Shown: positions 1 through 64,000 of the stretch, one piece after another
Position numbering within the stretch: the first letter of the stretch is position 1
How the letters are laid out: each line of letters begins with the position of its first letter
Assembly (NCBI GenBank): GCA_000091205.1
Contig: AP006491.2
Reading direction: 5' to 3' (one strand)
Source: Cyanidioschyzon merolae
Lineage: Eukaryota
Length of the DNA stretch: 64,000 nt
The notes under the pieces: model-generated
What the model was told of the DNA's origin: nothing
What the model saw: only the letters and a program-made list of their open reading frames with translations
The model's database searches: none
Position numbers and translations under genes: made by a program

Positions 1-1149
1 CCCCCCATTTATCTCCGGGGTATGATCCGAGCGCAAAAGCGTCTGTCACTGCAATGCCTATCGTTTAGATTCAATTGTGAATTCCCTTCCGCGTTTCTTT
101 CGGAAAACATGCACGTCTGTATGATTGTCGCTTGATTTAGAGGAACCATTGGGAGATTCTCTCCAGTTCTCTTTTATTTGTTTTCACAATACTCTTCGAA
201 TTTACTGCTATCCCAGGTTGCCTGATCGATATTTGCTCTCTGTGATGCGTCTATTCTTTCGAGCAATGTTTCGAGGTTTCGTCGCTCTTCTTCACTCTCG
301 TCTGCTCCATTCTTTTCATACATAATAGCGTGCATCGTTATCCAGCCTTGAGCACTCGGCGTGGCATCTCCATCGCTGGTGTGGATGCACTACGGAACAG
401 ATCAGCTTTCGCATACCACTAATCGCTTCCGAATCGGTTCGTTGCTCGCGACACGAAACTGACAGTTTTCATATATGCTGGATGTCTTGCAGGCTGGACA
501 GGCTGTCTCTCTGCTGCGGTGGCGCGACGCGGTCTACTATTCGTCTACCGGAATCTAGGTGACGCTTTGACGCTTAAAACTCGATCCAATTTCCAGAATC
601 TATTGTTTTTTGATTGAGAGTCTAAGGTGCGTTACATCACTTCCAACATTGTGGTCACCCGGACTAGAGGCTGGTACAGTTTCGCTGCTCGCCGACCCTC
701 CTCCCAAATGTAATTGTTTGATCATACGCAAATACTTCTTCCTGTTAATGTCTTCAATCAGTGGCGTTTGTACTTGCTACTCCGTTTTTCGATATAGTCT
801 CTATTTTGGTATTTTTTATATCGTCCGCTCCGGTAGCGCATTGCGAATTCTGGCCGTCACGTCATACTCTGTGCGTCTCGCCGATCATGGGGAACGTGTT
901 AATGACCTCTTCTAGAGCGATTGCTCTATCGGGGCCACTTGCATTTTTGATGGAATGGTAGCAAAGTATAGTTGTGTATTCAATTGCGTTTCTAACTTCT
1001 AGTAATAGTATTCACCTGATTTTCGCCATGCTATGCAGAGGTGTCCGACGAGTTTTTTTCTAAAAAAATGTCAGGCTTTTGTAATTTGAGGTTGTGTGTT
1101 ATGGATGGCCGTTGTTGCCGAATATCGGAAAAAAAGGTGACATAGTAGC

Positions 1150-3350
1150 TAATTCCAGAGGACTAGGAAAAGAAGTGGAAACGAAATGGGGATGTGCTAC
1201 GACGAACGCTGCAGTAGTTTCGTGTCTATGTCGCTATGGTTGTGGAATCCTGTCGTCTCCAACATATTAATGTTCCGTACGACTGAACGCTCCAAGATGC
1301 AATCAGAAACCACGTTGTCTCGCTCTCCAGGAATATTTGTTACTCTCCTTTAGAACTGACGCATTTGGTGATCGAGCTCCATCGCGACGTAACGCACATC
1401 GCAAAAGTGATCTTTCCGGAACACTTTTTCAAAACAGAGTTTCATCTACCACCTGAATGCTTGCAATGGGGACGCATCGCGGGGAAACTAGCGGGCGGAT
1501 GCCTACGTCAAAATTTACGACAAGTACCGCATCAACGGTGCTGGACACAGGAGTGACGCAGATATTTACGAATACAGGGCAATTAGGTGCCTCAAGAATG
1601 TGAGGAACCATAGGATCCTCATCCTCGATTGTATCATGATACGCGTTGTCATTGTGCTGCACCCGGGCCTGTTTTGCGAAGGGATGCTGGCAATCATCGA
1701 TGGTATGAAGAACGATCGCCAGCATGAACAGGAGATCATATTTGTCGACAAGAGAACATCACACAGGAGAAGAAATAGGTATTCTGTTATCCGCGCAAGT
1801 ATTCAAAAGCGTCGTTCGGTCTCGGGACTTGTCAACCCAAGAGAAAAACCTGTCATGTATGGAAAATATGAAGAGAGATGTTCCTTCCTCATCTTGCCCT
1901 ACTTCATGGTTTTTGGATCGAGATCTCGAACGCAGGGCCGAAATGGAGCTGAGTATGGATACAATGGAGTATTGGAGAAATGGCACTGAAGAACTCCTCC
2001 AGTTGCGCTTTATTCGACCGGTTTTGCGAATTCCAGTCACCTGTTTTGATTTTTGACTTTAGAGTTCTTTTCGCCTTCATGGAAGAGGTTTATCCAGTGC
2101 CCGATTGAAGCGACAGAGACGTAACCGGCGAAGACCGGGACACGTACTAGATGCGGAAATTCGAGTTCAAGCGTGCAAAACCGGCGAATAAAAGGTAATT
2201 ATGGGGGCCATCGATAACGATCGGGTATACATATATGTACATTTTCAGCGGTTGCAGGTGCTTCGTCCCATCCCGTCTTCGTTACCGCCCTCGCCGAAGC
2301 ACGGAAACAGGAAGGCCGGCCATGGGATATATAATCCCCACGAGGACGACTTCGTCGTCGGCCTCAAACCCTGGATTACTGACTTCATTACCATCGTTGT
2401 AACAAGCGTTAGGTACATAATGTACTGAATGTAACTTACGTCGGAATGACAGGCGTCTTTTGAGGTTCTAGAGATCGACGTTCTACCCAGAAGCGGGAAT
2501 CGTGAATACGAGGAAGGAAATTGAGACTTGGGATGCAGAAGTGGAAGAGCATCTCGAAGTTGTGAGCGAGGTGAAGAGCCGAGGAGCGGATTTTCAGGCT
2601 TTTCAAGATTTCATGGATGTTCGTTTTGCTCATTGGGATGCGCTGTGGAAGGAGTATACAAACCCCCGGTGGGCTTTTCTACGTTCGAATCTATACTGTG
2701 GGAAGCCGCATGCATTCGCCGACTTTTTCAATGAGTTGAGCTCCTTGAAGGAGAATGAAAGTTTGAGGCTCGTAGTAGCATATTGAGCATGGAGCTGGGC
2801 GTCAAAAAAGGGGACTACGCGAGCTCCAGCGACAAGAACATTCAAAGAGTGTGCACGGCGTCTCTTTACGGTACCTGTAGATGAATTTGGAGCTTCGTAT
2901 ACACACCACGAGCTGGGGTGTACATTCCAGAGGGGCGAGATGCAAAAGTGCCAACGGAACCCTGAGGAAATAGCAAACTACGGACCGCTGACGGAAGAGC
3001 AAATGGAAAGGAGCGCAAAAGTTCATGGACTCCTTGCATTAGTAGGTACAACGAACGATGGCGAGAAACGGATGGAGTTCGTGAACCGAGGCTTTAACGC
3101 CGCTATCAGTATCAGTAGATGTGCGGTGCTGGAGAAGAGACCTGCAAACTAGACAAGAGACAACTTTGTTGGACAACCTCCCAAAGTCGAACTATATGAG
3201 AGAAAGTTGGAAGCAGTAGTGGGTGGCCGGTCGAAAACGGCGGGGAGGCGTCTGCACATCAGCTGGAGACGTTATGTCTCGGGCGCCGGTGGCCACTACT
3301 GTACACGGCCGGCGTCGTTCGACTTAGTACGGCGTTTCGCCGTGTACGCT
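1150..3350 (+). mobile_element. Copy D of the TnpB/Fanzor-like repeated element; degenerate, 5' portion diverged
   Basis: Nucleotide and protein similarity to copies A-C across the whole unit. RDVTHIAKV at 1365-1556 matches RDVTHIETVEIP of the other copies. GKWAI...DRKHE and VDKKTSRKRKNEASVIRA blocks are at 1600-1989. A RuvC-I remnant HEDDFVVGLKPW has lost the Asp. The [11 protein letters not shown] and LVVAY block is at 2502-2786. The zinc-finger and RuvC-III remnant (EFVNRGFNAAISI) is at 2940-3152. A conserved 3' tail runs 3200-3350 with its stop codon mutated, so the ORF reads through. Confidence 0.6.
1365..3283 (+). pseudogene. TnpB/Fanzor-like nuclease pseudogene (copy D); multiple frameshifts and stops, catalytic Asp codons of RuvC-I and RuvC-III mutated
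   Basis: Fragments lie in three frames. VDPG has become LKPW and RDFNAAINI has become RGFNAAISI. The terminal stop is lost. Confidence 0.55.
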
Positions 3351-3447
3351 TCGCGAACCAGATCATCAGGAAACTTCAGGGCGCCGCGCTTAACTCGAAG
3401 TGCGCCATACCTTCGGACTTGCTCGGAACATCCGATGCGGATGAAGC

Positions 3448-5349
3448 CTAGCCGCAGGCACGACAACCACTTTGGGACGCGTCGCTCGAGCGTGGCAGAG
3501 TGATTGCTGGATTTTCATCAAAAAATCCGTATGGCTGTAGCATGAAGCCAGTGCTCATTGCCGGCTGCACTGGAAAGTCCTCCGGTCTCGGCAAGTGATG
3601 AATGCCGAACACGTGCCAGAGCACAAGATCCGTATCCTCGATGCATCGATTCTGAGACACAAATCGAAGGATGCCGTCCTGTCCGTCCGAGAGATTCACG
3701 AATTCACCAGCTGGAAAGCGCTCTTCCGGGTCATAGGCTGTCACCCACAAATGACGACGGATAAAGCCGGAACGCTGTCCAGAGGGTGAGTCCGGGTCAA
3801 GGAACGGCGTGAGCGGATGTGCCGGTTCTAGTTTGTAGGCGACTGGCATATTAACACGATTCTTTTTGTTCGGATTCAACACTTTCCAATACCGGTGGCT
3901 GGCAGGATTCGCACAGCGACATGCCTCCAGCTCTGTTCGTAGCGGCGTCTCGGTGACGTAGTACGCATTCCCGTAGGGATTCGCAGCTGCATCCTCCGCT
4001 CGCGTATTACACTCTACAACAGAGTTGCGATCCCTGTCTACGCTGAGGTCCATCCGCACGCAGAAGTAATGCTGGTGAATGTGTCCTTCGACGCCAGGCA
4101 TAACCTCAGTACCGTAGCGGCTCGGTCTGCCCGGCTCGCAGGCCACAGTGTTGATGACGCCAGTAGCCCGCATTTCGTACTCAATGGCGCCGTCCGGACG
4201 AAAATACCAGTATGAGGCGTACTCGTAATTGCAAACCGTTGAAATGCTGGAGATGACGAGGCGTCTACCGCGCCGCGTTTCTGCACGGTCGGTGCGGAAA
4301 TCCCAGTGCTTCCAGAGCAGGCCGGCATCCTCTTCGTGAATGCAGATGGCGTTTGGTATGGTCAACGGCTCGCCGTGCATCGTGGCAACGTGGGCGTCCA
4401 AATAAACCACGCAACCGGTACAATCACAATTCATCCGTAGCGAGTTCGCTAGCTTACCGATCCCGTACTCCCCAATATCAAAAACATTCTTTCGAAAGTG
4501 GGGCTCCACTGGCGTGCCGTACGGCACGACCATCTCCACCAGGGAGAGCCTGCGAGCCACTGGGCGTCCAGCAAACCGAATATCATGCAGCGTGATACCC
4601 TCGCGTGCATTGAAACCAATCAACAGAGACCATTGATCCCAGGCAATTGAATGATCGTTCAGGACAAAGCTCGGTCCCTGGTCCTGCACAATGCGCAGCG
4701 GCTTCAAGGGCTTGCGAATATCAGTTCTCAGATTCGGTTCGTAATTGCATTCCGTTCGCGGTACGGGGATATTCTGCAGATCATAAACTTTGAGCACTTT
4801 ATTGGCCAGGACATCCACCATCGCGTAAAGTCCTTCAATTGGGTGTGCATAGAGGTTGTCATCGGCATGATTCCGTACCCAGCAGAAAGCCAACGCAAGA
4901 TGGTGATCCTTCTCCTCAACGGAACCGAACGCCCCTGCCGACCACGGATCAATACAAACTAGACTCATGTCTTCGATACCGTGTTTCCTGCACGCAGCCT
5001 GGAACTCCGGACACGCCCGTACAGCTCCTTCTATAGCAGTGAACTGTTCAAGCTGGAGCATAGGGCGAGCGTTCGGGTAGTACTTTTTGGCGATTACGAT
5101 CTCTTGCGAGAGCGAAACGATCAGCTTCCACACGCCAATAGAGCTTCTTCGGAAGATGAAGACCTCGGCCTCACGTTCGGTGGGCTTGCCGGCCACCCAG
5201 AGCTCTTTGGGTGGCTCGTGGAGCTGAATTCGCTCAAAGAGCGGTTCCTCTGGGAAAGGTGCGCCCTGGCGGCCGATGCTGGCAGCACGTAAAATCTCCG
5301 CTGGCGTGAGCGGTGTCAACGGGTGCATAATAGAGATGTCCTGCCTCAT
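3448..5349 (-). CDS. Copper-containing amine oxidase (TPQ-dependent)
   Basis: A 644-aa ORF with no interruptions. The TPQ consensus T-x-x-N-Y-E-Y is present as STVCNYEYASYWYF. The copper-binding His cluster HIHQHYF lies about 45 aa downstream. The N-terminal HPLTPLTPAEI matches the typical CuAO N2-domain start. Track position 5382 is a TTG; the first ATG is at 5349 and the second is at 5328, directly before HPLTPLT. Confidence 0.85.
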   Translation of the reverse strand: MRQDISIMHPLTPLTPAEILRAASIGRQGAPFPEEPLFERIQLHEPPKELWVAGKPTEREAEVFIFRRSSIGVWKLIVSLSQEIVIAKKYYPNARPMLQLEQFTAIEGAVRACPEFQAACRKHGIEDMSLVCIDPWSAGAFGSVEEKDHHLALAFCWVRNHADDNLYAHPIEGLYAMVDVLANKVLKVYDLQNIPVPRTECNYEPNLRTDIRKPLKPLRIVQDQGPSFVLNDHSIAWDQWSLLIGFNAREGITLHDIRFAGRPVARRLSLVEMVVPYGTPVEPHFRKNVFDIGEYGIGKLANSLRMNCDCTGCVVYLDAHVATMHGEPLTIPNAICIHEEDAGLLWKHWDFRTDRAETRRGRRLVISSISTVCNYEYASYWYFRPDGAIEYEMRATGVINTVACEPGRPSRYGTEVMPGVEGHIHQHYFCVRMDLSVDRDRNSVVECNTRAEDAAANPYGNAYYVTETPLRTELEACRCANPASHRYWKVLNPNKKNRVNMPVAYKLEPAHPLTPFLDPDSPSGQRSGFIRRHLWVTAYDPEERFPAGEFVNLSDGQDGILRFVSQNRCIEDTDLVLWHVFGIHHLPRPEDFPVQPAMSTGFMLQPYGFFDENPAITLPRSSDASQSGCRACG

Positions 5350-5782
5350 GTGCAGTAATGCAAAGACAACACGAGCAACCAAGGTTACCTCGGTTGCGCT
5401 TCAAGGCGCCTCAGCGTCTACCGTACCAAAGACTGCAACGGAAACCGGGAGCAATGAAGGAATGAATTCCGTTGAGCGATCAACTTGCGACATAGATGTA
5501 CAGAACGTACAAGAGCAATCTGGGTGTCGGACACGTCTCCTTCATCGAGCGGGGAGGCGTCTCGCGCAGTGCACGCATCGCTCTCGGTGAGCGTATACCT
5601 GGGAAATCAGGCAGTCAACTGACACGATGCGTACGCCGTTGAAGCGAAACGCGATCCTGATCAGTAGGGTGTTGTTGAACCGGAAAAAGTTGGATTTCAA
5701 TTCAGGTCGTAGCCAAGTACAGTTTTTCACTTCGTATTTGTTTCAACCTTCAAACAAGTCTAGACAAGTGTTTTTTCGCAGT

Positions 5783-5790
5783 ATATAACA
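5783..5790 (+). promoter_or_regulatory. TATA-like box (TATATAAC) about 210 bp upstream of the element ATG
   Basis: The context cgcagtatataacagaagcgtt is conserved in copy B at 15154-15161 as catataac. It is degraded in copy C. Confidence 0.35.
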
Positions 5791-5998
5791 GAAGCGTTCA
5801 AAGAGCGTTCTTTTTCAAAAAAAAACCTAAAAAAGGAAAGCTTTGAGAAAGCAAGCTGACGATCCTGGAGGGCTAGGGTCGCCGGCCGCTAGAGACAAAC
5901 AAAAAGCAGTGCCGAGTCCAGAAGAAAAGGAAGAGAAGAAGAACCGAAAGCGGGAGGCCCTACGTCGGAGGCGGCAAGAAACATGACTGTAGAACGAG

Positions 5999-8193
5999 AT
6001 GGAGGTGAAAACCTTTCTTCTTGGACATATCAAGGATCCCTACAGGGAAAAGTTGCGAGAAACTATCGAAAAACGTGTCGACTCGTACTCCAAGAGTATT
6101 GCCAAGGCGTCGTCAGGACTGATGCATATGGCGAGGGAGATGTATCGCGACGTAACGCACATCGAAACGGTCGAGATTCCAGACGAGCTTTTCGACAAGA
6201 CCTTTATTCGTCACTTGATGCTTGGCGCAGAGAAAGCGCCGAGGGAAAATGTGCTAGTGCATGCCCTCCACGAAAAACATCCCTTTTAGAGCTTCGACGG
6301 TACTCGATACACAATTGACTGGTGCATTTACACATACGGAGCGATGAAGTACATCACGAACCTGAAGAACCATTTGACTATGAACCTCGAACGCTTCATG
6401 ATACGCGCCGTGTTTGCGCTGTACCCTGGCATCGCTCGCAAAGGAAAATGGGCGATTACCAATGGCGTCACGAACGATCGCAAGCATGAAGATGCTATCG
6501 AGCTCGTCGACAACAAGACATCACGTAAGCGAAAGAATGAAGCTTCTGTAATCCGTGCGGCCATACACGAGTACCGTACAGTCTTGGGGTTGGCAAATCC
6601 GACAGACAAGATATCAGAGTTGAAAAAATATAAGGAATGGTACTATCGCCTCGTCCTGCGCTATTTTGTGTTTCTGGACCGAGAACTCGAACGCAAGGCA
6701 GAGGCGAGGCTGAGTGAGGAAAAAAATGAAGAGTGGGAGAGACGGAAGGCTTTCCTAATGGGTAAGCGCTTCAACGTCGTTCCAACGTGCAAGATCAAGT
6801 GACATTTGTGACTATCGACTCTAGAATCCTTCACGCCATCATGAAGGAGATCAGTCCGGAGTTCAGTGTCAGCAAGGAGAAGTTCTCCGGTGAAAACCGG
6901 GAGAGGTACTGGAAAAATATCTTCGATTTCAAACGCTTGAGAGTGAGCAAGGAAACGTTGTTCACCGGGATGTTTGAAACCGATGGAGTAGCCTAGTGTG
7001 TACACTATCGGCGGTTCAAGAAAGATCGTCCTGGTCCGCCGTCGGCTGTGCCCGTGACGAAGGATGAAGAAAAGAATGAGGCGGATCCTGCGACGCAGGA
7101 GGTGGAGGAGAACGAACTTATCTTTGACGCGGCGAATCATGAAGATGAGGAGGAGGCGGATCCTGTGACGCAGGAGGTGGAGGAGAACGACCTTGTCGTT
7201 GACGTGGCGAAGCATGAAGGAAAGAAGGAGGCGGATCCTACAATGCAGAAAGTGCAGGAGAACGACTTTGTCGTTGGTGTGGACCCTGGAAATACGAATA
7301 TCATAACCATCGCAGCACCCAAGCGCGCGGAAGATGGTGCTGATGGTAACTTGCGTCGGAAAGACATGCGTCTTTTGAGGTTCTCAAGAGCTAGATATTA
7401 CTGAGAATCCGGTGTAATGAATGCAAGGAAGAAAACCGAGAAATGGAATTCAGGAATGAAAGATCACCTAAAAGCTTTGAGCGAGGTGACGAGCCGAGGA
7501 ACCGACTTTGAAACTTTTCGGAAATTCATGGAAGATCGGTTTGCGCATTGGGATGCGCTGTGGGAGGAGTATACCATGCCCCGGTGGGCTTGTTTGCGTA
7601 TGAATTTGTATTGTGGGAAGCAGCGGGCGTTCGCCAACTTCTTCAATCAGTTGAGCGCCTTGAAGGAGGACCAGAGTCAGAGGCTTGTAGTAGCGTATGG
7701 GGCAGGCCGCTGGAAGACCCAAAAAGGAACTATGCCACCTCCAACGACAAGAACGCACAAGGAGTGCGCACAACGTCTCGTTACGATACCTGTAGACGAG
7801 TTCCGAACATCCTATACACACCATGAACTGGGATGTACACTTCAGAAAGTGGAGATGGAAAAGTGTTAGCGGAGCCCTGAAGACATAGCAAAGTACGGTC
7901 CTTTGACGGAAGAGGAAACGGAAAGGAGACCGAAAGTTCGAGGGCTACTCGCATAAGTGAATACAACTAACGGGAAGAAACCGATGGAACTCGTGAACCG
8001 GGACTTAAATGCCGCTATCAATATCCGAAAATGTGCGATGCTGGAGACGAGACCTCCAGAATGGACAAGAGAGAACTTTGTTGGACAACCTCTTGAAGTC
8101 GAACTATATGAGAGAAAGTTTGAAGCAGTAGTCGGTGGCCGGTCCAAAAAGACGGGTAGGCGTCTGCACGTCAGTTGGAGACGTCTTGTCTAG
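5999..8193 (+). pseudogene. TnpB/Fanzor-like RNA-guided nuclease homolog, copy A (RuvC-I, TS/zinc-finger block and RuvC-III present; several premature stops)
   Basis: MEVKTF...HEKHPF is followed by a stop. In-frame TGA codons occur at SRARYY*ESG (7399) and EMEKC*R (7867) where copy C has sense codons. [17 protein letters not shown] is at 7260-7330. [17 protein letters not shown] is near 7790. VNRDLNAAINIRK is near 8000. Confidence 0.75.
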
Positions 8194-8280
8194 GGCGGCC
8201 CGGACGCCACTACTGTACACGGTCGGCTTCGTTCGAGTTCAGAACGACGTTTGGCTGTGGTGTTGAATGTCGAGCGCCGA
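8194..8280 (+). other. Conserved structured 3' non-coding tail of the element; candidate fRNA/omegaRNA scaffold
   Basis: The tail is conserved in all four copies immediately after the nuclease stop. Its sequence is gtxgtgggtxgccggtcgaaaaagacxgggaggcgtctgcacgtcagxtggagacgtxxtgtctagggcg...gccactactgtacacggccxgcgtcgttcgactt. It contains a GCGTCT...AGACGC hairpin. Homology between copies ends about 40 nt past cgttcgactt. Confidence 0.4.
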
Positions 8281-10780
8281 TCAGCCTCCGACCCAGTCTC
8301 GAGAGCAAAACTGGTCTCAGGTCTCGAGCACTGTCGTCGAAGTTGCCCACACAGTGGACGTTCACGTTCAACCCGTGTGCTTCGTCGATCTGAGCGAGGA
8401 AATTCACGCCTTCGCGCAGCTAGAAAAGTTTGCGAAGTGTGAATCATCCGAAGTTATCATAGATCTTAATGTCCGAAATACACATCAAGCTGTTGGGGCC
8501 CTCGTTCGCTGTCTGGAGGAGCGCGGAAAGTTGCCAGCTCACTCCGGAGACTTGCTACGGCGGCAGCTCCTTGGCGCAGAGCCACCGTCACTCTTTCAAC
8601 TTGCACAGCAGGGGCTTCATATGTCTAGTGGGGGAGACGTACTCGGCCACGCTTCTGGATACTGGACACATAGCATACAGGGGCCCTCTTTTATTATTGG
8701 GTATACCGAAACCCCTTTGTTGCTTAGTGACGAGGAAGCAGTAGCAGTTGCACGGCTCGCACACCCGCTCAACGCTGGGGCACTCAACAACTCGCTGACA
8801 CGCTTCCTAGTACTTGTACTGACGCTTGCGCACGATACACCCCAGGTTCGCCGGGCGTCCGAAATGGCACGCGTTTTCGCTTCGCTTTTCGCAGATGAAG
8901 TATTCTACGACGAAGCTGTCGAGGCGTCCGATAGAGCTTCTTTCCTGGAGGCTATCCATCGTTTCCTTGAACGGCAACGGGACGCTGCACGAGAACGCGA
9001 AGCGCTGCATCGAAGCGTTCGATTGGCGACAGCAGCCACGGTGACTTTCTTCGATGATGATAATCATGTTGATGGTGATGGCGTTGCGGAGTATCTTGGT
9101 GGTACAGATGGCGGTACCCTTTCTGGGTGCAGAACAAAAGATGTGACTATTAACGACAATTTTGGTATCATGAACGCTCGCCTCGACCGATACTTCAAAG
9201 CACAAGGATATTCGAATCTGGATACGGTGCCACGCTGGAAGTACTGGTTGGCGCTGTTCTTTCGCTTTCCGGGGGTATTGATGGCTGCAGATCTTCGCCG
9301 CCGTCTACCCCATTATCGATCCGACTGGACAGCGGAATGGAACAAGATTCACGCTCTCGGAAAGTATTTCTTCGCGAGTATTTTTCTCATATTTACAGTC
9401 ACGTTGCCTGCGATTGTTTTCGGCGTTATAGCGAGTCGCACGACTCACGGAGAGATTGGTGTCATCGAGTGTCTGTTTGCCCAGGGTGTACTGGGCATTG
9501 GTTTTGCGTTCTTCAGCGCCCAGCCGCTGATGGTGAATATGGTCACTGGTCCCACCATCGTCTACATTCAAGTGCTCTATCGCTGGTCCCAGAGGCTCGG
9601 GTTCGCATTTCTCCCCTTTTTCGGATGGACGGGTATTTGGATGGGCATTTTTGTGATGTCGTATGCGATCATGAATACGTCAACACTCATACCGTACCTT
9701 GGCCGATTCACTGATGAGATTTTCCAAACCTTTATTGGAATCATTTTTATTCAATATTGGTTTACGGAATTTGTCCGAGTTACGCACACCGGTTACGAAC
9801 AGGTCCTTTTATTCTTGGTGCTTTCTCTGGGAACGCTTCTGCTTGCGTTACTTCTGGTGTCTGTACGAGGCAGTTTCCTGCTACGCCCCATACTGCGATC
9901 CATTCTGGGGGACATCGGCCCCGCTCTCTCTGTTTTCATTTGGACCGGTCTGTCGTACGCGTTCGATCCGATTGATGTGCCTCGTCTGCAGATACCGGGC
10001 TCTGTTGGTTACAGCACAACGACTGGACGACCGTGGATTGTCCCCCTAGGAAGTCTATCCGTCGGCTATGTATTTTTGGCCATCGTTCCCGGCTGGCTGC
10101 TCTCGCTCATCGTCTACATTGATCAACAGGTGTGTACTTATATCGTGGAACGACCGGAAAATCGCTTGCGCAAAGGCACTGGGTACAGTTGGAATCTTTT
10201 TGTGACTGGCGCTCTTGCCGTTCTTGCCTCGATTCTCGGCATACCTTGGATGTATGCAGGGCTGCCACACTCGCTTTTGCACGTTTATGCACTTGCTGAA
10301 ATTGAGGACATAGAGCTCATGGGAAGACGATGGATACGTGTTCTTCGTGCGCGGGAGGTGCGCATTGCTGCACTAAGCGCTTACCTCTTTGCCTTGTTGA
10401 TCATTCTGGCCAAACCAGCTCTAGATCAGCTGCCGATCTATGTGTTGTACGGCTTTATTCTGTACATGGGTGCAGCTTCATTTCTGAACAACCCTCTCTG
10501 GGATCGATTCGTTCTCTTGTTTACGCAGCCAACCAAGTACCCACCGACACATTATGTTCGACGTGTCCCCATGAGTCACCTGCACCTCTACACCTCTGTT
10601 CAGGTAATCCTTACAGTCGTTCTCTTTTTTGTCGCGGTCAATTTTTATCGAGGTGCAACTCTATTCAATACTGGCCTCATCTTTCCATTGGTCCTGTTCC
10701 TTTTCGTCCCATTCAAGTGGATGGTGTTGTATCGCTGGTTTCCGCGACGTGAGCTGCGCGTGCTTGAAAATCAGCTTTAG
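8267..10780 (+). CDS. SLC4/Band-3 family anion exchanger (bicarbonate transporter-like)
   Basis: An 837-aa ORF. FSAQPLMVNMVTGPTIVY matches the GQPLLV..SGP..VF motif. FTDEIFQTFIGIIFI matches YTQEIFSFLISLIFI of AE1. There are 10 or more hydrophobic segments after a hydrophilic N-terminal domain of about 330 aa. The ATG at 8267 lies inside the conserved 3' tail of element copy A. Confidence 0.85.
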   Translation: MSSADQPPTQSREQNWSQVSSTVVEVAHTVDVHVQPVCFVDLSEEIHAFAQLEKFAKCESSEVIIDLNVRNTHQAVGALVRCLEERGKLPAHSGDLLRRQLLGAEPPSLFQLAQQGLHMSSGGDVLGHASGYWTHSIQGPSFIIGYTETPLLLSDEEAVAVARLAHPLNAGALNNSLTRFLVLVLTLAHDTPQVRRASEMARVFASLFADEVFYDEAVEASDRASFLEAIHRFLERQRDAAREREALHRSVRLATAATVTFFDDDNHVDGDGVAEYLGGTDGGTLSGCRTKDVTINDNFGIMNARLDRYFKAQGYSNLDTVPRWKYWLALFFRFPGVLMAADLRRRLPHYRSDWTAEWNKIHALGKYFFASIFLIFTVTLPAIVFGVIASRTTHGEIGVIECLFAQGVLGIGFAFFSAQPLMVNMVTGPTIVYIQVLYRWSQRLGFAFLPFFGWTGIWMGIFVMSYAIMNTSTLIPYLGRFTDEIFQTFIGIIFIQYWFTEFVRVTHTGYEQVLLFLVLSLGTLLLALLLVSVRGSFLLRPILRSILGDIGPALSVFIWTGLSYAFDPIDVPRLQIPGSVGYSTTTGRPWIVPLGSLSVGYVFLAIVPGWLLSLIVYIDQQVCTYIVERPENRLRKGTGYSWNLFVTGALAVLASILGIPWMYAGLPHSLLHVYALAEIEDIELMGRRWIRVLRAREVRIAALSAYLFALLIILAKPALDQLPIYVLYGFILYMGAASFLNNPLWDRFVLLFTQPTKYPPTHYVRRVPMSHLHLYTSVQVILTVVLFFVAVNFYRGATLFNTGLIFPLVLFLFVPFKWMVLYRWFPRRELRVLENQL

Positions 10781-12451
10781 ATGGAAATTTCTGATCGAGT
10801 CTTGGGAGTTTTCCAGTAAAATTGGCCATCGCAGATTGATAGATAGACTGTAGAGTCGGAAATCGTGTTTACATTTCATCGAAGCGCAAATTGCTGGGGC
10901 AGGCATGTATCAGCAGAGGCCCTTTTTGCGAGTACGGGAGGTAGGTGCTTTCCTGATGCGAGGCCGAGATCTCGAGTCCAAAGTGATCCGCTGATGCTTG
11001 CTTTTCCAGAGGTAGAGACTCCCTTTGCCGGAACTGGTCGTGATTTGTACCCACAACCGGTACGGAAGGCACGTCAGTGAAGAGATTCGCTACGACTATA
11101 CGCGGTATCATACGATTATGCTGCGGAGATCTCGGATACGAGAGCCGAAATACAACACGTGGCGCTGATAAAAACAACCCGCTTGATTGCATGCGACTTG
11201 TTGGACATTCGGGAACAAGGCGGTTCATTTTGGAACGCCCATGCCAGCATACCTTCTTTGTTTATGTTTGTTATTCTCGCTGGTATTCGCGAATCGACCG
11301 TGTCGCATAGATTGGAAATGAGCCGTGGAAAGAGTACATGCTGTTATCATCGGACAACGTCATACGAGATTACAAGTGAAACACAGTGATTCTAGGGTCA
11401 TCAAACGGATGAACGAGTTTTTCGTTGTACTTATCTTGACCCTCCTACACCCAAAACTAAACACAGAAATATCGCCTACAAGACTGTGTCCGGGTTCATC
11501 CTTTTCTTTGCATGCGACCTCGAAGAGAGACTACAATCACCTACAGGGTGTGAATGGTCCACATCGTTGATTCGGACAGCGATCAAGGGACACAGACGGA
11601 CAGAAGTAAGGCATTATTTATTGCAGACCGCCACGCTCCGAACAGGGCAAAATCGAATTCATACTCAAACGCACGCGTATCTCTCGGGAGAAAGAGGTAT
11701 GGATCTCGAATGGTGAAGTTCTAGTCAAGAGAAATACTATTCTTGAATATGGGTACTCGGAGGTTAAGCGTAAACCCCTGATCGTAAAAGAGACAGCGCG
11801 CAACCTGACAACATCGGTCTTACCAGTTTCCAAGTACATCGTGTGCTGGGAATCGCGGAACTTGCAGCATAACTCAATGACACATGTTCCTTCCGAGTAC
11901 TTCGCAATGCCTCCTTCACAAAACCATAGAACCCGATCGTCGATGACGTCGGTCTCCATCACATAGAAGCGGACGGAAAATACGCAGCTGATATTGGCAG
12001 CTGTTGCTATTTGGTCCTTCCCATTCTATCTGGACAAAATCAGCAACTGGGATCTTCTCTGCAGTCAGACGATGATCGTGTATACACAGATCACTTAGAG
12101 AGTTGTTCGAGTTCGTGAAATTGAACTTCTTTGATAAAACCTTCCTCGACATATCGGTGACCTACTTTACCAGCTCATAGCCACCGTCATCTTCCTCGTA
12201 CATATGAAGGAGGAGGAAGAAAGGCGAGCGCCAAACTGTAGGCGTGCTCGCGACGGCAAGACTGGATTGATTTACTAGAAGAAGTAACTTTCGTCGCACG
12301 GTCCATCCCGCACAAACGACTCCTTTTGGAAACAAATGCATCCACAGTAAGCTGGCCACTGCCAAGCACTCCTTCGGTGTGGATGAAAAACGGTGTAACG
12401 GGAAGGATGAGAAGCAACGGGAAAGAAAGGAAGAGAATCCTCCAGGAAGAC

Positions 12452-13660
12452 GACCAAGGAGGACTTGGGGCAAAAGCTGTCGGAGCGGAAACATCTTTCA
12501 GGAACCATCGTCAAGGCCTCCGTCCTACAAATTACCATCAGGAATAATCTCCCACACAACGAAATGCTCAACATCGTTCCCGATCGCGTGGCTTCCGTCT
12601 CGACGCAAGGTAAACCCAGTTTCCCGCTCCACGATGCATGTCGCCGAGCAGGTGTTCGTACCAGTCTCGGACGCAGAGCTGCTAGCAGCCGGGATTCCTC
12701 GGGAGCTTTTCGATCTCGGCTTTGTGCCATAACACAATGGATGCTCGGGACGGAAGACGCAGTGCGGTCCGAGTACAGGATCAGGGAGATACGCGCACAC
12801 ACACACATTACCCAGACTTGGTTGACGCTTCACTGCACAATGTTGACGATCGGAACATCTGCACTGCAGGCGGCCATAACACTATCAAACCGACCACTGC
12901 AATCAAGTCCATACGCCTGCCAAATGACGAGCGCTCCATGCAGCGCACCCTGTAGGCGTTCTATTCTCACGCTGGCGGCCCCGGTGAGTTGGTACTGACA
13001 CCAAAAAAGAATCTTCGCCTCTGCGCATACACGAGCGTCCATATCGCCCAGGCGGACAATCCGTGGCACGAATCCATGCGACAGTGGTGGTGCTGCCAAA
13101 AGATTCCATTCGACGGAGGCAGGTCTCTTGCATTCACCAACTTGTCCAATGCACTGAAAAGATAAGTGACCGAAAAGCCGTTTTGTTTTCCGGTGGTAAC
13201 CCGCGTCGCTGGACGTTCTGTGGCGAGCCATGGAGACGCCCATGTCCCTTCGACGAACGCACGCCGCAAGTGCATTGCTCCATGCCGAACGAATCCCATC
13301 GATGCATCCAGGGCGCCATCCAGGTATGTTGAGCACGGGCGCGCATGCACGAAGCTACAGAAGAAGGGCTTGAAATACATCCAGATGAACGAGATGGCGT
13401 GCGTCTCGCTGACTTGACGGAGATACGGATGCCTCGATCGGCATCCGAAAAGGACCCCTGCGATTCGGGAGCGTCCATCGTTTCTTTTTTTCTGCCGGAG
13501 GATATTTCCAGTTGATCTATTGACGACGCAGTGCGCCGTTGTTCGGCAGAGCGGAATGCTTCTGATCCAAAGAAATCAATGCCAAAGATACAACGCATTT
13601 GATTCCGGTCTGGAGAAATGCACTGGTATTGTATGAGCTGCAACCCAGGAGGTCTTGAGC
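12452..13660. repeat. Dispersed repeat, copy 1 of 2 (about 1.2 kb; second copy at 47486-48700, direct orientation, roughly 97 percent identical by eye)
   Basis: The ORF-track proteins are near-identical, 12465 MGQKLSERKHLSG... and 47509 MGQKLSERKHLSG.... The nucleotide match runs from cgaccaaggaggacttgg to tgtatgagctgcaacccag. An internal (CA)n is present. No recognisable domain. Confidence 0.8.
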
Positions 13661-14967
13661 GCCGTACGTTTGCACTGGAAGTAATGCTTCCAGGCAAAAA
13701 GTAGAAGATATTGCTGTCCTATGGTTCGCTATTATTGACTAGTAAGTAAGAGCAGTACGGCTTCATTTGATCCAAAAGTGAAATCGACCACCGATAGGAT
13801 TGTGACAAGCGTCAATTGAGACGAAGAGCGCTCCTATAGCACGATAGACTCTATGACAGTTGCTACATAACAAACACGGATGCTCCTGCATTCAGCGTAT
13901 ATGTCGTGCAACTCCATGCTTCAATGTGTCCAGTCATGGTCGGCCGTTTGCGAGCGTGACAGTCCACGTCCACTCAGAGAAGCAGTTCTCCTCGAGAGTC
14001 AACGTAGGCACAGCGTTGGGGTCCACCTGATAGTAGCGTCTCACAACTGATACCAGCGTGATTAGGTGGCTTAACGGCACGATACGTTTATCCTAAAAAA
14101 TAAAACATCCCAGCAATACGACAGTCAGTGCATTGCTTTCTTCGGGAAGACGACTCGTCTATTGTTAGGCAACGTTGCGGTACGACACGCATCTCACCGG
14201 ACACGTAGGAGAAGGCGTATATCAGCAAGAGGGATCCTACTCGTCCCCCAGTATCCATTCGCATTCCAGAATGCTATCGGAAAGAAGGAACCGACGAGCG
14301 CCGCCGATCACACTGCTGGAGTATCACAGGGGCATATCATACTAGGTGTCCCTATTACGGCAATAAGCTCCTGAGCAAACCTTCTGCAACCATAACACAA
14401 ATTCTGAAATGCTCTCCCTATTTTGGATGACGTCCGAAGGCTCTATCCGTAACGTCCAGGATGGCACCTGTGCCTGAAACTCGCCCTGCTCCACCTACTG
14501 AGCGCACGTGGACCTGAAGGCGCACAGGAAAGAGCACCATACGCATCTGCTGCCTACATTGCCGAGTGAATCGTAAGACACCACGACCAAGAAAAGCGTT
14601 TATACACAGTACGCACCAACGCATGCCATCCCCCTCTGATCCGTCTGGAGTTGCCGGACGCACGCTTCACAGTCGCAACTAGCCGGCTGTCCCATGAGCG
14701 AGGTTCAGCTACAGATCCACCCATAACAGATTCGATGTCCCTGCTCGCCTCCTAACGTCCGACACTGCTCCCAGAAGCGAAGCGCCTCATTCGCACAAAC
14801 GCGTGCTTAAACGGCAACGTCCCTACCGTACGCAAGAACCGCGCCCGTACAACCCGCATCACTTGAACTGAAGCAGCGATACCTACAGTTCCCGATGCGT
14901 ACAGCGCTCGTCACGCCCGGGGCGCTTGGCGATGTGGCTTGCAGGGCAGAGAGCGTGGGCGAGCGCG

Positions 14968-17535
14968 CCTGGGAAATCGCGCAGTCAACTGACACGATGC
15001 GCGTGCCGCCGATGAAGGGAAACGTTGTCGTGATCAGTTACGTGTTGTTCTGCTGTAAACATCGGATTTCTGTTGAGGCCATAGCAAAATACAGTCTTTC
15101 GGTTCGGTTTTGTTTCAAACTTCAACCAAGTCTAGTAAAGTGCTTTCTCGCAGCATATAACAGAAGCGTTCATTGAGGGTTCTTTAAAAAACGAAAAACG
15201 GAAAGCTATGAAAAACCAGTCGACGATCCTGGAGGGCTAGGGTCGCCAGCCGCTAGAGACAAACAAAAAGCAGTGCCGAGTCCAGAAGAAAAGGAAGAAA
15301 AGAAGAACCGAAAGCGGGAGGCCCTACGTCGGAGGCGGCAAGAAACATGACTGTAGAACGAGATGGAGGTGAAAACCTTTCTTCTTGGACGTATAAAGGA
15401 TCCCTACAGGGAAAAGTTGCGAGAATCTATCGAAAAACGTGTCGACTCGTACTCCAAGAGTATTGTCAATGCGTCGTCAGGACTGATGCATATGGCGAGG
15501 GAGATGTATCGCGACGTAACGCACATCGAAACGGTCGAGATTCCAGACGAGTTTTTCGACAAGACGTTTATTCGTCACTTGATGCTTGGCACACAGAATG
15601 CACGGATGGAAAATGAGCGAATGCATGCCCTCCACGAAAAACATCCCTTTTACAGCTTCAATGGTACTCGATACAAGGGTGACCGGGATGTTTACGACTA
15701 TGGGGCGATGAAGTACCTCACGAACCTGAAGAACCATTTGACAGAGAACCTCGAACGTTCCATGATACGCGCCGTGGTTGCACTCCACCCGGGCCTGTCT
15801 CGCCAAGGAAAATGGGCGATTATCATAGGCATCACCAAAGATCGCAAGCATGAAGATGAGATCGAACTCGTCGACAAGAAGACATCACGTAAGAGAAAGA
15901 ATGAAGCTTCTGACATCCGTGCGGCCATACAAGAGTACCGTGCAGTCTTGGGGTTGGCAAATACGACAGACAAGATATCAGAGTTGAAAAAAGATAAGGA
16001 ATGATACTATCGCCTCATCCTGCGCTATTTTGTGTTTCTGGACCGAGAACTCGAACGCAAGGCAGAGGCGAGGCTGAGTGGGGAAAAAATGAAGAGTGGG
16101 AGAGACGGAAGCCTTTCCTAATGGGTAAGCGCTTCGACGTGGTTCCAATGTGCAAGATCAAGTCACATTTGTGACTATCGTCTCCGGCGTCCTTTACGGC
16201 ATCATGAAGGAGATCAGTCCGGAGTTCAGCGTTAACAGGGAGGAATTCACCTGTGAAAACCGGGAGACGTACTGGAAGAATATCCTCAATTTCAAACGTC
16301 TCAAAGTCAGCGCGAAAAAGAAATTCACTGGGATGCTCGAAACCGATGGAGCAACCATTTGTGTACACTATCGGCGGTTAAAGAAAGATCGTCCAGTCCC
16401 GCCCTCGGCTGAGTTCTCTGCGAAACATGAAGAAAACAAAGAAGCGAATCCTGAGACGCACAAATTGCAGGATGACGACCTTGTCGTTGGCGCGGTGAGG
16501 CATGAAGAATAGAAGGAGGCAGATCTTGCGACGCAGGAGGTGCAGGATAACGAACTTGTCGTTCCTGCGGACCCGGGGAATACAAATATCATAACCATCG
16601 TTGTGCCCAAGCATGCGGAAGATGGTACTGACGGCAACTTACGTCAGAAAGACACGCGTGTGTTGAGATTCTCGAGAGCGAGAAATTATCGAGAATCCGG
16701 TATAATGAATGCGAGGAAGAAAATCGAGACTTGGGATGCAGGAATGAAGGATCAAATGGAAGCTTTGAGCGAGTTGACTAGCCGACGAACGGACGTTGAA
16801 GCTTTTCGGAAATTCATGGAAGTTCGCATTGCGCATTGGGATGCGCGGTGGGAGGAGTATACAAAGCCCCGGTGGGCTCGTCTGCGTATGAATTTCTACT
16901 GTGGCAATCAGCGGGCGTTCGCGAATTTTTTTTAATAAGTTGAGCGCCTTGAAGGAGAATGAAAGTCAGAGGCTCGTAGTAGCGTACGGAGCAGGACGTT
17001 GGGCGTCGAGAAAAGGGACTACACCAGCTCCAACGACAAGGGTGTACAAAGAGTTCGCAAGGCATTTCGTTACGATACCTGTATTTGAGTTCCGAACATC
17101 GTATACACACCATGAGCTGGGTTGTATACTCCAGAGAGTCGAGATGGAAAAGTGCCTGCGGAGTCCTGAAGATATACAAAAGCACGTACCGCTGACGGAG
17201 GTGCAACTGGAAAGGAGGGCGAAAGTGCGAGGGCCTCTCGCATTAGTAAGTACAGCCAATGATGGCAAGAAACGTATGGAGTGTGTGAACCCAGATTTTA
17301 ATGCCGCTATCAATACAGGAAAAAGTGCGGTGCTGGAGAAAAGATCTCCAGAGTGGACAAGAGGGAACTTTATTGGACAACCTCTCAAAGTTGCACTATA
17401 TAAGAAGAAGTTGTAAGCAGTACTAGGTGACCGGTCCAAAAAGAAGGGGTGGCGTCTGCCCTTACTTGGAGATGTTTCGTCTAGGGCGCGGTTACAGCCA
17501 CTACTCTACAGCTGGCGACAGCGTTTTTTCTTTTG
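14968..17535 (+). mobile_element. Copy B of the TnpB/Fanzor-like repeated element
   Basis: Same 5' boundary and leader, with the TATA-like box at 15154. The N-terminal ORF 15363-16004 is uninterrupted over 213 aa. The conserved 3' tail is more diverged. Confidence 0.8.
15363..17416 (+). pseudogene. TnpB/Fanzor-like nuclease homolog, copy B (nonsense at KDKE*, frameshifts, RuvC-III NRD changed to NPD)
   Basis: TGA replaces TGG at about 16003. RuvC-I is [16 protein letters not shown]. The TS block is IPVFEFRTSYTHHELGC. RuvC-III is VNPDFNAAINTGK. Confidence 0.7.
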
Positions 17536-19491
17536 AAAGGTGTTTCTTTCCAGGGGTGCGTCCGCCAAGCGACACTATCCAACTGGAAGCCCGCAAGCAC
17601 CAGCAACGTCCTCTGTAGAGCGCAATCACGAAACCTGCACAGGATCACACGTGGGCGGTACCAGCTTCGCTGTCAATGCTCCTCGAGAAAATGCTCTGCA
17701 GCGGGATATAACGCGCTGCCTGGCCGAACTGTAGGCCGAAGCTCACCAGCCCGTTTCCGTGACTATAATATATCGTATCGAGGTTTCGCGTCGTAGCGCT
17801 TTGTATACCGACGGTTAAATAGAGTGTGGAGGCAAACGACGAACGCTTATCTCGCACGTACGCAGCACAAGTTAAACTAACTCAGACGATACCGCTTGCA
17901 GACGATTCGACGGCGCCTGGCTCATCACTGTGCAATTCGTCGTGGCAGACCCCTCTGACGCTCGGAGTACTTTGGTCGGCAAAGATATTGGCTAAAGAGG
18001 TTTGTGTACTTGCTGCTGGGAACTCCTTCTGTTCCAGGCCTGGTACGAGCGCCAACTCCGGGAGATCGTTTACGAGCATCCAACTTTGCCGGACGTTGGT
18101 GATGCGGGCGGGCGGTGGTAGCAAGTCGAGGCGCTAGCGCCGCGCTTCTAAGGCGTCACGAGCGAGCAAGCAGTGAAGCTTCGAAGTATACGGTGCCACG
18201 TACGGCAAAGAGCGTTGTCCCCCACGTAATCCTGACCGTTTATCTTACGCAAACGCGTCGGTAACCATTCCTTGCTTTCCCAACATTGAATCTATCAACT
18301 GTTTCACCTGTGCGCACTACTTGTTCACGAACTTAGAGTGAAATCCGCCTCGCACGAAGCCATTCGGATGAACCATGCTACCTGTGCTCCGCCAGCGATG
18401 AGGACGCGGGTCTGCGCTCATCCGTCGTGTTTTGTACTAGCTGAAGGACTTCAATAGTACCAGTGCATGAGAGCATTGACAGCAAGTCTGAGAATACGTC
18501 GCCACCGCAGTGCAAGCACGGTACAAGCACACACGCACATGAAACCGCTACTATATCCATCTCTCTCGGAGCAAGCATCATCGGCCGAGTCACTATTTCG
18601 ATCGATCTAATAGTTCACATCTTCTACGGTTTCCATTCCACACAGGATTCACATTTCGATATTCTGTTTGCTGCTTATTTTAGCAACGCAACAGAACAAG
18701 TCGCTGTCGCAGAATAGCCCCAATCTGACCACTGCGCATCTGGTTCGGTCGCTGACGTTCCCTCACGGACGCAAAGCGGAACTATGGCAACAATGTGTAT
18801 CGAATGCTACAAAGAAAGCGGATATACACGGAGAGCAGCTCGAAAGGTGCGAAACGAAGCATACAGACTGCGAGTTTTTCCAAGCTCCATCATGAATGTG
18901 GCATTTGCTAAAAGAACCTCCCCAATACCGTGACATTGTAAACGGAGCGCACCGTTCCAGTACAGAGCAATTTCCATTCCCGTGTTCACCGAAATGGAAC
19001 GATGCCTGGCGGATCCACTCCGCTGCAAACAGTATTTGCGGAAGGCCAAAGCTTCAGCGATAAGGTGCACTTTGAAACGCGCCTGAAGCAGATGTAGTTC
19101 TGTGTACGTGTAATTGATGCGCTGCGTGTATTAGCACCAATAGTGCTGCTCGAAAAGCCCTTGATAAGAAGGTAACGGGCAAAACTTTTCGTTCCAAGTC
19201 ACTCGACAGCTGGCGTGTATTGCGAGGTGAGGTCACTCACCGGTTCAGAAGTAATAGTACGCGAGCGTGTGTTTCAGTGCTGCTGCCGCTTATTCCACCA
19301 GATGACTCGAGACCTGCTACATAAAAGTCATGAGTTCCGTGCATCAGCCACGTCCACACTGCGGCTGAATTGCCCAGAGTGCACTTAACACCATCGAGGA
19401 GCGCTTTTGCAGAGCGTCCTGCCTCCCATGCATGGATCCCTTGACTGGGGCGTTCTGAGCACCTTCAGCCGATAGGCTATTCTTGAAAAGA

Positions 19492-22400
19492 TCAAATGAT
19501 GTTCTGCACGTGTTGAATTCGAGGAACGACATAGAACCAACGACCGAATGCCGTCATATTCATCCCATTGTTCGTGCTAGATAGACCGCCGCTGCCACTG
19601 GTGCCTGAACCAGAAGTTCCGCTGCTGCTACCACTACCGTTGTCACTGGTGCCTGAACCAGAAGTTCCGCTGCTGCTACCACTGCCGGTGTAACTGGTGC
19701 CTGAACCAGGAGTTCCGCTGTTGCTACCACTGCTTGTGTCACTGGTGCCTGAGCCCAAATTCCCGGCTCTGCTGCTACTGCTGCTGACAGGGATAGCGGA
19801 TGTCTGCTCGATGATCCTATCCGGGCCTGAAGATGAAGTAGTTGGAGCATCGATACCTGTTCCAGGGCGGGGTGTTGACCCTAGACTGCTAAAAGTTGGC
19901 GGACTTATCGTGGTACGCATCGCTGGTGCGACTGCCCCCAGTGTGGATGAATGCGAGTTACGTTCTCCGCCGGGTTCCACATTGTCTAAAAAGGAGCCGC
20001 CAGAAGTGCTCGTTGTAATAACCGGAGTAAAGGGCGGTGGTAGTGTTGCCGTGGTCGCCACAGGTAGAGTGCTTACAGAGAGCGATGAGGCCTGTGATGA
20101 TGAGGGGGTCATCGACATCGCATTCATCTTAGCGATGTACGGAGATGGTGTGGGATGAACAACAGCTGGAGTAACCGTTGCAGTTGCTCTTGGAGCGCTT
20201 TCGGCACTATGGGTGCTGTTCCGCTCAGGTTCAGCAAAAAAGGCCTCAGAGACGCCAGACGATGCCGTGCCATTCGAGGTTGACGTACCCGCCTGGACGC
20301 ATACGCAAAGGTCGCCAAGGCAGACCTTGGCCAGGTTACCAGAACAGCTGCCGGTGGTCGTTACGCACCCGCAGATACCTCCCAATAGACATGTGTAGAC
20401 GACTCCTCCGGGGCACGTGGGAACCGAAGTAGACGAGGCCGTACTCGTCGATGTAGACGTCGACGTAGGCTGCGAAAATGACGGTGACGGTGTCGGTGTC
20501 CCCGCTTCAACACAAACGCACGTATCACCGACACACAACTTGACGAGGTTCCCAGGGCAGCTTCCGCTCGTTGTCACGCACCCACAGATATCACCCAACA
20601 GGCAGGTGTAGACGAGTCCGTCAGGGCAGGAAGCCGTCGTTGTTGGTGAACTCGTGCTCGTCGTTGTTGGTGAACTCGTGCTCGTCGTTGTTGGTGAACT
20701 CGTGCTCGTCGTTGTTGGTGACGTTGGCGACGGTGTCGGTGTTCCCGCCTCGACGCATACGCAGAGGTCGCCAAGGCAGACCTTGGCCAGGTTACCAGAA
20801 CAGCTGCCGGTGGTCGTTACGCACCCGCAGATACCTCCCAATAGACATGTGTAGACGACTCCTCCGGGGCACGTGGGAACCGAAGTAGACGAGGCCGTAC
20901 TCGTCGATGTAGACGTCGACGTAGGCTGCGAAAATGACGGTGACGGTGTCGGTGTCCCCGCTTCAACACAAACGCACGTATCACCGACACACAACTTGAC
21001 GAGGTTCCCAGGGCAGCTTCCGCTCGTTGTCACGCACCCACAGATATCACCCAACAGGCAGGTGTAGACGAGTCCGTCAGGGCAGGAAGCCGTCGTTGTT
21101 GGTGAACTCGTGCTCGTCGTTGTTGGTGAACTCGTGCTCGTCGTTGTTGGTGACGTTGGCGACGGTGTCGGTGTTCCCGCCTCGACGCATACGCAGAGGT
21201 CGCCAAGGCAGACCTTGGCCAGGTTACCAGAACAGCTGCCGGTGGTCGTTACGCACCCGCAGATATCTCCCAATAGACATGTGTAGACGACTCCTCCGGG
21301 GCACGTGGGAACCGAAGTAGACGAGGCCGTACTCGTCGATGTAGACGTCGACGTAGGCTGCGAAAATGACGGTGACGGTGTCGGTGTCCCCGCTTCAACA
21401 CAAACGCACGTATCACCGACACACAACTTGACGAGGTTCCCAGGGCAGCTTCCGCTCGTTGTCACGCACCCACAGATATCACCCAACAGGCAGGTGTAGA
21501 CGAGTCCGTCAGGGCAGGAAGCCGTCGTTGTTGGTGAACTCGTGCTCGTCGTTGTTGGTGAACTCGTGCTCGTCGTTGTTGGTGAACTCGTGCTCGTCGT
21601 TGTTGGTGAACTCGTGCTCGTCGTTGTTGGTGACGTTGGCGACGGTGTCGGTGTTCCCGCCTCGACGCATACGCAGAGGTCGCCAAGGCAGACCTTGGCC
21701 AGGTTACCAGAACAGCTGCCGGTGGTCGTTACGCACCCGCAGATATCTCCCAATAGACATGTGTAGACGACTCCTCCGGGGCACGTGGGAACCGAAGTAG
21801 ACGAGGCCGTACTCGTCGATGTAGACGTCGACGTAGGCTGCGAAAATGACGGTGACGGTGTCGGTGTCCCCGCTTCAACACAAACGCACGTATCACCGAC
21901 ACACAACTTGACGAGGTTCCCAGGGCAGCTTCCGCTCGTTGTCACGCACCCACAGATATCACCCAACAGGCAGGTGTAGACGAGTCCGTCAGGGCAGGAA
22001 GCCGTCGTTGTTGGTGAACTCGTGCTCGTCGTTGTTGGTGAACTCGTGCTCGTCGTTGTTGGTGAACTCGTGCTCGTCGTTGTTGGTGACGTTGGCGACG
22101 GTGTCGGTGTTCCCGCCTCGACGCATACGCAGAGGTCGCCAAGGCAGACCTTGGCCAGGTTACCAGAACAGCTGCCGGTGGTCGTTACGCACCCGCAGAT
22201 ATCTCCCAATAGACATGTGTAGACGACTCCTCCGGGGCACGTGGGAACCGAAGTAGACGAGGCCGTACTCGTCGATGTAGACGTCGACGTAGGCTGCGAA
22301 AATGACGGTGACGGTGTCGGTGTCCCCGCTTCAACACAAACGCACGTATCACCGACACACAACTTGACGAGGTTCCCAGGGCAGCTTCCGCTCGTTGTCA

Positions 22401-23553
22401 CGCACCCACAGATATCACCCAACAGGCAGGTGTAGACGAGTCCGTCAGGGCAGGAAGCCGTCGTTGTTGGTGAACTCGTGCTCGTCGTTGTTGGTGAACT
22501 CGTGCTCGTCGTTGTTGGTGAACTCGTGCTCGTCGTTGTTGGTGAACTCGTGCTCGTCGGCTTTTGGGTGGGCCTTGTGGTGCTTGTAGCGATCGAAGTT
22601 GGTTTCGATGTGGTGGATATGTTTGATACTGTAGTTGCGCTCAATACAGGACTTCTTACAGGTATCAACGTCGAGACTACGGTGATTAATGCTGTTGCAG
22701 ATGTTGAGACAACAGCGGTCCTTGAAGGCGGTACAGTAATTGTTTGCACCACCGTTGGTTCATGACTTGTTACAACCGGTGTTGGCGGTAGCGTCCGATG
22801 TACTGTTTGTGGCGGAGTTTGGGCCATATGGCTCTTCGTCGCCTCTGGAAATGGAGTCTGTTGAATTGGACGGGGCGTCTGAATAGGGAAAACCTCTACA
22901 CTACACGTTTCCGAGAGCAGCTTGCACTCATATGTGCAAAACTCGCCTAGAACTATGGAAGTCGACGTAGTGGATTCTTCACCATACGAAGACGTCCACT
23001 TTCTGCTTGTTTTCCAATCTAACTCATTCTGTCGTTGAACATTCCCTTTTTCATATACCGCTGTAGAAGACTTTGGACATATTTGCAGAGCCTCAAACTT
23101 TTGCACGCAAACCTTGCATGTGTTTTGGTATTTGTACTCCACACAAACTTCTACTGATTTGAAAACACATTCCTTCCTACATTTTTGAATATTTTTCTGC
23201 GGTGCTGCGTCTTCGAAAGTTGTGTCTGAGGTCCAACGACGTCTCCAAGTCACTTTTCCGTTCCAGGGACCACCATACTCGGGACTCTTTGTCTCAGGCG
23301 CTGCTGTTGTACAGACGATATTTTCTTTCGCACAGACCAATATATTTTCATACGCTGCGCACGTCTTTACTAAGCTACACGGCCCGACCACGGTCTCCGG
23401 CTCGCAGAACTGCCATCTTAGCCCGGAGCTCGTAAGCGATCTACTCTCTCCATCAGTTTTGATCGGTGAGCTCGCCTCTGTGGAGACGGTCAACAGTATC
23501 GCTTGTGCGATCGTAATACAGAGAATCACAGATAAAGTCCGCGTGAACTTCAT
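19492..23553 (-). CDS. Secreted mucin-like Ser/Thr/Pro-rich cell-surface glycoprotein with tandem Cys-rich repeats
   Basis: A 1353-aa ORF with a true ATG. The N-terminal signal peptide is MKFTRTLSVILCITIAQAILLTVSTEA. A Cys-rich N-terminal module follows. About five tandem units of roughly 150 aa each carry two 8-Cys modules (CPDGLVYTCLLGDICGCVTTSGSCPGNLVKLCVGDTCVCVEAG), separated by SPTTTSTS runs. The C-terminus is a Ser/Gly-rich 20-aa periodic tail. Confidence 0.8.
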   Translation of the reverse strand: MKFTRTLSVILCITIAQAILLTVSTEASSPIKTDGESRSLTSSGLRWQFCEPETVVGPCSLVKTCAAYENILVCAKENIVCTTAAPETKSPEYGGPWNGKVTWRRRWTSDTTFEDAAPQKNIQKCRKECVFKSVEVCVEYKYQNTCKVCVQKFEALQICPKSSTAVYEKGNVQRQNELDWKTSRKWTSSYGEESTTSTSIVLGEFCTYECKLLSETCSVEVFPIQTPRPIQQTPFPEATKSHMAQTPPQTVHRTLPPTPVVTSHEPTVVQTITVPPSRTAVVSTSATALITVVSTLIPVRSPVLSATTVSNISTTSKPTSIATSTTRPTQKPTSTSSPTTTSTSSPTTTSTSSPTTTSTSSPTTTASCPDGLVYTCLLGDICGCVTTSGSCPGNLVKLCVGDTCVCVEAGTPTPSPSFSQPTSTSTSTSTASSTSVPTCPGGVVYTCLLGDICGCVTTTGSCSGNLAKVCLGDLCVCVEAGTPTPSPTSPTTTSTSSPTTTSTSSPTTTSTSSPTTTASCPDGLVYTCLLGDICGCVTTSGSCPGNLVKLCVGDTCVCVEAGTPTPSPSFSQPTSTSTSTSTASSTSVPTCPGGVVYTCLLGDICGCVTTTGSCSGNLAKVCLGDLCVCVEAGTPTPSPTSPTTTSTSSPTTTSTSSPTTTSTSSPTTTSTSSPTTTASCPDGLVYTCLLGDICGCVTTSGSCPGNLVKLCVGDTCVCVEAGTPTPSPSFSQPTSTSTSTSTASSTSVPTCPGGVVYTCLLGDICGCVTTTGSCSGNLAKVCLGDLCVCVEAGTPTPSPTSPTTTSTSSPTTTSTSSPTTTASCPDGLVYTCLLGDICGCVTTSGSCPGNLVKLCVGDTCVCVEAGTPTPSPSFSQPTSTSTSTSTASSTSVPTCPGGVVYTCLLGGICGCVTTTGSCSGNLAKVCLGDLCVCVEAGTPTPSPTSPTTTSTSSPTTTSTSSPTTTSTSSPTTTASCPDGLVYTCLLGDICGCVTTSGSCPGNLVKLCVGDTCVCVEAGTPTPSPSFSQPTSTSTSTSTASSTSVPTCPGGVVYTCLLGGICGCVTTTGSCSGNLAKVCLGDLCVCVQAGTSTSNGTASSGVSEAFFAEPERNSTHSAESAPRATATVTPAVVHPTPSPYIAKMNAMSMTPSSSQASSLSVSTLPVATTATLPPPFTPVITTSTSGGSFLDNVEPGGERNSHSSTLGAVAPAMRTTISPPTFSSLGSTPRPGTGIDAPTTSSSGPDRIIEQTSAIPVSSSSSRAGNLGSGTSDTSSGSNSGTPGSGTSYTGSGSSSGTSGSGTSDNGSGSSSGTSGSGTSGSGGLSSTNNGMNMTAFGRWFYVVPRIQHVQNII
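19560..19800. repeat. 60-bp periodic repeat encoding the Ser/Gly-rich C-terminal tail of the mucin-like protein
   Basis: The 60-bp unit ggtgcctgaaccagaagttccgctgctgctaccactaccgttgtcactggtgcctgaaccagaagttcc is repeated. Confidence 0.7.
20180..22560. repeat. Coding tandem array, period 432-480 bp, about 5 units, with a nested 24-bp minisatellite (ggtgaactcgtgctcgtcgttgtt, 2-4 copies per unit)
   Basis: Identical antisense ORFs recur at 20417, 20873, 21305, 21785 and 22241. Unit length varies with the 24-bp copy number. Confidence 0.9.
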
Positions 23554-26500
23554 CGTGTGTGGTGTATCCTTTGTGTGTCTACGAGTTTCCTCTTCTACAG
23601 CACCAACAATGTTCTATAGAAGATGTAGTGTCCAGCTTCGAGTCGAGGACGGGCTCGCACGGAAGTGGGATATATGGCTCGATCCACCACTAATTTACGG
23701 GGATAAAGGACGTAGACCATTGCTAGCTGTTTTCGTGGACAGGAATGCGTGCCCGTCCCCGGAGAGAGACAGCGCAAACCTCGATACGGAGCTCCCGTAG
23801 AGCCGACGCAGCATACCCGTTTGCCGCTGTAGACGCTTTCCACCATACATTTATCATGCTGTGGTGAATATTTGTCTCGTTTGGCGGCATCACGGTCGCA
23901 AGACGCATCCCCCGGGAAACACGTATCGACGCGTCCATCGCAGAGAAATTAGGGGACGCCCTCCCGCCACGTGCGCTCGCGCGAGATCGCATCGCTCGCG
24001 CCCTACCCTCGAAATACCATTCCCTACCGAGCTTTCCGGGGCACGAGCGCCACGTGAGTCGCAAGCATGATACCTTATCTGATGTGCGATTCTGGACCAT
24101 CAATCCACAGATTTGCGGCACACATATCGTGCTGGGCCATGCACGACTGCCGCACGATCTCGCGGCAGCCTCGAATGATCTCCACGTTTTCATGCCCTGC
24201 TTGCGCAAATTATTTCGTGATAAAGTTTTCTCGTATCGTTTTGGGCTGCGGCACGCTTTCTTGACGGTGAAAGTGGGAGCTGAAGTCTTGGTTAGCTTGC
24301 TGAAGTTATCAACCCTCCGTCAACGCGCTTCGGCACCCCAGTGCTTCTAGAGCGATATTCGCCGCGACAAGGCGTGCGTACGGGAATCGTCGTGACGACT
24401 ACGGTACTCGGGGCAGAAAACCGCCGAAGTCTGTGCTGCTGGTGGAGAGCACAAAAGTGGCATTTCCGCGTACCTGGCTAGGAGTATAGAGCGTAAAAGT
24501 ACCGCTGAGCCCGAGTTACCCTCTTCGTCGGGCGATCTAGGTACGCTCGCCACCCGCTTCTGTGTCCTCCGAGTTCGATTGGAATATTTTCGAGAATTCA
24601 CCTGAGCAGTTGCCCCTTAGAGGTGTCGACCAACGTGTGAGTGTGAACGCGTGCGCACTTGCACGGAAGACGATCATGTTTTCTCCGACTAAAACATGTC
24701 GCCAGTGAATAGATTTTTGAGTGTCGACTATCTGATTTCTTTCGAAGAGAAGAGCATGCCTGAATAACTCATCACTTGGCAATACAACGACTTTGGACGT
24801 TTCCTGAAGTGCCCTGGCACAAGCGCCCGAGAAAGGTCCGCTGATCTTAGAACGGTACTGCACAAAGGTGTCAGATACGGGGGCGCTGCTCGGTATCACG
24901 TATGCTTTTGCGTGGATCCCAGAAAGACGAAACCTGGGTTATGATGCATCGCGGAGTTGGTCATTATTTGTGCCGAGCTACATGTGTAGACCCTCGTAAG
25001 TAATCGGGAACGCCCGCCATCATCGGCGGGGCACGTTTCATAGCAAGTGCGTAGGGTATTTGACATATGCAGCTCAGAACGCTGAAAGTGAGTACGAGAT
25101 TTGCTCGCTTTCTCGATGACCATGCACTTGTCTGACGAACATGTGCTGGTCGAATCTGCTGCACTTTCCTCTGAGTGACATGCCAAGGTTGCGGGCTTTT
25201 GCGATCCAGCAGATGTACTTGACACCCGTCGTATGTACCTGACTTGATACAGGACACATGATGCCCACAAGAGGCCCGATTTACGGTTCAGCTTAATCTT
25301 AAGACAGACGGAACATGTTGACATCTATACACCAGACACTGTTCTATGTCGGATCATACTGGGGTGTGTTTTTCAGAACGTACCGCGCGCTTCATACGAC
25401 TTTGCAGCCCGTTTAGGCTTTTGCTCGGCATGCCGTTCTGGGTGGATTGCAGAATTCTGATGGCCCGTTGTTCTCGTCACCCCTCTACAGTGAATGTCTT
25501 GGGCGCATCTCGCAGCGTGTTTGGGAAAACTGCCCCCGTACAGTCCTTAACCAATGGAACTTTTCAAGAAAGCGATGCAAGTGCCCGAGCTGCGAGACGC
25601 GCATCCTTAAAATTTCTGCACACTATCTAGTTTCTGCATCGTTCGCGTATCTCCGTTGCGAATCGCAGCATCTTGCGCACACAACGCTATGGGAACGATA
25701 TGATTTTGCTGCGCAACGGACACTAACCCAGTTCCTTGCGGGATGAAAGAAAGCGTGAGAGAAGCCTCAGACACGAGCATGGAATCATTTCCTGCAGTGT
25801 CGAGACCTTACGAAATTGTTTCCAGCAAACTTGCGCTGCGTATACGGATGCTGCGATCGCGCGTCCATACTGCAGCAAGGTCGCTCGCGTGTGTACATGG
25901 ATCGACGCTACTCGCTGACGCAGCTGATGGGATTAAATGAGCGCGGAAACGTTGCCAGCCAATCATAAACTTCGAATGCAATTCGGTAACTCGTATCACA
26001 TGAACACGATAAATTTTCTATCCATTAGTGCTCACAGTCCCCGAGATCATATCAAACGAATTTGTGTTGCACGACGATGTTCATCTTATCGTCCTCCAGT
26101 TTACAGGCGTCCCGTCTCACGATCATAAGACTCAGAGCAGCTCGGACGCGGACGCACAACCTTGAACCTTTGAGGCGACAGTTTCTAACATTGAGTCGAA
26201 AGACGGAGGACTCCGGAAAACCACCAAAAGTATACGTTGAGTGCCGTATTCTGATGAACAAACTACCCCGTCCAAATCTGCACGAATGCAGGTCTATGTT
26301 AGTCACCATCGGCACTCGAGAGAACGGACAACAGTGAAGCTACCGATAGTACCTTCTATGAAGGTAGTTCCGCACACTGCTTATCGCCACTTGACGTTTT
26401 CGACATTGATGATAACTTAGTCGTGAGTCTCTGAAGCCTGTGCGACACCGAACAGCCTATCCTAACGCCAGAGGCTCATCGTCCCGTCAGCGACCAATCC

Positions 26501-27689
26501 AGCTTCAAGAATGAGTCCTCGTACCCCGGAATCTCGAGCGTAACCAGTTCCATTGTCTTCAGAGTCGAAGTCCAGCCCCCAAATGAGGTAAAGTAGGTGT
26601 CGGAGTCCCCTAAAACACGCCCTGATTGTCTCCTTCTTCGAGACCTCCTGAGACCTCTAACGCAGGCAAAGGTAGTGCGGGTGCGCCCCAGGCACACAGC
26701 AGCACTGCTCTCTACACAACTTGGAATAAGCTGTTTTACGTGGCACCGCACAACAGCACGTCACTCGTGTTCAACAAAATCAGAGCGGCGTCGCGCAGAG
26801 AAAAAGGAAAGAGAATGTACTGATGATGTAGTGTGTGTGGTACTTGTGCGCAAATGTCTCGATTATCCTGCCTGCACAGACGTGTCCCATGAGACGCAGG
26901 TACGGTGCGACCCGCCGCAGCGAGAAGCCACACCACGGCGCCGACGGTGGCCGCAGCAGAAAGTGTCGTTGCGCTGCACTCCGACAGCGCTGCTGAGCCC
27001 CGTGTGAGGACTCGCGAGGCCGCGGCGGGTGCCCCTGGACCACCCTCTCGAGCCAACGAGTGTCCCATAACGCCAGCAACGGCAACTCCAACGTTGCCAA
27101 AACCGTTGTTGCTGCGGGACGCACCCGTGCCTACAAGGAACAACGTTTGCAGTCGCGCGCGATTGGCGCGCCTTGGTAGGAACGTTCAAAGGAGTCGGAT
27201 GCCGGCAAGTGATTCCCATTTCGATGACAAAACGTTTCCATGAACCATGGATCCCAGTTTGCGGAATGGGTATTCGTAATCGAAAAAAAAGGTTCATCAT
27301 GCGGCAACTACCTGCATGTTCCATGAACCATATATCCTCTCGGATACACTGGTCGTTTCGTGCGCTCTATCGTGTGCCAGTTGTCTGCCTGGCTGCACTC
27401 GCAAAAGCAGTCATACCGCTGGAGCAGATGCAGCACGGAGACAGAACGGCTATGACATACCACTCAGGGCATCGACTCGATGCTTGGTTCATCCGAGACC
27501 GATGCGGAGTACATAATCATTCTGGGAGCCCGCGACAGCGCGATGCGACATACTCAGAGTGCCCTGTGACCAGGGCGTCGCTCCACACGCAGCATCATGC
27601 TCCTAGTCCGAGTTGCGTTGCGGACGAGCTGCGTAGGTCTCGTCAAAACACCAGCCACTGGAGGAAGCCCGAAGCACTAGCCAGGCAGA

Positions 27690-28200
27690 CTCACACGGCT
27701 CGTGGGACCTTCCGCCTAAGCGGTAAACGTACAAAGATACGGGAACTATTCCCCCCTTCAACGCTTACTATCAAGGTCGAGCGAAACGATTGTCGAGTTG
27801 CGAGTCAGTGGTTAGTTTCCGTTCTTTCGGCAACGTGTCGTGATTCGTTATCATTCTCGGAGCCTGCAAGCTGTACAGACAGACCAATTGCCTTCAGCAG
27901 CGCGAAGCGATATACAAGGAGTCATCTTCGACCAGTGCGACGCACACTTGCAGCATACCCGCTCCTGGTCCCAGAAAAATCTGTTTTTCGGACGAGTAGC
28001 TCAGATCTCAACGCAGCATCTGCCAATGCAAAGTCCCACGGAGCGCAAGCCCCGCAGGCTCGTCCGGCTCGCGGGACCTTCTGCCTGAAAGGTAGGCTTT
28101 CTAACATACGGAAATACTTTTCCCCTTTCAACGTTTGTTGTAGAGAGGGAACGAAATCGTTATATCGTTGCTGGTGAATTGTGAGTCTCTGTTCTTTGTT
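27690..28200. repeat. Two copies of a roughly 140-bp segment about 360 bp apart, upstream of element copy C
   Basis: The segment at 27700-27830 is cggctcgtgggaccttccgcctaagcggtaaacg...gttagtttccgttctttcgg. The segment at 28060-28200 is cggctcgcgggaccttctgcctgaaaggtaggc...gagtctctgttctttgtt. Confidence 0.6.
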
Positions 28201-28619
28201 TTAAATAGCGCTGTCGATTTGCGCACCTGGGAGATCTGGTAAGCACGTGGCACGACTCAAATGCCGCACTTCAAGGAATACGAAATCGTGGCAGCATCTG
28301 TTCTTGTTGCTGTACCGTACAAGTTGTATTTGCGTTGCAGTCACACAAAAGTATAATTTTTCAGTTCATTCATGTTTCATACCTCAAACAAATGTATTCT
28401 AGTGTTTTTGTGCAGTACATAGCAGAAGCGTTTAGTGAGCCTTCTTTCCCAAAGAAACTAAAAGAGGGAAGTTATGAAATTGCGACTCGACGATCCTGGA
28501 GGCCCAAGGTCGCCAGCTGCTAGAAAAAAACAAAAAACAGTGCCGAGTCCAGAAGAAAAGGAAGAGAAAAAGAAGTAAAAAGGGAAGGCCCGACGCCAAT
28601 GCTTGCAAGAAAGACAACT

Positions 28620-30898
28620 GTACGACGAGAAGATGGTGAAAACTTTCCTTCTTAGACATATCATGGATCCCTACAGGGAAAGTTGCGAGAAGCTATCAAA
28701 AAACGTATCGAGTCGTACTCCTTGAGGATTATGAAGGTTTTCTCAGAAGTAATGCATTTGGTGAAGGAGATGTGTCGCGACGTGACGCACATGGAAACGG
28801 TCGAGATTCCGGACAAGTTTTTCGATACGACCTTTATTCGTCACCGGATGCTTGGTACAGAGGAAGCGCGGAAGAAAACGAGCAGGTTCTTGAACTGCAC
28901 GAAAAACATCCTTTTTACAGCTTTGAGGGTACTCGATACAAGGGTGACCGGGATATTTACATGTACGCGGCGATGAAGTACATCACAAACCTGAGGAACA
29001 ATTTGACAATGAACCCGGAACGTTTCATGATCCGCGCAGTGGTTGCACTCTATACGGCGCCTATCTCACAATGGAAAATGGGCAATTATCAAAGGTACCA
29101 CGAAAGGTCGCAAACGTGAAGACGAGATCGAACTCGTCGACAAGAAGACATCACGTAAGAGAAAGAATGAAGCTTCTGTTATCCGTGCGGCCATACACGA
29201 GAACCGTGCAGTCTTGGGGTTGGCAAATCCGACAGACAAGATATCAGAGTTAAAAAAGATAAGGAAAGATACTATCGCCTCGTGCTGCGCTATTTTGTGT
29301 TTCTGGACCGAGAACTCGGACGCAAGGCGGAGATGAAGCTGAGTGAGGAGAAAAATGAAGAGTGGGAGAGACGGAAGGCTGTCCTAATGGGTAAGCGTTT
29401 CGACGTGGTTCCAATGTGCAAGATCAAGTCACATTTGTGACTATCGACTCTAGAATCCTTCACGCCATCATGAAGGAGATCAGTCCGGAGTTCAGCGTCA
29501 ACAGGGAGGAATACTCCAGTGAAAACCAGGAGACGTACTGGAAGAATATCTTCAATTTCAAACGCCTCAAAGTGAGCAAACAAAAGGTATTCACTGGGTT
29601 GAACGAAACCGATGGAGTAGCCTTGTCTATACACTATCGGCGGTTGAAGAAAGAACGGCCAGTCCCGCCCTCGGCTGCGCCCGTGACGAAGGAAGAAAAA
29701 AACAAAAAGAGGATCCTGCGACGCAGGTGGTGGAGGATAACGAGTTTGTGGTTGACGTGGCGAAGGATAGGGATGAGAAGGAGGCGGATTCTGCGACGCA
29801 GGAGGTGCAAGATAATGACCTTGTCGTCGACGCTGCGAGGCATGAAGATGAGAAGAAGGCGGATCCTGTGATGCAGGAGGTGGAGGGGAACGACCTTGTC
29901 GTTCGCGCGACGAAGCATCAAGAAAACGAGAAGGCGGGTTCTGAGAAGAGGAGGTGCAGGATAACGACTTTGTCGTTGGCGTGGACCCTGGGAATACGAA
30001 TATCATAACCATCGCTGCTCCCAAGCGTGCGGAAGATGGTACTGACGGCAACTTACGTCAGAAAGACATGCGTGTTTTGAGGTTCTCGAGAGCGAGATAC
30101 TATCGAGAATCCGGTATAATGAATGCGAGGAAGAAAATCGAGACTTGGAATTCAGGAATGAAAGAGCACCTGGAAGCTATGAGCGAGTTGACGAGCCCCG
30201 GAGCGGATTATGAAGCTTTTCGGAAATTCATGGATGTTCGTGTTGCCCATTGGGATGCAGTGTGGGAGGAGTATAAAAAGCCCCGGTGCGCTCGTTTGCG
30301 AATGAATCTATACGGTGGGAAGCAGCGGGCGCTCGCGAACTTTTTCATTCAGTTGAGTGCCCTCAAAGAGGATCAAAGTCAGAGGCTAGTAGTATCGTAT
30401 GGGGCAGGGCGCTGGGCGTCGAAGAAAGGGACTACGCCAGCTCCTACGACGAGGGTGTACAAATATTGTGCATGGCGTTTCGTTATGATACCTGTAGACG
30501 AGTTCCGAACGTCATATGCACACCATGAACTGGGATGTACACTTCAGAGAGTGGAGATAGAAAAGTGTCAACGGAGCCCTGAGGAAATCGCAAAGTACGG
30601 ACCGCTAACAGAAGAGCCAATGGAAGGGAGGGCGAAAGTTCGAGGACTACTCGCACTGGTGAGCACAAAGAACGATGGCAAGAAACGTATGGAATTCGTG
30701 AACCGAGACTTTCACGCCGCTATCAATATCAGGAGATATGCGGTGCTGGAGAACAAACCTCCAGAGTGGACAAGAAAAACCTTTGTTGGACAACCCCTCA
30801 AAGTCGAACTATATGAGAAAAAGTTTGAAGCAGTCGTGGGTAGCCGGTCGAAAAAGACAGGGAGGCGTCTGCACGTCACCTGGAGACGCAATGTCTAG
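28620..30898 (+). pseudogene. Full-length TnpB/Fanzor-like gene copy C with 1-nt indels in the acidic-repeat region
   Basis: The frame is lost at [14 protein letters not shown], where copy A reads [15 protein letters not shown]. It is lost again at [14 protein letters not shown] before [13 protein letters not shown]. Confidence 0.6.
29954..30898 (+). CDS. TnpB/Fanzor-like RuvC nuclease core ORF (314 aa, uninterrupted in this copy); the upstream part of the same protein is frameshifted in the acidic repeat
   Basis: RuvC-I is [49 protein letters not shown] and [28 protein letters not shown] align to the TnpB wedge, YKae and V.P.YTSq.C blocks. RuvC-III is [17 protein letters not shown]. The C-terminal tail is basic. 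Confidence 0.7.
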
Positions 30899-31749
30899 GG
30901 CGATTTTCCCGCCACCGCTGTACACGGCCAGCGTCGTTCGACTTTCGAAAAGCGTTGTTGGTGTGTGCGTGCGAGCTCGCGGGCGCAATGAAAAGAAAAA
31001 CACAACAAAACGAACACGTCGCAAACTATTTATTCAAGAACAAGTATCTTAAAGCCCCACCAACCACGCCCGCCAGAGAGGTGTAATTTTTCCGGAGAAG
31101 CTCTGAAATTGGGTTAACAGGGGGTGTTTGGGCGACGGGGAAGGAAGCCCACGCCAGGGACCTTGACCGCAACGAACAGTGGGGCGGAGGCAGTAGCACC
31201 AGAAAATATGGATGAAAATTCTGAGCAGACATCCGCCCCTCCCGAAACAACGCTGCAGGTTCGGGCGCAAATCCTGGACCCATCCTCGAACTCAAGCTCA
31301 GGATTACCTCCTACCTTGTTCCCTACCTCAACTTTGGAAACAATCTAGGCGGATACTTTGGAAGACGGCTGGCAGCATGTTCGCGGTCGAAGCCGGAATA
31401 AGCGACTTGCCCGCCTATGTGTCTGGGGAGCGGATACGAAGCCGCTGAAAGGGTGGTTTGCAGAGTATTCCCAGTGGTTGAGGGGAGGTTAAAGCGTCGG
31501 GCAATAAAAAGGTCGCATTCGAATCGACCTTGACTAATGTACTTCTGATTCTACGCTAGCGCTGCGGCAGACACTCAATGAACGACTGGAATGCAGGAGG
31601 CGCTGGTGGCATGTACGCTCACACATACCGCGGAGGGTGCGTCTAAATCGACGGCGTATCTCTTGAGTACTGCAGCGCTACTCCAATTCCCTTACGCGCT
31701 ACGACTCAATAGGTTGCGCATCATGGAATGTTAGCGGGATCGCCTCGAA

Positions 31750-34700
31750 TCTAGACTAAGAGATATCGAATTACTAGTAGAGTAAAGAGGAACAGATACA
31801 ACTGGAGGACTCTACAACAGGAAAAGAGACCCAACCAGATACGGAGAAGGAGACACAGGAACCTCATGATCCACCTAGATGCAAAATATCCAGAGAAAGC
31901 AGCTCGGCAAAAAGCCCGAAGAAGAAGAAGACCAACAAGAAAAGACAGAAGAATAGAAAAAAGAACTCCCAAACGAGTCCATCACAAGTCATTTCCCGAA
32001 AGAGCACCCCAGCGGGAACTCAAGAAAGCCGTCGCCAAACCCAGTCACCTACTCACAGCGCTGAAGATCCGAAAAGCCATGAATACAAATCTTTAGACCA
32101 ATTGGCATGCGAGTTTATAGATGGGAATCAGAAGATCGCCAGAGAGCTGGGACTGCTTGCACCAGAACGCAATAGTTGCAAACCTCAGTACCTGAAACGA
32201 CGTACCAATACTCGGATTGATGAATGCCGCCGACTTAACAAGATCGTCAACCGCACCGCCATACGCGCCAACGCGGGAGACAAGGAAGCGAAGGCAGCGC
32301 TACCGGCGCCACAGGCGCAACATGAAGAAGCTATCAAAAGAAAGAAGAAACTTTCCAGAGAAAACAAACGAGAGGATCGAAACCACAAAGTCGCCTCCCT
32401 GGCGAAATCTATGCTAGAGAGCATCAACGAAGATGAGACCTGGTGCTCCATCCGATCGAGACTGGACCCACCAAAAAAGTGCCTGGGGCTCACACCAATC
32501 GTTTATAAGGAAGCGCTGAGGACGGAGCGTGCCTCAGTGAATGAGGCCTGGACGGACCACGGGCCAGAGCTGCATGAAGACGCAACTGGGCACTGCCGAA
32601 ACCGAATCTATTGGCACCAGTATGCCGCAGAACTACCGCGCCTCGAACCGGTACCGGAATGGGACGACCCAATCCTCTGACCTGAATCTGTCCGGACCCT
32701 GCTACGCTCAAGCAACCGCAAAACACCTGGCATCGAAGGTATCGCGACGGAGTGGATGAAACTGGTGACCCCAGAAGACGGGACAACAGGGACACCATCG
32801 ATACCAAATGAACCTGACACAATCTTAGGCAAACGCCTTCTGGAGCTCATCCAACGCACGTTTGAAGAAGCGTATATCCCGAATGTATGGAGGACTGCCG
32901 AGGTCGTACAAATCCTCAAAAAGGACTCCAAACCCCACAGACATGAACAACTACCGGACTATGCGCCTCATCCCGTCAATCATGAAGCTACTTTGCGCCA
33001 TGCTCACGAACCGGATCCAGAGGCGCCTCCAGGAGCGCAAGTTCTTCGCCCCAGAACAGGCTGGATTCCGGAGCTGCGAGGAGTGCATGAGCCATGCCCT
33101 GACCTTCATGGAAGTGGCGCAACGTCGCTTCATTAGCGACCAACAACCAGCTTACGTATGCTTCATCGACTTCCAAGAGGCCTTTGACACGGTCCCGCAT
33201 GAGGCTCTATTTCTCAAGATGGAACGAGCCGGAGTCTCCAGAAAGTGCTTAGCGTTCTTCCGTGCGCTCTATGCAGACTCGTGGATGCGCATCCGACTGG
33301 GCGATGGCTCAAGAATCCCTTCGATAAGGATCTGCCATGGACTGCGACAGAGCGACCGCGCATCCCTGCTCCTTTTCAACATCTTCATCAACGATCTGCT
33401 GAACAATTGCAGACAATACGGGCTTGAGGTGCCGTGGATAGGCTGTGGAGATGCCCGATGAGGAGCGCCCACATAGAAACCGCCTCGCAGGCCGTCTATT
33501 TGCGGACGATGTCGTGCCGTTGGCACCCGCCCCGGAAACGCTTGCGACTAGCATGGAACAAGTCAGCGCCTGGGCCGATCGCTGGGTTATGAGCATAGGA
33601 GCATCGAAGTGCGGCGTCATGGCCATCCATGGAGACTCGCAGAGCATTCGCAATCGCTCGTGGCGGTTGCAGAATCAGGAAATTCCGATCGTGGAAACAT
33701 ATCGCTACCTGGGGGTCTGTCTCACGCCGACGCTCGACGAAAAGGCACACGTTGACGAGATGATCGCCAAGATGCATAGAGGTACAGCGATCGCACGCCC
33801 ATTCCTATCCGATCCCTCTATCCCCTTAGCAATCCGTACGAGGGCGCTAAGGATGTGTATCATCCAGCCTGCGTCCTGGGGTGCTGGGTGGTGCGGCATG
33901 AAGCACACAAATGCCTCGCGTCTGCAGGCAGCCGCCAACAGGGCAATGCGACTCGTTGTTGTTGGGTGCTCAGTACAGAGCAGAGCAACCAACCTGCCTG
34001 GCACTCGGACTTGAACTCCAAATACCCTCGACAGAGGCGATAGCAGCAGGCTGCCGGGCACATGTATGGGCCAAAAAGCCCACTGTGCGCACCAGGTTCA
34101 GTCGGAGTTTCATGCAAACCCCAACGCACCGCAAGATCACTTGGATGAAATCGACGCATATTTGGCTGAAGCGCCTCTTGGGCGAAAACACGCTCCCCAA
34201 TCGTTCCCCAGGAATGTACAAGGCTCCCGCCGCCTCAAGCGAACGGTCCAAACACCAATATGGGAACGTAGACACGGTACCAGTCGCGCTAGTAACGCCG
34301 GCTTGACTCTATACCGGAACTACAACCTAACATACACACGCAAGTACTGGTAGAAAGCGCTGGAATTCCCGGGACTTGCTCGAGGTACCCAGTGGCTCGC
34401 CAAAATCAGCGTTGGTGGCTCCTGGCTACCAGCACCGGCTCTAAGCCGGATAGGAACACTGGAACCACACTGGGAGTCACACTGTCCCTGCTATCGAGAC
34501 GAAATCCCCGAGACGCTGACATATTTACTGTTACAGTGCCCGCGCTGGAAGCAGGAGCGCAGCGAGCTCCTCGAAGGACAGCAGCAGCTCGGCAACACCG
34601 TGATAGTCGAAGGCCGGACATTCACTTTGAGTGCAGCACTGGCAACTGATGGTCCGGTAACGGAGCCTCAGCGCTCATGAGTGGCGAACAAACTCACATG
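31750..34700 (+). mobile_element. Degenerate, 5'-truncated non-LTR (LINE) retrotransposon
   Basis: RT motifs lie in three shifted frames. They are IPNVWRTAEVVQILKK, NNYRTMRLIPS, QAGFRSCEEC, FIDFQEAFDTVPHEAL, GLRQSDRASLLLFNIFINDL and LFADDVV. The C-terminal Cys motif HCPCYRDEIPETLTYLLLQCP is at about 34470-34540. No endonuclease domain is detected. A basic K/R-rich stretch lies at 31866-32096. Confidence 0.75.
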
Positions 34701-36111
34701 CTACCTTCTAGGCGGAAGGTCCAGCGGATCGGATGCGCACACGGGCCCAGTGCGCTCTCTACGCCTACCCACTGTGGTGGGTGTCAAGCACAAACCCGCA
34801 TAGCCAACCGACAACAATGCATTCCATGCATGATCACGAAGGAGAGAGGCGGCTCCCAGAATTCATCCTAACAACCAAGTTTCTCCAGCGTGTCGTGCAG
34901 CGAAGGCAAGCCTGCATCCGCAGACTGTCCGAGCACAATCTGACGACGAATCCCAAGTCTACGTCGGATGAACCACGCCTCGAGCCGATGCCCTCTGGGG
35001 TATAGAAAAGCCGTTCTAGCTCGATGAACTATCAGCTCCAGCGGTTAAGTTCCAAAGTCGTATGATTAGGTTAGGTACTAGGCACACCCGATAGGACGTA
35101 TGAAACGACCAGAATATCCGAGATCAAGTATAGATAATGTAACTTGGAGGTAGGTGGTTTGATGGATGCCTCGCCGCGCAATGAAAACATAACACAAAAA
35201 AGTAAGAAAAGAAAAATGCGCATAATCGGAGAAACCTGGCCTATGGAAACGTTTTGTCCATGAAACAAATCTCGCCCGCAGGCGCAAATTGAGCTCGTGC
35301 GCGCCCGAGCTCGCCTAATGTTCCGGGTAGCTCGCCGAAACACGCTTGCAGCAGCTCTGTACCGCAAACTTAAAGCGTGCAGACAGCTCAAGAAGTACCT
35401 CTAGCCTTTGTGGAGCAGGTACGCGTTGTCTAGGTAGGCAGTCCGTTTGCGGTCGGCCTCGAACGCCAGACCAATAAATCAGTGTGTGCTCCGAACTGGT
35501 GCGCCTGGTCTCCGGAATCAACAAAATCCTTTCAAAGGTAGCGTGTAAAGTGCTGGCGGTCCACTAGGTCAAGGTGTTGCGTCGGGAAGCGCCCTGATAT
35601 CGGAGGTTTCGCGTAAGTAGGCGGTGCCTGCTGCTGCAGAAGAGGGCAGCGCTCGGGCGTGTGTCAGACAGTGCACAGCTGCAGCTCGGACCTGTGGTGA
35701 CGCTCGCGAACGATTGCAGCCATTGAAGCCATTGTCGCGACACCCAGAGCCGATCTCAGGGCCAGACTCTCTACCGCAGGCAAGGGAGCGCTACCAACAG
35801 GCACTTCGTCGGTGCTGTCGGGACACCGTTTCACGGAACGGCAGCGGCCGTAGCGTCCATTGACGGAAACCTCGAGTTCAAGAAGACGACTGCTCGGACA
35901 ACCTTCGCGTGTTCGCCGGCTCGTTTGCGTATGAAGCTTTGCCTCGACGAGAGAACCTCTAAGCATCGCCCTTCTAGATCTGTTTCTGGATCAATCGAAA
36001 AGTACCCGTGCATGCTTCTAGAAGTTCGCCGCGAGCGGTGTTTTCCTCTTCAGCCTGGATCGCAAACTCGATCTCTCGAGGTCCGCTACAGCGAACGCAC
36101 TGTTGTTGTTG

Positions 36112-37398
36112 ATGCCAACAAAACGCACAGGAGCGCAACCGGAGCCGCCTCATGAACCTTGCACCAGCGGAGCGCACGAGTCCCCGAGTCCGAGTGCCGC
36201 CACCCACAGGGAGCACGTGCAAGCGACTAGCCATGAACAATCTTCCGGGACTGTTGCGAGCTCGAGCACCGCCATTTCGACGCAGCAGTCACCGGTAATA
36301 GCCCAGGAACCGGGAGCGACGTATTCGGAAAGGGCAGCGTTTCAGCCCAGCGGAACAGTACTGGTGCCGCTTCAGCAAGTTCAGTGCTTCGTGTGTGGGT
36401 CGCATCTGAGCTACCGACCCGGAAGTGCCTGGATACTCTGCCCGGGGTGTCTTATGGTGCTCAATCTGCAACCATTGCTGGACCCGAGAGCCTTCGCAGG
36501 CTTCACGGTCTGCCCCGGCTGCCAGTTTATGATCTATTTTCCGCTGGACAGTGGACGCACAACTTGTGCGTACTGCTCGCTCAGTATCGAAGTGACGCCT
36601 CCGCAACAAATCAGCTGCGCAGTGTGTCGAGCGTGCCTCTTGTACAACGCCCCTTCCGCCTCGCCCATTATGTGCCTCGTGTGTCAGACTGTGATGCAAC
36701 CAGATGGGCAACCCATTCAGTCACCCTATGTTTCACAACAAGCTGCTCCGGGGGCGGCACCGGGGCCCACGGGTTTGGTGGCACCGCTGGGAGCCTCAAC
36801 AGGAGTGCAGCCGCTGCAAGCAGCCGCCGCATCGCAAATGTCGCCTTTCGGAGCGCTTCCGTACCAACCCCAACCAATTGCATCGCACCTGGAAACGCCG
36901 ACACCTTTTATGTCCCAGAGATTAACCCGGGCGACGCAGCCTGCGACGCATGAGCAGTTCCAAGTGTCGGGTGCTGGCGTCCCCGGCGGTGCATCGGTGC
37001 GTACATACCGCAGAAGAGCGGGTTTCCAACCAAGCGCAGGCGCAGCTGTCGGTAGGACGTCAACGCTAGTGCCTTCTTCAGCGCTGCGCTCGACTGAGCA
37101 TGAACATAGTGGGCGTGGAGGCAGACCCGTATCACCGAGTGCTGTGCGACACGCGGAACTCACGGCTGAAGCGCCCACAGAAACATCATCAGAACAGCCG
37201 CGTACCGTACCCGCCAGATCGGCGCTCACGTCGCCCGCAGTCGAGACGAGCGCTACCACAGAGAGCACCGGCTTTCCCCAGCGGCAAGCAGTCTCCACTT
37301 TACCCACCAGAGGCACGAGCAACTCTAATGAAAGTGCAAGCTCAGGTACCTCCGCAGCGTCAGCGGTATCGCCCCCGTCGATTGCACCGGCGAGTTAA
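36112..37398 (+). CDS. LSD1-type zinc-finger protein (three zf-LSD1 motifs) with long S/T/P/A-rich low-complexity regions
   Basis: CFVCGSHLSYRPGSAWILCPGC, CPGCQFMIYFPLDSGRTTCAYC and CAVCRACLLYNAPSASPIMCLVC match CxxCRxxLxYPxGAxxVxCxxC. Track position 36103 is a TTG; the first ATG is at 36112. Confidence 0.65.
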   Translation: MPTKRTGAQPEPPHEPCTSGAHESPSPSAATHREHVQATSHEQSSGTVASSSTAISTQQSPVIAQEPGATYSERAAFQPSGTVLVPLQQVQCFVCGSHLSYRPGSAWILCPGCLMVLNLQPLLDPRAFAGFTVCPGCQFMIYFPLDSGRTTCAYCSLSIEVTPPQQISCAVCRACLLYNAPSASPIMCLVCQTVMQPDGQPIQSPYVSQQAAPGAAPGPTGLVAPLGASTGVQPLQAAAASQMSPFGALPYQPQPIASHLETPTPFMSQRLTRATQPATHEQFQVSGAGVPGGASVRTYRRRAGFQPSAGAAVGRTSTLVPSSALRSTEHEHSGRGGRPVSPSAVRHAELTAEAPTETSSEQPRTVPARSALTSPAVETSATTESTGFPQRQAVSTLPTRGTSNSNESASSGTSAASAVSPPSIAPAS

Positions 37399-37428
37399 GA
37401 ACAGCGTCCGCGAGGCAAGCAGCGCCGC

Positions 37429-40302
37429 CTAAGCACCGATCCAGCGCGAAAGGCTGTATGCTTCCCGATGTCGGCGGTATTGCATTAAACAGCCATAGGT
37501 TGGATCAGATATCCCGACGAAAAGGTACTCAGCACGCATGGGCGAAAAACTCACCCCAGCAATTTCGCCGAAAATGTCGAGCACGGTCTCCCAGACATAG
37601 CCGTAGAGGCTCCCGGACAGTCGCGCCTCAGACGCATCCACGAGGGAGTCCGCCTCACTGGTTTCGCGTGAGCCCCCGAATGCATCAACAATATGAACCC
37701 AATCGGCAACCTCTGCGACACAGAGAAAACGCCCATCATCCGAGTATTGCAGGCTGCGAACGGCACCGAGACGCGCGGGAAACACACAACGGAGCGGGGC
37801 ACTCGTTTGACGCACATCCCAGATGCGGAAGGTCCCGTCCTGGTTACCGGTTGCCAACTGGATACCGTTCGGATGCCAAGCTGTTGCGAATGCGTAGTCT
37901 CGATGCCCCTTGAGCTTCTGGACGCATGCCCCGGACTCGTGGTGCACCAACCAAACCTCCGTGTGGTCACCCGCAATAGCCAACAAGGAGCCCGGTTCAG
38001 GATGACGCCACGAGCCTGTTGGCTGCACAGTAACGTGATTCACCGGCCACGGGAAGGGTACCTCCTTCAACAGTGCGTCAGCAGGGGGAGCGTCTTCACC
38101 GCTGCCGCAGCCGCAGCGCTCCAGATCGAAGAGTCGCACGAAGCAGTCGTTGTGCGCGGTGGCCATACGGCGAGCCCTGCCCAAGGATCCCGGTTCCTTC
38201 GCCTCTGTTCGATAAAAGAGTTCTATATAGTTGGTGATGGCGTTTTCGGTATTGCGAGCAACGCGCCAGTCGAACTGGACTGCGCCTGTCTGTGCATCCA
38301 CCGCAATGATTTCCCCAGAAAAGCCACCCGCGACACAGAGCCGTCCATCGGATGCCATGGTACTGACCTGCACCCTTCGTCCGTCGTTCCGATACGGAGG
38401 TGTTCGGTAAAACTCCAGGGGCGACTCGGCTTGCTCAGAGCGCCCCAAGTCTGCCGGGGACAGCGCACGGTGTTCTGCGTCTGTCTCGGGGTCTATGGGT
38501 GAGTCCTGCGCGTCCCCTGCATCCCGGTCGGTGCGCACACGCCAGTCGCTCTCCGAAGCACGAGTCAACCAGCGACCACTGAGGCGCCTTCCCTGGTACC
38601 AGGTCGGCGGTCGCTCTCGAAAGCTGCGCGATAAAGCCGTCGTCGAGAGGCCCAGCATCCTGCTCGTATTCCAGTATACGGTTTGTCCGCTCAGATTCAG
38701 CAAACAGCGCACCTGATGCAGAGAAGGGCAGTAGTGCAGGAGGCAGTTATTCTGGACCAAGTACACATCGTCTTCACTGGTGGCACGCAGCAGGTGGCGC
38801 AACTGGAAGTGTACCACCGAGGGACGCACTCGACGCGTACACTCGACCATGGAGTAGAAAGGTAGTCGGGGGCTCCCAGGCGCCAAGAATGCCCTTTCTG
38901 CCCGGCAAGTAGAGACATCCTCCTTCTTGCTCCAAGAACGAGCCGCGCGCTCATTCGTGCTCCTCGGTGGAACGCACGGCGCACCCGCATGTAGCCACCG
39001 CTGAAGCGAATGGACATCGCTTCGACTTCGGTGACAACGCACTTGTCCGTAGCCACCCAGCACATAAGCTTGCAGGGCTCTCGTGTCACGGGTATCGCAA
39101 CGCGCAGCGACCATTGAGTCAGCAACATTCATATAGTTGGGATACTCACGAATACGCTGATGATGGTGCGCACTCCGTGCACTAGTGTCGCTTCCCCAAG
39201 GTATGCCCTGTGTATCCATAATCGCTCTCGAGGCCCGCACATCACTGAGGTAAATATCTAAGAGGTTGCTCCACTGAAGCACGCCCATGCCCGACGTTTC
39301 GGTTTCCGGAAGCGCCACTTCTCGGAGGGCGAAGATGTCTCCGCCAGCCGGCGATTCATCTTCCATTGACGCCTCCGAGTCGCGGTCATCCTGTTGATGC
39401 CAGTTGAAGAGTTCCTCCAGAGTCCGCACGAGACGCTCAGCAAAGACTTGATCAAGAGGAGGGCGATCCTCAGTGGTCGCAGCAATCTCGGGTGCGTCCG
39501 CGGGCTCTCGGAATACGTCCACTTCCCAGGTTGGTCGATGCAACGCTGGACCTTGACCCCTGTTCAGTGCAGCATTCTCCAGCGCTGGCCAGTGTCGTTG
39601 CGCTCGCCACGCCATGGCACCTCGTCGGGGTGGTATCGGGCGAGGCGGTAGTGCAGTTGCAGAGACGACCTGCGGCCAAAGCACTTCCCGGGCGGTATTC
39701 CGTTGATGAAGCGCCTCCTGCCGGGGGCCGATATCCGCTCCTGGTCCATCAACCCGACGCAGAGGTACTTGAGCTGCATCTTGTCTCGTGACTGGCGATG
39801 ATGCCTGCCCCAGGTGCCTCGTGCTCGTCGTCGCCACTTCATTTCGAGGCGACCGAGTTGCGACCCGTGCGGCGCTCGTCCAGGCCTGTCCAGCTGCAGG
39901 TGAACCAGAGACGTCTGCTGCGGGTGTCTCTGAGTCAGGAGGCACGCCCGATGAACCGGGTTCGTCGACGGCTGCACCTGCAGTAACCAGCTCGTGTGCT
40001 TCGTCGGTCCCTCTCGGGTACTGATCCACTACTTCGGCTCGCAGCGAACTCGCTCGTGCCTGGCGCGTCGCAGGCGAAAATGTTTGCGCTTCCGCAGGTA
40101 AAGCGTCAGAGATGTTCTCGGTTTCGAGCTCATCATTGAATGTTTCACGTGGTCCCCCGGACATGGTACACTCCGCCTGTAGAGCGAACACCAGCGTAGG
40201 ACCCAAATGCCATCTAGACCGTTGCAGGCTTGATGCGCACAGCGTTGGGTGTCGCCAGTCAGATCGGAAGCCAGTTGTGAAGCGATACGACGCAGCGTTC
40301 AT
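37429..40302 (-). CDS. WD40-repeat protein (C-terminal beta-propeller, disordered N-terminal half); function not assigned
   Basis: A 957-aa ORF with a true ATG. WD repeats include LLAIAGDHTEVWLVHHESG, ATAWHPNGIQLATGNQDGTFRIWDVRQ and AVRSLQYSDDGRFLCVAEVADWVHIVD. It is convergent with the LSD1-like gene with about 30 bp between stops. Confidence 0.7.
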   Translation of the reverse strand: MNAASYRFTTGFRSDWRHPTLCASSLQRSRWHLGPTLVFALQAECTMSGGPRETFNDELETENISDALPAEAQTFSPATRQARASSLRAEVVDQYPRGTDEAHELVTAGAAVDEPGSSGVPPDSETPAADVSGSPAAGQAWTSAARVATRSPRNEVATTSTRHLGQASSPVTRQDAAQVPLRRVDGPGADIGPRQEALHQRNTAREVLWPQVVSATALPPRPIPPRRGAMAWRAQRHWPALENAALNRGQGPALHRPTWEVDVFREPADAPEIAATTEDRPPLDQVFAERLVRTLEELFNWHQQDDRDSEASMEDESPAGGDIFALREVALPETETSGMGVLQWSNLLDIYLSDVRASRAIMDTQGIPWGSDTSARSAHHHQRIREYPNYMNVADSMVAARCDTRDTRALQAYVLGGYGQVRCHRSRSDVHSLQRWLHAGAPCVPPRSTNERAARSWSKKEDVSTCRAERAFLAPGSPRLPFYSMVECTRRVRPSVVHFQLRHLLRATSEDDVYLVQNNCLLHYCPSLHQVRCLLNLSGQTVYWNTSRMLGLSTTALSRSFRERPPTWYQGRRLSGRWLTRASESDWRVRTDRDAGDAQDSPIDPETDAEHRALSPADLGRSEQAESPLEFYRTPPYRNDGRRVQVSTMASDGRLCVAGGFSGEIIAVDAQTGAVQFDWRVARNTENAITNYIELFYRTEAKEPGSLGRARRMATAHNDCFVRLFDLERCGCGSGEDAPPADALLKEVPFPWPVNHVTVQPTGSWRHPEPGSLLAIAGDHTEVWLVHHESGACVQKLKGHRDYAFATAWHPNGIQLATGNQDGTFRIWDVRQTSAPLRCVFPARLGAVRSLQYSDDGRFLCVAEVADWVHIVDAFGGSRETSEADSLVDASEARLSGSLYGYVWETVLDIFGEIAGVSFSPMRAEYLFVGISDPTYGCLMQYRRHREAYSLSRWIGA

Positions 40303-42077
40303 ATCACGTTGCTCGCCTATGCTTCTGGAACTGATGCGGGGAGACGAGCGAGGAACGCTCTTTTAAGTCATGTTTCGTGTGTGATCGGTCGTCTTGGACA
40401 AGCTGCTGAGCAGAGGACTCAATGGATCGAGAAAAAAAAGGCTACGCTGCGGGCCACAAGCCAGCAGCAAGAAGGCGTTTTTCGGTACTTTTTTTGCTGA
40501 GGTGTTCGCTGTTGGAACAGTGCTTGGTTTCATAAGGCTTAAAGGCTCCATCTAAAGCGTTCTGGAAGCCTGGGCAGGGGTGCAAGCGTACCTGTGCGAC
40601 ACGCGACGCCGAACCAACCCAGAAACTCGTCGATAGTGGACGGGGAACCGGGTAGCGCTTGCCCGCAGCAACTGCACGGCATTGAGCGCGGATAAGCACG
40701 TGTCGGAAAGTAGCATTCGCAAACACTTCAGCTACAGCGCAATCTTTCGACGCTGGAGCTGAATGCAGCTCGGGCCGGAAGCTAGTGTCACGTGCACGCG
40801 GACTGAACTGAGCTAAACTGAACTGAACTGATCTGGTCTTGATGGGCTTCCCTGGCGGGTGCTGGGGCTTGCTTACACAGCATCGATCGCTGCGGATACC
40901 GTGGGATACGAGCGCCTTGCGATAGCGCGTGTCGGGGTCCATGTTGGCCCCTGTTGTGCGTATCTCAGGGGATGAACACATGTTGCGGCGCTACACAAAA
41001 TAGTGCTGATTGGTTACTCGACATATCCGCAACAGTTCGATGCTGCAGCGCAAACACGGTGTCTATCGCGGTCCATTCGGTCGCATCCGGACGCTGTGCA
41101 ATAGTCGCCGCCTAGGATGAATACGATCTGGACTTGTGCTGGAACCCATGATCAGAAATGCGCCCAAGAACGAAAATCTTTGTCATTAAACGACGCGGAA
41201 ACCGAAGCGATCACTGGTTTACGTAGTTGCCGTGGTGGCTTCCGAATTCCTGTTGTTCGCCCACGGGGAGACTGCGAACGCGCATCGTTGGTGCCAGTGC
41301 TTCGTGATCGCAGCCCTATCATGCCCCATCAAGTATGTGCAGACTCTTTTGGTACGAGACGAGGTAAAATGGCGTATGGACGCGCTCTCCATGGAGCGCG
41401 CATCGAGTAGGAAAACGGACATGACTATGTAACCTGCAAGTCTCAGAGCGATAAATTCGCGCACATGTCTATCTGCACACTTGCCACGGATTCGATGGAT
41501 CCGACTACATCCCGGAAACGGTGTCCCGTGGAGTACCAGCGTAACTCGCAAGGCGTGCAAACACGGGCCGCTGCCCTGTATTCGCATTGTATCCACGATG
41601 CTCAGCGAACGAAGATACGGAAGCGGGAACTTGGCTGCGAATGCAGTCGATGCTCTCTGGGGTCTGCACGTCGAACCAGGGAAACGCAAGCTCCCCGGCC
41701 TGCTGAGTACTATTGGAGCTGGTTGATGCCAAAGTCTTTCTCGCGCTGCGCAGCTACGTTTTTCGACTCTAGTGCTATTTTGCAGTGCGCGCTCCAGCGA
41801 AAAAAGCGAAGGAATCCCCAGACGCGCGGAACCGGATCCAGTCTCTAAACCGCACCAAATAAGAGTGTCCAATCAGTAAACTGGAACGGCCTCGGACACG
41901 AGTCCTTCGTCAGCGTATTTGCTACCGATACGTTCAACGCTTAAACTGTGCTATTTGCGTCTGATTTCGAGCACGAAGGCATCGCGTTCAGCGACTCGGT
42001 CGCAATATTCGACCTGCATCCGTGCACGTACACAGATAACGCTGATATACTGTGTCGCCACCTGTTACATACGGACA

Positions 42078-42700
42078 TATGCACAATACATGGAATCCAT
42101 CATTCACAGGCATGCACAGCACTTGTAATGGATCAAATATGAATATGCACAATACATGGAATCCATCATTCACAGGCATGCACAGCACCTAAAATGGATC
42201 AAATATGAATATGCACAATACATGGAATCCATCATTCACAGGCATGCACAGCACCTAAAATGGATCAAATATGGACATCCACAATACATGGAATCCATCA
42301 TTCACAGGCATGCACAGCACTTGTAATAGATCAAATATGAATATGCACAATACATGGAATCCATCATTCACAGGCATGCAGAGCACTTGTAATGGATCAA
42401 ATATGAATATGCACAATACATGGAATCCATCATTCACAGGCATGCACAGCACCTAAAATGGATCAAATATGGACATCCACAATACATGGAATCCATCATT
42501 CACAGGCATGCACAGCACTTGTAATAGATCAAATATGAATATGCACAATACATGGAATCCATCATTCACAGGCATGCAGAGCACTTGTAATGGATCAAAT
42601 ATGAATATGCACAATACATGGAATCCATCATTCACAGGCATGCACAGCACCTAAAATGGATCAAATATGGACATCCACAATACATGCAATCCATCATCTA
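42078..42700. repeat. 66-bp satellite, about 9.5 tandem units, with a 198-bp higher-order period
   Basis: tggaatccatcattcacaggcatgcacagcac(ttgtaatgg or ctaaaatgg)atcaaatatg(a or g)a(t or c)at(g or c)cacaataca recurs at 42091, 42157, 42223 and so on. The ORFs at 42255-42452 and 42453-42650 are identical and 198 bp apart. Confidence 0.9.
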
Positions 42701-43163
42701 TAGACACGCATCTCGTGCGCCTGCATCGCTTCTTTTCAGCCAGCACTGGACACGCCGACGATCTCGTTGGGGGCACGCACGTGCGCAGACACGCAAATCG
42801 CGCTACCGAACACATTGGCGATTGCTCATTGGCGCGTGAAATCCGGTACGTCGCGAGGATTGCGCTTCGCAGATGATTCAAGTGTTTTTCTAGACTTGGA
42901 GCTTTCGGGTGCGTTGACTCCAAACCGTGAGGGCTCGCTCTGGTACTTTGATTGGCCTTTGGCGTAGTTGTAGTTGAGGGAGACTTGGACTGGCTAGGCG
43001 TTTTGGAGTTTCGAGGGGTGCACTGGCAACTGCGCGCACGCGTGGACTGCAGCAGTCCACGGCGTTTTCAACTTTTCAGAGCAGCCTTGGTGCTACACAC
43101 TGTGTCCGGTGGGTCGAAGGACGCTAGGGACTCGAACCATAGGAAAACGCTGCTGAAGAGTTT

Positions 43164-44543
43164 ATGAGCGGGAGCTGGCAGAGCTGCTCTGATCAGTCAT
43201 CACAGCGTGTGGCGGAGTGGGTTCGGGAGGTGTCACGCCAGCAGTCGACGACTCGGTCGAGCTCCTCGGGAGCACCATGCTCGCGGGTAATGCCCCCACC
43301 GCCGCATCGTCCGTTACCGCGGTGTCGGCGATCTGTCTCGGGCTCGGAGAAAACGCTGGCGCCCAAAAGAACGATGCCGCCGCTGCGCCCAGGTGCACCA
43401 GTGCCACTCGAGCGCGTGGCGATTATCGTGCATGGTGGTGCATGGTCGATACCGAACGACCGCACGGATGCTTCGCTCGTTGGGGTTCGGCGGGCCGCCC
43501 TAGCGGGGCATGCGTTCCTCTTACAACCAGATAATCACCACGCTGCGCTAGACGCCGTCGAGGCCGCTGTTAGGACCATGGAAGACGATCCCGTGTTTGA
43601 CGCCGGCCGTGGATCGGTTCTCAATGAGGATGGACAAATTGAAATGGATGCCGGAATCATGGAGGGACGCTTCCTACGCTACGGTGCTGTGGCCGGCCTC
43701 AGCGGCTGCGTGCGTAATCCGATCTCTGTTGCTCGTGCTGTCATGGAACGCACTGAGCATTGCCTGCTCGTGGGCGCCGGCGCGGATCGTTTTGCGCTGC
43801 ATTGCGCTGCTGAGGGCTTAGTGGAAGCTGTTCAGAATGAGCGTGCCGAGCTGATGACGCCGGAAGCGCTTGCCGAGTGGAAACGTCATCGGCACTTTCG
43901 CTCCGCCGTTCGAGGTTGGTTTGGCGGCAGCTTCTCGACGGTGGCGTCGCGGCATCCGTCAACGAATGGGAGTCTGTCCCGATCGAAAGCCCCCACAAGC
44001 AGAGAAAAAGCGGACTCTGGCAGTCGTTTTCGATCAACAGGCACAGTGGAGCAGAGCCAAGTCGAGCCGTATGCAAACCTGGGCCACGACACGGTCGGTG
44101 CAGTGGCGATCGATAACTTTGGTAATGTTGCGGCCGCGACTTCCACTGGTGGCATTACCTCCAAGATGGTTGGTCGTGTGGGCGACGCGCCACTTATCGG
44201 TTGTGGCTGCTACGGCGATAACGCAATCGGAGCAGTATCGGCGACGGGGCACGGCGAATCCATCATGCGCATCATGCTGGCAGCCCGCGTGTGCTCGCTG
44301 CTGCAGGCAGGCCTGAGTGCTCAAGAAGCTGCTCGCGAAGCGCTTCGCCATATGGACGCCCGCGTCGGAGGCCGTGGCGGCGTTATTGTCGTTACCAAGA
44401 GCGGTGACCTTGGCGTCTCTTTCACCACGGATCGCATGGCCTGGGCCTCGATCAGCGACGGTGTCATGCGCTCAGGCATCGACGAAGATATGAGCGATTG
44501 CCTAGAGAGTCGCTTCAGAAATGACTCGTCATTCTCCCGATAG
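43164..44543 (+). CDS. Isoaspartyl peptidase / plant-type L-asparaginase (Ntn hydrolase, asparaginase_2 family)
   Basis: RVAIIVHGGAW, DPVFDAGRGSVLNEDGQIEMDAGIMEG, the autoprocessing site and nucleophile in HDTVGAVAIDNFGNVAAATSTGGITSKMVGRVGDAPLIGCGCYGD, and GHGESIM are all present. A roughly 70-aa Ser/Pro/Arg-rich N-terminal extension may be a targeting peptide or an over-called start; the alternative ATG is at MPPLRPGAPVPLERV. Confidence 0.85.
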   Translation: MSGSWQSCSDQSSQRVAEWVREVSRQQSTTRSSSSGAPCSRVMPPPPHRPLPRCRRSVSGSEKTLAPKRTMPPLRPGAPVPLERVAIIVHGGAWSIPNDRTDASLVGVRRAALAGHAFLLQPDNHHAALDAVEAAVRTMEDDPVFDAGRGSVLNEDGQIEMDAGIMEGRFLRYGAVAGLSGCVRNPISVARAVMERTEHCLLVGAGADRFALHCAAEGLVEAVQNERAELMTPEALAEWKRHRHFRSAVRGWFGGSFSTVASRHPSTNGSLSRSKAPTSREKADSGSRFRSTGTVEQSQVEPYANLGHDTVGAVAIDNFGNVAAATSTGGITSKMVGRVGDAPLIGCGCYGDNAIGAVSATGHGESIMRIMLAARVCSLLQAGLSAQEAAREALRHMDARVGGRGGVIVVTKSGDLGVSFTTDRMAWASISDGVMRSGIDEDMSDCLESRFRNDSSFSR

Positions 44544-47485
44544 CATACGTTTTTGAATCGCAAGTCTGCGAGGCTCGTTGACAGACCGCCTCGTGAGGAC
44601 AACGAAGACTCGCTACTGTTGCATGACAAGAAGGGGCTGACGTCGCCGCGGGCGAGCACATCAACGCGGGCCTGAGAAGGCTGCGCGTTTTTGAGCCGCC
44701 TGCTGCCACAGCTGCCGAGCAGCAGCTTGCTAATATGATCAGGTGTACACTCATGCGGAATTAAACTGAAAGATTGAATCGCTCACGCTTTTCGTTTCTT
44801 GAGGTTCTTCATCGAAACTTCTTAGATACACGTACACGACGCTCGAAACGCAACAATAGAGGCTCATGGACTCATACCTACTTTTCCGCCTCTGGATCGT
44901 ATTTTCGGAGTGCCTCCTTCGGCGCTCTACCGCTGGTATTCGTGACGTTCCCCTGATCAAGAACATTCGCAACACCCATGAGCAATGGCTTGGAAAATGC
45001 AGGATATCCTTATCCAAACGCATACGTACAAGCATCCGTGGTTCTTCTTTCCTCATGAGTTGCACGTTCAAATCACGCATCCATCAAGTTTTCAATTTTC
45101 ATGTTTCATGGAAACTTTTCTTTGCTGCAATCCGCACTGCTGGATCGAAGAAGAAAAAAAGCTCGACTTGATTTTGTGACGAATTGCGTACAAGCTCATG
45201 CCTAATGTTCACAGAAATTATTTACGCCAATCGATAGATTCCCTTCGTGAGACAAGTCATCCTCTTTTGGCTAACATCGACGACGCTGCATTCCACAGCT
45301 GCATGAGGCCTCGCCCGAGATACACTCCCAGACGCACCCCGCTTGTCTGATTCAACGCGCGCGGGTAGTGGACTTGGACTTTACGCAACGCAGGATTCGC
45401 TTTCGATGGAGAATGCGTCATCGCTTTACACGAAGCGCTCGTAGACGGATCAACCATTCCGGCACTAATCTCGAGCCCGAATCTTCATCCCGGAACTTGC
45501 TCATCCTGGACGACATCGCGTTCCACTAATCCTCTGTTGAACGGAATTGCTTGCGCATCCGCGTGCAGCTTTTAGAGTACGAACCGCTAAGACCACCACG
45601 AGAAGAGGCCCGAAGTCCGAGGGTACTAGAGTGGTTGCGGCAGCGGAGCCGGCCACCAAATGGAGCCCTTTGTACCCGTCAAATGCTTGCACCAAGCGTT
45701 GAAGAAAGCTTGAACGCGGCACAGGGCTTCCCTCGGGGCAGGAGCTTCTGTAGACACATCGAAATACCTGACCATCGTCAAATTTCAGCGCTGCGACGGG
45801 CGCCCAGAGGTTCTGTATAAATAAGACAAAATCGGTATACGAAGCGTAGATGGTAGCCTTCGCCTGGGCATCAATTGTGTCGACAATAGCTGGAAACAGT
45901 GAGGTCGTGACTTGAACGCTGCAACCAGCATCCTTCGACTGCGAACTACGAAGCTGAAGGCGAAGGACAGACCGTCGTGCTTAGCATGGGAGGTAATGGA
46001 GATGAAAATGAACCAATGGCAGAGAAAGCCCGTATAGGCTGGTGCTTCTCGTAGCCGCAACTGACGCATACGTTCGCGTGGACACCCACGTTCTTCGATA
46101 CAGTTCATTTGACTCGAACAGGGTGTCGGAGCGATAGCGATACCCCATTCCTACCCGCGAGTGGCATTTCCGACGCTTCGCCGATGGTACTGATGTGCCC
46201 GAGGGAGCAACGCCTTCTGGGCACGAGCCATCGTAATGCTTGGCCCAGTGAATTCAGCAACAACGGGAAGAGCGCAACTTTTTTCTCTTCTCTTTTCCCA
46301 GAAGCATTCAATCGAAAGAGTGCAGGGCGTAAATGGGCGAAAAGTTTCCGGAAGAACTCATGTTGTCCCTGCTAGCGCTAGTGAAAAGGCACGTATTTAC
46401 GAGCCAGACATTCTAAGATCAGCGAGTCGATGAATGTACTTTCTTATGGTCTCGCTTACGAACCTCGCGCATCCAAAACAGAAACTATTTTACGCTACCT
46501 ACACAAGTTTATCCTCGTCACCTCATTCCAATTTGTGCATTCTCTTAGAAACGCTATCAAACAAGACGCAGCATGTGCAGTGCCCGTACCGTTCATACGA
46601 ACGGTGGTAAAGGGAGACGAATGGACATCGAACGAAGCACGTTCCGATGGGAGACTGTTGCGCGTTGCAAAACACATGATGTATTTCGTACTAAAAAACG
46701 CGAATGCTCATCACGGGATCCACGGATGCTCGTCTCACTTGATGTGACCAAATTCGCGTACAATTGCTGACCTGTATCGTGTGTGATCTGAAAGAAGGGC
46801 AGAATCGCCGTTCGCAAAGAAGAGAACAGCGATCAGTCGAGCAACATCAGCTCAGGGCGCGAGTCCGTTACGTGATCGCCAATATACCGAACAAGACGAA
46901 GAGCATCGTTTGACACTTCACGCTCCGTCCAAGCTCTTCGAGTATTCTGTGTCCCATTTTACTGTGTCCTGCTATGAGATAACGTGGATTTCCAGCACTC
47001 TGAATCAGGTACGGATGATGCCTCTGCGATTGGCAGCGAGCCGTCCTTCGCGGCAACTTGTTCTGACCGCTTGAATCCAAATGAATGCGTTGTCTCTGCT
47101 GTTCAATTCCATATGAACCCTCGTCGACGCATAAATGAGTCGTGCACATCAACGGCACCGAATCTGCTCGAAACTCCGCGCTCTAACTTCACTAGCGCTC
47201 CACTGCTGAGGCTTGCTTCAGCTCATCAGCGCGTGGAGGCAAAAAAGCGTGATTTGCTTCGTTGGCGTATACGCGACGGAGAAACTAACGAAATGGAACT
47301 CAGGGAACGGCGCGTGCACAGATAGCAAAGGAGAGTTTCATTGCTACCGCCAACCTGGTGCGTCTGAAGCCTGCGAAAAAGCAACAGTGGACAATGGCCG
47401 CTCCATTCATGCCACATCGCCAGGTAGAAGAAAAGGCAGACAGAGCAGAGGAGAGCCTTCTCGGACATGTAAGAGGAGGGTCCTA

Positions 47486-48700
47486 ACGAACAGGCGACCA
47501 AGGAGGACTTGGGGCAAAAGCTGTCGGAGCGGAAACATCTTTCAGGAACCATCGTCAAGGCCTCCGTCCTACAAATTACCATCAGGAATAATCTCCCACA
47601 CAACGAAATGCTCAACATCGTTCCCGATCGCGTGGCTTCCGTCTCGACGCAAGGTAAACCCAGTTTCCCGCTCCACGATGCATGTCGCCGAGCAGGTATT
47701 CGTACCAGTCTCGGACGCAGAGCTGCCAGCAGCCGGGATTCCTCAGGAGCTTTTCGATCTCGGCTTTGTGCCATAACACAATGGATGCTCGGGACGGAAG
47801 ACGCAGTGCGGTCCGAGTACAGGATCAGGGATATACGCACACGCACACACACACATTACCCAGACTTGGTTGACGCTTCACTGCACAATGTTGACGATCG
47901 GAACATCTGCACTGCAGGCGACCATAACACTATCAAACCGACCACTGCAATCAAGTCCATACGCCTGCCAAATGACGAGCGCTCCATGCAGCGCACCCTG
48001 TAGGCGTTCCATTCTCACGCTGGCGGCCCCGGTGAGTTGGTACTGACACCAAAAAAGAATCTTCGCCTCTGCGCATACACGAGCGTCCATATCGCCCAGG
48101 CGGACAATCCGTGGCACGAATCCATGCGACAGTGCTGGTGCTGCCAAAAGATTCCATTCGACGGAAGCAGGTCTCTTGCATTCACCAACTTGTCCAATGC
48201 ACTGAAAAGATAAGTGACCGAAAAGCCGTTTTGTTTTCCGGTGGTAACCCGCGTCGCTGGACGTTCTGTGGCGAGCCATGGAGACGCCCATGTCCCTTCG
48301 ACGAACGCACGCCGCAAGTGCATTGCTCCATGCCGAACGAATCCCATCGATGCATCCAGGGCGCCATCCAGGTATGTTGAGCACGGGCGCACATGCACGT
48401 AGCTACAGAAGAAGGGCTTGAAACACATCCAGATGAACGAGGTGGCGTGCGTCTCGCTGACTTGACGGAGATACGGATGCCTCGATGGGCATCCGAAAAG
48501 GACCCCTGCGATTCGGGAGCGTCCATCGTTTCTTTTTTTCTGCCGGAGGATCTTTCCAGTTGATCTATTGACGACGCAGTGCGCCGTTATTCGGCAGAGC
48601 GGAATGCTTCTGATCCAAAGAAATCAATGCCAAAGATACAACGCATTTGATTCCGGTCTGGAGCAATGCACTGATATTGTATGAGCTGCAACCCAGTAGC
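47486..48700. repeat. Dispersed repeat, copy 2 of 2 (partner of 12452-13660)
   Basis: See copy 1. The ORF-track proteins at 47509 and 47878 are near-identical to those at 12465 and 12830. Confidence 0.8.
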
Positions 48701-49324
48701 GTTTAAGCGCCGTTCGTACACATACATACCATGAACGATTCGCCAGCGCAACTGGCGAACGATCATGGAGCACCTGTATTCCATACAACTGAGATTAGCT
48801 GCATGCTCGCAGCGCAATCGAAACGATCGACGAGCAGTTCATGGAACTCAGTCCGCCGAACCCGGCGGCATGGATGGAACAAGTACCACGAGGGCGCTAT
48901 CCCGACGTAAGAGCACCGTTGCCGTCTTTTCTGCGGAACGCGCTGCAAGGAAAGCAGGTGCGCCTGGTAAACAACGCCAGCGCGGCCGCTCCGTGCCCGG
49001 GCGACCATACTGCTGGGCAGGCGACGCGCGCCCCCCGACCGGAAATTGGATGATCGCGCCTCCTGCCTGACCTCGGCAGGCAGTCGACTCCTGCACTTGG
49101 TACTGGCAACTGGACAACCCGTTTTTGTTCTTCGGCCGGTAAAGCGCTTCTGTCGTCCGTGGGAACGCAAAGCAGTCGTGCTTGCGGTTGCGTACTGAAG
49201 CGGCAACGCCGAAGCAGTGCGTGCAGAACACGCACCGTCAGCCTGGCACTGCCTCTTACCGGGGACTCGCGAACGCGGCAACCAATAGCGTTCGTATTTC
49301 CTAGAAAGGGTGAAAACCTTGTCC

Positions 49325-50434
49325 ATGCAAACGCCAAAAGGACACGTACTCGCAAAACTATGGTTCGGGTTGCGTTGTTGGCGACTGTCGCGAACGTCAA
49401 ACAGCGTGCTGCCAGAAACACGACAACGGCAGTGGCGGTGGCGGTGGCGGTACGGACTTCACTCCAGAGGCGCCCACGACGCTTCCCCGCGGACCTCCGT
49501 CGATCGCGAACAGGTTAAACGCTTTGCAGAACAAGCGCGGGACTGGTGGAACCCAACTGGACCTGCTGGCATGCTCCAGCGAATGAACCCAGCCCGTATC
49601 GAGTTCATCAAAGAGGCAGTAGCTGGGGCGCTCGATATCACGCATGCGCCCATTGGCGATGACACGCATCCAGGGACAGCAACGCGATCCAGCTTCAGGT
49701 CCAGTGCCCGTAGCGCTGGAAGCGGGTGCGACACGCACCACTGGGCCCGCCTACGTGTCCTCGATGTTGGATGCGGGGCGGGCCTGCTGAGCGAGGCACT
49801 CGCCGCGCTCGGTGCACACGTCACTGCGATCGACGCTGCCGCAGAGGCGATCGCCATCGCCCAGCAACGCCAGGCGGCGATGGCGGCGCTTTCATCGATG
49901 ACGTCGTCGACGAGCGGCATGGCGACGATGCGTGCGTCCCGCGCACGCTGCCTGGCGGAGCGTCTCGCGTACCGGTGCGCATCGATTGAGGAGTTGCTGG
50001 CGGAGCGGGGCAACGCCGCATCCTTCGATGTTGTTACCGCGTTGGAGGTGCTCGAGCACGTCCAGAATCCGCTGGTATTTCTGGGAAATCTTGTACAGAT
50101 GCTGAAACCTGGTGGGGTGCTTGTGATCAGCACGCTGGATCGATCCATCGCGTCTTTCGTAGTGGCGATTCTCATGGCTGAACGGGTGCTAGGCCTCGTA
50201 CCGCGCGGTACGCATGATTGGAGCCGGTTTATTCAACCGGAAGAGCTGACGGAGGCGCTCTTGACGCTTGGGCGGTCAGCTGGTACGGGTTCAGAGGTGG
50301 CGTGTCGGGGGTCACGGCACTCGATGGAGATTTGTCGGGTCGCTGGCCTCGTGTGGAATCCCTTGTCCGGGGGTTTTGCACGAACCCGCTGGACAGATGT
50401 AAACTATATCTTGGCAGCGCGGAAGAGGCGATGA
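49325..50434 (+). CDS. COQ3: Ubiquinone biosynthesis O-methyltransferase (COQ3/UbiG family, class I SAM-dependent MTase)
   Basis: EQVKRFAEQARDWWNPTGPAGMLQRMNPARIEFI matches the UbiG N-terminal signature (F..A..WWD..G.F..LH.MNP.R..FI). The SAM motif I is LDVGCGAGLLSEALAALGAHVTAID. FDVVTALEVLEHVQNP, LKPGGVLVISTLDR, RGTHDWSRFIQPEEL and the C-terminal VNYILAARK are present. Track position 49310 is a GTG; the first ATG is at 49325. An Arg/Trp-rich N-terminus suggests a mitochondrial presequence. Confidence 0.8.
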   Translation: MQTPKGHVLAKLWFGLRCWRLSRTSNSVLPETRQRQWRWRWRYGLHSRGAHDASPRTSVDREQVKRFAEQARDWWNPTGPAGMLQRMNPARIEFIKEAVAGALDITHAPIGDDTHPGTATRSSFRSSARSAGSGCDTHHWARLRVLDVGCGAGLLSEALAALGAHVTAIDAAAEAIAIAQQRQAAMAALSSMTSSTSGMATMRASRARCLAERLAYRCASIEELLAERGNAASFDVVTALEVLEHVQNPLVFLGNLVQMLKPGGVLVISTLDRSIASFVVAILMAERVLGLVPRGTHDWSRFIQPEELTEALLTLGRSAGTGSEVACRGSRHSMEICRVAGLVWNPLSGGFARTRWTDVNYILAARKRR

Positions 50435-51803
50435 AAAGAATCCTGGTCGTCGGAGAGGTAGACGCGCGGCGTTTCAGGCGACTGAGGAGGAAGGATGGAT
50501 TGGAAGCGCATGCGTGCATGCATAACGATTGCAGGCTGGTGGACTGAACTAGGATTGCTCGCGAGACGGCATTCACGTTGACAGGGATTCACTGGAGCAG
50601 GTAACCGGCTGCGACGTCAAGATGCTTCTGGGTGTTTCGCGGTTCGCGCCTGCAAACCGCGCGGCAGCGGGTCCCCTGCGATGGCTGTCGTCCCAGGAGT
50701 GCTGACGACGACGACGACGACAGTCCTGGTGTCAGATGGCGCTGAAGCGATGGTGCACGCAAATGCTTGTGAAGGACCTGAGCTATTTACGTCAGCAAGC
50801 AGCTGGTTACTAATTGTTATGCACCAGAGGTGCTTCGCGTCTCCCTCGGACACACGGAAGAGTGCGAGTGAACCTGGCCGATGGCGAACGTCCCGTGAAA
50901 CGCTACGAAAATGCGTCCCGCAATTGCATTGATGATAACGCGACGGCTAGTCCATCTACTTGGCTATGTTCATTGGTCTAGGTGCTCGTCTGCTCGCCTG
51001 CCTGCCTCGTGTCGCGGACCCAGGGCCTTGCCGAGTACCGTGACGCTTGCAGCAATGATGATCTGACAAGGATCGGTGTAAAGCTTCGGCTACCGAATTC
51101 TAGCGTTTCAGCACAAGGGATTCGCTTGACGCCACAAGTGTCAGCTTCGAAAGACACGTTGCACGAGCACACGTACCACATGGTGCTGGTCGGGAGCCGG
51201 CGCTGCCAGCACACTGCGGAAATCGTATCGGATCGAGCACATGAATGTGCCGCTTGCCGGGACGCAGGAAACGATTCTGAATGCACGAGCACGAGTGCAC
51301 GACTCGGACGCGACAAACGAGTCGCCCGGACGTCCTGACACAGAAGATAGAATCTGCTCCCTATTTCCCTTCGCGTCTGCACAACGTCGTGAGGTTCCAG
51401 GCGGAACGCACACCCCGTTGAAGCAGCACACAGCAGCGGTGACGTCTCTGTTGCGCACCTCGATGGTCACGTTCGATACCAATGACCTGGGCGTTGCATT
51501 TGGCCTCGAAAGCTCGACAGCAGCGACCTGGTGTGAAACACCCAGGCTGTCCGGCAAGCAATCCTATGTTGAGTTCATTGCATGCCACGCTGCTGAACGA
51601 TGGCCTGGATGAGTAGCCGCGGCACGGAGGAAGCGCGGTTGCAGCGGCATGACGGCTTCTGGTCATGGAGCTGGCGCCAGGGGCATTCCTCGGCACTCGT
51701 CAGGATCATAGCATGTTTGCCGTTGCCACGCTTTTTGGCGCAGCATACGCCCCTAGTCCCAGCACCATCATCATCGTCATCATCAGCCGTGATTGATACC
51801 CGC

Positions 51804-52616
51804 TCACAGCGTCTGCATCGATTCCGTATCAGCTTGCGACACTGCCTCTATCAGCTGCCGAACAAGTCGTCGCGCTTCCGTTGGACTTGAACGAATGCCG
51901 CGCTGGATCGCGTGTCGAACGAGAATCGTTGTCCGAGTCGTGCGGCCCTTAACCCATACGATTCCATTCATGCCGATAGCCAGTTCGAACACGAGCTGTT
52001 TCCCTAGCTGCTGCAGAACCGGCGCGTCTTGCCGAATCATCTGCCGTGCTGCCGCCAGTGATATTCTAAACAGCGTTCCTCCTGCTAGTCTACCGAAGAT
52101 CGCTTCACCACTGGTCCAGCTTTTTGCACTACCAGGCGCCTGGCAGCTGAGCTCGGTCTCGGCGAATCGTTGCGGGGTAGGCACCTGCGTGACACGCGCA
52201 TAGACAACGTGCCCTGGAGCCAGGTGTGGACGGTTGCGTTTGGTTGCGCCCTCAAAAGCGAGGAGTGGTAGAAGCGCGGGCGTTGCTGCGCCAATCGCAA
52301 CCCGATAGTGGTCGCCCCCGACCCGATCGACCACAACCCCAACAACAACATCGTTCACGTACGGAATGTACCGCCGCTGGTTTGACTCGACGTGCATTCG
52401 CGGAGCGTAGCGCAGTCTGCCTGTACGAGTCGCGATCAACTGACTTGGACGGTTCCAGTCGGGGAGCGCAGTGATGCCGGGCCCCACCCGCAACGGCACC
52501 AGGTTTGCGGGCAGCTGTGCTCGAGCGTCTGCAAGTACAGTGTCTCCCGGGAGTACCAAGGAAGACTCAGGTCTGAGAACCCGAGAAAAAGACTCGGAGT
52601 CGGTTCTCTCACTCAT
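51804..52616 (-). CDS. RRP40: Exosome complex component RRP40 (EXOSC3; S1 + KH domains)
   Basis: YIPYVNDVVVGVVVDRVGGDHYRVAIG and LLAFEGATKRNRPHLAPGHVVYARV match the EXOSC3 S1 block. FEGATKRNRP is an exact match. The KH motif is FELAIGMNGIVWVKGRT, matching EIVFGMNGRIWVKAKT. Confidence 0.8.
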   Translation of the reverse strand: MSERTDSESFSRVLRPESSLVLPGDTVLADARAQLPANLVPLRVGPGITALPDWNRPSQLIATRTGRLRYAPRMHVESNQRRYIPYVNDVVVGVVVDRVGGDHYRVAIGAATPALLPLLAFEGATKRNRPHLAPGHVVYARVTQVPTPQRFAETELSCQAPGSAKSWTSGEAIFGRLAGGTLFRISLAAARQMIRQDAPVLQQLGKQLVFELAIGMNGIVWVKGRTTRTTILVRHAIQRGIRSSPTEARRLVRQLIEAVSQADTESMQTL

Positions 52617-52885
52617 GATCAGATCGTGGGGATGCGTTGCGCTCCCATGGAATGCCTAGTTCGGCACAAAGTATCCGTCCAAGGCGTAGCTGACGTTGAA
52701 CGCCCCCGCTGTGACGGCGGCGTTTCGCCCGTGCGCTCTCCGGATGCCGCTCGATAGCGCTGGTGCTGGTGCTGCTGGTGCGCTTTCCCATAACCAGGAT
52801 CGATGGATAATTTGATATAATGTGGATTGTGGTTACCTGTGTACGTACGCTACCGTATGTCTGGTTCGTTCATTGTATGCATAGG

Positions 52886-52908
52886 CACGCGCACACACAC
52901 ACACACAC
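52886..52908. repeat. (CA)n microsatellite
   Basis: The run is gcgcacacacacacacacacc. Similar short CA/GT runs lie near 12790, 47840 and 57735. Confidence 0.7.
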
Positions 52909-53190
52909 CTTGATCCATGAGTGACTCTGTATCGTTTTATCCTCGAGTCTGCCTGTAAGATTACCGAGCGTTCAGTGCATATTCCAGAAACCTCGTTTAC
53001 AGAGGACACGTACGCGCACTAGATGCACATCGAAGCATCCTGGTCGTGGATCGATTACGTCCCAGACTCCTGAAAACAGCACCGAGAGGGATTCCCGCTC
53101 ATTCGTATGCGCAAACCTAGCGCATGTGTCCTGCTTCCGAGCACGTGTCGCCAATCGCTTCCAGGAATGAGGTTGCGCGCTACATGGCAC

Positions 53191-56172
53191 TCAGGGTACG
53201 AGATGCTTGCGCAGCAGCGGAGCAATGGGGACACCCCGTCGACTCTGGACCGCGGGACGCACTAGCTGCTCGTGCGTACGAACGGTAACCCATTCGGGAC
53301 CAAGTGGCGTACCGCCGACCGTTACAGCCTCAAAGTGAGCGGCACCCTGGAAACCTGACGGGACTCGCCGAACCTGAAGCATATCTGCAGCGCGCGCAAG
53401 ACGACGTTCCGACAGGATGACGTGCCCCAGCTGGCGGTCACGACGGCGTGCCTGCGCCATCGCTCGAACGCGCGCTGCAGCTTGCTCGCGACGTTCTTTC
53501 AGGCGTCGTTCGTAGGCGCTTTCCAGACCTGCCCCGGACCAAAAGCCCCAGCCAGGAAGCACCGTTGGAATCGCACTGGTATCCGCGAGCTCATCAAGCT
53601 CAGCCTCTAGCTGCGCTGCTTTCTGTCGGGCGAATTCTGCTTCATCCTCTGCGGTGGCTGCCCCCGCATCACCAAAGGCCACCTGCACCCAACGTACCTG
53701 TTCATCGGAGGCTTCGTTATCATGTCGATGGCCGGCCGGTTGATCCTTGAGTGCGGATCCCGCACTCGCCGCCGCCGCGTTAGTTGCGCACTTGTGTTGC
53801 GCAGCTTCCGATGGTGCATCTGAAGACACCGACGCGTTTGAAGCGCTCACTCTGGTACGTGGAGTAGAGGCGCGTGCTGCTGAAACGCAACTCGCGTCTG
53901 CGGCGCCTGGAGTCGACACGTACGTCAGCGCGTCTCCATTCGGAGCCGGAGACGGCGCCCGCAATCTTTTCAGCGCAACGGCATCAGTTGCGTGCGTCTC
54001 AAAGCCGGCATTGGACGACTTGCACAGTGGATCGCCTGGATGACCTGCGGAAGCAGACTGTTGCAACCACGGATTGCGATACGGGTCAGGTGTCGATGAT
54101 TTGTGCGCTTCCGCTCCCGAGGTATCGCCAGTAGGCCCATTTCTGCGGACGCTAGCAACGGATTCAAGATGCCGAGCGGAGCACGTTCCATCGCCCAGCG
54201 CACTGAACTCGGCTGTCTCTTCCGCACGGTGGCGTTTGCGCGAAGCGCTAGGCGCAGCTGGCAGCGCGTGTGCCGGCACACCGTCACAAGTCTCGACTGG
54301 TTGCTCCGAAGCGGATTCCGTGACTGGGGTTTCATCATTCGGCGTCGTTTCTCTGTTCGGCGCTGAAGCTGTTTCGAATCGTTTCGATGCCGCTAGCTCG
54401 GTTTCGTCGCCCAGCGCGGCCTCAAACTTTTGAAAAGTCGCATCTGTTGGCCGCAGCGGGATCGAATCGTCGCCGATGGGCCCAGCTGCACCACTGGTCC
54501 CGGTATGTCGCGTCTCGGGGTTCTTGCGTTCTCCGTGGCTGCAGCGTGCGCCACAAGCGGCACGGTCATTGGCGTCCTCGTCGTCTGAGAGCCTATTGCG
54601 GATATTATCCAAACTGTCGTCTTCGTCTTCGCTGGACTCGCTCGCGTCCGTAACACTTGTATCTGTTGCGGAATCAGCAACGCGAACGCCGTAACGACGC
54701 CGAGCATGCACCCAGTTCTCTGCCTGACAGTCGCGCTTATTAGGCACATCATGCAGCACTTGTTCCGCAGCTCGTTTCATAAAAGCCAAACCAGCAAGTC
54801 CCGAAAGAGCGCTTTTCGTTGCCCCCTGGCCAGACCCAGCTGCAGACGATCGTGCGGCAACGTTTTCAGTTTCTAGATCGCTCGGCGCATGTTGCGGATT
54901 GGATGGAGGCAGCGAGCCGCCGGCATCTTCCATGCGTTCTTCAGAGGATCCCGTGGACAGCAGCGCCGCTGGTCGACGTAGCGCCAGGTCCGCAGCGCGA
55001 TCCTGCTCTCGAATGGCATCGCGAGTCGCTGTATCGAGTTTCTCGAAGCCACGCTGCAGCTGGTGACGCACCCATTGGCTCTTGCGTCGATGGCGTTGCG
55101 TTGCACGCTCGAGGGCGCGTTGACGCTCCTGTTCCCGTTGGAGAGCCTCTAGCTCTGAGCGAGCGGCTGCAACCTCATCATTGTTTGTAGCTGCCGCTGG
55201 GCGCTGCCCCGGAGCCTTCGATCCTGCACCAGCGATGGCCTGCAAATCTCGAATGCGGAGCTCCCGGACGCGCTCTCGTCGGTGCTTGCGTAAGCGCCGC
55301 GTTCGTCGACTCGTGATCCGCTTGAGGAGTTTCGCGCGCTGCTCCTGGTAGAAAAGCAGCGTGCGATTCCTGGCGAGTTCCCGCTTACGGCGTTCAATTT
55401 CAGAGCGAGTGAGATGTTGGAGAGCGCGGCTTTCCGCCTGAAGCATCTGGTTTTCATCCAGTGCCTCTTGCGCAACGAGAATATCGCGGACGGTGGTCTC
55501 GAGCCCCGCTCGCGGAGTCTGCCGCATCGCCCTATCCAGCTGTTGAAGGTCGTTGACTGCCTCCCCGAAACTTGCTTCCCCAAGTTCTGATGCGTCTTTC
55601 AGCGGGAAAGATAGATGCTGCTTAGACTCGAGGTGCTGTACAACTGGCCGCCAACCTTCAAGCTCCTTCTTCCGTGCCTGGTATGCTGCTTTTTGCTGTG
55701 CTGCCGCAGCAGCGAGTCGATGTGGCGGTGGTCGCAACCGCTGATCCGGTCTTGCTTGCGATAGCCGCTCAATGTGGCGCTTCATTTCTTCATGGTGCAC
55801 GTCTCTGGGCGACAATGCGCCTAAAAAGTCGGTCAGCCGGACCTGTGGCTGTTCATGGCTACCGCTCCAGCCCAACGACGGCTGCTCTGGGTGCTCAGGC
55901 GGCGCGTCAAGCCGTTCTCGCACGTGTCGAGCGCGGCTTGGTACTCGGCCCAGAACCGATCGGAGCAGCGCATCGTGCGCCTCGCCGCTGTCGACGCCGG
56001 GTTCAGCGTCCGCGCTCAAGTACCACGCATCTGCGTCGGACGCCTCGCTCGGGCCGTTTGCTGGTGAGAATTGTTCCTCAGAGTCAGTGTCCGACCAGAC
56101 TTCCAGACCAAGCCTTCGCTCCAAGATCTTCATGGTACTAAATTGGTGCTCTCCGTCCTCCGATGACGACAT
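53191..56172 (-). CDS. UTP14: U3 snoRNP / SSU processome protein UTP14
   Basis: An acidic Ser-rich N-terminus (MSSSEDGEHQF...SDTDSEEQF) is followed by long charged coiled-coil-like regions. The C-terminus carries the conserved LPGWGFWSG motif. The track extends the ORF to 56577 through a non-coding 68-bp tandem repeat whose period is not a multiple of 3. The first ATG downstream of that repeat, at 56172, is the preferred start. Confidence 0.7.
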   Translation of the reverse strand: MSSSEDGEHQFSTMKILERRLGLEVWSDTDSEEQFSPANGPSEASDADAWYLSADAEPGVDSGEAHDALLRSVLGRVPSRARHVRERLDAPPEHPEQPSLGWSGSHEQPQVRLTDFLGALSPRDVHHEEMKRHIERLSQARPDQRLRPPPHRLAAAAAQQKAAYQARKKELEGWRPVVQHLESKQHLSFPLKDASELGEASFGEAVNDLQQLDRAMRQTPRAGLETTVRDILVAQEALDENQMLQAESRALQHLTRSEIERRKRELARNRTLLFYQEQRAKLLKRITSRRTRRLRKHRRERVRELRIRDLQAIAGAGSKAPGQRPAAATNNDEVAAARSELEALQREQERQRALERATQRHRRKSQWVRHQLQRGFEKLDTATRDAIREQDRAADLALRRPAALLSTGSSEERMEDAGGSLPPSNPQHAPSDLETENVAARSSAAGSGQGATKSALSGLAGLAFMKRAAEQVLHDVPNKRDCQAENWVHARRRYGVRVADSATDTSVTDASESSEDEDDSLDNIRNRLSDDEDANDRAACGARCSHGERKNPETRHTGTSGAAGPIGDDSIPLRPTDATFQKFEAALGDETELAASKRFETASAPNRETTPNDETPVTESASEQPVETCDGVPAHALPAAPSASRKRHRAEETAEFSALGDGTCSARHLESVASVRRNGPTGDTSGAEAHKSSTPDPYRNPWLQQSASAGHPGDPLCKSSNAGFETHATDAVALKRLRAPSPAPNGDALTYVSTPGAADASCVSAARASTPRTRVSASNASVSSDAPSEAAQHKCATNAAAASAGSALKDQPAGHRHDNEASDEQVRWVQVAFGDAGAATAEDEAEFARQKAAQLEAELDELADTSAIPTVLPGWGFWSGAGLESAYERRLKERREQAAARVRAMAQARRRDRQLGHVILSERRLARAADMLQVRRVPSGFQGAAHFEAVTVGGTPLGPEWVTVRTHEQLVRPAVQSRRGVPIAPLLRKHLVP

Positions 56173-56270
56173 GTCTTCCTCTGCTGTCGTCAACAGCGGG
56201 CACGCCTTGAACATACGTGTCCGTAACGGAGCGGCGCATGCGTGTCGGTGTCGCCGCGTGCACGCATGCG

Positions 56271-56480
56271 TGCAGCAGCCCAGTACCAGGAATGGAATAT
56301 TTTGTCGCAGATCTGCTGTTGCGCTGCATGCAGCTGCGTGCAGCAGCCCAGTACCAGGAATGGAATACGTTGTCGCAGATCTGCTGTTGCGCTGCATGCA
56401 GCTGCGTGCAGCAGCCCAGTACCAGGAATGGAATACTTTGTCGCAGATCTGCTGTTGCACTGCATGCAGATGCGTGCAGG
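56271..56480. repeat. 68-bp tandem repeat (about 3 units) with embedded perfect palindromes gcagatctgc and tgcatgca, immediately upstream of UTP14
   Basis: tgcagcagcccagtaccaggaatggaata..ttgtcgcagatctgctgttgc.ctgcatgcag.tgcg occurs at 56271, 56339 and 56407. Confidence 0.8.
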
Positions 56481-57884
56481 CGAGCACCGCAGACCGTTCG
56501 CGTTGCAAGCTCTGGTAAACGATACAAGAGGCTTGTGCACATGGCATGGACTCTGGGCAGAGGAGACTCTCTCTCAAATAGTGCTTTTCGGTAGATGTTG
56601 CGAGACGCTTCTAAAGATGGGATGGAGTATGGAAATAAGAGACTTGGCGATTTCGTCAGATACTGTGGAGCGGAACAACGACGCAGTGCGCTTCGACGGA
56701 TGGGAAGACTTGTGGAAACGCGATTCAGCCATCGCGACACCAAAGCGGAAGCGCGGAAGCAGCGCGTGCATCGTTGCTGCATATGAACAGCTGTCATGAC
56801 GGAGATCGAAGGCGTGCTCACTACTTGCAGCAAGACACGGAAGCGAGTATGCGTTGAGCGCGCTCGACGAATGACCCGGTGATTGCGCCAGCTCCTTATG
56901 ATCGGATCGGGAACACGGGACGCAGCCCCGTTCAGCGGCACTGCCTGAAACCGACAGAAGGCACCGAATGAGTACAGCAGCCGAATCGAGGAGTTGTGGA
57001 CAACCTAGAGTAGATCGAGAGGGCCATAGAACGTTCATGGAACTCTTCCAGAAAAAAACACAGCGGCTGCTACCGAATAGGATCCGGCGAACACCTCCGC
57101 CCAACAAACTAACAAACAAACAAAGAAACAGCTGGAGCGTCAAGCTCCCTGTCTGGTGCCGATTTCTCCACAGCGCGTGTGGTGCACCGATAGACTCCGG
57201 GCTGACGCTGGTTCATTCCTGGAAAAGCACCACGGGCTCTATCAGGCGAATGCAACCGCTCCGTGGCCATAGATCGGCGCCAAAATGCTGATAAACAGCG
57301 TCAGTGCCCGTTCAGATACCTAGAAGACATCCGGCATGTCTGGACGGCAGCGCAGTGCCGCTGAAACCTTTCCCAGAGACCAGCAGCAAACGCGTCCCAT
57401 ACGACGTCCCGATAAAGCAGACCACGACCAGCGTACCGCGACCACCTGCGCTGGCATCAGGCCCGAGCGATACGCACTGCGCTCAGACGTGCGGTTGGTG
57501 CAAGCCCTGTCGCTTCACTTGCCATAGGTACCGCAGCATTTTCATGGTCGAAGATGAACGCCTCTGTCCAAACTCTATGGCGTGCGCGTTGCGAGTCGAC
57601 TGTCGGCGTCGGGGGCTCGGCTACTCCGAAGACGCTCAATGTGTGTTCGCGTAGAGTGTCGGGTGCCTCGAGGTGCAGCGTTCGAGGCACCACGCTACGT
57701 CTTGCTCCGGTGCCGCGTGCCTACTTTACACGTATCCACAACAACACACAGACACACACACAACCACAACTCTAGAGGCATATCCATTGGGTTACAGTGA
57801 AACCCCGCCCATGACCAACGCGCACTGATCCATACAGAGCGCCAAGCTCTCGACACCATAGACACCCTCGATGTATCACCGATA

Positions 57885-60800
57885 TCACTGGGGTGGCTGC
57901 TGGGGGCCCCAGGCGAAGGGCCTCACCTCAGCCAGGTCCGGGTAACGGTGAATCCAGTCCAGATACGCCTCTGGTGACTCGTCGCCCTCTGATGCTGCCT
58001 CTATCTCGATGCCTACCGCCAGAGCGTGTTGCCGTCGTTCACCAGCAAGTCGAGCAATATTTTCCGACCAGTACGCATCCAACTGGGCTGCTACTTCACA
58101 AAACGCCTGCTGCTTCATCTCAGCCGCTAAAGGCGTCGTGATTCGCATCATCGGCTGCGGGGGCGGCCACAAGAGGCCGTGTTGCTGGACTCGGCGCCAA
58201 TAGAACGCATGTCGAATCCAGTCCGCAGCACTGAGCGCTTCGGTAGCGCTACAGCTCCGTCGCAAAAAGGCGGGAATAGCACGAAGCTGCGCAAGCGCCT
58301 CCGTCGGATCGGCAAGCACGCTCAGTTCAGAGAAACGATCTGCGCTGTTCAGATCGCCCAGAAGACGCTCATAAACCATCGCCATGAGCGTTGTGCCTAG
58401 TCTGCTGTCCGTGTGGTGTGCATAGAGCCACTCGAGACCACGTTCGAGCGCTGTGCTCGAGTCGTGCCCCAAAGACGCCGAATCTGTCGCAATCTGTCGT
58501 TCGTCCGCAGAGGCCAGGGCTGCCTCCGGACAGCGCACCTCATTCAGAAGCGCCAACGCCACCACGACAACCGCGGTATCGATATCAAGTCGACCAAGAC
58601 GCGAGAGTAACGACCAGCGCTCCACGTCGTGGTAGCAAATGCATCCGGTGAAGGCGAGGCTCACCAGAAGCAAGCCCGCCAGAGGTCCACGCGCCTTCGG
58701 TCCCGCTCCCTGCAACGTATTGATGAGCGTCTCAAGGGCTTGTCGGACACCGGACTCCAAGCCGTCCTGAGCCCCATCATCACTTCGAACGCATTCGAGT
58801 AAAGCGAGCAGCTGCAACATCGCGAAGAGGATAGGCTGAGCGCGGGCACCGCCAGAACGGTCCAGTATGCGCTGCAACACCTCGCGAATGCGACGCAAAC
58901 TCGGTACTGAAGCCTCGGTTACAACCAAAGTCGCGCTGGAACGCGACCGTGACGCTGCTTCCTCGCCTGCCGAGCACGAGGACGAGCAGAGAGCTGTCAA
59001 CGCGGCTGGCCCGAGACGTCGCAAGACCTTCATCACGATCTGAACAAAGCGACTCTCGAGTGCTGCGGTGCCTGCTCCGGACGGCAGCGCTCGGTTGGCG
59101 CGCTCGAGTGCCTCCATCGCCATGTGCCAGTTGTGCTGTGCTGCTCGCTGGCATCCGAGCGTCCACTGCAGCTCAGCAAAGCTATCCTGAATGCGCGCTA
59201 GACTCGAATACAAAAGCGCATCTAGCATGCACAACGAGGCTTGCATGTTGCGGGTCCCGGTTCCGTCGGGTTGTCCCTGCACAGTCGCTGTCGAAGGTTG
59301 TGCGTTGTCGCTTGTCGACACGATGGGCGCTGTCGGAAGCGCCACAGCAGCATGCGCAGTTGCAGCAGGAGCAACAGCGGCTGTTTCCGCTCCTGCTCGC
59401 GCTGCAGAGTCGACAGTACCCCGGGTACCGTCTAGGCAAGCCCGCTGCCCCGCGATTCCACTCCATATTTCCGTCTCCACTGCGGAGGCGGCTGCTCCTG
59501 GCACCTCAGGTGCCTCTGTGTAGCGCGCGTGCGCAGCTCGTTCGCTTTCATGTGACGCACCGCCGGCGTTTCGCTCAAGCAACAAGCGTTCGAGCTCGCC
59601 AACGAGGCTCAAGGCCTCGGTGTGCCGTCCCTCTGCAGCCAAGAGCGACGCATACGCTGTACCGACAAGTGTCATCAACTGGAGCGCGTCGCTACTGGAT
59701 GAACGCATCAGATGGTCTCGGAAACTCCAGCTCCGCGAAAGCGCCTCGGCAGCTGCAACAATCTTACCCTGCTGCTGGTAGGCCTCCCCGAGTGCGTACC
59801 AGGCGAGCAGTCGCCGACGATCTCGAAAGGCACTGACATCCTCAGTCTGCAGGTATTTTTGGAGTGAGACGGAGCAAGCCGACCAGTCCTGCCGCTCGAA
59901 CTGCAACCAGCCTAACGTGAACCAGGCCCATGGTAGCGTCCTCGAATGAGCAGCGATCGTCGTCAGGCACACTTGTTCCATGCGTTGGACGGCGTTCCAG
60001 ACGGCGCTGGAGTCCATTCGTTGCACCTGCTCGTGCAGGAGCCACGAGTAAGCCTGTACAAGTCGTAGCGCGGCAGTTTCATCGCTCGGTTCGAGTGCAT
60101 GCGCTCTTTCGAGACAATGCAGGGCGAGCTGCCAGTACCGGCGAGCTTTCTGAGAACGCTCTCGTGCATCGCCGCGATTCACCTGCTCTGTGACACTGGC
60201 ATGCTCCTGCGACAGGGGCTCGTTTCCAGGCAACGGATGCTCTGCGGATGCAGCGCTCCCCTGCGCCTCACCTGGGCCTGTGCGCCGGTCTTGAGGCTCT
60301 GCACTGCGCGTCGCATTGTCCAGTGTCGATGATGACGGCGACAACGTACCCGGTCGCTTCGTCGCACTGGGTTCGCTCCGCTGCCTCAGTCGAGCGGCGT
60401 CCGCTTCGTTCGGAGTACCCGAAGCATTCATGGACGCTGTCGTCGACGTCTGATGAGCCGCGCTCGAGTCTGTAACCGGCACCTGCACATCATGTGGGAG
60501 CAGTGATACCGAAACGCTCGGTCGCGCGAAGGGCACCGCTCCAGACAATGCACCACAGCCCGAGGCTCCTGCGCGTACTGCAGCCAGACTTGCAGCAGCG
60601 GTCGGATTAGCGCTACCCGACGCTTTCCAGATAGCGTGATCCATCTCTGGTGCCGGGGTGTCCAGCACCAGGGCACGTTCGCCGGCACCCGACGGCCAAC
60701 CCAGCGCTAGGGCGCTTTCCCAGAGTACGCGCGCCAGCTCCAGGTACGGTGCACCGAAACACGGGTCGATTGCTATCGCCGCCAGCAAGTCTGGTATCGC

Positions 60801-62549
60801 ATCAGCAGCTCTGGAGCTGGCGTCGCACTCCACTGGGGCGGATTGCTTACGCTGGTGCCGCAGACGGCGATGTCGTGCCCGACTTTGCAAGGCGAGTGCT
60901 CGTAGGCGAGAGGTCGAGGCGACGTCACGACCCCATCCAAGAAGCACAAGTCCCAGGGGCATCGGTGTCGGCTCGTGGTCATCTGCTTCCACCCGCAGAT
61001 TTTGCAGCACTGACCAGTGTCGCTCCCAGTCGACGCAGCGGTCACCAGCGTAGGAGCGCCCCAGTGACGCCTCTGAGCGTGCCTGCTCATCGTGCCACTC
61101 TATGCGATGAACTTGTGCCCACAAGTCATTCGGATCAGCCGCCAACACCTGTTCACAGAGCGACAGTGCTCGTTGGCGCGAGCGCACATCGTTGTGTTGC
61201 CAAAGCTCCACTGCAAGTAGGCGCCAGGCAGCACAGCGCAGACGCGTCGACCAGAGCACCGCATCGCCCGTGAACGCTTCGGTGTGAAGAACCTCCAGAG
61301 CCATCTGGAAAGCATCTTGTGCCTCCTGCGGATGACCCAGCGCATGCTTCGCAATACCCACGGCCAAATGGAGCGATGCAAGGAGTACGGAAAGATGTCG
61401 CTGCTCTGACTGAAGCTCGCGGAGATGCTGCACCGCGCGTCCAGCAGCTCGAGCAACGACATGCCATTCTCTGCGGTGCATGCCGACACCCAACTGCAGT
61501 AGCGCCTGCGTCAGAGGTGTCTTACCTCTAAAGTTGTCGATGGCGAGGTCCTCGGTGCTGCTTCGAGCGGCAGTGCTTCTGCTGTCGTCATTCCGACATC
61601 GAATAGCAATCACGAAAAGAAGCACCCGAGCCAGCTCGTTGGTGTGCGCACTATACGGCACTCGGTGAACCGTTCGCTGGCACCATTCTCGCCATGAGTT
61701 TACCAACGACTGCGGCGCTGTGTCGTTGAACAGCAACGCTTCGAGTACGCTGGTGCATACGACGTCACCGCTTGCGGCACCGTTTATCCAGGAGTCCAGC
61801 AGCGCATGCGGGTCGCCTGCGTACGTCCACATGCTCATTGCTGCTCGGAGGTACGCGTCAAAGCGAACAGGGTGCTCGCGCCATGCCCTTGTTGCTGCAC
61901 GTTGAAACCATCTCCACAACGCCACGAGTCCGCCGGTGGTGCTGCTTTTCAAGTAGCCAGCCATGTGTAGCCACTCGAGCGCGTCGGGCTCACGGTGTTC
62001 CACTTCGAAACGTGCCTGGAGACGTTCGCAGTCTAGTTCGTTGAATGCATGATCCGAGGGTGTTCGTCCACACAAGACGTCGAGTGCTCGTTGACGACGC
62101 ACCAGAAGCTGCTCAAGTCGCTGTTCATCTGTCGCTGTTGGCTCGGCTTCTATGCAGCGGTCGCACGCTTCGAGAACCGCACGCCAGTAGGCTGTCGACT
62201 CGGTTCCCGTTGCCTCAGCGGCGGACTCACAGAGTCCTCGCCATGCCAAGAGGTCCGTCGGACGCAGCGCTGTGGCGCGCTGGTAAGCCTGGAGCGATCG
62301 TTCTCGCTCGCCAAGGCCCGCTGCAGCTGCACCCACGAAAACGTATGCGAAGTAGTTGCCTCGATCCTGTTGAAGGACCTGCCGGGCACACTCCAGCGCA
62401 TAGGCGTAACGTTTGTCGCGAAGTGCCTCTTTCGCCTCGCGGAGCAAACCCGAGACCGACGCGTTTGCTCTGGCGCTCATGATCCATATTCTTGAAGCTT
62501 GCGATTCGCGCTTCTGCACAAAAAGAAGAAGCCTGAATGCGTCGACCAA
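57885..62549 (-). CDS. SKI3: SKI3 / TTC37-like TPR-repeat subunit of the SKI complex
   Basis: The N-terminus LLREAKEALRDKRYAYALECARQVLQQDRGNYFAYVFVGAAAAGLGE...DLLAWRGL closely matches the TTC37 N-terminus (NNYNAWVFIGVAAAELEQ...QLLAWQGL). The 1554-aa ORF is TPR-like throughout. The track start is not an ATG; the first ATG is about 23 codons in, near 62480. Confidence 0.75.
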   Translation of the reverse strand: MVDAFRLLLFVQKRESQASRIWIMSARANASVSGLLREAKEALRDKRYAYALECARQVLQQDRGNYFAYVFVGAAAAGLGERERSLQAYQRATALRPTDLLAWRGLCESAAEATGTESTAYWRAVLEACDRCIEAEPTATDEQRLEQLLVRRQRALDVLCGRTPSDHAFNELDCERLQARFEVEHREPDALEWLHMAGYLKSSTTGGLVALWRWFQRAATRAWREHPVRFDAYLRAAMSMWTYAGDPHALLDSWINGAASGDVVCTSVLEALLFNDTAPQSLVNSWREWCQRTVHRVPYSAHTNELARVLLFVIAIRCRNDDSRSTAARSSTEDLAIDNFRGKTPLTQALLQLGVGMHRREWHVVARAAGRAVQHLRELQSEQRHLSVLLASLHLAVGIAKHALGHPQEAQDAFQMALEVLHTEAFTGDAVLWSTRLRCAAWRLLAVELWQHNDVRSRQRALSLCEQVLAADPNDLWAQVHRIEWHDEQARSEASLGRSYAGDRCVDWERHWSVLQNLRVEADDHEPTPMPLGLVLLGWGRDVASTSRLRALALQSRARHRRLRHQRKQSAPVECDASSRAADAIPDLLAAIAIDPCFGAPYLELARVLWESALALGWPSGAGERALVLDTPAPEMDHAIWKASGSANPTAAASLAAVRAGASGCGALSGAVPFARPSVSVSLLPHDVQVPVTDSSAAHQTSTTASMNASGTPNEADAARLRQRSEPSATKRPGTLSPSSSTLDNATRSAEPQDRRTGPGEAQGSAASAEHPLPGNEPLSQEHASVTEQVNRGDARERSQKARRYWQLALHCLERAHALEPSDETAALRLVQAYSWLLHEQVQRMDSSAVWNAVQRMEQVCLTTIAAHSRTLPWAWFTLGWLQFERQDWSACSVSLQKYLQTEDVSAFRDRRRLLAWYALGEAYQQQGKIVAAAEALSRSWSFRDHLMRSSSSDALQLMTLVGTAYASLLAAEGRHTEALSLVGELERLLLERNAGGASHESERAAHARYTEAPEVPGAAASAVETEIWSGIAGQRACLDGTRGTVDSAARAGAETAAVAPAATAHAAVALPTAPIVSTSDNAQPSTATVQGQPDGTGTRNMQASLCMLDALLYSSLARIQDSFAELQWTLGCQRAAQHNWHMAMEALERANRALPSGAGTAALESRFVQIVMKVLRRLGPAALTALCSSSCSAGEEAASRSRSSATLVVTEASVPSLRRIREVLQRILDRSGGARAQPILFAMLQLLALLECVRSDDGAQDGLESGVRQALETLINTLQGAGPKARGPLAGLLLVSLAFTGCICYHDVERWSLLSRLGRLDIDTAVVVVALALLNEVRCPEAALASADERQIATDSASLGHDSSTALERGLEWLYAHHTDSRLGTTLMAMVYERLLGDLNSADRFSELSVLADPTEALAQLRAIPAFLRRSCSATEALSAADWIRHAFYWRRVQQHGLLWPPPQPMMRITTPLAAEMKQQAFCEVAAQLDAYWSENIARLAGERRQHALAVGIEIEAASEGDESPEAYLDWIHRYPDLAEVRPFAWGPQQPPQ

Positions 62550-64000
62550 GTCGCTGCGTTGCTGGTACTCGACCCGGCGCTCGTCGTGGCAGCCAGTGCC
62601 TTCACTGGCGCAGCTCTAGGCCGCCGTTTTCGGCACAAACCGAGTACCGGACTGCAGATTCTCCGAACACTCGCTCCGTTTCCGCCAACGTCTGCAGTTG
62701 ATGAAAGTATGCTATAGGATCTTGTTCTACCAGAATCAGACACCTGAATACGACACGAGAAAGCACGAGCGAAGCAGGCCTGAACGGCTTGGAGACGCTC
62801 GTGCCGTCGCCTGCCGAGCACGTCCACGTCGCCGCTGCACTGCAGGATGCATTCATCGATACCGGGTGTCGAATGAGAAGCAACAGGTCAACCTGGGTAA
62901 TGAGGGCGTACACACACAATAAAGTTATGCTTTGTTGGTAATTGTCAGCGACAACAGCCTTGACGGGGTTGCTCAGCGAATGCTTGCGTATCCTGTCTCT
63001 AGTCTCTGGATTGAGAATCGGGAATTTCTCCTGTAATTCCTGCAGCATTCTTCACAGTCAAAGCATGTTGATGGTCGCGGTCAAGTCCCGAGATCTCGCC
63101 GCTTCCCACTTTTTCGATGCACGTTATGCACAGGCATAAGCTGCAATCTACGCTGCGATGTCTATGTTCGTTTCCTTCGTGTAATGCCTCGTCTTGCACT
63201 TTGGAGCAGCAGCGACGCTTGACGCTGCGCAGGTGTTGCCGCCTGTCGACTGCAACTCCTCCTCGTCTTCCGAGTGCTGCACTGTGGCGTGCAAATGCTT
63301 GCTCCATCGCTCGCCGTATGCCGTTGACAGGTACAGAAGGATACGCTCGATGCCGTTTTCCGTTTCCGCACCTGGTGCAGGACCCGGCGATCACGGGCTT
63401 CGTCTGGCAGCTCCACCAGACGAGTACTCTGCCCGCTACGTATGGAAGCGCGTGCTGTTCCATTCGATAGAGGGTGTGTGGACCGCAATGCTTTCCATGA
63501 TGAGACGAGTACCGGAAGGAGAATCAAACCCGGAAAAGAGGGAAAATTATTCGACCCGTCTACGTTCTCTTCGTGCAGAGCGGTGACGCATGCCGCACGG
63601 GAAGCGATCGCTGCGATGACTCAGGCCCAGCTTCCATGAACATTTTTCGAGCAAACATATGAAACGCCACCCCTGATAGCATATACGGTGCGAGGTATCA
63701 CGTTTCTGTCGAATGGCGTCTCGTCGATAGCCATAAAGAAATCGGGATCACTTGCCATTCGAATGGAATGAATGATTCGAGGTGACACGATTCGTGGACG
63801 CTTCGTATGCGCTTGGGGAACGTCATCAAGTATTGAGGTCGAATCCTTTTAGTCTTTCATCCCGCACCGCGAATAACTCTGCCCACGAGTTGCCTTGAAA
63901 CCGAAAGATCCAGAATCTGAACGATATGTGATTCGAGCAAGCCCTGTCTAGCGTACCGAGAACAACAGAGGTATCTACGCAGATACTGATTCACAATTTC

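Follow-up and report, generated by a model that had tools for sequence, protein, structure and literature searches.

Fanzor1 nucleases of known structure comprise SpuFz1 (8gkh), PpFz1 (9cf0) and GtFz1 (9cer). The key residues of SpuFz1 are D383, N385, E541 and D606 (PMC10432273). RuvC-I of Fanzor1 carries a DPG motif (bioRxiv 10.1101/2023.08.09.552727), and the canonical RuvC-II glutamate is replaced by Gly or Pro, with the catalytic glutamate shifted downstream (PMC10530073). The closest described element is CMe-1A of Cyanidioschyzon merolae, whose consensus measures 3169 bp and which numbers about 150 copies, every one at about 80% identity to it (Bao & Jurka 2013, Mob DNA 4:12, PMC3627910). 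The family was described as old, without terminal inverted repeats (TIRs) or a call of target site duplications (TSD), and unclassified as a transposable element; some of its genomic copies are intact (PMC3627910). The CMe-1 protein is encoded by a single intron-less ORF of 734 aa, and the first 635 bp of the consensus correspond to a separate element, TE-N2_CMe (PMC3627910).

We analysed a window of 64,000 nucleotides of C. merolae (contig AP006491.2), where an earlier note, made from the sequence alone, had reported four co-oriented repeats encoding Fanzor-type nucleases. The four repeats are very probably old, inactivated copies of CMe-1A whose only gene is the intron-less Fanzor1 ORF. The Fanzor1 call is correct, and the element is not new, having been known since 2013; as the exact family and its consensus were already published, the high interest given to the repeats is not justified.

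CMe-1A copies in the window

We detected all four repeats (D, A, B and C, in order of position) on the + strand and within 30 kb of the window. An independent consensus built from 56 copies was 92–95% identical to the published CMe-1A consensus and restored one ORF, which reads the same as the published CMe-1 protein, except for one extra 25-aa repeat (about 760 aa versus 734 aa). The ancestral unit rebuilt from those 56 copies, in agreement with the published consensus, would have comprised a 5' non-coding region of about 0.3–0.9 kb that differed by subfamily, an ORF of 734–760 aa and a sharply bounded, hairpin-bearing 3' tail of about 60 nt.

The window copies were 74–87% identical to the published consensus over 2.5–2.9 kb, and their boundaries were set by that consensus together with a 3'-tail probe. 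Copy D (849..3337, +), the most decayed, aligned to consensus nt 673–3145 at 74% and was 75.5% identical to the published ORF. Copies A (5606..8252, +) and B (14961..17545, +) aligned to nt 672–3137 (84–87%) and nt 687–3167 (83–87%), respectively, each with 86% identity to the published ORF, and copy C (27837..30957, +) aligned to nt 277–3169 (82–87%). The start of copy C at nt 277 means that part of the TE-N2_CMe-like 5' region is included, and a solo TE-N2_CMe-like unit (27222..27827, +; 74% to consensus nt 1–636) lies immediately upstream of it. Copies A and B differ from the published CMe-1A in that another 5' region is joined at about consensus nt 672–687; in copy A, homology with other copies, of this different 5'-region subfamily, begins at 5522. 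Pairwise identity was 80–83% among A, B and C, and about 67–79% between D and these three. The window copies are the same element as CMe-1A, with which they have in common the ORF, the absence of TIRs, the TE-N2_CMe-like 5' region (copy C) and a divergence level of about 80%.

Thus the co-oriented copies first reported are real, although their limits shift against the consensus (e.g. D spans 849–3337 and not 1150–3350). That the family is multi-copy also stands (56 copies in our consensus; about 150 published), but its description as recently amplified does not, given the 74–87% identity to the consensus of a family described as old. We also considered RIP as the source of the divergence and rejected it, because transitions and transversions were about equal.

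Fanzor1 assignment and RuvC motifs

The CMe-1A protein begins with a basic N-terminus, contains 25-aa acidic repeats that vary in number and ends in a split RuvC domain. Single-sequence searches of Pfam, NCBIfam and PDB with the copy C ORF returned no match, nor did a PDB search with a profile built from close homologues alone. The profile built from the window core and its close homologues retrieved 1308 representatives, many of them 600–700 aa long, and a profile from 44 representatives matched PpFz1 (9cf0, E = 1.1e-17), SpuFz1 (8gkh, E = 1.8e-9) and GtFz1 (9cer, E = 5e-5); its significant PDB matches were Fanzor1 chains only. The same 44-sequence profile matched the window copies with E = 1e-50 to 1e-104. 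A structure model of copy C 29954–30898 (314 aa) reached pLDDT 87 and retrieved the TnpB/Cas12-type RuvC fold in structure searches; an AlphaFold model from a shallow alignment (pLDDT 39.6) was set aside. The TnpB/Cas12-type RuvC domain proposed from motifs is thus borne out by profile matches to solved structures and by structure searches, which place the nuclease in Fanzor1, and all the peptide motifs quoted earlier were found in the copy C ORF 29954–30898.

RuvC-I reads GVDPGNTN in copies A and C, ADPGNTN in B and NPG in D; in the clade alignment the D and G of the DPG motif are invariant and the P nearly so. The canonical RuvC-II glutamate position is occupied by Gly (LVVAYGAG) in A, B and C, and the shifted glutamate lies in PVDEFRTSY in the same three copies, aligned with LLDEYKTS of SpuFz1. 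RuvC-III (signature RD.NAA.NI) reads NRDLNAAINI in A and NPDFNAAINT in B, is also found in C, and has RG in D. In copy A the catalytic motifs are intact (VDPGNTN at 7270, VDEFRTSY at 7789 and NRDLNAAINI at 7993).

CMe-1A shares with SpuFz1, PpFz1 and GtFz1 both profile and fold matches, the DPG, the shifted RuvC-II glutamate in D-E-[FY]-x-T-S, the RuvC-III RD, a length of about 640–760 aa and a single-ORF multi-copy element, although sequence identity is just 11–20%. It differs from SpuFz1, which has 30-nt inverted repeats and a CCCC zinc finger (PMC10432273), in having neither. Between RuvC-II and RuvC-III we found no CxxC pair in CMe-1 or in 57 of 58 full-length relatives, in a place where the CCCC zinc finger is present in SpuFz1 and ISDra2 TnpB, and in many, not all, Fanzor1 members. 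Among the prokaryotic TnpB (ISDra2, 8h1j; ISFba1, 8iaz) and Cas12f proteins, TnpB1 keeps the canonical RuvC-II glutamate where CMe-1A has Gly; it is about 400 aa long and lies beside TnpA in IS200/605 or IS607, whereas the window is eukaryotic and without TnpA.

Element ends and mode of spread

At the 3' terminus of copy C, a stretch of 135 nt (30823..30957, +) takes in the ORF end, its stop codon and about 60 nt of tail in which inverted repeats are conserved; it has equivalents on the + strand in copies D (3206–3337), A (8118–8252) and B (17410–17545). This segment is a candidate for the omega-RNA and right-end region. The 3' terminus is conserved and sharp, has a subterminal hairpin and can form helices: in the consensus, 83% of the cells of the 3'-end helices were paired, against 30–58% in shifted registers. 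Covariation in a hand-drawn four-helix structure of the 3' end did not rise above shuffles, and RNAalifold on 57 3' ends predicted 3 pairs and no more. By homology with SpuFz1, PpFz1 and GtFz1, the omega-RNA bound by an active copy would be transcribed from the ORF's 3' end together with the element's right end, and the copy would then cut double-stranded DNA beside a transposon-adjacent motif (TAM). Such cutting would help the element to persist or spread, and separate machinery would move it.

Unlike the sharp 3' end, the 5' end varies from copy to copy or is truncated. A terminal inverted match was not found in the copies, and the statement that no transposon superfamily is recognisable from the ends agrees with the literature. 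The 5' junctions of the copies belong to several distinct flank groups and so gave no readable TSD or TAM. We rejected a "long form" 5' extension as the true left end; it is partly a paralogous block with a POR-like pseudogene and a solo 3' tail. A solo 96-nt 3' tail adjoins a full copy. Neighbouring copies are arranged head-to-tail (16 of 17 pairs co-oriented), often about one element length apart.

A rolling-circle or single-strand HUH-type transposon (Helitron-, IS91- or IS200/605-like) may instead lie behind the copies, which would be its cargo or its non-autonomous derivatives, with Fanzor1 as passenger or helper and the moving done by a Rep-type enzyme encoded elsewhere or lost. The lack of TIRs, reported also in PMC3627910, is in keeping with such a transposon, as are the hairpin-bearing 3' end, the uneven 5' ends, the solo tail beside a full copy and the co-orientation of neighbours. 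Chlamydomonas Helitrons, moreover, carry Fanzor1: the CRe-1 to CRe-3 elements also lack TIRs and are anchored at their 3' end, but they are expressed and classifiable as Helitrons, while CMe-1A has no recognisable Helitron termini (its ends differ from TC...CTRR). Also against an HUH-type origin, no Rep/HUH or helicase ORF was found within the window, some co-oriented pairs represent paralogous or redundant loci, and co-orientation can also come from segmental duplication. As for Replitrons as the possible source of mobility, proteins resembling them have not been detected in red algae (PMC10288648). On balance we regard an HUH-type origin as rather unlikely.

A broader proposal, which we put forward as quite a long shot, is that elements of the CMe-1A type, with Fanzor1 as their only gene, spread replicatively in a 3'-anchored, orientation-preserving way, and that this Fanzor1 clade of more than 1300 representatives works without the CCCC zinc finger. 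Copying could be rolling-circle-like, or could follow a Fanzor-guided cut beside an existing right end. Spread of this kind would explain why 3' ends are sharp and 5' ends vary or are truncated, why solo 3' tails occur and why neighbours stand head-to-tail.

That a single insertion was copied locally, by segmental or tandem duplication, rather than several having occurred separately, would fit the presence of all four copies on one strand within 30 kb. It would also fit a −1 frameshift at codon 321 common to A, B and C, stops at codons 48 and 50 common to A and B, and four paralogous blocks elsewhere with more than 1.2 kb of common flank. However, the four copies have dissimilar flanks, unrelated single-copy genes lie between the copies and the 5' regions vary among them. 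The codon-321 frameshift, moreover, falls in a T4 run and is present in just 6 of 33 copies, and slippage could therefore have produced it more than once. We consider local duplication improbable.

Coding decay, host genes and other relics

All four window copies of CMe-1A are pseudogenes. Counted against the published 734-aa ORF, the ORF-equivalent regions, all on the + strand, contain 13 premature stops and 11 frameshifts in D (1079–3281), 8 premature stops and 1 frameshift, at 6805, in A (5843–8193), 5 premature stops and about 7 frameshifts in B (15208–17484), and 1 premature stop and about 7 frameshifts in C (28474–30898), whose N-terminal two thirds are frameshifted. The sole intact frame is the C-terminal ORF of copy C (29954..30898, +; 314 aa), which covers the split RuvC domain. 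The claim that each repeat encodes a protein of about 770 aa therefore fails: there are 1–13 premature stops and 1–11 frameshifts per copy, and it is the 56-copy consensus that restores an ORF of about 760 aa. Neither the window nor 82 related metagenome loci yielded an intact ORF of full length, the longest being 629 aa. In A, B and C, codon position 3 carried about two times as many substitutions as position 2, with a nearly flat distribution in D; this bias in the sequence indicates past purifying selection on A, B and C. That bias and the 314-aa ORF retained in copy C would suit a functional multi-copy host family of domesticated Fanzor genes, an extremely improbable reading in view of the stops and frameshifts in every copy, the hundreds of fragmentary homologues and the roughly 150 described copies at about 80% to the consensus (PMC3627910).

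The practical value is small. The case does illustrate that inspecting raw sequence for motifs can rightly spot a Fanzor1 element, and it ties the window to a published family. The residual value lies in the biology of CMe-1A (how it transposes, its termini, its TAM and any omega-RNA) and in a clade without the zinc finger of characterised Fanzor1 enzymes. A heat-tolerant editor might be sought in an intact copy from a thermo-acidophilic alga, but the copies in the window are dead.

The host genes of the window (Utp14, Rrp40, WD40, a bicarbonate transporter and a copper amine oxidase) are eukaryotic, as had been noted. It also holds that no transposase ORF accompanies the repeats: none lies in or near the copies, and a search of the window for TnpA-like ORFs (Y1 HUH or serine recombinase) gave none. 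Finally, we identified a heavily degraded Fanzor1 relic with internal deletion, which belongs to another, more distant family (12432..13363, +) and is contained in a repeat unit at 12448–13669, and a second copy of it (47473..48393, +; repeat unit 47492–48717) that is 97.7% identical to the first.

Identity and state of the four repeats

Repeat search and self-BLAST recovered four repeats in the window, all on the + strand, as the earlier note had described. We aligned to the window the published consensus of CMe-1A (supplement of PMC3627910), a transposon family of Cyanidioschyzon merolae with ~150 copies, each ~80% identical to a consensus of ~3 kb (3169 bp) that encodes a single-exon protein of 734 aa, CMe-1 (Bao & Jurka 2013, PMC3627910). 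In left-to-right order, copy D (849–3314) aligned to consensus nt 673–3145 with 74% identity, copy A (5606–8220) to nt 672–3137 with 84–87%, copy B (14991–17540) to nt 687–3167 with 83–87%, and copy C (27837–30954) to nt 277–3169 with 82–87%. An independent consensus, built from 56 distinct copies (window and 80 metagenome loci), was 3191 nt long and 92–95% identical to it. This consensus yielded a single ORF of ~760 aa, the sole break being an alignment artefact in a 75-nt tandem-repeat region, and CMe-1 as published reads like this ORF. The repeats are thus CMe-1A, a family already known in the literature.

Copies A, B and C shared 80–83% pairwise identity, and copy D was ~67–79% identical to them. 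The recent amplification proposed in the earlier note did not hold: the family is old, the window copies being only 74–87% identical to the published consensus. Fungal-type RIP was ruled out as the source of divergence, since transitions and transversions were about equal. Nor does each copy encode a ~770-aa protein, as had been claimed, because translation of the homologous segments runs into stops and frame changes in every copy. Aligned globally with the published CMe-1 ORF, copy A has 8 premature stops and 1 frameshift, copy B 5 and ~7, copy C 1 and ~7, and copy D 13 and 11; the sole stretch still open is the C-terminal 314 codons of copy C (ORF 29954–30898). The four copies are pseudogenes. 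Substitutions at codon position 3 were about twice those at position 2 in A, B and C (copy D was nearly flat); therefore, part of the divergence arose under protein selection in source copies, in line with the published comment that this family has kept its coding capacity for an unusually long time (PMC3627910). The 75-nt tandem repeat within the ORF (6995–7350, 16433–16638 and 29698–29978) encodes 25-aa acidic repeats, whose number differs among copies.

Fanzor1 assignment and active-site motifs

Single-sequence searches of Pfam, NCBIfam and PDB gave no match. A word-indexed protein search found 254 close homologues (64–99% identity), all from JGI or ENA metagenomes and mostly fragments, and an exhaustive search at E <= 1e-3 with a core-region profile yielded 1308 representative proteins, many of them of 600–700 aa with the matched domain C-terminal. 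A second profile was built from 44 full-length relatives among these 1308, with no window sequence included. Its significant matches in PDB were Fanzor1 chains only: Parasitella parasitica Fz1 (9cf0, E = 1.1e-17), Spizellomyces punctatus Fz1 (8gkh, E = 1.8e-9) and Guillardia theta Fz1 (9cer, E = 5e-5). Against the window copies, this second profile gave E-values of 1e-50 to 1e-104. The Fanzor assignment of the earlier note is correct. Sub-threshold matches to Pfam PF07282 (Cas12f1-like TNB domain, earlier named OrfB_Zn_ribbon) were also obtained with 8 of the 44 relatives.

Fanzors carry a DPG motif in RuvC-I, Gly or Pro in place of the canonical RuvC-II glutamate, and a shifted glutamate immediately upstream of the zinc finger (PMC10530073; bioRxiv 10.1101/2023.08.09.552727); the active site of SpuFz1 is D383/N385/E541/D606 (PMC10432273). 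All the peptide motifs quoted in the earlier note were located in the open frame of copy C. Copies A and C have the same 10-residue RuvC-I reading with DPG kept, the canonical RuvC-II position reads LVVAYGAG or LVVSYGAG in A, B and C, and PVDEFRTSY is present in A and C, followed downstream by RuvC-III (NRDLNAAINI in A, or its counterpart in C). Copy B retains all three catalytic residues (ADPG, FEFRTSY, NPDFNAAINT), and two are gone in copy D (NPG, NRG). Whereas SpuFz1 and TnpB have a CCCC (CxxC...CxxC) zinc finger, CMe-1 and 57 of the 58 full-length relatives lack one in the interval from the shifted Glu to RuvC-III. Residues often conserved instead in this zinc-finger-less clade (P0122–P0269) are a His-His pair that follows DEFRT[ST] and the single Cys of RGLLWC.

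Element ends and mode of movement

CMe-1A has been described without TIRs, with no TSDs defined and no class assigned (PMC3627910), and we likewise found no terminal inverted repeats in the copies. The 3' end is sharp, conservation falling to background ~60–65 nt past the stop codon (52 copies). In the terminal region, inverted repeats straddle the stop codon (CAGTAGT...ACTACTG), and a hairpin, CGTCGTTCGA-CTT-TCGAACGGCG, lies at the terminus. Because Fanzor1 and TnpB omega-RNAs are encoded by the ORF 3' end and the right end (PMC10432273), this region is a tentative candidate for the omega-RNA. Its consensus helices were paired in 83% of cells, versus 30–58% in shifted registers, and showed no covariation above shuffles, as expected for neutrally decaying copies.

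The 5' ends are heterogeneous: several 5' regions fuse to a common body near consensus nt 670–830, and some further copies are more deeply truncated. Over its 5' 635 bp, CMe-1A shares 95% identity with TE-N2_CMe, a distinct element of ~70 copies (PMC3627910). A full unit matching this segment lies directly upstream of copy C (27222–27827, +), and fragments are found at 311–420 (+) and 34963–35169 (-). A solo 3' tail of 96 nt (L012:1234–1329, consensus nt 3073–3168) precedes a full copy by ~130 nt in one metagenome locus and recurs in paralogous blocks L019, L059 and L062; the whole block exists in four paralogous copies (~80–83% identity) and also holds a POR-like pseudogene (L059:2751–3830, - strand). 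Among adjacent pairs of 3' ends (window copies and loci L012, L015, L019, L021, L023, L050, L059, L062, L067 and L077), 16 out of 17 were co-oriented, often 3.1–3.9 kb apart (about one element length), though some loci are redundant or paralogous and the effective count is lower than 17. This spacing and orientation looks like a head-to-tail arrangement.

As to how the element moves, the strongest rival reading is mobilisation by a rolling-circle or single-strand system, favoured by the sharp hairpin-bearing 3' end, the variable 5' ends, the solo tail adjoining a full copy and the co-orientation of neighbours; however, a Rep-like gene was not seen and the termini are unlike those of Helitron. 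That the window copies are local duplicates of a single insertion is unlikely because their flanks differ, although A, B and C have a -1 frameshift in a T-run in common, which would be compatible with some common ancestry. Given their stops and frameshifts, the repeats are not a functional host gene family.

Window setting and other repeats

In agreement with the earlier note, no transposase ORF was found in or between the four CMe-1A copies, the intervening genes being ordinary host genes, and eukaryotic housekeeping genes are present. Window genes are intron-poor, and the window has a G+C of 50–60%. Together with the housekeeping genes and a protochlorophyllide-reductase-like gene beside a related copy, these traits fit the source indicated by the CMe-1A match, C. 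merolae or a very close relative. Positions 1–35000, which hold all four copies and one of two relics described below, have a G+C of 0.46–0.58 versus 0.52–0.62 in the gene-dense 35000–64000, and four copies in 30 kb compare with ~0.27 expected (~150 copies in ~16.5 Mb). The lower G+C and the density far above the genome average suggest that the left part of the window is a TE-rich region.

Two repeats of ~1.2 kb (12448–13669 and 47492–48717), 97.7% identical to each other, are both on the + strand like the CMe-1A copies. The family profile matched both in colinear N- and C-terminal parts (12432–13363 and 47473–48393, +; E = 5e-9 to 3e-4), and they are relics of a second Fanzor1, far more diverged, with heavy decay and internal deletions. 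A long ORF of 1353 aa (19492–23553, -), with no Pfam match, contains at least 5 tandem repeats at 20285–22545 (period 432–480 nt, 94–99% identical). Finally, tandem arrays with a period of ~66 nt and units 88–97% identical lie at 42069–42710 and 56259–56479, the latter inside a Utp14-like ORF (53191–56577, -).

Follow-up and report, generated by a model that had tools for sequence, protein, structure and literature searches.

Broken Fanzor1 copies of the CMe-1A family in a subtelomere of Cyanidioschyzon merolae: probable long-term selection followed by partly shared decay

The Locus and Its Four Element Copies

The window analyzed here, a 64,000-nt stretch of Cyanidioschyzon merolae DNA, opens with a single copy of the telomere repeat unit (Table 1), the sequence of which is given by Nozaki et al. 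(2007, BMC Biol 5:28), and accordingly represents the left end of a chromosome, namely the 810-kb chromosome (810,151 bp) of strain 10D. Open reading frames (ORFs) of the window are identical to the C. merolae 10D proteins BAM79923.1 and BAM79928.1 and the neighboring genes, for example those for Utp14 and a band-3 type transporter, are eukaryotic, which, together with the telomere unit, places the element in a eukaryotic nuclear genome. Four related copies of this element, delineated with blastn and MAFFT and denoted A to D, reside in the left subtelomere within 31 kb, all on the same strand, with a unit size of 2.2–2.7 kb. The blastn and MAFFT alignments themselves span 1154–3344 (D), 5598–8259 (A), 14968–17510 (B) and 28305–30944 (C). 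No inverted repeats of at least 60 nt were detected in the window, and no terminal inverted repeats (TIRs) were apparent on inspection of the copy ends.

Table 1. Positions of the element copies and associated features in the window
Feature	Position	Strand	Basis or remark
Single telomere repeat unit (CCCCCCATT, complement of AATGGGGGG)	1..9	.	Sequence read
Copy D, Fanzor1 (CMe-1A), oldest and most degraded	1154..3347	+	blastn/MAFFT, lesion reading
Conserved 3′ tail, copy D	3282–3347	+	RNA model match at 3278–3347
Copy A	about 5526..8262	+	ORF remnant 5843–8193
Acidic repeat, copy A, 3 units of 75 nt (25 aa)	7075..7254	+	Between the PVTKDEEK motif and RuvC-I
Conserved non-coding 3′ tail, copy A	8194..8262	+	Conservation, structure, covariance model
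Copy B	14968..17555	+	ORF remnant 15208–17484
Acidic repeat, copy B, 2 units	16438–16542	+	Holds a TAG
Conserved 3′ tail, copy B	17485–17555	+	
Copy C	28305..30967	+	ORF remnant 28474–30898
Acidic repeat, copy C, 4 units	29704–29956	+	Holds two frameshifts
Conserved 3′ tail, copy C	30899–30967	+	

All four copies are broken, in agreement with a previous sequence-only reading of this DNA, which described a decaying multi-copy family. That reading confined the family to positions 5999–30898 and let the ORF of copy A begin at the ATG at 5999, whereas copy D falls outside this range and the true start lies 53 codons further upstream, where the start codon has been lost to TTG (5843). Copy A contains eight stops, at 5984, 5990, 6287 (TAG, after HEKHPF), 6800, 6994, 7402 (TGA, after SRARYY), 7867 (TAG, after EMEKC) and 7954, one frameshift (a 1-nt deletion at 6805) and an in-frame 3-nt deletion at 7968; it retains the D/E/D catalytic triad (7273–7299, 7792–7812, 7993–8019). 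The three stops named with their peptides had been reported before and are real, as part of a longer list. The same holds for copy B, with five stops (15348, 15354, 16002, 17414 and the one inside the acidic repeat) and five frameshifts (15216, a 1-nt deletion at 16085, 16168, +1 at 16926, and 17460), among which the TGA after KDKE (16002) and the deletion at 16085 had been recognized. The change of RuvC-III to NPD in this copy (17285–17311), previously counted among the inactivating lesions, exists but is an Arg-to-Pro missense substitution that leaves the catalytic Asp in place. Copy C has one stop (28576) and seven frameshifts (28679, 28873, +1 at 29058, 29252, 29434, and two within the acidic repeat, at ~29700 and ~29945), the last two of which were correctly identified earlier; its C-terminal RuvC half (29957–30898) is free of lesions. 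Copy D is 5′-truncated, beginning near codon 26, and has accumulated 14 frameshifts and 11 stops. As originally claimed, both of its catalytic Asp codons (RuvC-I Asp to Lys, 2357–2383; RuvC-III Asp to Gly, 3081–3107) and its stop codon (now TCG, 3279) are lost.

The Encoded Protein

Each unit would once have encoded a protein of ~760–800 amino acids, with the predicted order of a basic N-terminal extension, REC/WED-like regions, the acidic 25-aa repeat, which can expand, and a split RuvC domain (D-E-D). A single repaired consensus of the four copies produced no match in a Pfam scan or a PDB sequence search. By contrast, a profile of 13 homologues had a sole PDB match, the Fanzor1 of Guillardia theta (GtFz1, 9CER; E = 1.6e-5), in an alignment that spans the DPG, DEF-TS and NRD-NAA motifs of the split RuvC. 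The homologues carry the precomputed Pfam domain PF26935 (DUF8286), and 4 of the 13 also match PF07282 (Cas12f1-like TNB domain). Copies A, B and C possess the triad, as do the family member P0001 and the family consensus described below; copy D has lost it at RuvC-I and RuvC-III.

The window copies are too broken to model, and the fold comparison accordingly employed P0001, for which the AlphaFold model reached a pLDDT of 75 and a pTM of 0.69, with predicted disorder in the acidic-repeat region (residues 375–471; pLDDT < 50). In a Foldseek search with this model, the top seven matches were all Fanzor1 proteins (SpuFz, PpFz, GtFz; E = 4.6e-15 to 5.7e-12, target TM-scores 0.50–0.69), whereas Cas12 and Fanzor2 matched at E of 0.02 or worse. 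The element is thus assigned to the Fanzor1 nucleases on the basis of the profile and of the predicted fold of a 78%-identical relative, rather than of the window copies themselves.

Fanzor/TnpB is not a transposase; none was detected among the window ORFs scanned against Pfam, and none is encoded in the element. Given this lack, the copies would have had to spread either through a factor supplied in trans or through nuclease-triggered homing or recombination.

Divergence and Selection

Metagenomes holding Cyanidioschyzon-like DNA contain 374 relatives of the element, and 52 distinct copies of the family were examined. According to the sequence-only reading, the family was recently amplified from an active master copy, the copies decayed independently, and a majority-rule consensus restores one open gene. 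Several observations are compatible with this scenario. The consensus of the 52 copies, built from metagenome relatives, is open in its N-terminal and C-terminal parts (the intervening acidic-repeat segment aligned uncleanly and was patched); P0001, found at loci L001 and L004, comes close to being intact, with 752 open codons and all catalytic motifs; and some family copies have been reported to encode intact proteins (Bao and Jurka, 2013). In addition, dN/dS is below 1 across the copies, as the same reading anticipated (0.33–0.42 pairwise, 0.25–0.55 against the consensus), and many lesions are private to a single copy.

The age of the copies and their condition are, however, at odds with it. 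Kimura divergence (K2P) is 0.17–0.20 among copies A, B and C and about 0.42 between copy D and every other copy, so that the amplification was not recent; the tree is star-like. The search for an intact copy yielded none among the 52: each is damaged by one lesion or more (median six). Look-ups in protein clusters likewise retrieved no NCBI-annotated C. merolae protein of this family. Moreover, the ORF does not encode a transposase, so its integrity would not mark a copy as the master.

The low dN/dS is better explained by selection on the protein over a long time. Dead near-identical or orthologous pairs show values of 0.58–0.65, which places the neutral baseline below 1; because the near-identical dead pairs are confounded as a control by the mosaicism described below, neutral decay was simulated instead, giving 0.67–0.78. 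Compared with about 0.7 under neutrality, the observed values of about 0.25–0.55 indicate that most of the divergence arose under protein-level selection, although copy B (0.47) and copy D (0.55) are only marginally below the dead-pair baseline. The pattern of conservation across codon positions is typical of coding sequence. The lineages would thus have diverged for long under purifying selection, after which all sampled copies lost the reading frame.

Shared Lesions and Mosaic Copies

The lesions had been described as non-overlapping; in fact, several are common to different copies. A, B and C all lack one T (CATTTTGTG to CATTTGTG) through a 1-nt deletion at 6805, 16168 and 29434, respectively; among the remaining distinct copies of the family, just one other carries it. 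An intron considered at this position would remove 12 residues that are conserved in the intact homologues P0001, P0041 and P0044. Codons 48 and 50 read TGA and TAG in both A and B, and further stops are common to window copies and to copies elsewhere in the family. At codon 266, where 45 of the 52 copies have AGA, copy A of strain 10D now has TGG and copy B has TGA, a difference that had been interpreted as a change from TGG to TGA. However, L049 and L052, which are close counterparts of copy A, also have TGA, so that the TGG of copy A derives from TGA and not the reverse. The ancestor of A and B thus carried TGA at this codon, and the two lineages had three stops in common (48, 50, 266). As a result of the deletion common to A, B and C and the stops common to A and B, the majority consensus of the four copies is frameshifted; the claim of a recoverable gene stands for about 52 family members, the consensus of which is essentially open, but not for the four. 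In addition, most lesions of copy A already exist in counterpart copies that are 2–4% diverged. Recent amplification from an active master with independent decay is therefore unlikely.

L049 (98.3%) and L052 (96.5%) belong to near-identical copies, located elsewhere, of the D-amine oxidase-A block, with the same lesions. These, along with the shared deletion and stops, the common orientation of the four copies within 31 kb and the grouping of A with B (99% bootstrap), would fit segmental or tandem duplication, within this subtelomere, of one copy that was already dead. Yet the copies are homologous only within the element, with unrelated flanks on either side, and they differ by 17–42%, far from near-identity. 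L007 and L011, which have other flanks, nest in the A/B/C clade, and A and B have a non-neutral dN/dS of 0.28 over the 3′ half. Furthermore, divergence varies along the element: it is 0.046 between A and B at 5875–6275 and about 0.08 among A, B and C around the common deletion, but 0.17–0.25 among them in the 3′ half, equal to the distance from any family member. Duplication of one dead copy is accordingly quite improbable. A reading of the copies as live genes, whose frame changes would reflect assembly errors, short introns or programmed frameshifting, is effectively refuted: excision of a 32-nt GTAAGC...CAAG stretch beside the common deletion might in theory bring the frame back, but nonsense codons lie in frame inside conserved motifs, only 0.5% of C. 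merolae genes contain introns (Nozaki et al., 2007), and the same lesions recur in independent metagenome assemblies.

The mosaic pattern of divergence suggests that the copies recombined or underwent gene conversion, or that modules already dead were propagated. Decay would then have been independent only in part, with dead modules passed between copies or inherited, such as the 5′ module that carries both early stops (codons 48 and 50) and the segment with the deletion common to A, B and C; the most likely route seems to be recombination or gene conversion. Taken together, these considerations favor, with a probability of about 90%, the view that the four units are pseudogenized Fanzor1 repeats of the CMe-1A family that were under selection for a long time and then underwent partly non-independent decay.

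A Conserved Structured 3′ Tail

The stop codon of the element is followed by a conserved tail of ~70 nt (Table 1) with two hairpins, hairpin 1 (GGCG-loop-CGCC) and a long terminal one, together with the near-invariant motif GCCACTACTGTACAC. MAFFT misaligned the terminal hairpin, which comes in two lengths, and a hand-defined structure and a covariance model performed better. In the model-based alignment, which is fitted to the structure and thus biased towards it, 75–77% of the structure cells are paired, compared with 33–57% when the partners are slid, and compensatory changes occur in 14 pairs, compared with 8.3 ± 1.6 in shuffles (0 of 500 reach the observed value), a modest covariation signal. 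In the wider 247-nt 3′ region, RNAalifold yielded a weak fold of −5.2 kcal/mol in which only 2 pairs covaried. No Rfam family reached the gathering score in positions 1–32000, and the tail was unmatched.

The tail is a candidate for an omega-RNA scaffold or a right-end hairpin. By analogy with SpuFz1, in which such a stretch is the omega-RNA, an omega-RNA scaffold whose guide would be read from the flanking DNA appears likely. A bolder proposal, to which we give low odds, is that the constrained tails of broken copies feed guide RNAs in trans to a near-intact Fanzor1, such as P0001. If this were the case, the long selection on ~250 copies without a transposase would reflect a nuclease-driven system of homing or recombination, and the same system could cause the exchange of modules between copies, dead ones included.

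Significance

The family is already known, CMe-1A being the same as a 253-copy repeat with truncated ORFs, and on its own terms the finding matters little, given that the truncated copies were published in 2007 and the consensus and old age in 2013. What the present analysis adds is a correction of lesion independence, with lesions common to copies and the copies mosaic, a calibrated dN/dS that reveals long-term selection on the protein, and the 3′ tail as a ready omega-RNA candidate. Being genetically tractable, with a very small and fully sequenced genome, C. merolae could suit the study of the role of a Fanzor in its native cell.

Comparison with Known Systems

The C. merolae repeat of Nozaki et al. 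(2007) has 253 copies with an average length of 3.2 kb, all with truncated ORFs related to WSV486 of WSSV. CMe-1A, described as an "old Fanzor1 family," has about 150 copies, a ~3-kb consensus and no TIRs (Bao and Jurka, 2013, Mob DNA 4:12); its Repbase consensus includes a 635-bp 5′ module (TE-N2_CMe). Among the copies analyzed here, two or more different 5′ modules occur. The window copies agree with CMe-1A in species, protein family, unit length (~2.7–3.2 kb), lack of TIRs, broken and diverged copies and variable 5′ module. No essential difference emerged; the copies lie about 10–12% from the 52-copy consensus, compared with roughly 20% reported, the match to CMe-1A being by description and not to the Repbase sequence. 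Neither lesion sharing nor a structured 3′ tail is described in Bao and Jurka (2013) or Nozaki et al. (2007).

The tnpB-only elements of the IS200/IS605 group (IS1341-like; ISDra2 TnpB with its omega-RNA) resemble the C. merolae element in the RuvC nuclease ORF, the structured right end, the lack of inverted repeats and a mobility that would rely on a factor supplied in trans. In contrast to these, the C. merolae element resides in a eukaryotic nuclear genome and encodes a protein about twice the length of TnpB, with a basic N-terminal extension and a zinc-finger site reduced to two Cys. A TnpA is not known from C. merolae.

The best structural match is SpuFz1 of Spizellomyces punctatus (Saito et al., 2023, Nature 620:660). 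SpuFz1 has 30-nt inverted repeats, many intact genes (~82% identity) and "ghost" omega-RNA loci, whereas the C. merolae family has no inverted repeats, no fully intact copy among 52 and, according to the RNA model, no solo 3′ tails in the window, and, unlike SpuFz1, carries an acidic tandem repeat before RuvC-I. Both are nonetheless single-ORF elements of ~2–3 kb that have no internal transposase and are present in many full and partial copies.

Genomic context and extent of the copies

The window opens with CCCCCCATT, which is complementary to the telomere unit of C. merolae, AATGGGGGG (Nozaki 2007, PMC1955436), and encodes two proteins that share one 810,151-bp contig, BAM79923.1 and BAM79928.1 (see the table); over its full length (1-64000) it thus represents the left end of that chromosome. 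The genes listed for subtelomeric blocks include copper amine oxidase and anion transporter (Nozaki 2007, PMC1955436), both of which are encoded here, and the transporter has a paralogue, more than 90% identical, on the 1.62-Mb chromosome.

Self-comparison of the window delineated four related units. The sequence-only reading had described four decaying copies at 5999-30898; the copies are present and their lesions are real, but this range misses copy D. The copies are homologous from roughly 250 nt before the true start codon to roughly 70 nt past the stop, and the flanks are unrelated to one another. All four copies lie in the same orientation in the first 31 kb by the telomere (1-31000), an excess noted post hoc over the genome-wide density of about 1 per 65 kb (253 in 16.5 Mb; Nozaki 2007, PMC1955436).

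Features of the window, with lesions of the four copies scored against the family consensus
Feature	Position	Strand	Remarks
Copy D	1154-3344 (unit to 3347)	+	11 stops, 14 frameshifts; both Asp residues and stop codon lost
Copper amine oxidase gene	3448-5382	-	
Copy A	5598-8259	+	homology to other copies of the family extends 5′ to about 5526; stops 5984, 5990, 6287, 6800, 6994, 7402, 7867, 7954; frameshift 6805; start ATG to TTG 5843; in-frame 3-nt deletion 7968
Anion transporter ORF	8267-10780		Identical to C. merolae 10D BAM79923.1
Copy B	14968-17510	+	Stops 15348, 15354, 16002, 17414 and TAG in acidic repeat; frameshifts 15216, 16085, 16168, 16926 (+1), 17460; NRD to NPD, catalytic Asp retained
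Copy C	28305-30944	+	Stop 28576; frameshifts 28679, 28873, 29058 (+1), 29252, 29434 and two in acidic repeat; no lesions in C-terminal RuvC half
L-asparaginase ORF	43164-44543		Identical to C. merolae 10D BAM79928.1

Upstream of the coding region, a 5′ module with the palindrome GGACACGTGTCC (CACGTG core) is found at 5526-5600, where copy A has the imperfect form GGACACGTCTCC, and in the metagenome-contig loci L008, L026, L056 and L069 of the same family, with an alternative A-rich module in L010, L014, L029 and L060. The two modules agree with the 2013 report of TE-N2_CMe as a separate 5′ element.

Several other repeats occur in the window. A minus-strand ORF of 1353 aa (19492-23553), without a Pfam family, consists of five 99%-identical units, each about 456 nt long and containing nested 24-nt repeats, with 48-nt repeats near one end; two tandem arrays are also present, one of a 66-nt unit repeated about 10 times or more (41945-42838) and one of three 68-nt units (56267-56479, inside the Utp14 ORF span). 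The 1.2-kb direct repeat at 12448-13669 and 47492-48717 (97.7% identity) has no Pfam match, and its plus-strand, stop-interrupted translation weakly resembles the family consensus at residues 536-647 (E = 7e-5 and 3e-4, 26-28% identity). Judged by this similarity, the repeat may be what remains of another, far older Fanzor-like family; Bao and Jurka (2013, PMC3627910) list only one Fanzor1 family for C. merolae.

Identity of the encoded protein

The frame-corrected translation contains the motifs VGxDPGNTN, VDEFRTS and NRDFNAAINI. A single frame-corrected sequence matched nothing in Pfam or PDB. A search of a large protein database gave 49 relatives, the best of which is the family protein P0001 (752 aa, 78% identity), and a profile of 13 relatives matched in PDB solely the Fanzor1 of Guillardia theta, across the RuvC motifs (E = 1.6e-5). 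With the AlphaFold model of P0001 (pLDDT 75, pTM 0.69) as the Foldseek query, the top seven matches are all Fanzor1 (SpuFz, PpFz, GtFz; E = 4.6e-15 to 5.7e-12), and Cas12 and Fanzor2 come next, at E 0.02 or worse. The profile of the relatives and the predicted fold of P0001 identify the family as Fanzor1. Distant intact relatives are 650-676 aa long, with an ATG start and basic N-termini. None of the NCBI-annotated C. merolae proteins falls in the family clusters.

Family consensus and inactivating lesions

One scan of metagenome contigs yielded 374 relatives, the best 80 of which were retained and, after collapsing sequences less than 3% apart, gave 52 distinct copies, the window's four included. 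Their majority consensus is open from an ATG (MKKQVDDPGG...) through PVTKDEEK and again along a downstream stretch to WRRFV-stop; the acidic-repeat region between the two is the only poorly aligned part. This places the true start of the ORF 53 codons 5′ of the ATG at 5999 previously taken as the start, and the resulting basic N-terminal extension is also found in P0001 and distant homologues.

Every lesion listed by the sequence-only reading is present, but its lists are much too short when compared with those scored against this consensus. All 52 distinct copies carry lesions (median 6). The best candidate for a live copy is that encoding P0001 (L001, 10001-12259; also L004), with 752 open codons and all catalytic motifs; it has an internal Met at MVVKTF and ends at a premature stop, 35 codons short of the normal end.

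Lesions turned out to be common to several copies, contrary to the proposal that they are independent and do not overlap. A one-T deletion in CATTTTGTG (codon 321, ...KSHF|VTIDS...) is shared by A, B, C and the close counterparts of A (L049, L050 and L052), and is otherwise found only in L072 among the distinct copies; about 45 copies, as well as D, are in frame at this site. The TGA at codon 48 and the TAG at codon 50 are common to A, B, L011, L049 and L052 (the latter stop also to L007), the TAG of A at 6287 recurs in L007, L011 and L052, and the codon-3 deletion of B recurs in L011. Codon 266 is AGA in 45 of the 52 copies, TGA in B, L049 and L052, and TGG in the 10D copy A; the stop was therefore present in the ancestor of A and B and then changed from TGA to TGG in A, the reverse of the TGG-to-TGA change proposed for B (16002). 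In keeping with this, a majority-rule consensus of the window's four copies retains a frameshift and is not open. A consensus is recoverable, as had been claimed, but at the scale of the family: that of the 52 copies is open except for the acidic repeat.

At codons 149 and 266 in the N-terminal part, and at codon 205 in the C-terminal part, an identical nonsense codon recurs in five or six copies that overall are not closely related. The pattern suggests that dead copies have undergone ectopic gene conversion, or that these sites are mutational hot spots.

Age and mosaic structure of the copies

Kimura two-parameter divergence is 0.171 between A and B, 0.198 between A and C, 0.201 between B and C, and about 0.42 between D and the others. 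These values, together with the presence of most of A's lesions in its counterparts, show that the amplification is not recent, contrary to the suggested recent amplification from an active master copy. The copies form a decaying family, as had been proposed, rather than segmental duplicates of one dead copy: the lesions in common would favor such duplication, but the flanks are unrelated and the 3′ halves of A, B and C differ by 0.17-0.25, no closer than random family members. The neighbor-joining tree is star-like, with bootstrap values of 99% for A+B and 89% for A+B+C+L007+L011.

Divergence is unevenly distributed, falling to 0.046 between A and B at 5875-6275, to 0.008 between B and L011 at the 5′ end, and to about 0.08 among A, B and C at 6476-6874, around the shared deletion. 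This mosaic implies that modules were exchanged or separately inherited, which could have come about by recombination or gene conversion, or by the spread of dead modules.

L049, L050 and L052 are collinear with window positions 2997-11190 (96.5-99.5% identity) and may represent either the orthologous loci of other strains or paralogous blocks from subtelomeres. Most of the lesions of A occur in them as well; the TGA at 6800 is the exception and arose newly in 10D (divergence from A, 0.038 for L049 and 0.058 for L052); decay is therefore both old and ongoing. L052 (contig Ga0080006_1131325) is collinear with 2997-8236 at 96.5% identity, and diverges within the last ~30 nt of A's 3′ tail (L052 5213-5290 versus window 8206-8262); two of the stops of A are absent from the RuvC half of L052, as is the stop codon of A. 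The break marks either inter-copy recombination or the limit of a duplicated block of the subtelomere.

Selection on the protein

The dN/dS ratios (Nei-Gojobori) against the family consensus are 0.25 for A, 0.32 for C, 0.47 for B and 0.55 for D, with a median of 0.37 for 43 near-full-length family copies. Pairwise values among A, B and C are 0.33-0.42, or 0.22-0.28 in the RuvC half only, below 1 as the sequence-only reading anticipated. When neutral decay of the consensus is simulated under realistic CpG and transition biases, the ratio is 0.67-0.78 (minimum 0.50, sd about 0.13); for near-identical dead pairs it is 0.58-0.65. The values for B and D lie just below the neutral range. Conservation at codon positions 1, 2 and 3 of the RuvC half is 0.915, 0.938 and 0.833. 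Most of the divergence therefore arose under protein-level selection, as also argued by Bao and Jurka (2013, PMC3627910).

Copy A (5843-8193) combines the lowest dN/dS of the four with the largest number of nonsense codons, 8 (5 of them TAG), which is more than expected if substitutions after inactivation were only a minority.

A conserved structured 3′ tail

The stop codon is followed by a GGCG-loop-CGCC hairpin (paired in 93-95% of cells), the near-invariant GCCACTACTGTACAC and a 10-19-bp terminal hairpin, the outer stem of which extends into sequence at first taken for flank. In 18 tail sequences, 77% of structure cells pair, compared with 33-50% when partners are slid; in 39 sequences aligned to a covariance model, the values are 75% and 33-57%. 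In this second alignment, which leans towards the structure because it is fitted to the model, compensatory changes affect 14 pairs versus 8.3 +/- 1.6 in shuffles (0 of 500 reach 14). Conservation is 0.9-1.0 in the stems and the motif and 0.46-0.69 in the first loop. No Rfam family matched the tail in a scan of positions 1-32000. By analogy with SpuFz1 loci, the tail is a likely candidate for the omega-RNA scaffold.

Relationship to published elements

The family has been described before, decay included. It corresponds to CMe-1A, the one C. merolae Fanzor1 family listed by Bao and Jurka (2013, PMC3627910), which has about 150 copies, each about 80% identical to a consensus of ~3 kb without TIRs and with undetermined TSDs, and shares its 5′ 635 bp with a second element, TE-N2_CMe. 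Nozaki et al. (2007, PMC1955436) counted 253 copies of a transcribed interspersed element (mean 3.2 kb) that occupies ~5% of the genome. CMe-1A has been called "old", with intact proteins still encoded by some copies (Bao and Jurka, 2013, PMC3627910).

Follow-up and report, generated by a model that had tools for sequence, protein, structure and literature searches.

[quoted passage not shown]

Guide RNAs (omegaRNAs, or fRNAs) of Fanzor nucleases that lie between the end of the nuclease gene and the right end of its element have been established since 2023. In SpuFz1, about 80 nt separate the stop codon from the right end (PMC10432273), and the omegaRNA consists of a 75-nt scaffold followed by a 14-15-nt guide, which is taken from the flank beyond that end (Saito et al., PMC10432273). 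The omegaRNA of GtFz1 overlaps the last 17 codons of its ORF (PMC10432273). According to Xu et al., the first stem-loop (SL1) consists of seven base pairs in each of the three Fanzor1 omegaRNAs with a solved structure, and in SpuFz1 and PpFz1 the guide comes after just one more stem-loop, the RNAs being 75-90 nt long (PMC11423790).

For C. merolae, Bao and Jurka described in 2013 a single Fanzor1 family, CMe-1A (PMC3627910). It has approximately 150 copies of approximately 3 kb, each about 80% identical to the consensus; there are no terminal inverted repeats (TIRs), the target-site duplications (TSDs) could not be determined, and the 5' part is common to another repeat, TE-N2_CMe (PMC3627910). 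This account predates the discovery of omegaRNAs, and the 3' tail of the element is not described in it as an RNA (PMC3627910). The literature yielded no description of an RNA belonging to the Fanzor family of C. merolae, and one broad search on Fanzor in red algae returned nothing relevant.

The window analysed in this study is a stretch of 64 kb. C. merolae 10D proteins encoded on an 810-kb chromosome match three of its long ORFs exactly, namely an anion transporter (BAM79923, 8267-10780, with its ATG at 8267), an L-asparaginase (BAM79928), and an RRP40-like protein (BAM79930). The host genes of the window are intron-less; the G+C content is 46-62%. The host is a model alga, thermoacidophilic and genetically tractable, with a tiny genome.

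One element of 2.2-2.7 kb is present in the window in four copies on the same strand, as found by blastn between copies: copy D (1154-3344, + strand), copy A (about 5521/5596-8259, + strand, 5' end approximate), copy B (14966-17552, + strand), and copy C (28221-30963, + strand). In pairwise blastn, identity over the better-conserved 3' part is 77-86%. The 5' end of copy A is given twice since the core that it has in common with B and C begins at about 5596 in blastn, and its homology to a metagenome locus (L015) begins at 5522. The flanks of the four copies are unrelated; therefore, the copies are separate insertions and not the product of a segmental duplication. All four are pseudogenes with frameshifts and in-frame stops; the Fanzor1 pseudogene of copy A has two frame changes and six in-frame stops when the consensus is compared with it by tblastn. 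The sole intact ORF for the RuvC half in the window, of 314 aa, is that of copy C (29954-30898).

The motifs GVDPG, DEFRTS, and NRDxxAAINI are found in a single reading frame of each copy. In a protein library clustered at 50%, the ORF has 1002 relatives, most of them 600-700 aa long. The single ORF sequence had no match in Pfam or PDB; a profile built from the window ORF and its relatives (30 sequences) matches the solved Fanzor1 proteins PpFz1 from Parasitella parasitica (9CF0, E = 2.5e-19), SpuFz1 from Spizellomyces punctatus (8GKH, E = 2.5e-11), and GtFz1 from Guillardia (9CER, E = 9.7e-5). The catalytic residues D11 (GVDPG), E183 (DEFRTS), and D252 (NRDxxAAxNI), in the numbering of copy C, are invariant in 30 diverse relatives. 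Judged by its profile matches and motifs, the ORF belongs to Fanzor1. An AlphaFold2 model of the RuvC half, made from a shallow alignment, had a mean pLDDT of 41.7 and was unusable. Identity at the first, second, and third codon positions of the ORF is 0.80, 0.82, and 0.70, which indicates past purifying selection. The consensus of the element carries the Fanzor reading frame only.

On these grounds the four repeats are taken as decayed copies of CMe-1A, an assignment that was made against the published description of the family and not against the Repbase consensus sequence. The organism, the likeness of about 80%, the length of about 3 kb, the absence of TIRs, the undeterminable TSDs, and the 5' part that recurs in a separate repeat all agree between the published family and the window copies. 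To these copies were added 36 metagenome loci that encode relatives and ten loci obtained by exact protein match, giving 27 independent insertions including those of the window. The loci of the relatives are on hot-spring metagenome contigs, two of which (L001 and L002) are 100% identical to copy C; viral contigs held no relatives of the element. None of the 21 insertions that were examined for intactness has a complete ORF. Since this is so, and since the four window copies are pseudogenes, function is not assignable to active copies.

Downstream of the ORF, a block of sequence is shared by all four copies, as the sequence-only reading had noticed. That reading gave it a length of 80-130 nt; the sequence-conserved part is shorter, about 60 nt (8194-8251 in copy A), and a further 8-10 nt of G/U-rich sequence past 8251 can pair back, to about 8259. 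With a covariance model, the block was found at the 3' end of the ORF, on the strand of the ORF, in 27 of 27 independent insertions, and a scan with the same type of model detected no solo copies of it in the 64 kb window and about 200 kb of loci. Rfam gave no matches at the gathering score in the whole window, and none at E <= 1 over 7950-8350. For copy B, the range given earlier (17417-17535) begins at a premature stop; the homologous stop codon is at 17482-17484 and the tail proper at 17485-17552. In copy D the stop codon has been mutated to TCG (3279-3281).

Among 21 independent insertions, column identity after the stop codon is 0.71 at +3 to +40, 0.57 at +40 to +68, and 0.31-0.35 beyond +68, which is background. 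It falls from 0.75 to 0.29, again background, directly after GGCGUU, a motif whose last base in copy A is 8251; the sequences beyond the block thus differ between copies, as had been claimed. Sequence homology between copies stops at about 8251-8257 in copy A coordinates, and the ends of pairwise blastn alignments in copy A scatter over 8219-8259. The 20 nt that follow GGCGUU are enriched in G/T (0.59 vs 0.47 in the next 40 nt, p = 0.01), and the 22 nt beyond it stabilise the terminal hairpin described below by -3.5 kcal/mol compared with random 22-mers (p = 0.0016). When flanks were swapped between copies, a copy's own 22 nt did no better with its upstream arm than those of others (p = 0.37). 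The flank beyond GGCGUU may therefore reflect a target preference, or else still belong to the element as a degenerate, G/U-rich stretch. Taken together, the blastn ends, the drop in identity, and the flank swaps place the right end of copy A between 8251 and about 8260.

The sense RNA of copies A, C, and D is predicted to fold alike, into a first hairpin (SL1), a linker, and a long second hairpin (SL2). In copy A, SL1 (8191-8212, + strand) is a 7-bp hairpin, UAGGGCG / CGCC-A-CUA, with one bulged A; it opens with the stop codon TAG (8191-8193) and has a hypervariable 7-nt loop (8198-8204). In pair counts across insertions, 86-88% of its cells are paired, and some MFE folds contain 4 bp of it only. 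The linker (8213-8217, + strand) is the unpaired part of the conserved segment CUACUGUAC between the two hairpins; this segment, alignment columns 88-96, also includes the last base of SL1 and the first bases of SL2, and its mean identity is 0.86. SL2 (8218-8259, + strand) is the terminal hairpin, with coordinates taken from the covariance-model alignment: the outer arms are at 8218-8223/8254-8259, the inner arms at 8225-8234/8242-8251, and the loop at 8235-8241. The inner helix has 10-12 bp (GGCGUCGUUC/GAACGGCGUU), and in the outer helix, of 5-9 bp, CACGG(Y) pairs with the G/U-rich sequence that follows GGCGUU.

In copy C, whose tail (30896-30963, + strand; SL1 30896-30917, SL2 30923-30963; fold z = -1.86) follows the intact RuvC-half ORF, and in copy D (3279-3344, + strand; SL1 3279-3298, SL2 3304-3344; fold z = -1.52) the same parts are predicted. 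The SL2 helix of copy D reaches 3347 and has a perfect 9-bp outer stem, GUACACGGC/GCCGUGUAC. The tail of copy B (17482-17552, + strand; SL1 17482-17503, SL2 17513-17552) scores 25.3 bits with the covariance model and is the most degraded of the four; it has a 3-nt insertion, a shifted helix register, and a fold z of -0.85. Copy B belongs to a second subfamily, together with insertions L005, L011, L018, L022, L023, and L027, in which the 5' arm of SL2 carries a 3-nt insertion and a CGA-to-UUU change. In this subfamily, pairing occurs in a register shifted by 3 nt, which results in a longer helix of up to 14 bp. Each of the two subfamilies keeps a terminal hairpin of 10-14 bp, by different pairings.

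The stem that had been emphasised from the sequence alone is another matter. It had been described as an invariant GCGTCT/AGACGC stem of the non-coding tail. In copy A its arms (GCGTCT 8160-8165 and AGACGT 8179-8184, + strand, with a loop at 8166-8178) lie upstream of TAG 8191-8193, within the last 12 codons of the ORF, in codons RRLHVSWRR. Nor is the stem invariant, since its 3' arm is AGACGT in A and D but AGACGC in C and AGATGT in B. It shows no compensatory changes in 21 insertions, and its cells are paired just as often as shuffling predicts. Conservation at silent sites is raised in the coding 3' end: in the last 60 codons (8011-8190 in copy A, + strand), identity at third positions is 0.78 vs 0.69 elsewhere in the ORF (Mann-Whitney p = 1.6e-4), and at 4-fold sites 0.79 vs 0.64. 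This stretch may hold an upstream part of the RNA, the promoter of the RNA, or a site for its processing. A search for a consensus structure with covariation over the final 200 nt of the ORF gave no convincing result.

It appears that the omegaRNA scaffold of CMe-1A is encoded by the roughly 70 nt which begin at the family stop codon and extend to the right end, with a probability of roughly 0.55. The earlier omegaRNA proposal is partly supported: in its favour are the Fanzor1 ORF, the position of the tail, a predicted layout of two hairpins, the absence of the block from the 5' end, and the differing flanks; the stem on which it had laid weight is coding and lacks covariation. A rather different view is that the tail has no function, being the non-coding end of an old transposon which is alike between copies by descent, with hairpins that arise by chance in G/U-rich sequence. 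Common descent within one transposon family does account for the presence of the tail in every copy, and the evidence of constraint beyond descent is uneven. Identity between copies is about 80% throughout, every local copy is dead, and the tail at +3 to +40 (0.71) is close in identity to the third codon positions (0.70). However, identity is not spread evenly over the tail. The two arms of SL1 have mean column identities of 0.83 and 0.84, and with the linker they reach 0.83-0.86, above the 0.64 of the 4-fold degenerate sites of the upstream ORF which serve as the baseline, and they flank a loop of 0.40. SL2, at 0.62-0.75, is about neutral by this measure.

The stability of the predicted fold bears on the same alternative. 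In single copies, the z of the sense fold is -0.85 to -1.86, and 11 to 34 of 200 shuffles fold equally well, so that single-sequence z-scores are not significant, as would be expected of a tail without function. Across 21 insertions, however, the sense strand folds better consistently: the mean MFE is -28.7 kcal/mol for sense and -22.4 kcal/mol for antisense (Wilcoxon p = 3e-4), and the mean z against dinucleotide shuffles is -1.29 and -0.42, respectively. For the antisense strand of the four window copies, z is close to 0. Three inner pairs of SL2 are kept as G.U. Since the fold is strand-specific and these G.U pairs are kept, it appears to be a property of RNA rather than of duplex DNA. Fold stability of the tail showed no significant correlation with the intactness of the ORF (rho = -0.33, p = 0.14, 21 insertions).

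Covariation gives a divided answer. On an alignment of 26 distinct tails that was fitted to the structure model, and where part of the signal comes from register shifts and not from changes at homologous sites, the covariation score of SL2 is 0.204 vs 0.133 in shuffles (0 of 500 reach 0.204), and controls with slid partners score at most 0.11. In this alignment, 11 of the 16 SL2 pairs have changes on both sides, for example where one subfamily has G-C and the other U-A. Covariation did not reach significance on sequence-only alignments, for which RNAalifold gave a weak consensus of -9.6 kcal/mol with a positive covariation term; on MAFFT alignments it returned weak stems only, and the terminal hairpin escaped it, since the pairing registers of the two subfamilies are 3 nt apart. 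Within one subfamily, the SL2 score is reached by 106 of 500 shuffles and is thus not significant. SL1 has no compensatory changes in 21 insertions, and its pairing equals the shuffle expectation. The search for compensatory changes is thus positive for SL2 on the model-fitted alignment only, not significant on sequence-only alignments, and negative for SL1 and the coding stem.

The missing covariation in sequence-only alignments speaks for a functionless tail; the score above both controls on the model-fitted alignment, and a hairpin of 10-14 bp which persists in both subfamilies despite the 3-nt insertion and the CGA-to-UUU change, speak against it. Overall, a tail without any function is considered distinctly unlikely. 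Our own reading, which falls short of proof on either count, is that SL1 and the linker may be under sequence constraint and SL2 under structural constraint.

A tail with a function need not be a guide RNA. It may be the right end of the DNA element, or a hairpin of the mRNA 3'-UTR or for 3'-end formation, with no guide-RNA role; some machinery for transposition or 3' processing would then recognise it. In OMEGA systems, roles as right end or in 3' processing can coexist with an omegaRNA; therefore, this explanation is only partly exclusive of the scaffold. In its favour, the hairpin stands at the very end of the element, and CMe-1A has no TIRs, neither in the published account (PMC3627910) nor in the window copies. 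The G/T-enriched 20 nt after GGCGUU may represent a terminal tract in degenerate form, or else a preference for certain targets, and the left end of the A-type subfamily begins with a short palindrome, GTGTCGGACAC, which loosely recalls hairpin-ended elements. Against it, the fold is strand-specific, and the conserved G.U pairs become C.A mismatches on the other strand, which are weak in DNA. The layout of a 7-bp SL1 followed by SL2, and the distance from the stop codon to the end, match known Fanzor1 omegaRNAs.

The left end of the element also argues against a mere DNA end. No counterpart of SL2 was found there, neither a similar hairpin nor a similar sequence, and the consensus holds no Y1/RepHel transposase and no transposase ORF beside the Fanzor frame. 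A tail with these DNA-end or mRNA-end roles alone is thus considered unlikely. An element of the IS200/IS605-like or Helitron-like type with hairpin ends finds no support, there being no left-end hairpin counterpart and no Y1/RepHel transposase. Likewise, a reading of the tail as a terminal repeat, inverted or direct, was discarded: the block and its reverse complement are absent from the 5' end, and the left end has no copy of the tail. The window contains no inverted repeats of at least 60 nt, and a short-word blastn of left against right ends returned chance 5-13-mers only, none of them common between copies.

From the available insertions, the left end, the TAM, and the TSD could not be defined in silico, because the 5' regions are subfamily-specific and adjoin another repeat family. 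Two insertions keep the 3' end only, one (the L031 group) with 438 nt and the other (L036) with 239 nt. Such short copies, along with the lack of TIRs and the G/T-enriched tract after the hairpin, would be in keeping with a module for retrotransposition in trans, in which the 3' hairpin and the G/T-rich tract act like the 3' stem-loop of stringent LINE/SINE pairs. However, no TSDs were found flanking the short 3'-only copies. The L036 fragment lies against both a break in synteny and a copy of a different repeat, so that it seems to have arisen by rearrangement and not by clean 5' truncation; this syntenic locus was also considered as a source of an empty site and set aside, since synteny breaks exactly at the fragment and thus yields no information on the boundary. 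There is no associated reverse transcriptase, and Fanzor1 elements are otherwise DNA transposons (PMC3627910). A retrotransposition module of this kind is therefore scarcely credible.

If CMe-1A is a Fanzor1 element which lacks inverted repeats and TSDs and whose end is a strand-specific hairpin, it may spread, or once have spread, without a conventional eukaryotic transposase, the terminal hairpin being both transposon end and guide-RNA scaffold in a eukaryote. This is regarded as very improbable. Possible routes for such spread are a single-strand, hairpin-dependent mechanism like that of IS200/IS605, or omegaRNA-guided cutting and homology-directed copying alone.

In the preferred reading, that of an omegaRNA scaffold, the parts would be SL1, which begins at the stop codon, a conserved single-stranded linker, and the long, G.U-rich SL2. 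A sense transcript would be made or processed so as to start near the stop codon, cross the right end, and include 15-20 nt of the flank. A Fanzor protein encoded by an intact copy elsewhere in the genome would bind SL1 and SL2 and, guided by the 3' extension derived from the flank, would cleave DNA that matches this extension beside a TAM. What we infer by analogy with described systems is transcription, binding by the protein, guiding, and the precise junction of scaffold and guide. For copy A, the putative guide would be at 8260-8280 (+ strand), the flank beyond the right end, by analogy with SpuFz1 (PMC10432273); it overlaps the ATG of the anion transporter gene at 8267.

Most likely, then, the tail represents an undescribed RNA of a well-established class, seen here in four dead copies. 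If so, the omegaRNA of this native Fanzor1 family, which numbers about 150 copies, would be compact, with two hairpins in about 70 nt, and the part that Fanzor plays for its transposon could be tested directly in a eukaryotic host. A Fanzor/omegaRNA pair adapted to heat and acid might also be on offer. Since omegaRNAs at this position date from 2023 and the family from 2013, and the copies of the window are dead, current understanding is unchanged.

Compared with the described systems, CMe-1A stands closest to SpuFz1 and PpFz1, whose proteins are profile-level homologues of its ORF. The tail agrees with their omegaRNAs in position, strand, size (about 70-75 nt), and the layout of a 7-bp SL1 followed by one further hairpin; this likeness is between a predicted fold and solved structures, and homology of the RNAs is not claimed. 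Unlike in SpuFz1 and PpFz1, SL1 of CMe-1A begins exactly at the stop codon, and SL2, with 16-17 bp and bulges, is much longer than its counterpart. SpuFz1 elements have 30-nt inverted repeats, the 3' one of which is spanned by the RNA, whereas CMe-1A has no TIRs. The omegaRNA of GtFz1 and the omegaRNA/reRNA of ISDra2 TnpB overlap the 3' end of the nuclease ORF, and the silent-site conservation seen there in CMe-1A would fit such an overlap, as a hint only since the coding part has no covarying consensus structure. In CMe-1A, as in SpuFz1, a variable flank lies directly beyond the right end.

At silent positions, the ORF of the Fanzor1 transposon family CMe-1A is more conserved towards its 3' end than elsewhere. 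In the last 60 codons (window 8011-8190 and the equivalents in the other copies), third-position identity is 0.78 versus 0.69 in the rest of the ORF (p = 1.6e-4), and identity at 4-fold sites is 0.79 versus 0.64. A conserved structure that would account for this raised synonymous conservation was looked for in these 60 codons, and none was found. Past the stop codon, the 7-nt loop of SL1, the predicted hairpin that starts at the stop (window 8198-8204 in copy A, 17489-17495 in copy B, 30903-30909 in copy C, and 3286-3290 in copy D), is hypervariable in both length and sequence; its identity is 0.40, under the 0.64 of the 4-fold sites that serve as the baseline. Some copies, namely those at the metagenome loci L013, L027, and L044, have a loop that adds two extra pairs to the SL1 helix. 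The 20 nt past GGCGUU, the last conserved motif of the tail, are enriched in G/T (window 8252-8271 and equivalents; 0.59 versus 0.47, p = 0.01), and many of these stretches have a degenerate (UGG/GUG)n-like reading. This enrichment may be what is left of a decayed terminus of the element, may reflect a preference in target sites, or may belong to the guide-proximal structure.

Inside the Fanzor ORF, immediately ahead of the RuvC-I motif, lies a tandem repeat whose 75-nt (25-aa) unit resembles DPAMQEVEDNDLVVDVTKDEDKKEA (window 6995-7350, 16433-16638, and 29698-29978). The unit duplicates the residues running up to the catalytic aspartate, and the number of units differs among element copies as well as among metagenome proteins, from one to at least five. 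The reading frame of copies A, B, and C changes at a common point, after ..PMCKIKSH (window 6805-6808, 16168-16171, and 29434-29437, respectively), where metagenome ORFs such as P0028 are uninterrupted. The common lesion reflects either the descent of the three copies from an already defective master or its spread among them by gene conversion.

Four copies of CMe-1A, all in one orientation, lie inside 30 kb (window 1-31000), while the genome holds about 150 in 16.5 Mb. The copies are locally clustered here, and the cluster is possibly subtelomeric; the flanks show them to be separate insertions. The anion-transporter gene BAM79923 has its annotated ATG at 8267, approximately 8 nt downstream of copy A's right end (window 8259-8269). 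Therefore, any promoter or 5' UTR of BAM79923 must fall within the Fanzor element. Three metagenome insertions (L038, L041, and L045) are situated 115-350 nt upstream of host genes in the same orientation, which encode ribosomal L34e, a PI3/PI4 kinase, and ubiquitin.

Repeats of other kinds are also present in the window. Two segments of about 650 bp each (12448-13090 and 47492-48138), in direct orientation and 35 kb apart, are 99% identical. On the minus strand, a 1353-aa ORF (19492-23553), Ser/Thr/Pro- and Cys-rich and secreted-looking, consists of five units that are ~99% identical, with a period of 432-480 nt and internal 24-nt repeats; it has the appearance of a mucin-like surface-protein gene that was homogenised recently. 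There are two tandem arrays, one with at least ten copies of a 66-nt unit (41945-42838) and the other with three copies of a 68-nt unit (56267-56479), the latter within the 5' region of a UTP14-like ORF.

Positions 1-2703 of the metagenome contig L036 are syntenic with window 32565-35271 at 89.5% identity. The synteny stops precisely where this contig has a 239-nt piece of the Fanzor element's 3' end, and the window sequence there is unrelated; the site is therefore the breakpoint of a strain-level rearrangement, located at a repeat. A second repeat family (window 27536-28220 and 34566-35271; metagenome loci L005, L011, L018, L025, L026, L027, and L029) adjoins the 5' side of Fanzor copies of the C type. 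It is also found by itself, and in both orientations close to other Fanzor copies. Among known elements, this second family is possibly the TE-N2_CMe of Bao and Jurka.

Follow-up and report, generated by a model that had tools for sequence, protein, structure and literature searches.

A probable remnant of the Fanzor1 protein CMe-1, with an ordinary relocated RuvC-II glutamate and a lost C4 zinc finger

In all Fanzors, the canonical RuvC-II glutamate is replaced by glycine or proline, and an alternative glutamate lies approximately 45–50 residues downstream. Related prokaryotic TnpBs ('TnpB2' or pro-Fanzors) also have a relocated glutamate, and the substitution E467A abolishes cleavage by ApmFNuc (PMC10530073, PMC10711439, PMC11832414). 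In the rearranged TnpBs the glutamate has moved from β4 to β5, as in RuvX (PMC10691335). Yoon et al. define the alternative glutamate as lying six residues ahead of the zinc finger (PMC10711439), and Bao & Jurka (2013) reported two extremely conserved Fanzor1 residues, G500 and E536, 36 residues apart (PMC3627910). For SpuFz1, cryo-EM structures show that D383, E541 and D606 coordinate Mg2+ (PMC10432273, PMC11423790).

The element family to which the present locus is compared is already known, having been published in 2013 by Bao & Jurka. CMe-1A is represented by approximately 150 copies, each about 80% identical to a 3169-bp consensus, lacks terminal inverted repeats and encodes a 734-aa protein; a further element, TE-N2_CMe, is reported to share its 5' part (PMC3627910).

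In the current study, an ORF was analysed within a window (the whole stretch of DNA examined, 64,000 nucleotides) which has the appearance of an intron-poor eukaryotic genome. The GC content is 46–62%, and long ORFs consisting of a single exon specify Utp14, a copper amine oxidase, a band-3/HCO3 transporter and an asparaginase. Contigs identical to that of the window are also present in JGI metagenomes. Rfam and tRNA scans of the window were both empty. We consider, with a probability of about 0.85, that the ORF represents the C-terminal half of a CMe-1 copy which has decayed to a pseudogene, CMe-1 being the Fanzor1 protein found in the non-autonomous CMe-1A transposons of Cyanidioschyzon merolae or a very close relative. 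Comparisons by tblastn, blastn and MAFFT revealed four degenerate copies, all on the + strand, of an element of approximately 2.7–3.7 kb. These copies, designated A–D, and the ORF are as follows.

1155–3278, + strand: coding remnant of copy D, the most diverged, in which the RuvC-I Asp is replaced by Asn and the RuvC-III Asp by Gly
5843–8190, + strand: coding remnant of copy A, with one frameshift and at least three stop codons
15210–17458, + strand: coding remnant of copy B, with several frameshifts; it reads VFEF and NPDF at two of the motifs discussed below
27222–30957, + strand: whole element of copy C, CMe-1A-type, with a TE-N2_CMe-like 5' part, the broken coding sequence and a conserved 3' tail
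28474–30898, + strand: coding remnant of copy C, a broken Fanzor1 coding sequence
29954–30898, + strand: the ORF, 314 aa with a GTG start, comprising the RuvC and degenerate TNB half of copy C (CMe-1 residues approximately 411–734)

The ORF is real but does not represent a gene, comprising the C-terminal 43% of a broken 734-aa coding sequence. It lacks the WED domain and the REC half and therefore cannot function alone. It is 84% identical over 324 aa to the published CMe-1 protein, to which copies A and B are 71–79% identical, and residues 1–734 of CMe-1 are colinear with each of the four window copies. In the published CMe-1A consensus, the first 630 bp match 27222–28191, upstream of copy C, at 74–80% identity. 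These matches fall at 27222–27819 and 27837–28191, an internal partial duplication in copy C, and stray fragments of the same CMe-1A 5' part were found in the window at 34963–35169 (− strand) and 311–420. The 5' part shared with TE-N2_CMe (approximately 635 bp) is absent from copies A and B, which may therefore belong to another subfamily. A search of the element ends for terminal inverted repeats found none, in agreement with the published family (PMC3627910).

Two further features of the neighbourhood were recorded. Copy C is closely followed by a run of broken ORFs; within it, a match to Pfam RVT_1 (E=3e-15) at 32862–33461 (+ strand) marks a reverse-transcriptase fragment, probably from a degenerate non-LTR retrotransposon. 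Between CMe-1 copies B and C there is an uninterrupted 1353-aa ORF (19492–23553, − strand) with no Pfam domain.

The motifs that had been quoted in the preliminary description of this DNA are present in the ORF in the region concerned, where the ten-residue β4 string occupies 30386–30415 and the His/Cys segment 30521–30568. Together with the TNB remnant between them, they are arranged as follows.

29984–29992, + strand: RuvC-I motif D11-P12-G13, with the catalytic Asp (CMe-1 D431), aligning to SpuFz1 D383
30383–30403, + strand: strand β4, RLVVSYG, with G150 (30401–30403) at the canonical RuvC-II Glu position
30494–30505, + strand: VDEF, in which E183 (30500–30502; CMe-1 E603) is the relocated RuvC-II Glu, aligning to SpuFz1 E541
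30521–30703, + strand: degenerate TNB/zinc-finger remnant, with ligand positions H190, L193, L235 and T238
30701–30712, + strand: NRDF, in which R251-D252 (30704–30709; CMe-1 D672) is the RuvC-III motif, aligning to SpuFz1 D606

Copy A reads LVVAYGAGRW in the β4 region, as does copy B, where this is followed by YTHHELGCILQRVEMEKC; copy D reads LVVAY*AWSW, with a stop codon within the motif. There is no acidic residue of any kind in the β4 strand. [quoted passage not shown]

Conservation was assessed outwith the immediate family. A search of 1.84 billion cluster representatives yielded 1419 relatives at E of 1e-3 or better, many of them intact proteins of 580–740 aa. The ORF was aligned with 89 full-length distant relatives, taken as cluster representatives at 50% identity, and a profile was built from a related alignment of 94 sequences (A2). 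RuvC-I is strongly conserved amongst the 89 (D in 87, P in 82 and G in all), and R251 and D252 of RuvC-III are each found in 86. In β4 the relatives read (V/I)(V/I)AYG(S/A)AKF, with glutamate never present; position 150 is glycine in 88/89. E183 is present in all 89 distant relatives and is the sole invariant column of A2. Conservation within the family gives a different picture, as conservation of the catalytic and His/Cys residues does not exceed the 88% background. The copies are decaying, so conservation at the level of the average site is to be expected there, and it is uninformative about the catalytic residues.

Neither Pfam scans, run on the ORF and on family members, nor a single-sequence phmmer search against the PDB gave a match. 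The A2 profile, by comparison, matches all three solved Fanzor1 proteins, PpFz1 (E=1e-19), SpuFz1 (4e-13) and GtFz1 (3e-7). It places D11, E183 and D252 on SpuFz1 chain residues 777, 935 and 1000, which are 158 and 65 residues apart and can thereby be identified as D383, E541 and D606 in native numbering. G150 aligns to the conserved glycine of SpuFz1 VVMGDW; this glycine and the glutamate downstream of it are the pair that Bao & Jurka had singled out as G500 and E536. E183 is followed by FRTSYA and then H190, so that the glutamate stands six residues ahead of the first zinc-finger ligand position, in agreement with the definition of Yoon et al. The [TS]-[TS] pair (T186-S187) and the RuvC-III RD (R251-D252) of the Bao & Jurka motif are both present, and the spacing from D11 to T186, at 175 residues, lies within the 125–275 range.

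Modelling of the ORF with AlphaFold2 on the basis of A2 gave a confident structure, with a pLDDT of 88.2 and a pTM of 0.84. In the model, a strand at 144–150 ends at G150, a second strand at 177–181 (β5) leads directly into D182-E183, and a helix at 251–264 begins at R251-D252. The modelled placement of G150 and E183 matches the RuvX-like rearrangement. Between β3 and β4 are helices at 86–107 and 110–135 (pLDDT above 95), which form the long-helix pair of REC2 inserted in RuvC that Yoon et al. regard as a hallmark of Fanzor1. The top Foldseek matches of the model are SpuFz1, PpFz1 and GtFz1 (E approximately 1e-10, TM 0.5–0.59). The ORF is thus similar in both sequence and fold to characterised Fanzor1 proteins, as membership of that group demands.

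The catalytic site is an ordinary Fanzor arrangement and not a special one. The earlier suggestion of a Fanzor1-type site whose glutamate comes from another position, with VDEF as a possible source, was correct, and the search for a conserved glutamate at the canonical RuvC-II position leaves that reading standing. The alanine or serine to which the missing glutamate had been assigned is residue 148; β4 does lack a glutamate, but the equivalent residue is G150. The site had also been called unusual, which it is not, since a relocated glutamate is the defining feature of all Fanzors and related TnpBs. The ancestral 734-aa protein would most likely have been a Fanzor1-type DNA endonuclease guided by ωRNA. 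D11 (in DPG), E183 (in VDEF, at the end of β5) and D252 (in NRD), or D431, E603 and D672 in CMe-1 numbering, would together form its one RuvC active site, and G150 occupies the slot of the RuvC-II glutamate of canonical TnpB and Cas12.

All four copies are interrupted by frameshifts or stop codons, and no intact full-length ORF was found amongst the window copies or 36 related metagenome loci; nothing here can be active today. The history of the protein before this decay can be approached through the divergence between copies. Pairwise Nei–Gojobori dN/dS has a median of approximately 0.25 in the RuvC half and is 0.4–0.6 in the N-terminal half, with dS between copies of approximately 0.5; these low ratios indicate that most of the divergence arose while the protein was under selection. 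This agrees with the observation of Bao & Jurka that the CMe-1A family was unusually slow to lose its coding capacity (PMC3627910).

These data bear on two other accounts of the odd residues. One, offered in the preliminary description, is that the family derives from Fanzor but lost its RuvC-II glutamate and never replaced it, which would leave a catalytically dead protein that binds DNA under RNA guidance. No copy has the glutamate in β4, and CrFNuc-1, another algal Fanzor1, forms a ribonucleoprotein and gave no cleavage in vitro (PMC10530073). However, active Fanzors show the identical 'loss' in β4, the invariant E183 aligns to a residue of proven catalytic function in SpuFz1, and D11 and D252 are kept in 86–87 of the 89 relatives. 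The purifying selection on the RuvC half also argues against family-wide inactivity, and we consider this account very unlikely. Exapted inactive TnpBs are recognised by the loss of a catalytic residue with no conserved compensation; here all of D11, E183 and D252 are conserved. The other account would attribute the unusual residues to mutational decay of the copy C pseudogene alone. All four copies are indeed pseudogenes, and copy C has private changes such as A148S and C262Y, but the AYG strand, VDEF, HHELGC...KC and LLAL are found in the 120-member family consensus and in the published CMe-1 consensus, and AYG and VDEF recur in distant intact proteins. Moreover, no intact CMe-1 copy was seen with a β4 glutamate and CxxC pairs, and decay of this one copy has scarcely any likelihood as the explanation.

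The zinc finger differs from that of the solved Fanzor1 proteins. No CxxC pair occurs anywhere between VDEF and NRDF. The four ligand positions, mapped by means of the pattern E-x6-CxxC...CxxC of Yoon et al. and the SpuFz1 alignment, are occupied as follows.

Ligand C1: H190 in the ORF; H in 38 and C in 9 of the 89 relatives
Ligand C2: L193 in the ORF; D or T in the relatives
Ligand C3: L235 in the ORF; C in 66 of the 89
Ligand C4: T238 in the ORF; T in 75 of the 89

Both knuckles are absent in 87/89 relatives and both are kept in one only (P0246), and 60 of the 89 have at most one cysteine between the glutamate and the RuvC-III aspartate. On the aligned sequences, the C4 finger is truly lost, a loss common to a large CMe-1-like clade of Fanzor1. 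Since P0246 retains the C4 arrangement, the loss is derived within the family and gives no ground for exclusion from Fanzor1. The TNB fold between E183 and D252 presumably holds without zinc, and the ancestral protein would likewise have lacked the metal at this site.

The preliminary description had proposed that an HH...C...C module takes the place of CxxC...CxxC. The absence of the C4 finger is borne out; a new zinc site formed by H190/H191, C195 and C205 is improbable. In its favour, H190 lies exactly at the first ligand position (E-x6-C1), where His is the residue in 38/89 relatives, H190 and C195 recur together in the nearest small subclade (P0124, P0127, P0138 and P0156), and the window family has lost C235 and gained C205. 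In most relatives, however, C195 is replaced by Thr or Ser and C205 by a gap, so that the two cysteines are specific to the family, and P0123, the closest full-length outgroup, has neither. According to the modelled secondary structure they also flank a seven-residue β-strand (198–204), which would hold them too far apart to share a metal. The ORF has no match to PF07282 (TNB; OrfB_Zn_ribbon, the TNB C4 finger), which matches some distant relatives, in each case below threshold.

Other cysteines of the clade were also considered. Cysteine is found at the positions equivalent to ORF residues 172, 235 and 262 (30467–30469, 30656–30658 and 30737–30739), each in approximately 75–80% of the zinc-finger-less clade and in the contexts KEC, LLWC and NIRRC; copy C reads C, L and Y. 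Pairwise comparison gave no signal that these three cysteines occur together. A metal site formed by H190, C235 and C262 was rejected, as these residues do not co-occur amongst the relatives.

Loss of C4 across a whole clade is at odds with the way Fanzor was originally defined, with this motif as 'strictly conserved', and this is the only point here which is mildly new. In the 2013 data set, CMe-1 was apparently the sole member of the zinc-finger-less clade. It is possible, and we suggest it tentatively, that CMe-1 is the founding member of a large Fanzor1 clade which lost C4 naturally and is still intact, selected and presumably active. No report of assays of a CMe-1-like, zinc-finger-less Fanzor was found in the literature.

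Sequences on either side of the RuvC and TNB half also show structure, as follows.

29711–29978, + strand: 75-bp tandem repeat (25 aa, acidic), 3.6 copies, immediately upstream of RuvC-I
30899–30957, + strand: conserved non-coding 3' tail past the stop codon, approximately 60 nt; similarity amongst the copies ends abruptly near 30957

In copies A–D a GGCG...CGCC hairpin, the loop of which varies, lies in the 3' tail ahead of CCACTACTGTACA. RNAalifold predicted hairpins in the 3' region, with no covariation. By analogy, the tail is a candidate for both the end of an ωRNA scaffold and the right end of the element, in which case the guide would start there.

Each unit of the 75-bp repeat duplicates the lead-in to the RuvC-I strand (NDFVVG), which places the repeat directly at the edge of the catalytic core. 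Approximate equivalents are found at 7053–7275 in copy A and 16418–16565 in copy B. The number of 25-aa units varies, from 3.6 in copy C and fewer in A and B to one in the published consensus and up to approximately seven in database relatives.

Copies A, B and C have a 1-nt deletion in common (TTTT to TTT), which breaks the frame at KSH|FVTID (approximately 29428–29436 in C, 6790 in A and 16155 in B); all other family loci are in frame here. Despite this deletion, the three differ by a dS of approximately 0.5, with a dN/dS of approximately 0.25 in the RuvC half, and dS between A and B is mosaic, rising from 0.15 in the N-terminal part to 0.50 over the RuvC half. The shared deletion and the mosaic dS suggest gene conversion between neighbouring copies, not simple descent from one dead progenitor. 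An intron near 29434 was rejected, as the sole GT...AG candidate is approximately 32 nt long and would delete the conserved FxVVP motif. A programmed frameshift at the same place was also rejected; no slippery sequence is present, and the other family members have TTTT and are simply in frame.

The relocated RuvC-II glutamate is a textbook Fanzor signature and in itself matters little as first put forward. The lost finger has practical consequences, in that surveys or searches requiring CxxC...CxxC will undercount the CMe-1-like clade. This clade could reveal whether cleavage is possible with a TNB domain that is smaller and free of zinc; should its proteins be active, RNA-guided cleavage in this lineage does not require the zinc finger. 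In any reconstruction of CMe-1 as an editor, mutations should be directed at D431, E603 and D672, not at the alanine or serine of β4.

Compared with the published CMe-1A of C. merolae, the window elements are alike in size (approximately 3 kb), in the approximately 80% identity of copies to one another, in the lack of terminal inverted repeats, in the TE-N2_CMe-like 5' part and in the intron-poor host genome of 52–60% GC. They differ in that the window copies are individually degenerate, and copy C has 3.6 units of the 25-aa repeat, whereas the published consensus has one, and carries the private substitutions A148S and C262Y. SpuFz1, PpFz1 and GtFz1 (PDB 8GKH, 9CF0 and 9CER) share the RuvC fold, DPG, glycine at the old glutamate position, the relocated glutamate ahead of [TS][TS], the RuvC-III RD and a long helix pair inserted in RuvC. 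In contrast, their NUC/TNB domain retains a CCCC zinc finger, where the window family has H/L/L/T and the clade consensus is H/D/C/T, and sequence identity is only 10–19%. The TnpBs with a rearranged RuvC-II (TnpB2, RIIr clades and pro-Fanzors) have likewise moved the catalytic glutamate from β4 to β5, as in RuvX, and some large branches of TnpB also show a lost or mutated zinc finger (PMC10691335). Unlike the proteins described here, these TnpBs are shorter prokaryotic proteins linked to IS200/605 or IS607, and they lack the Fanzor1 REC and REC2 insertions.
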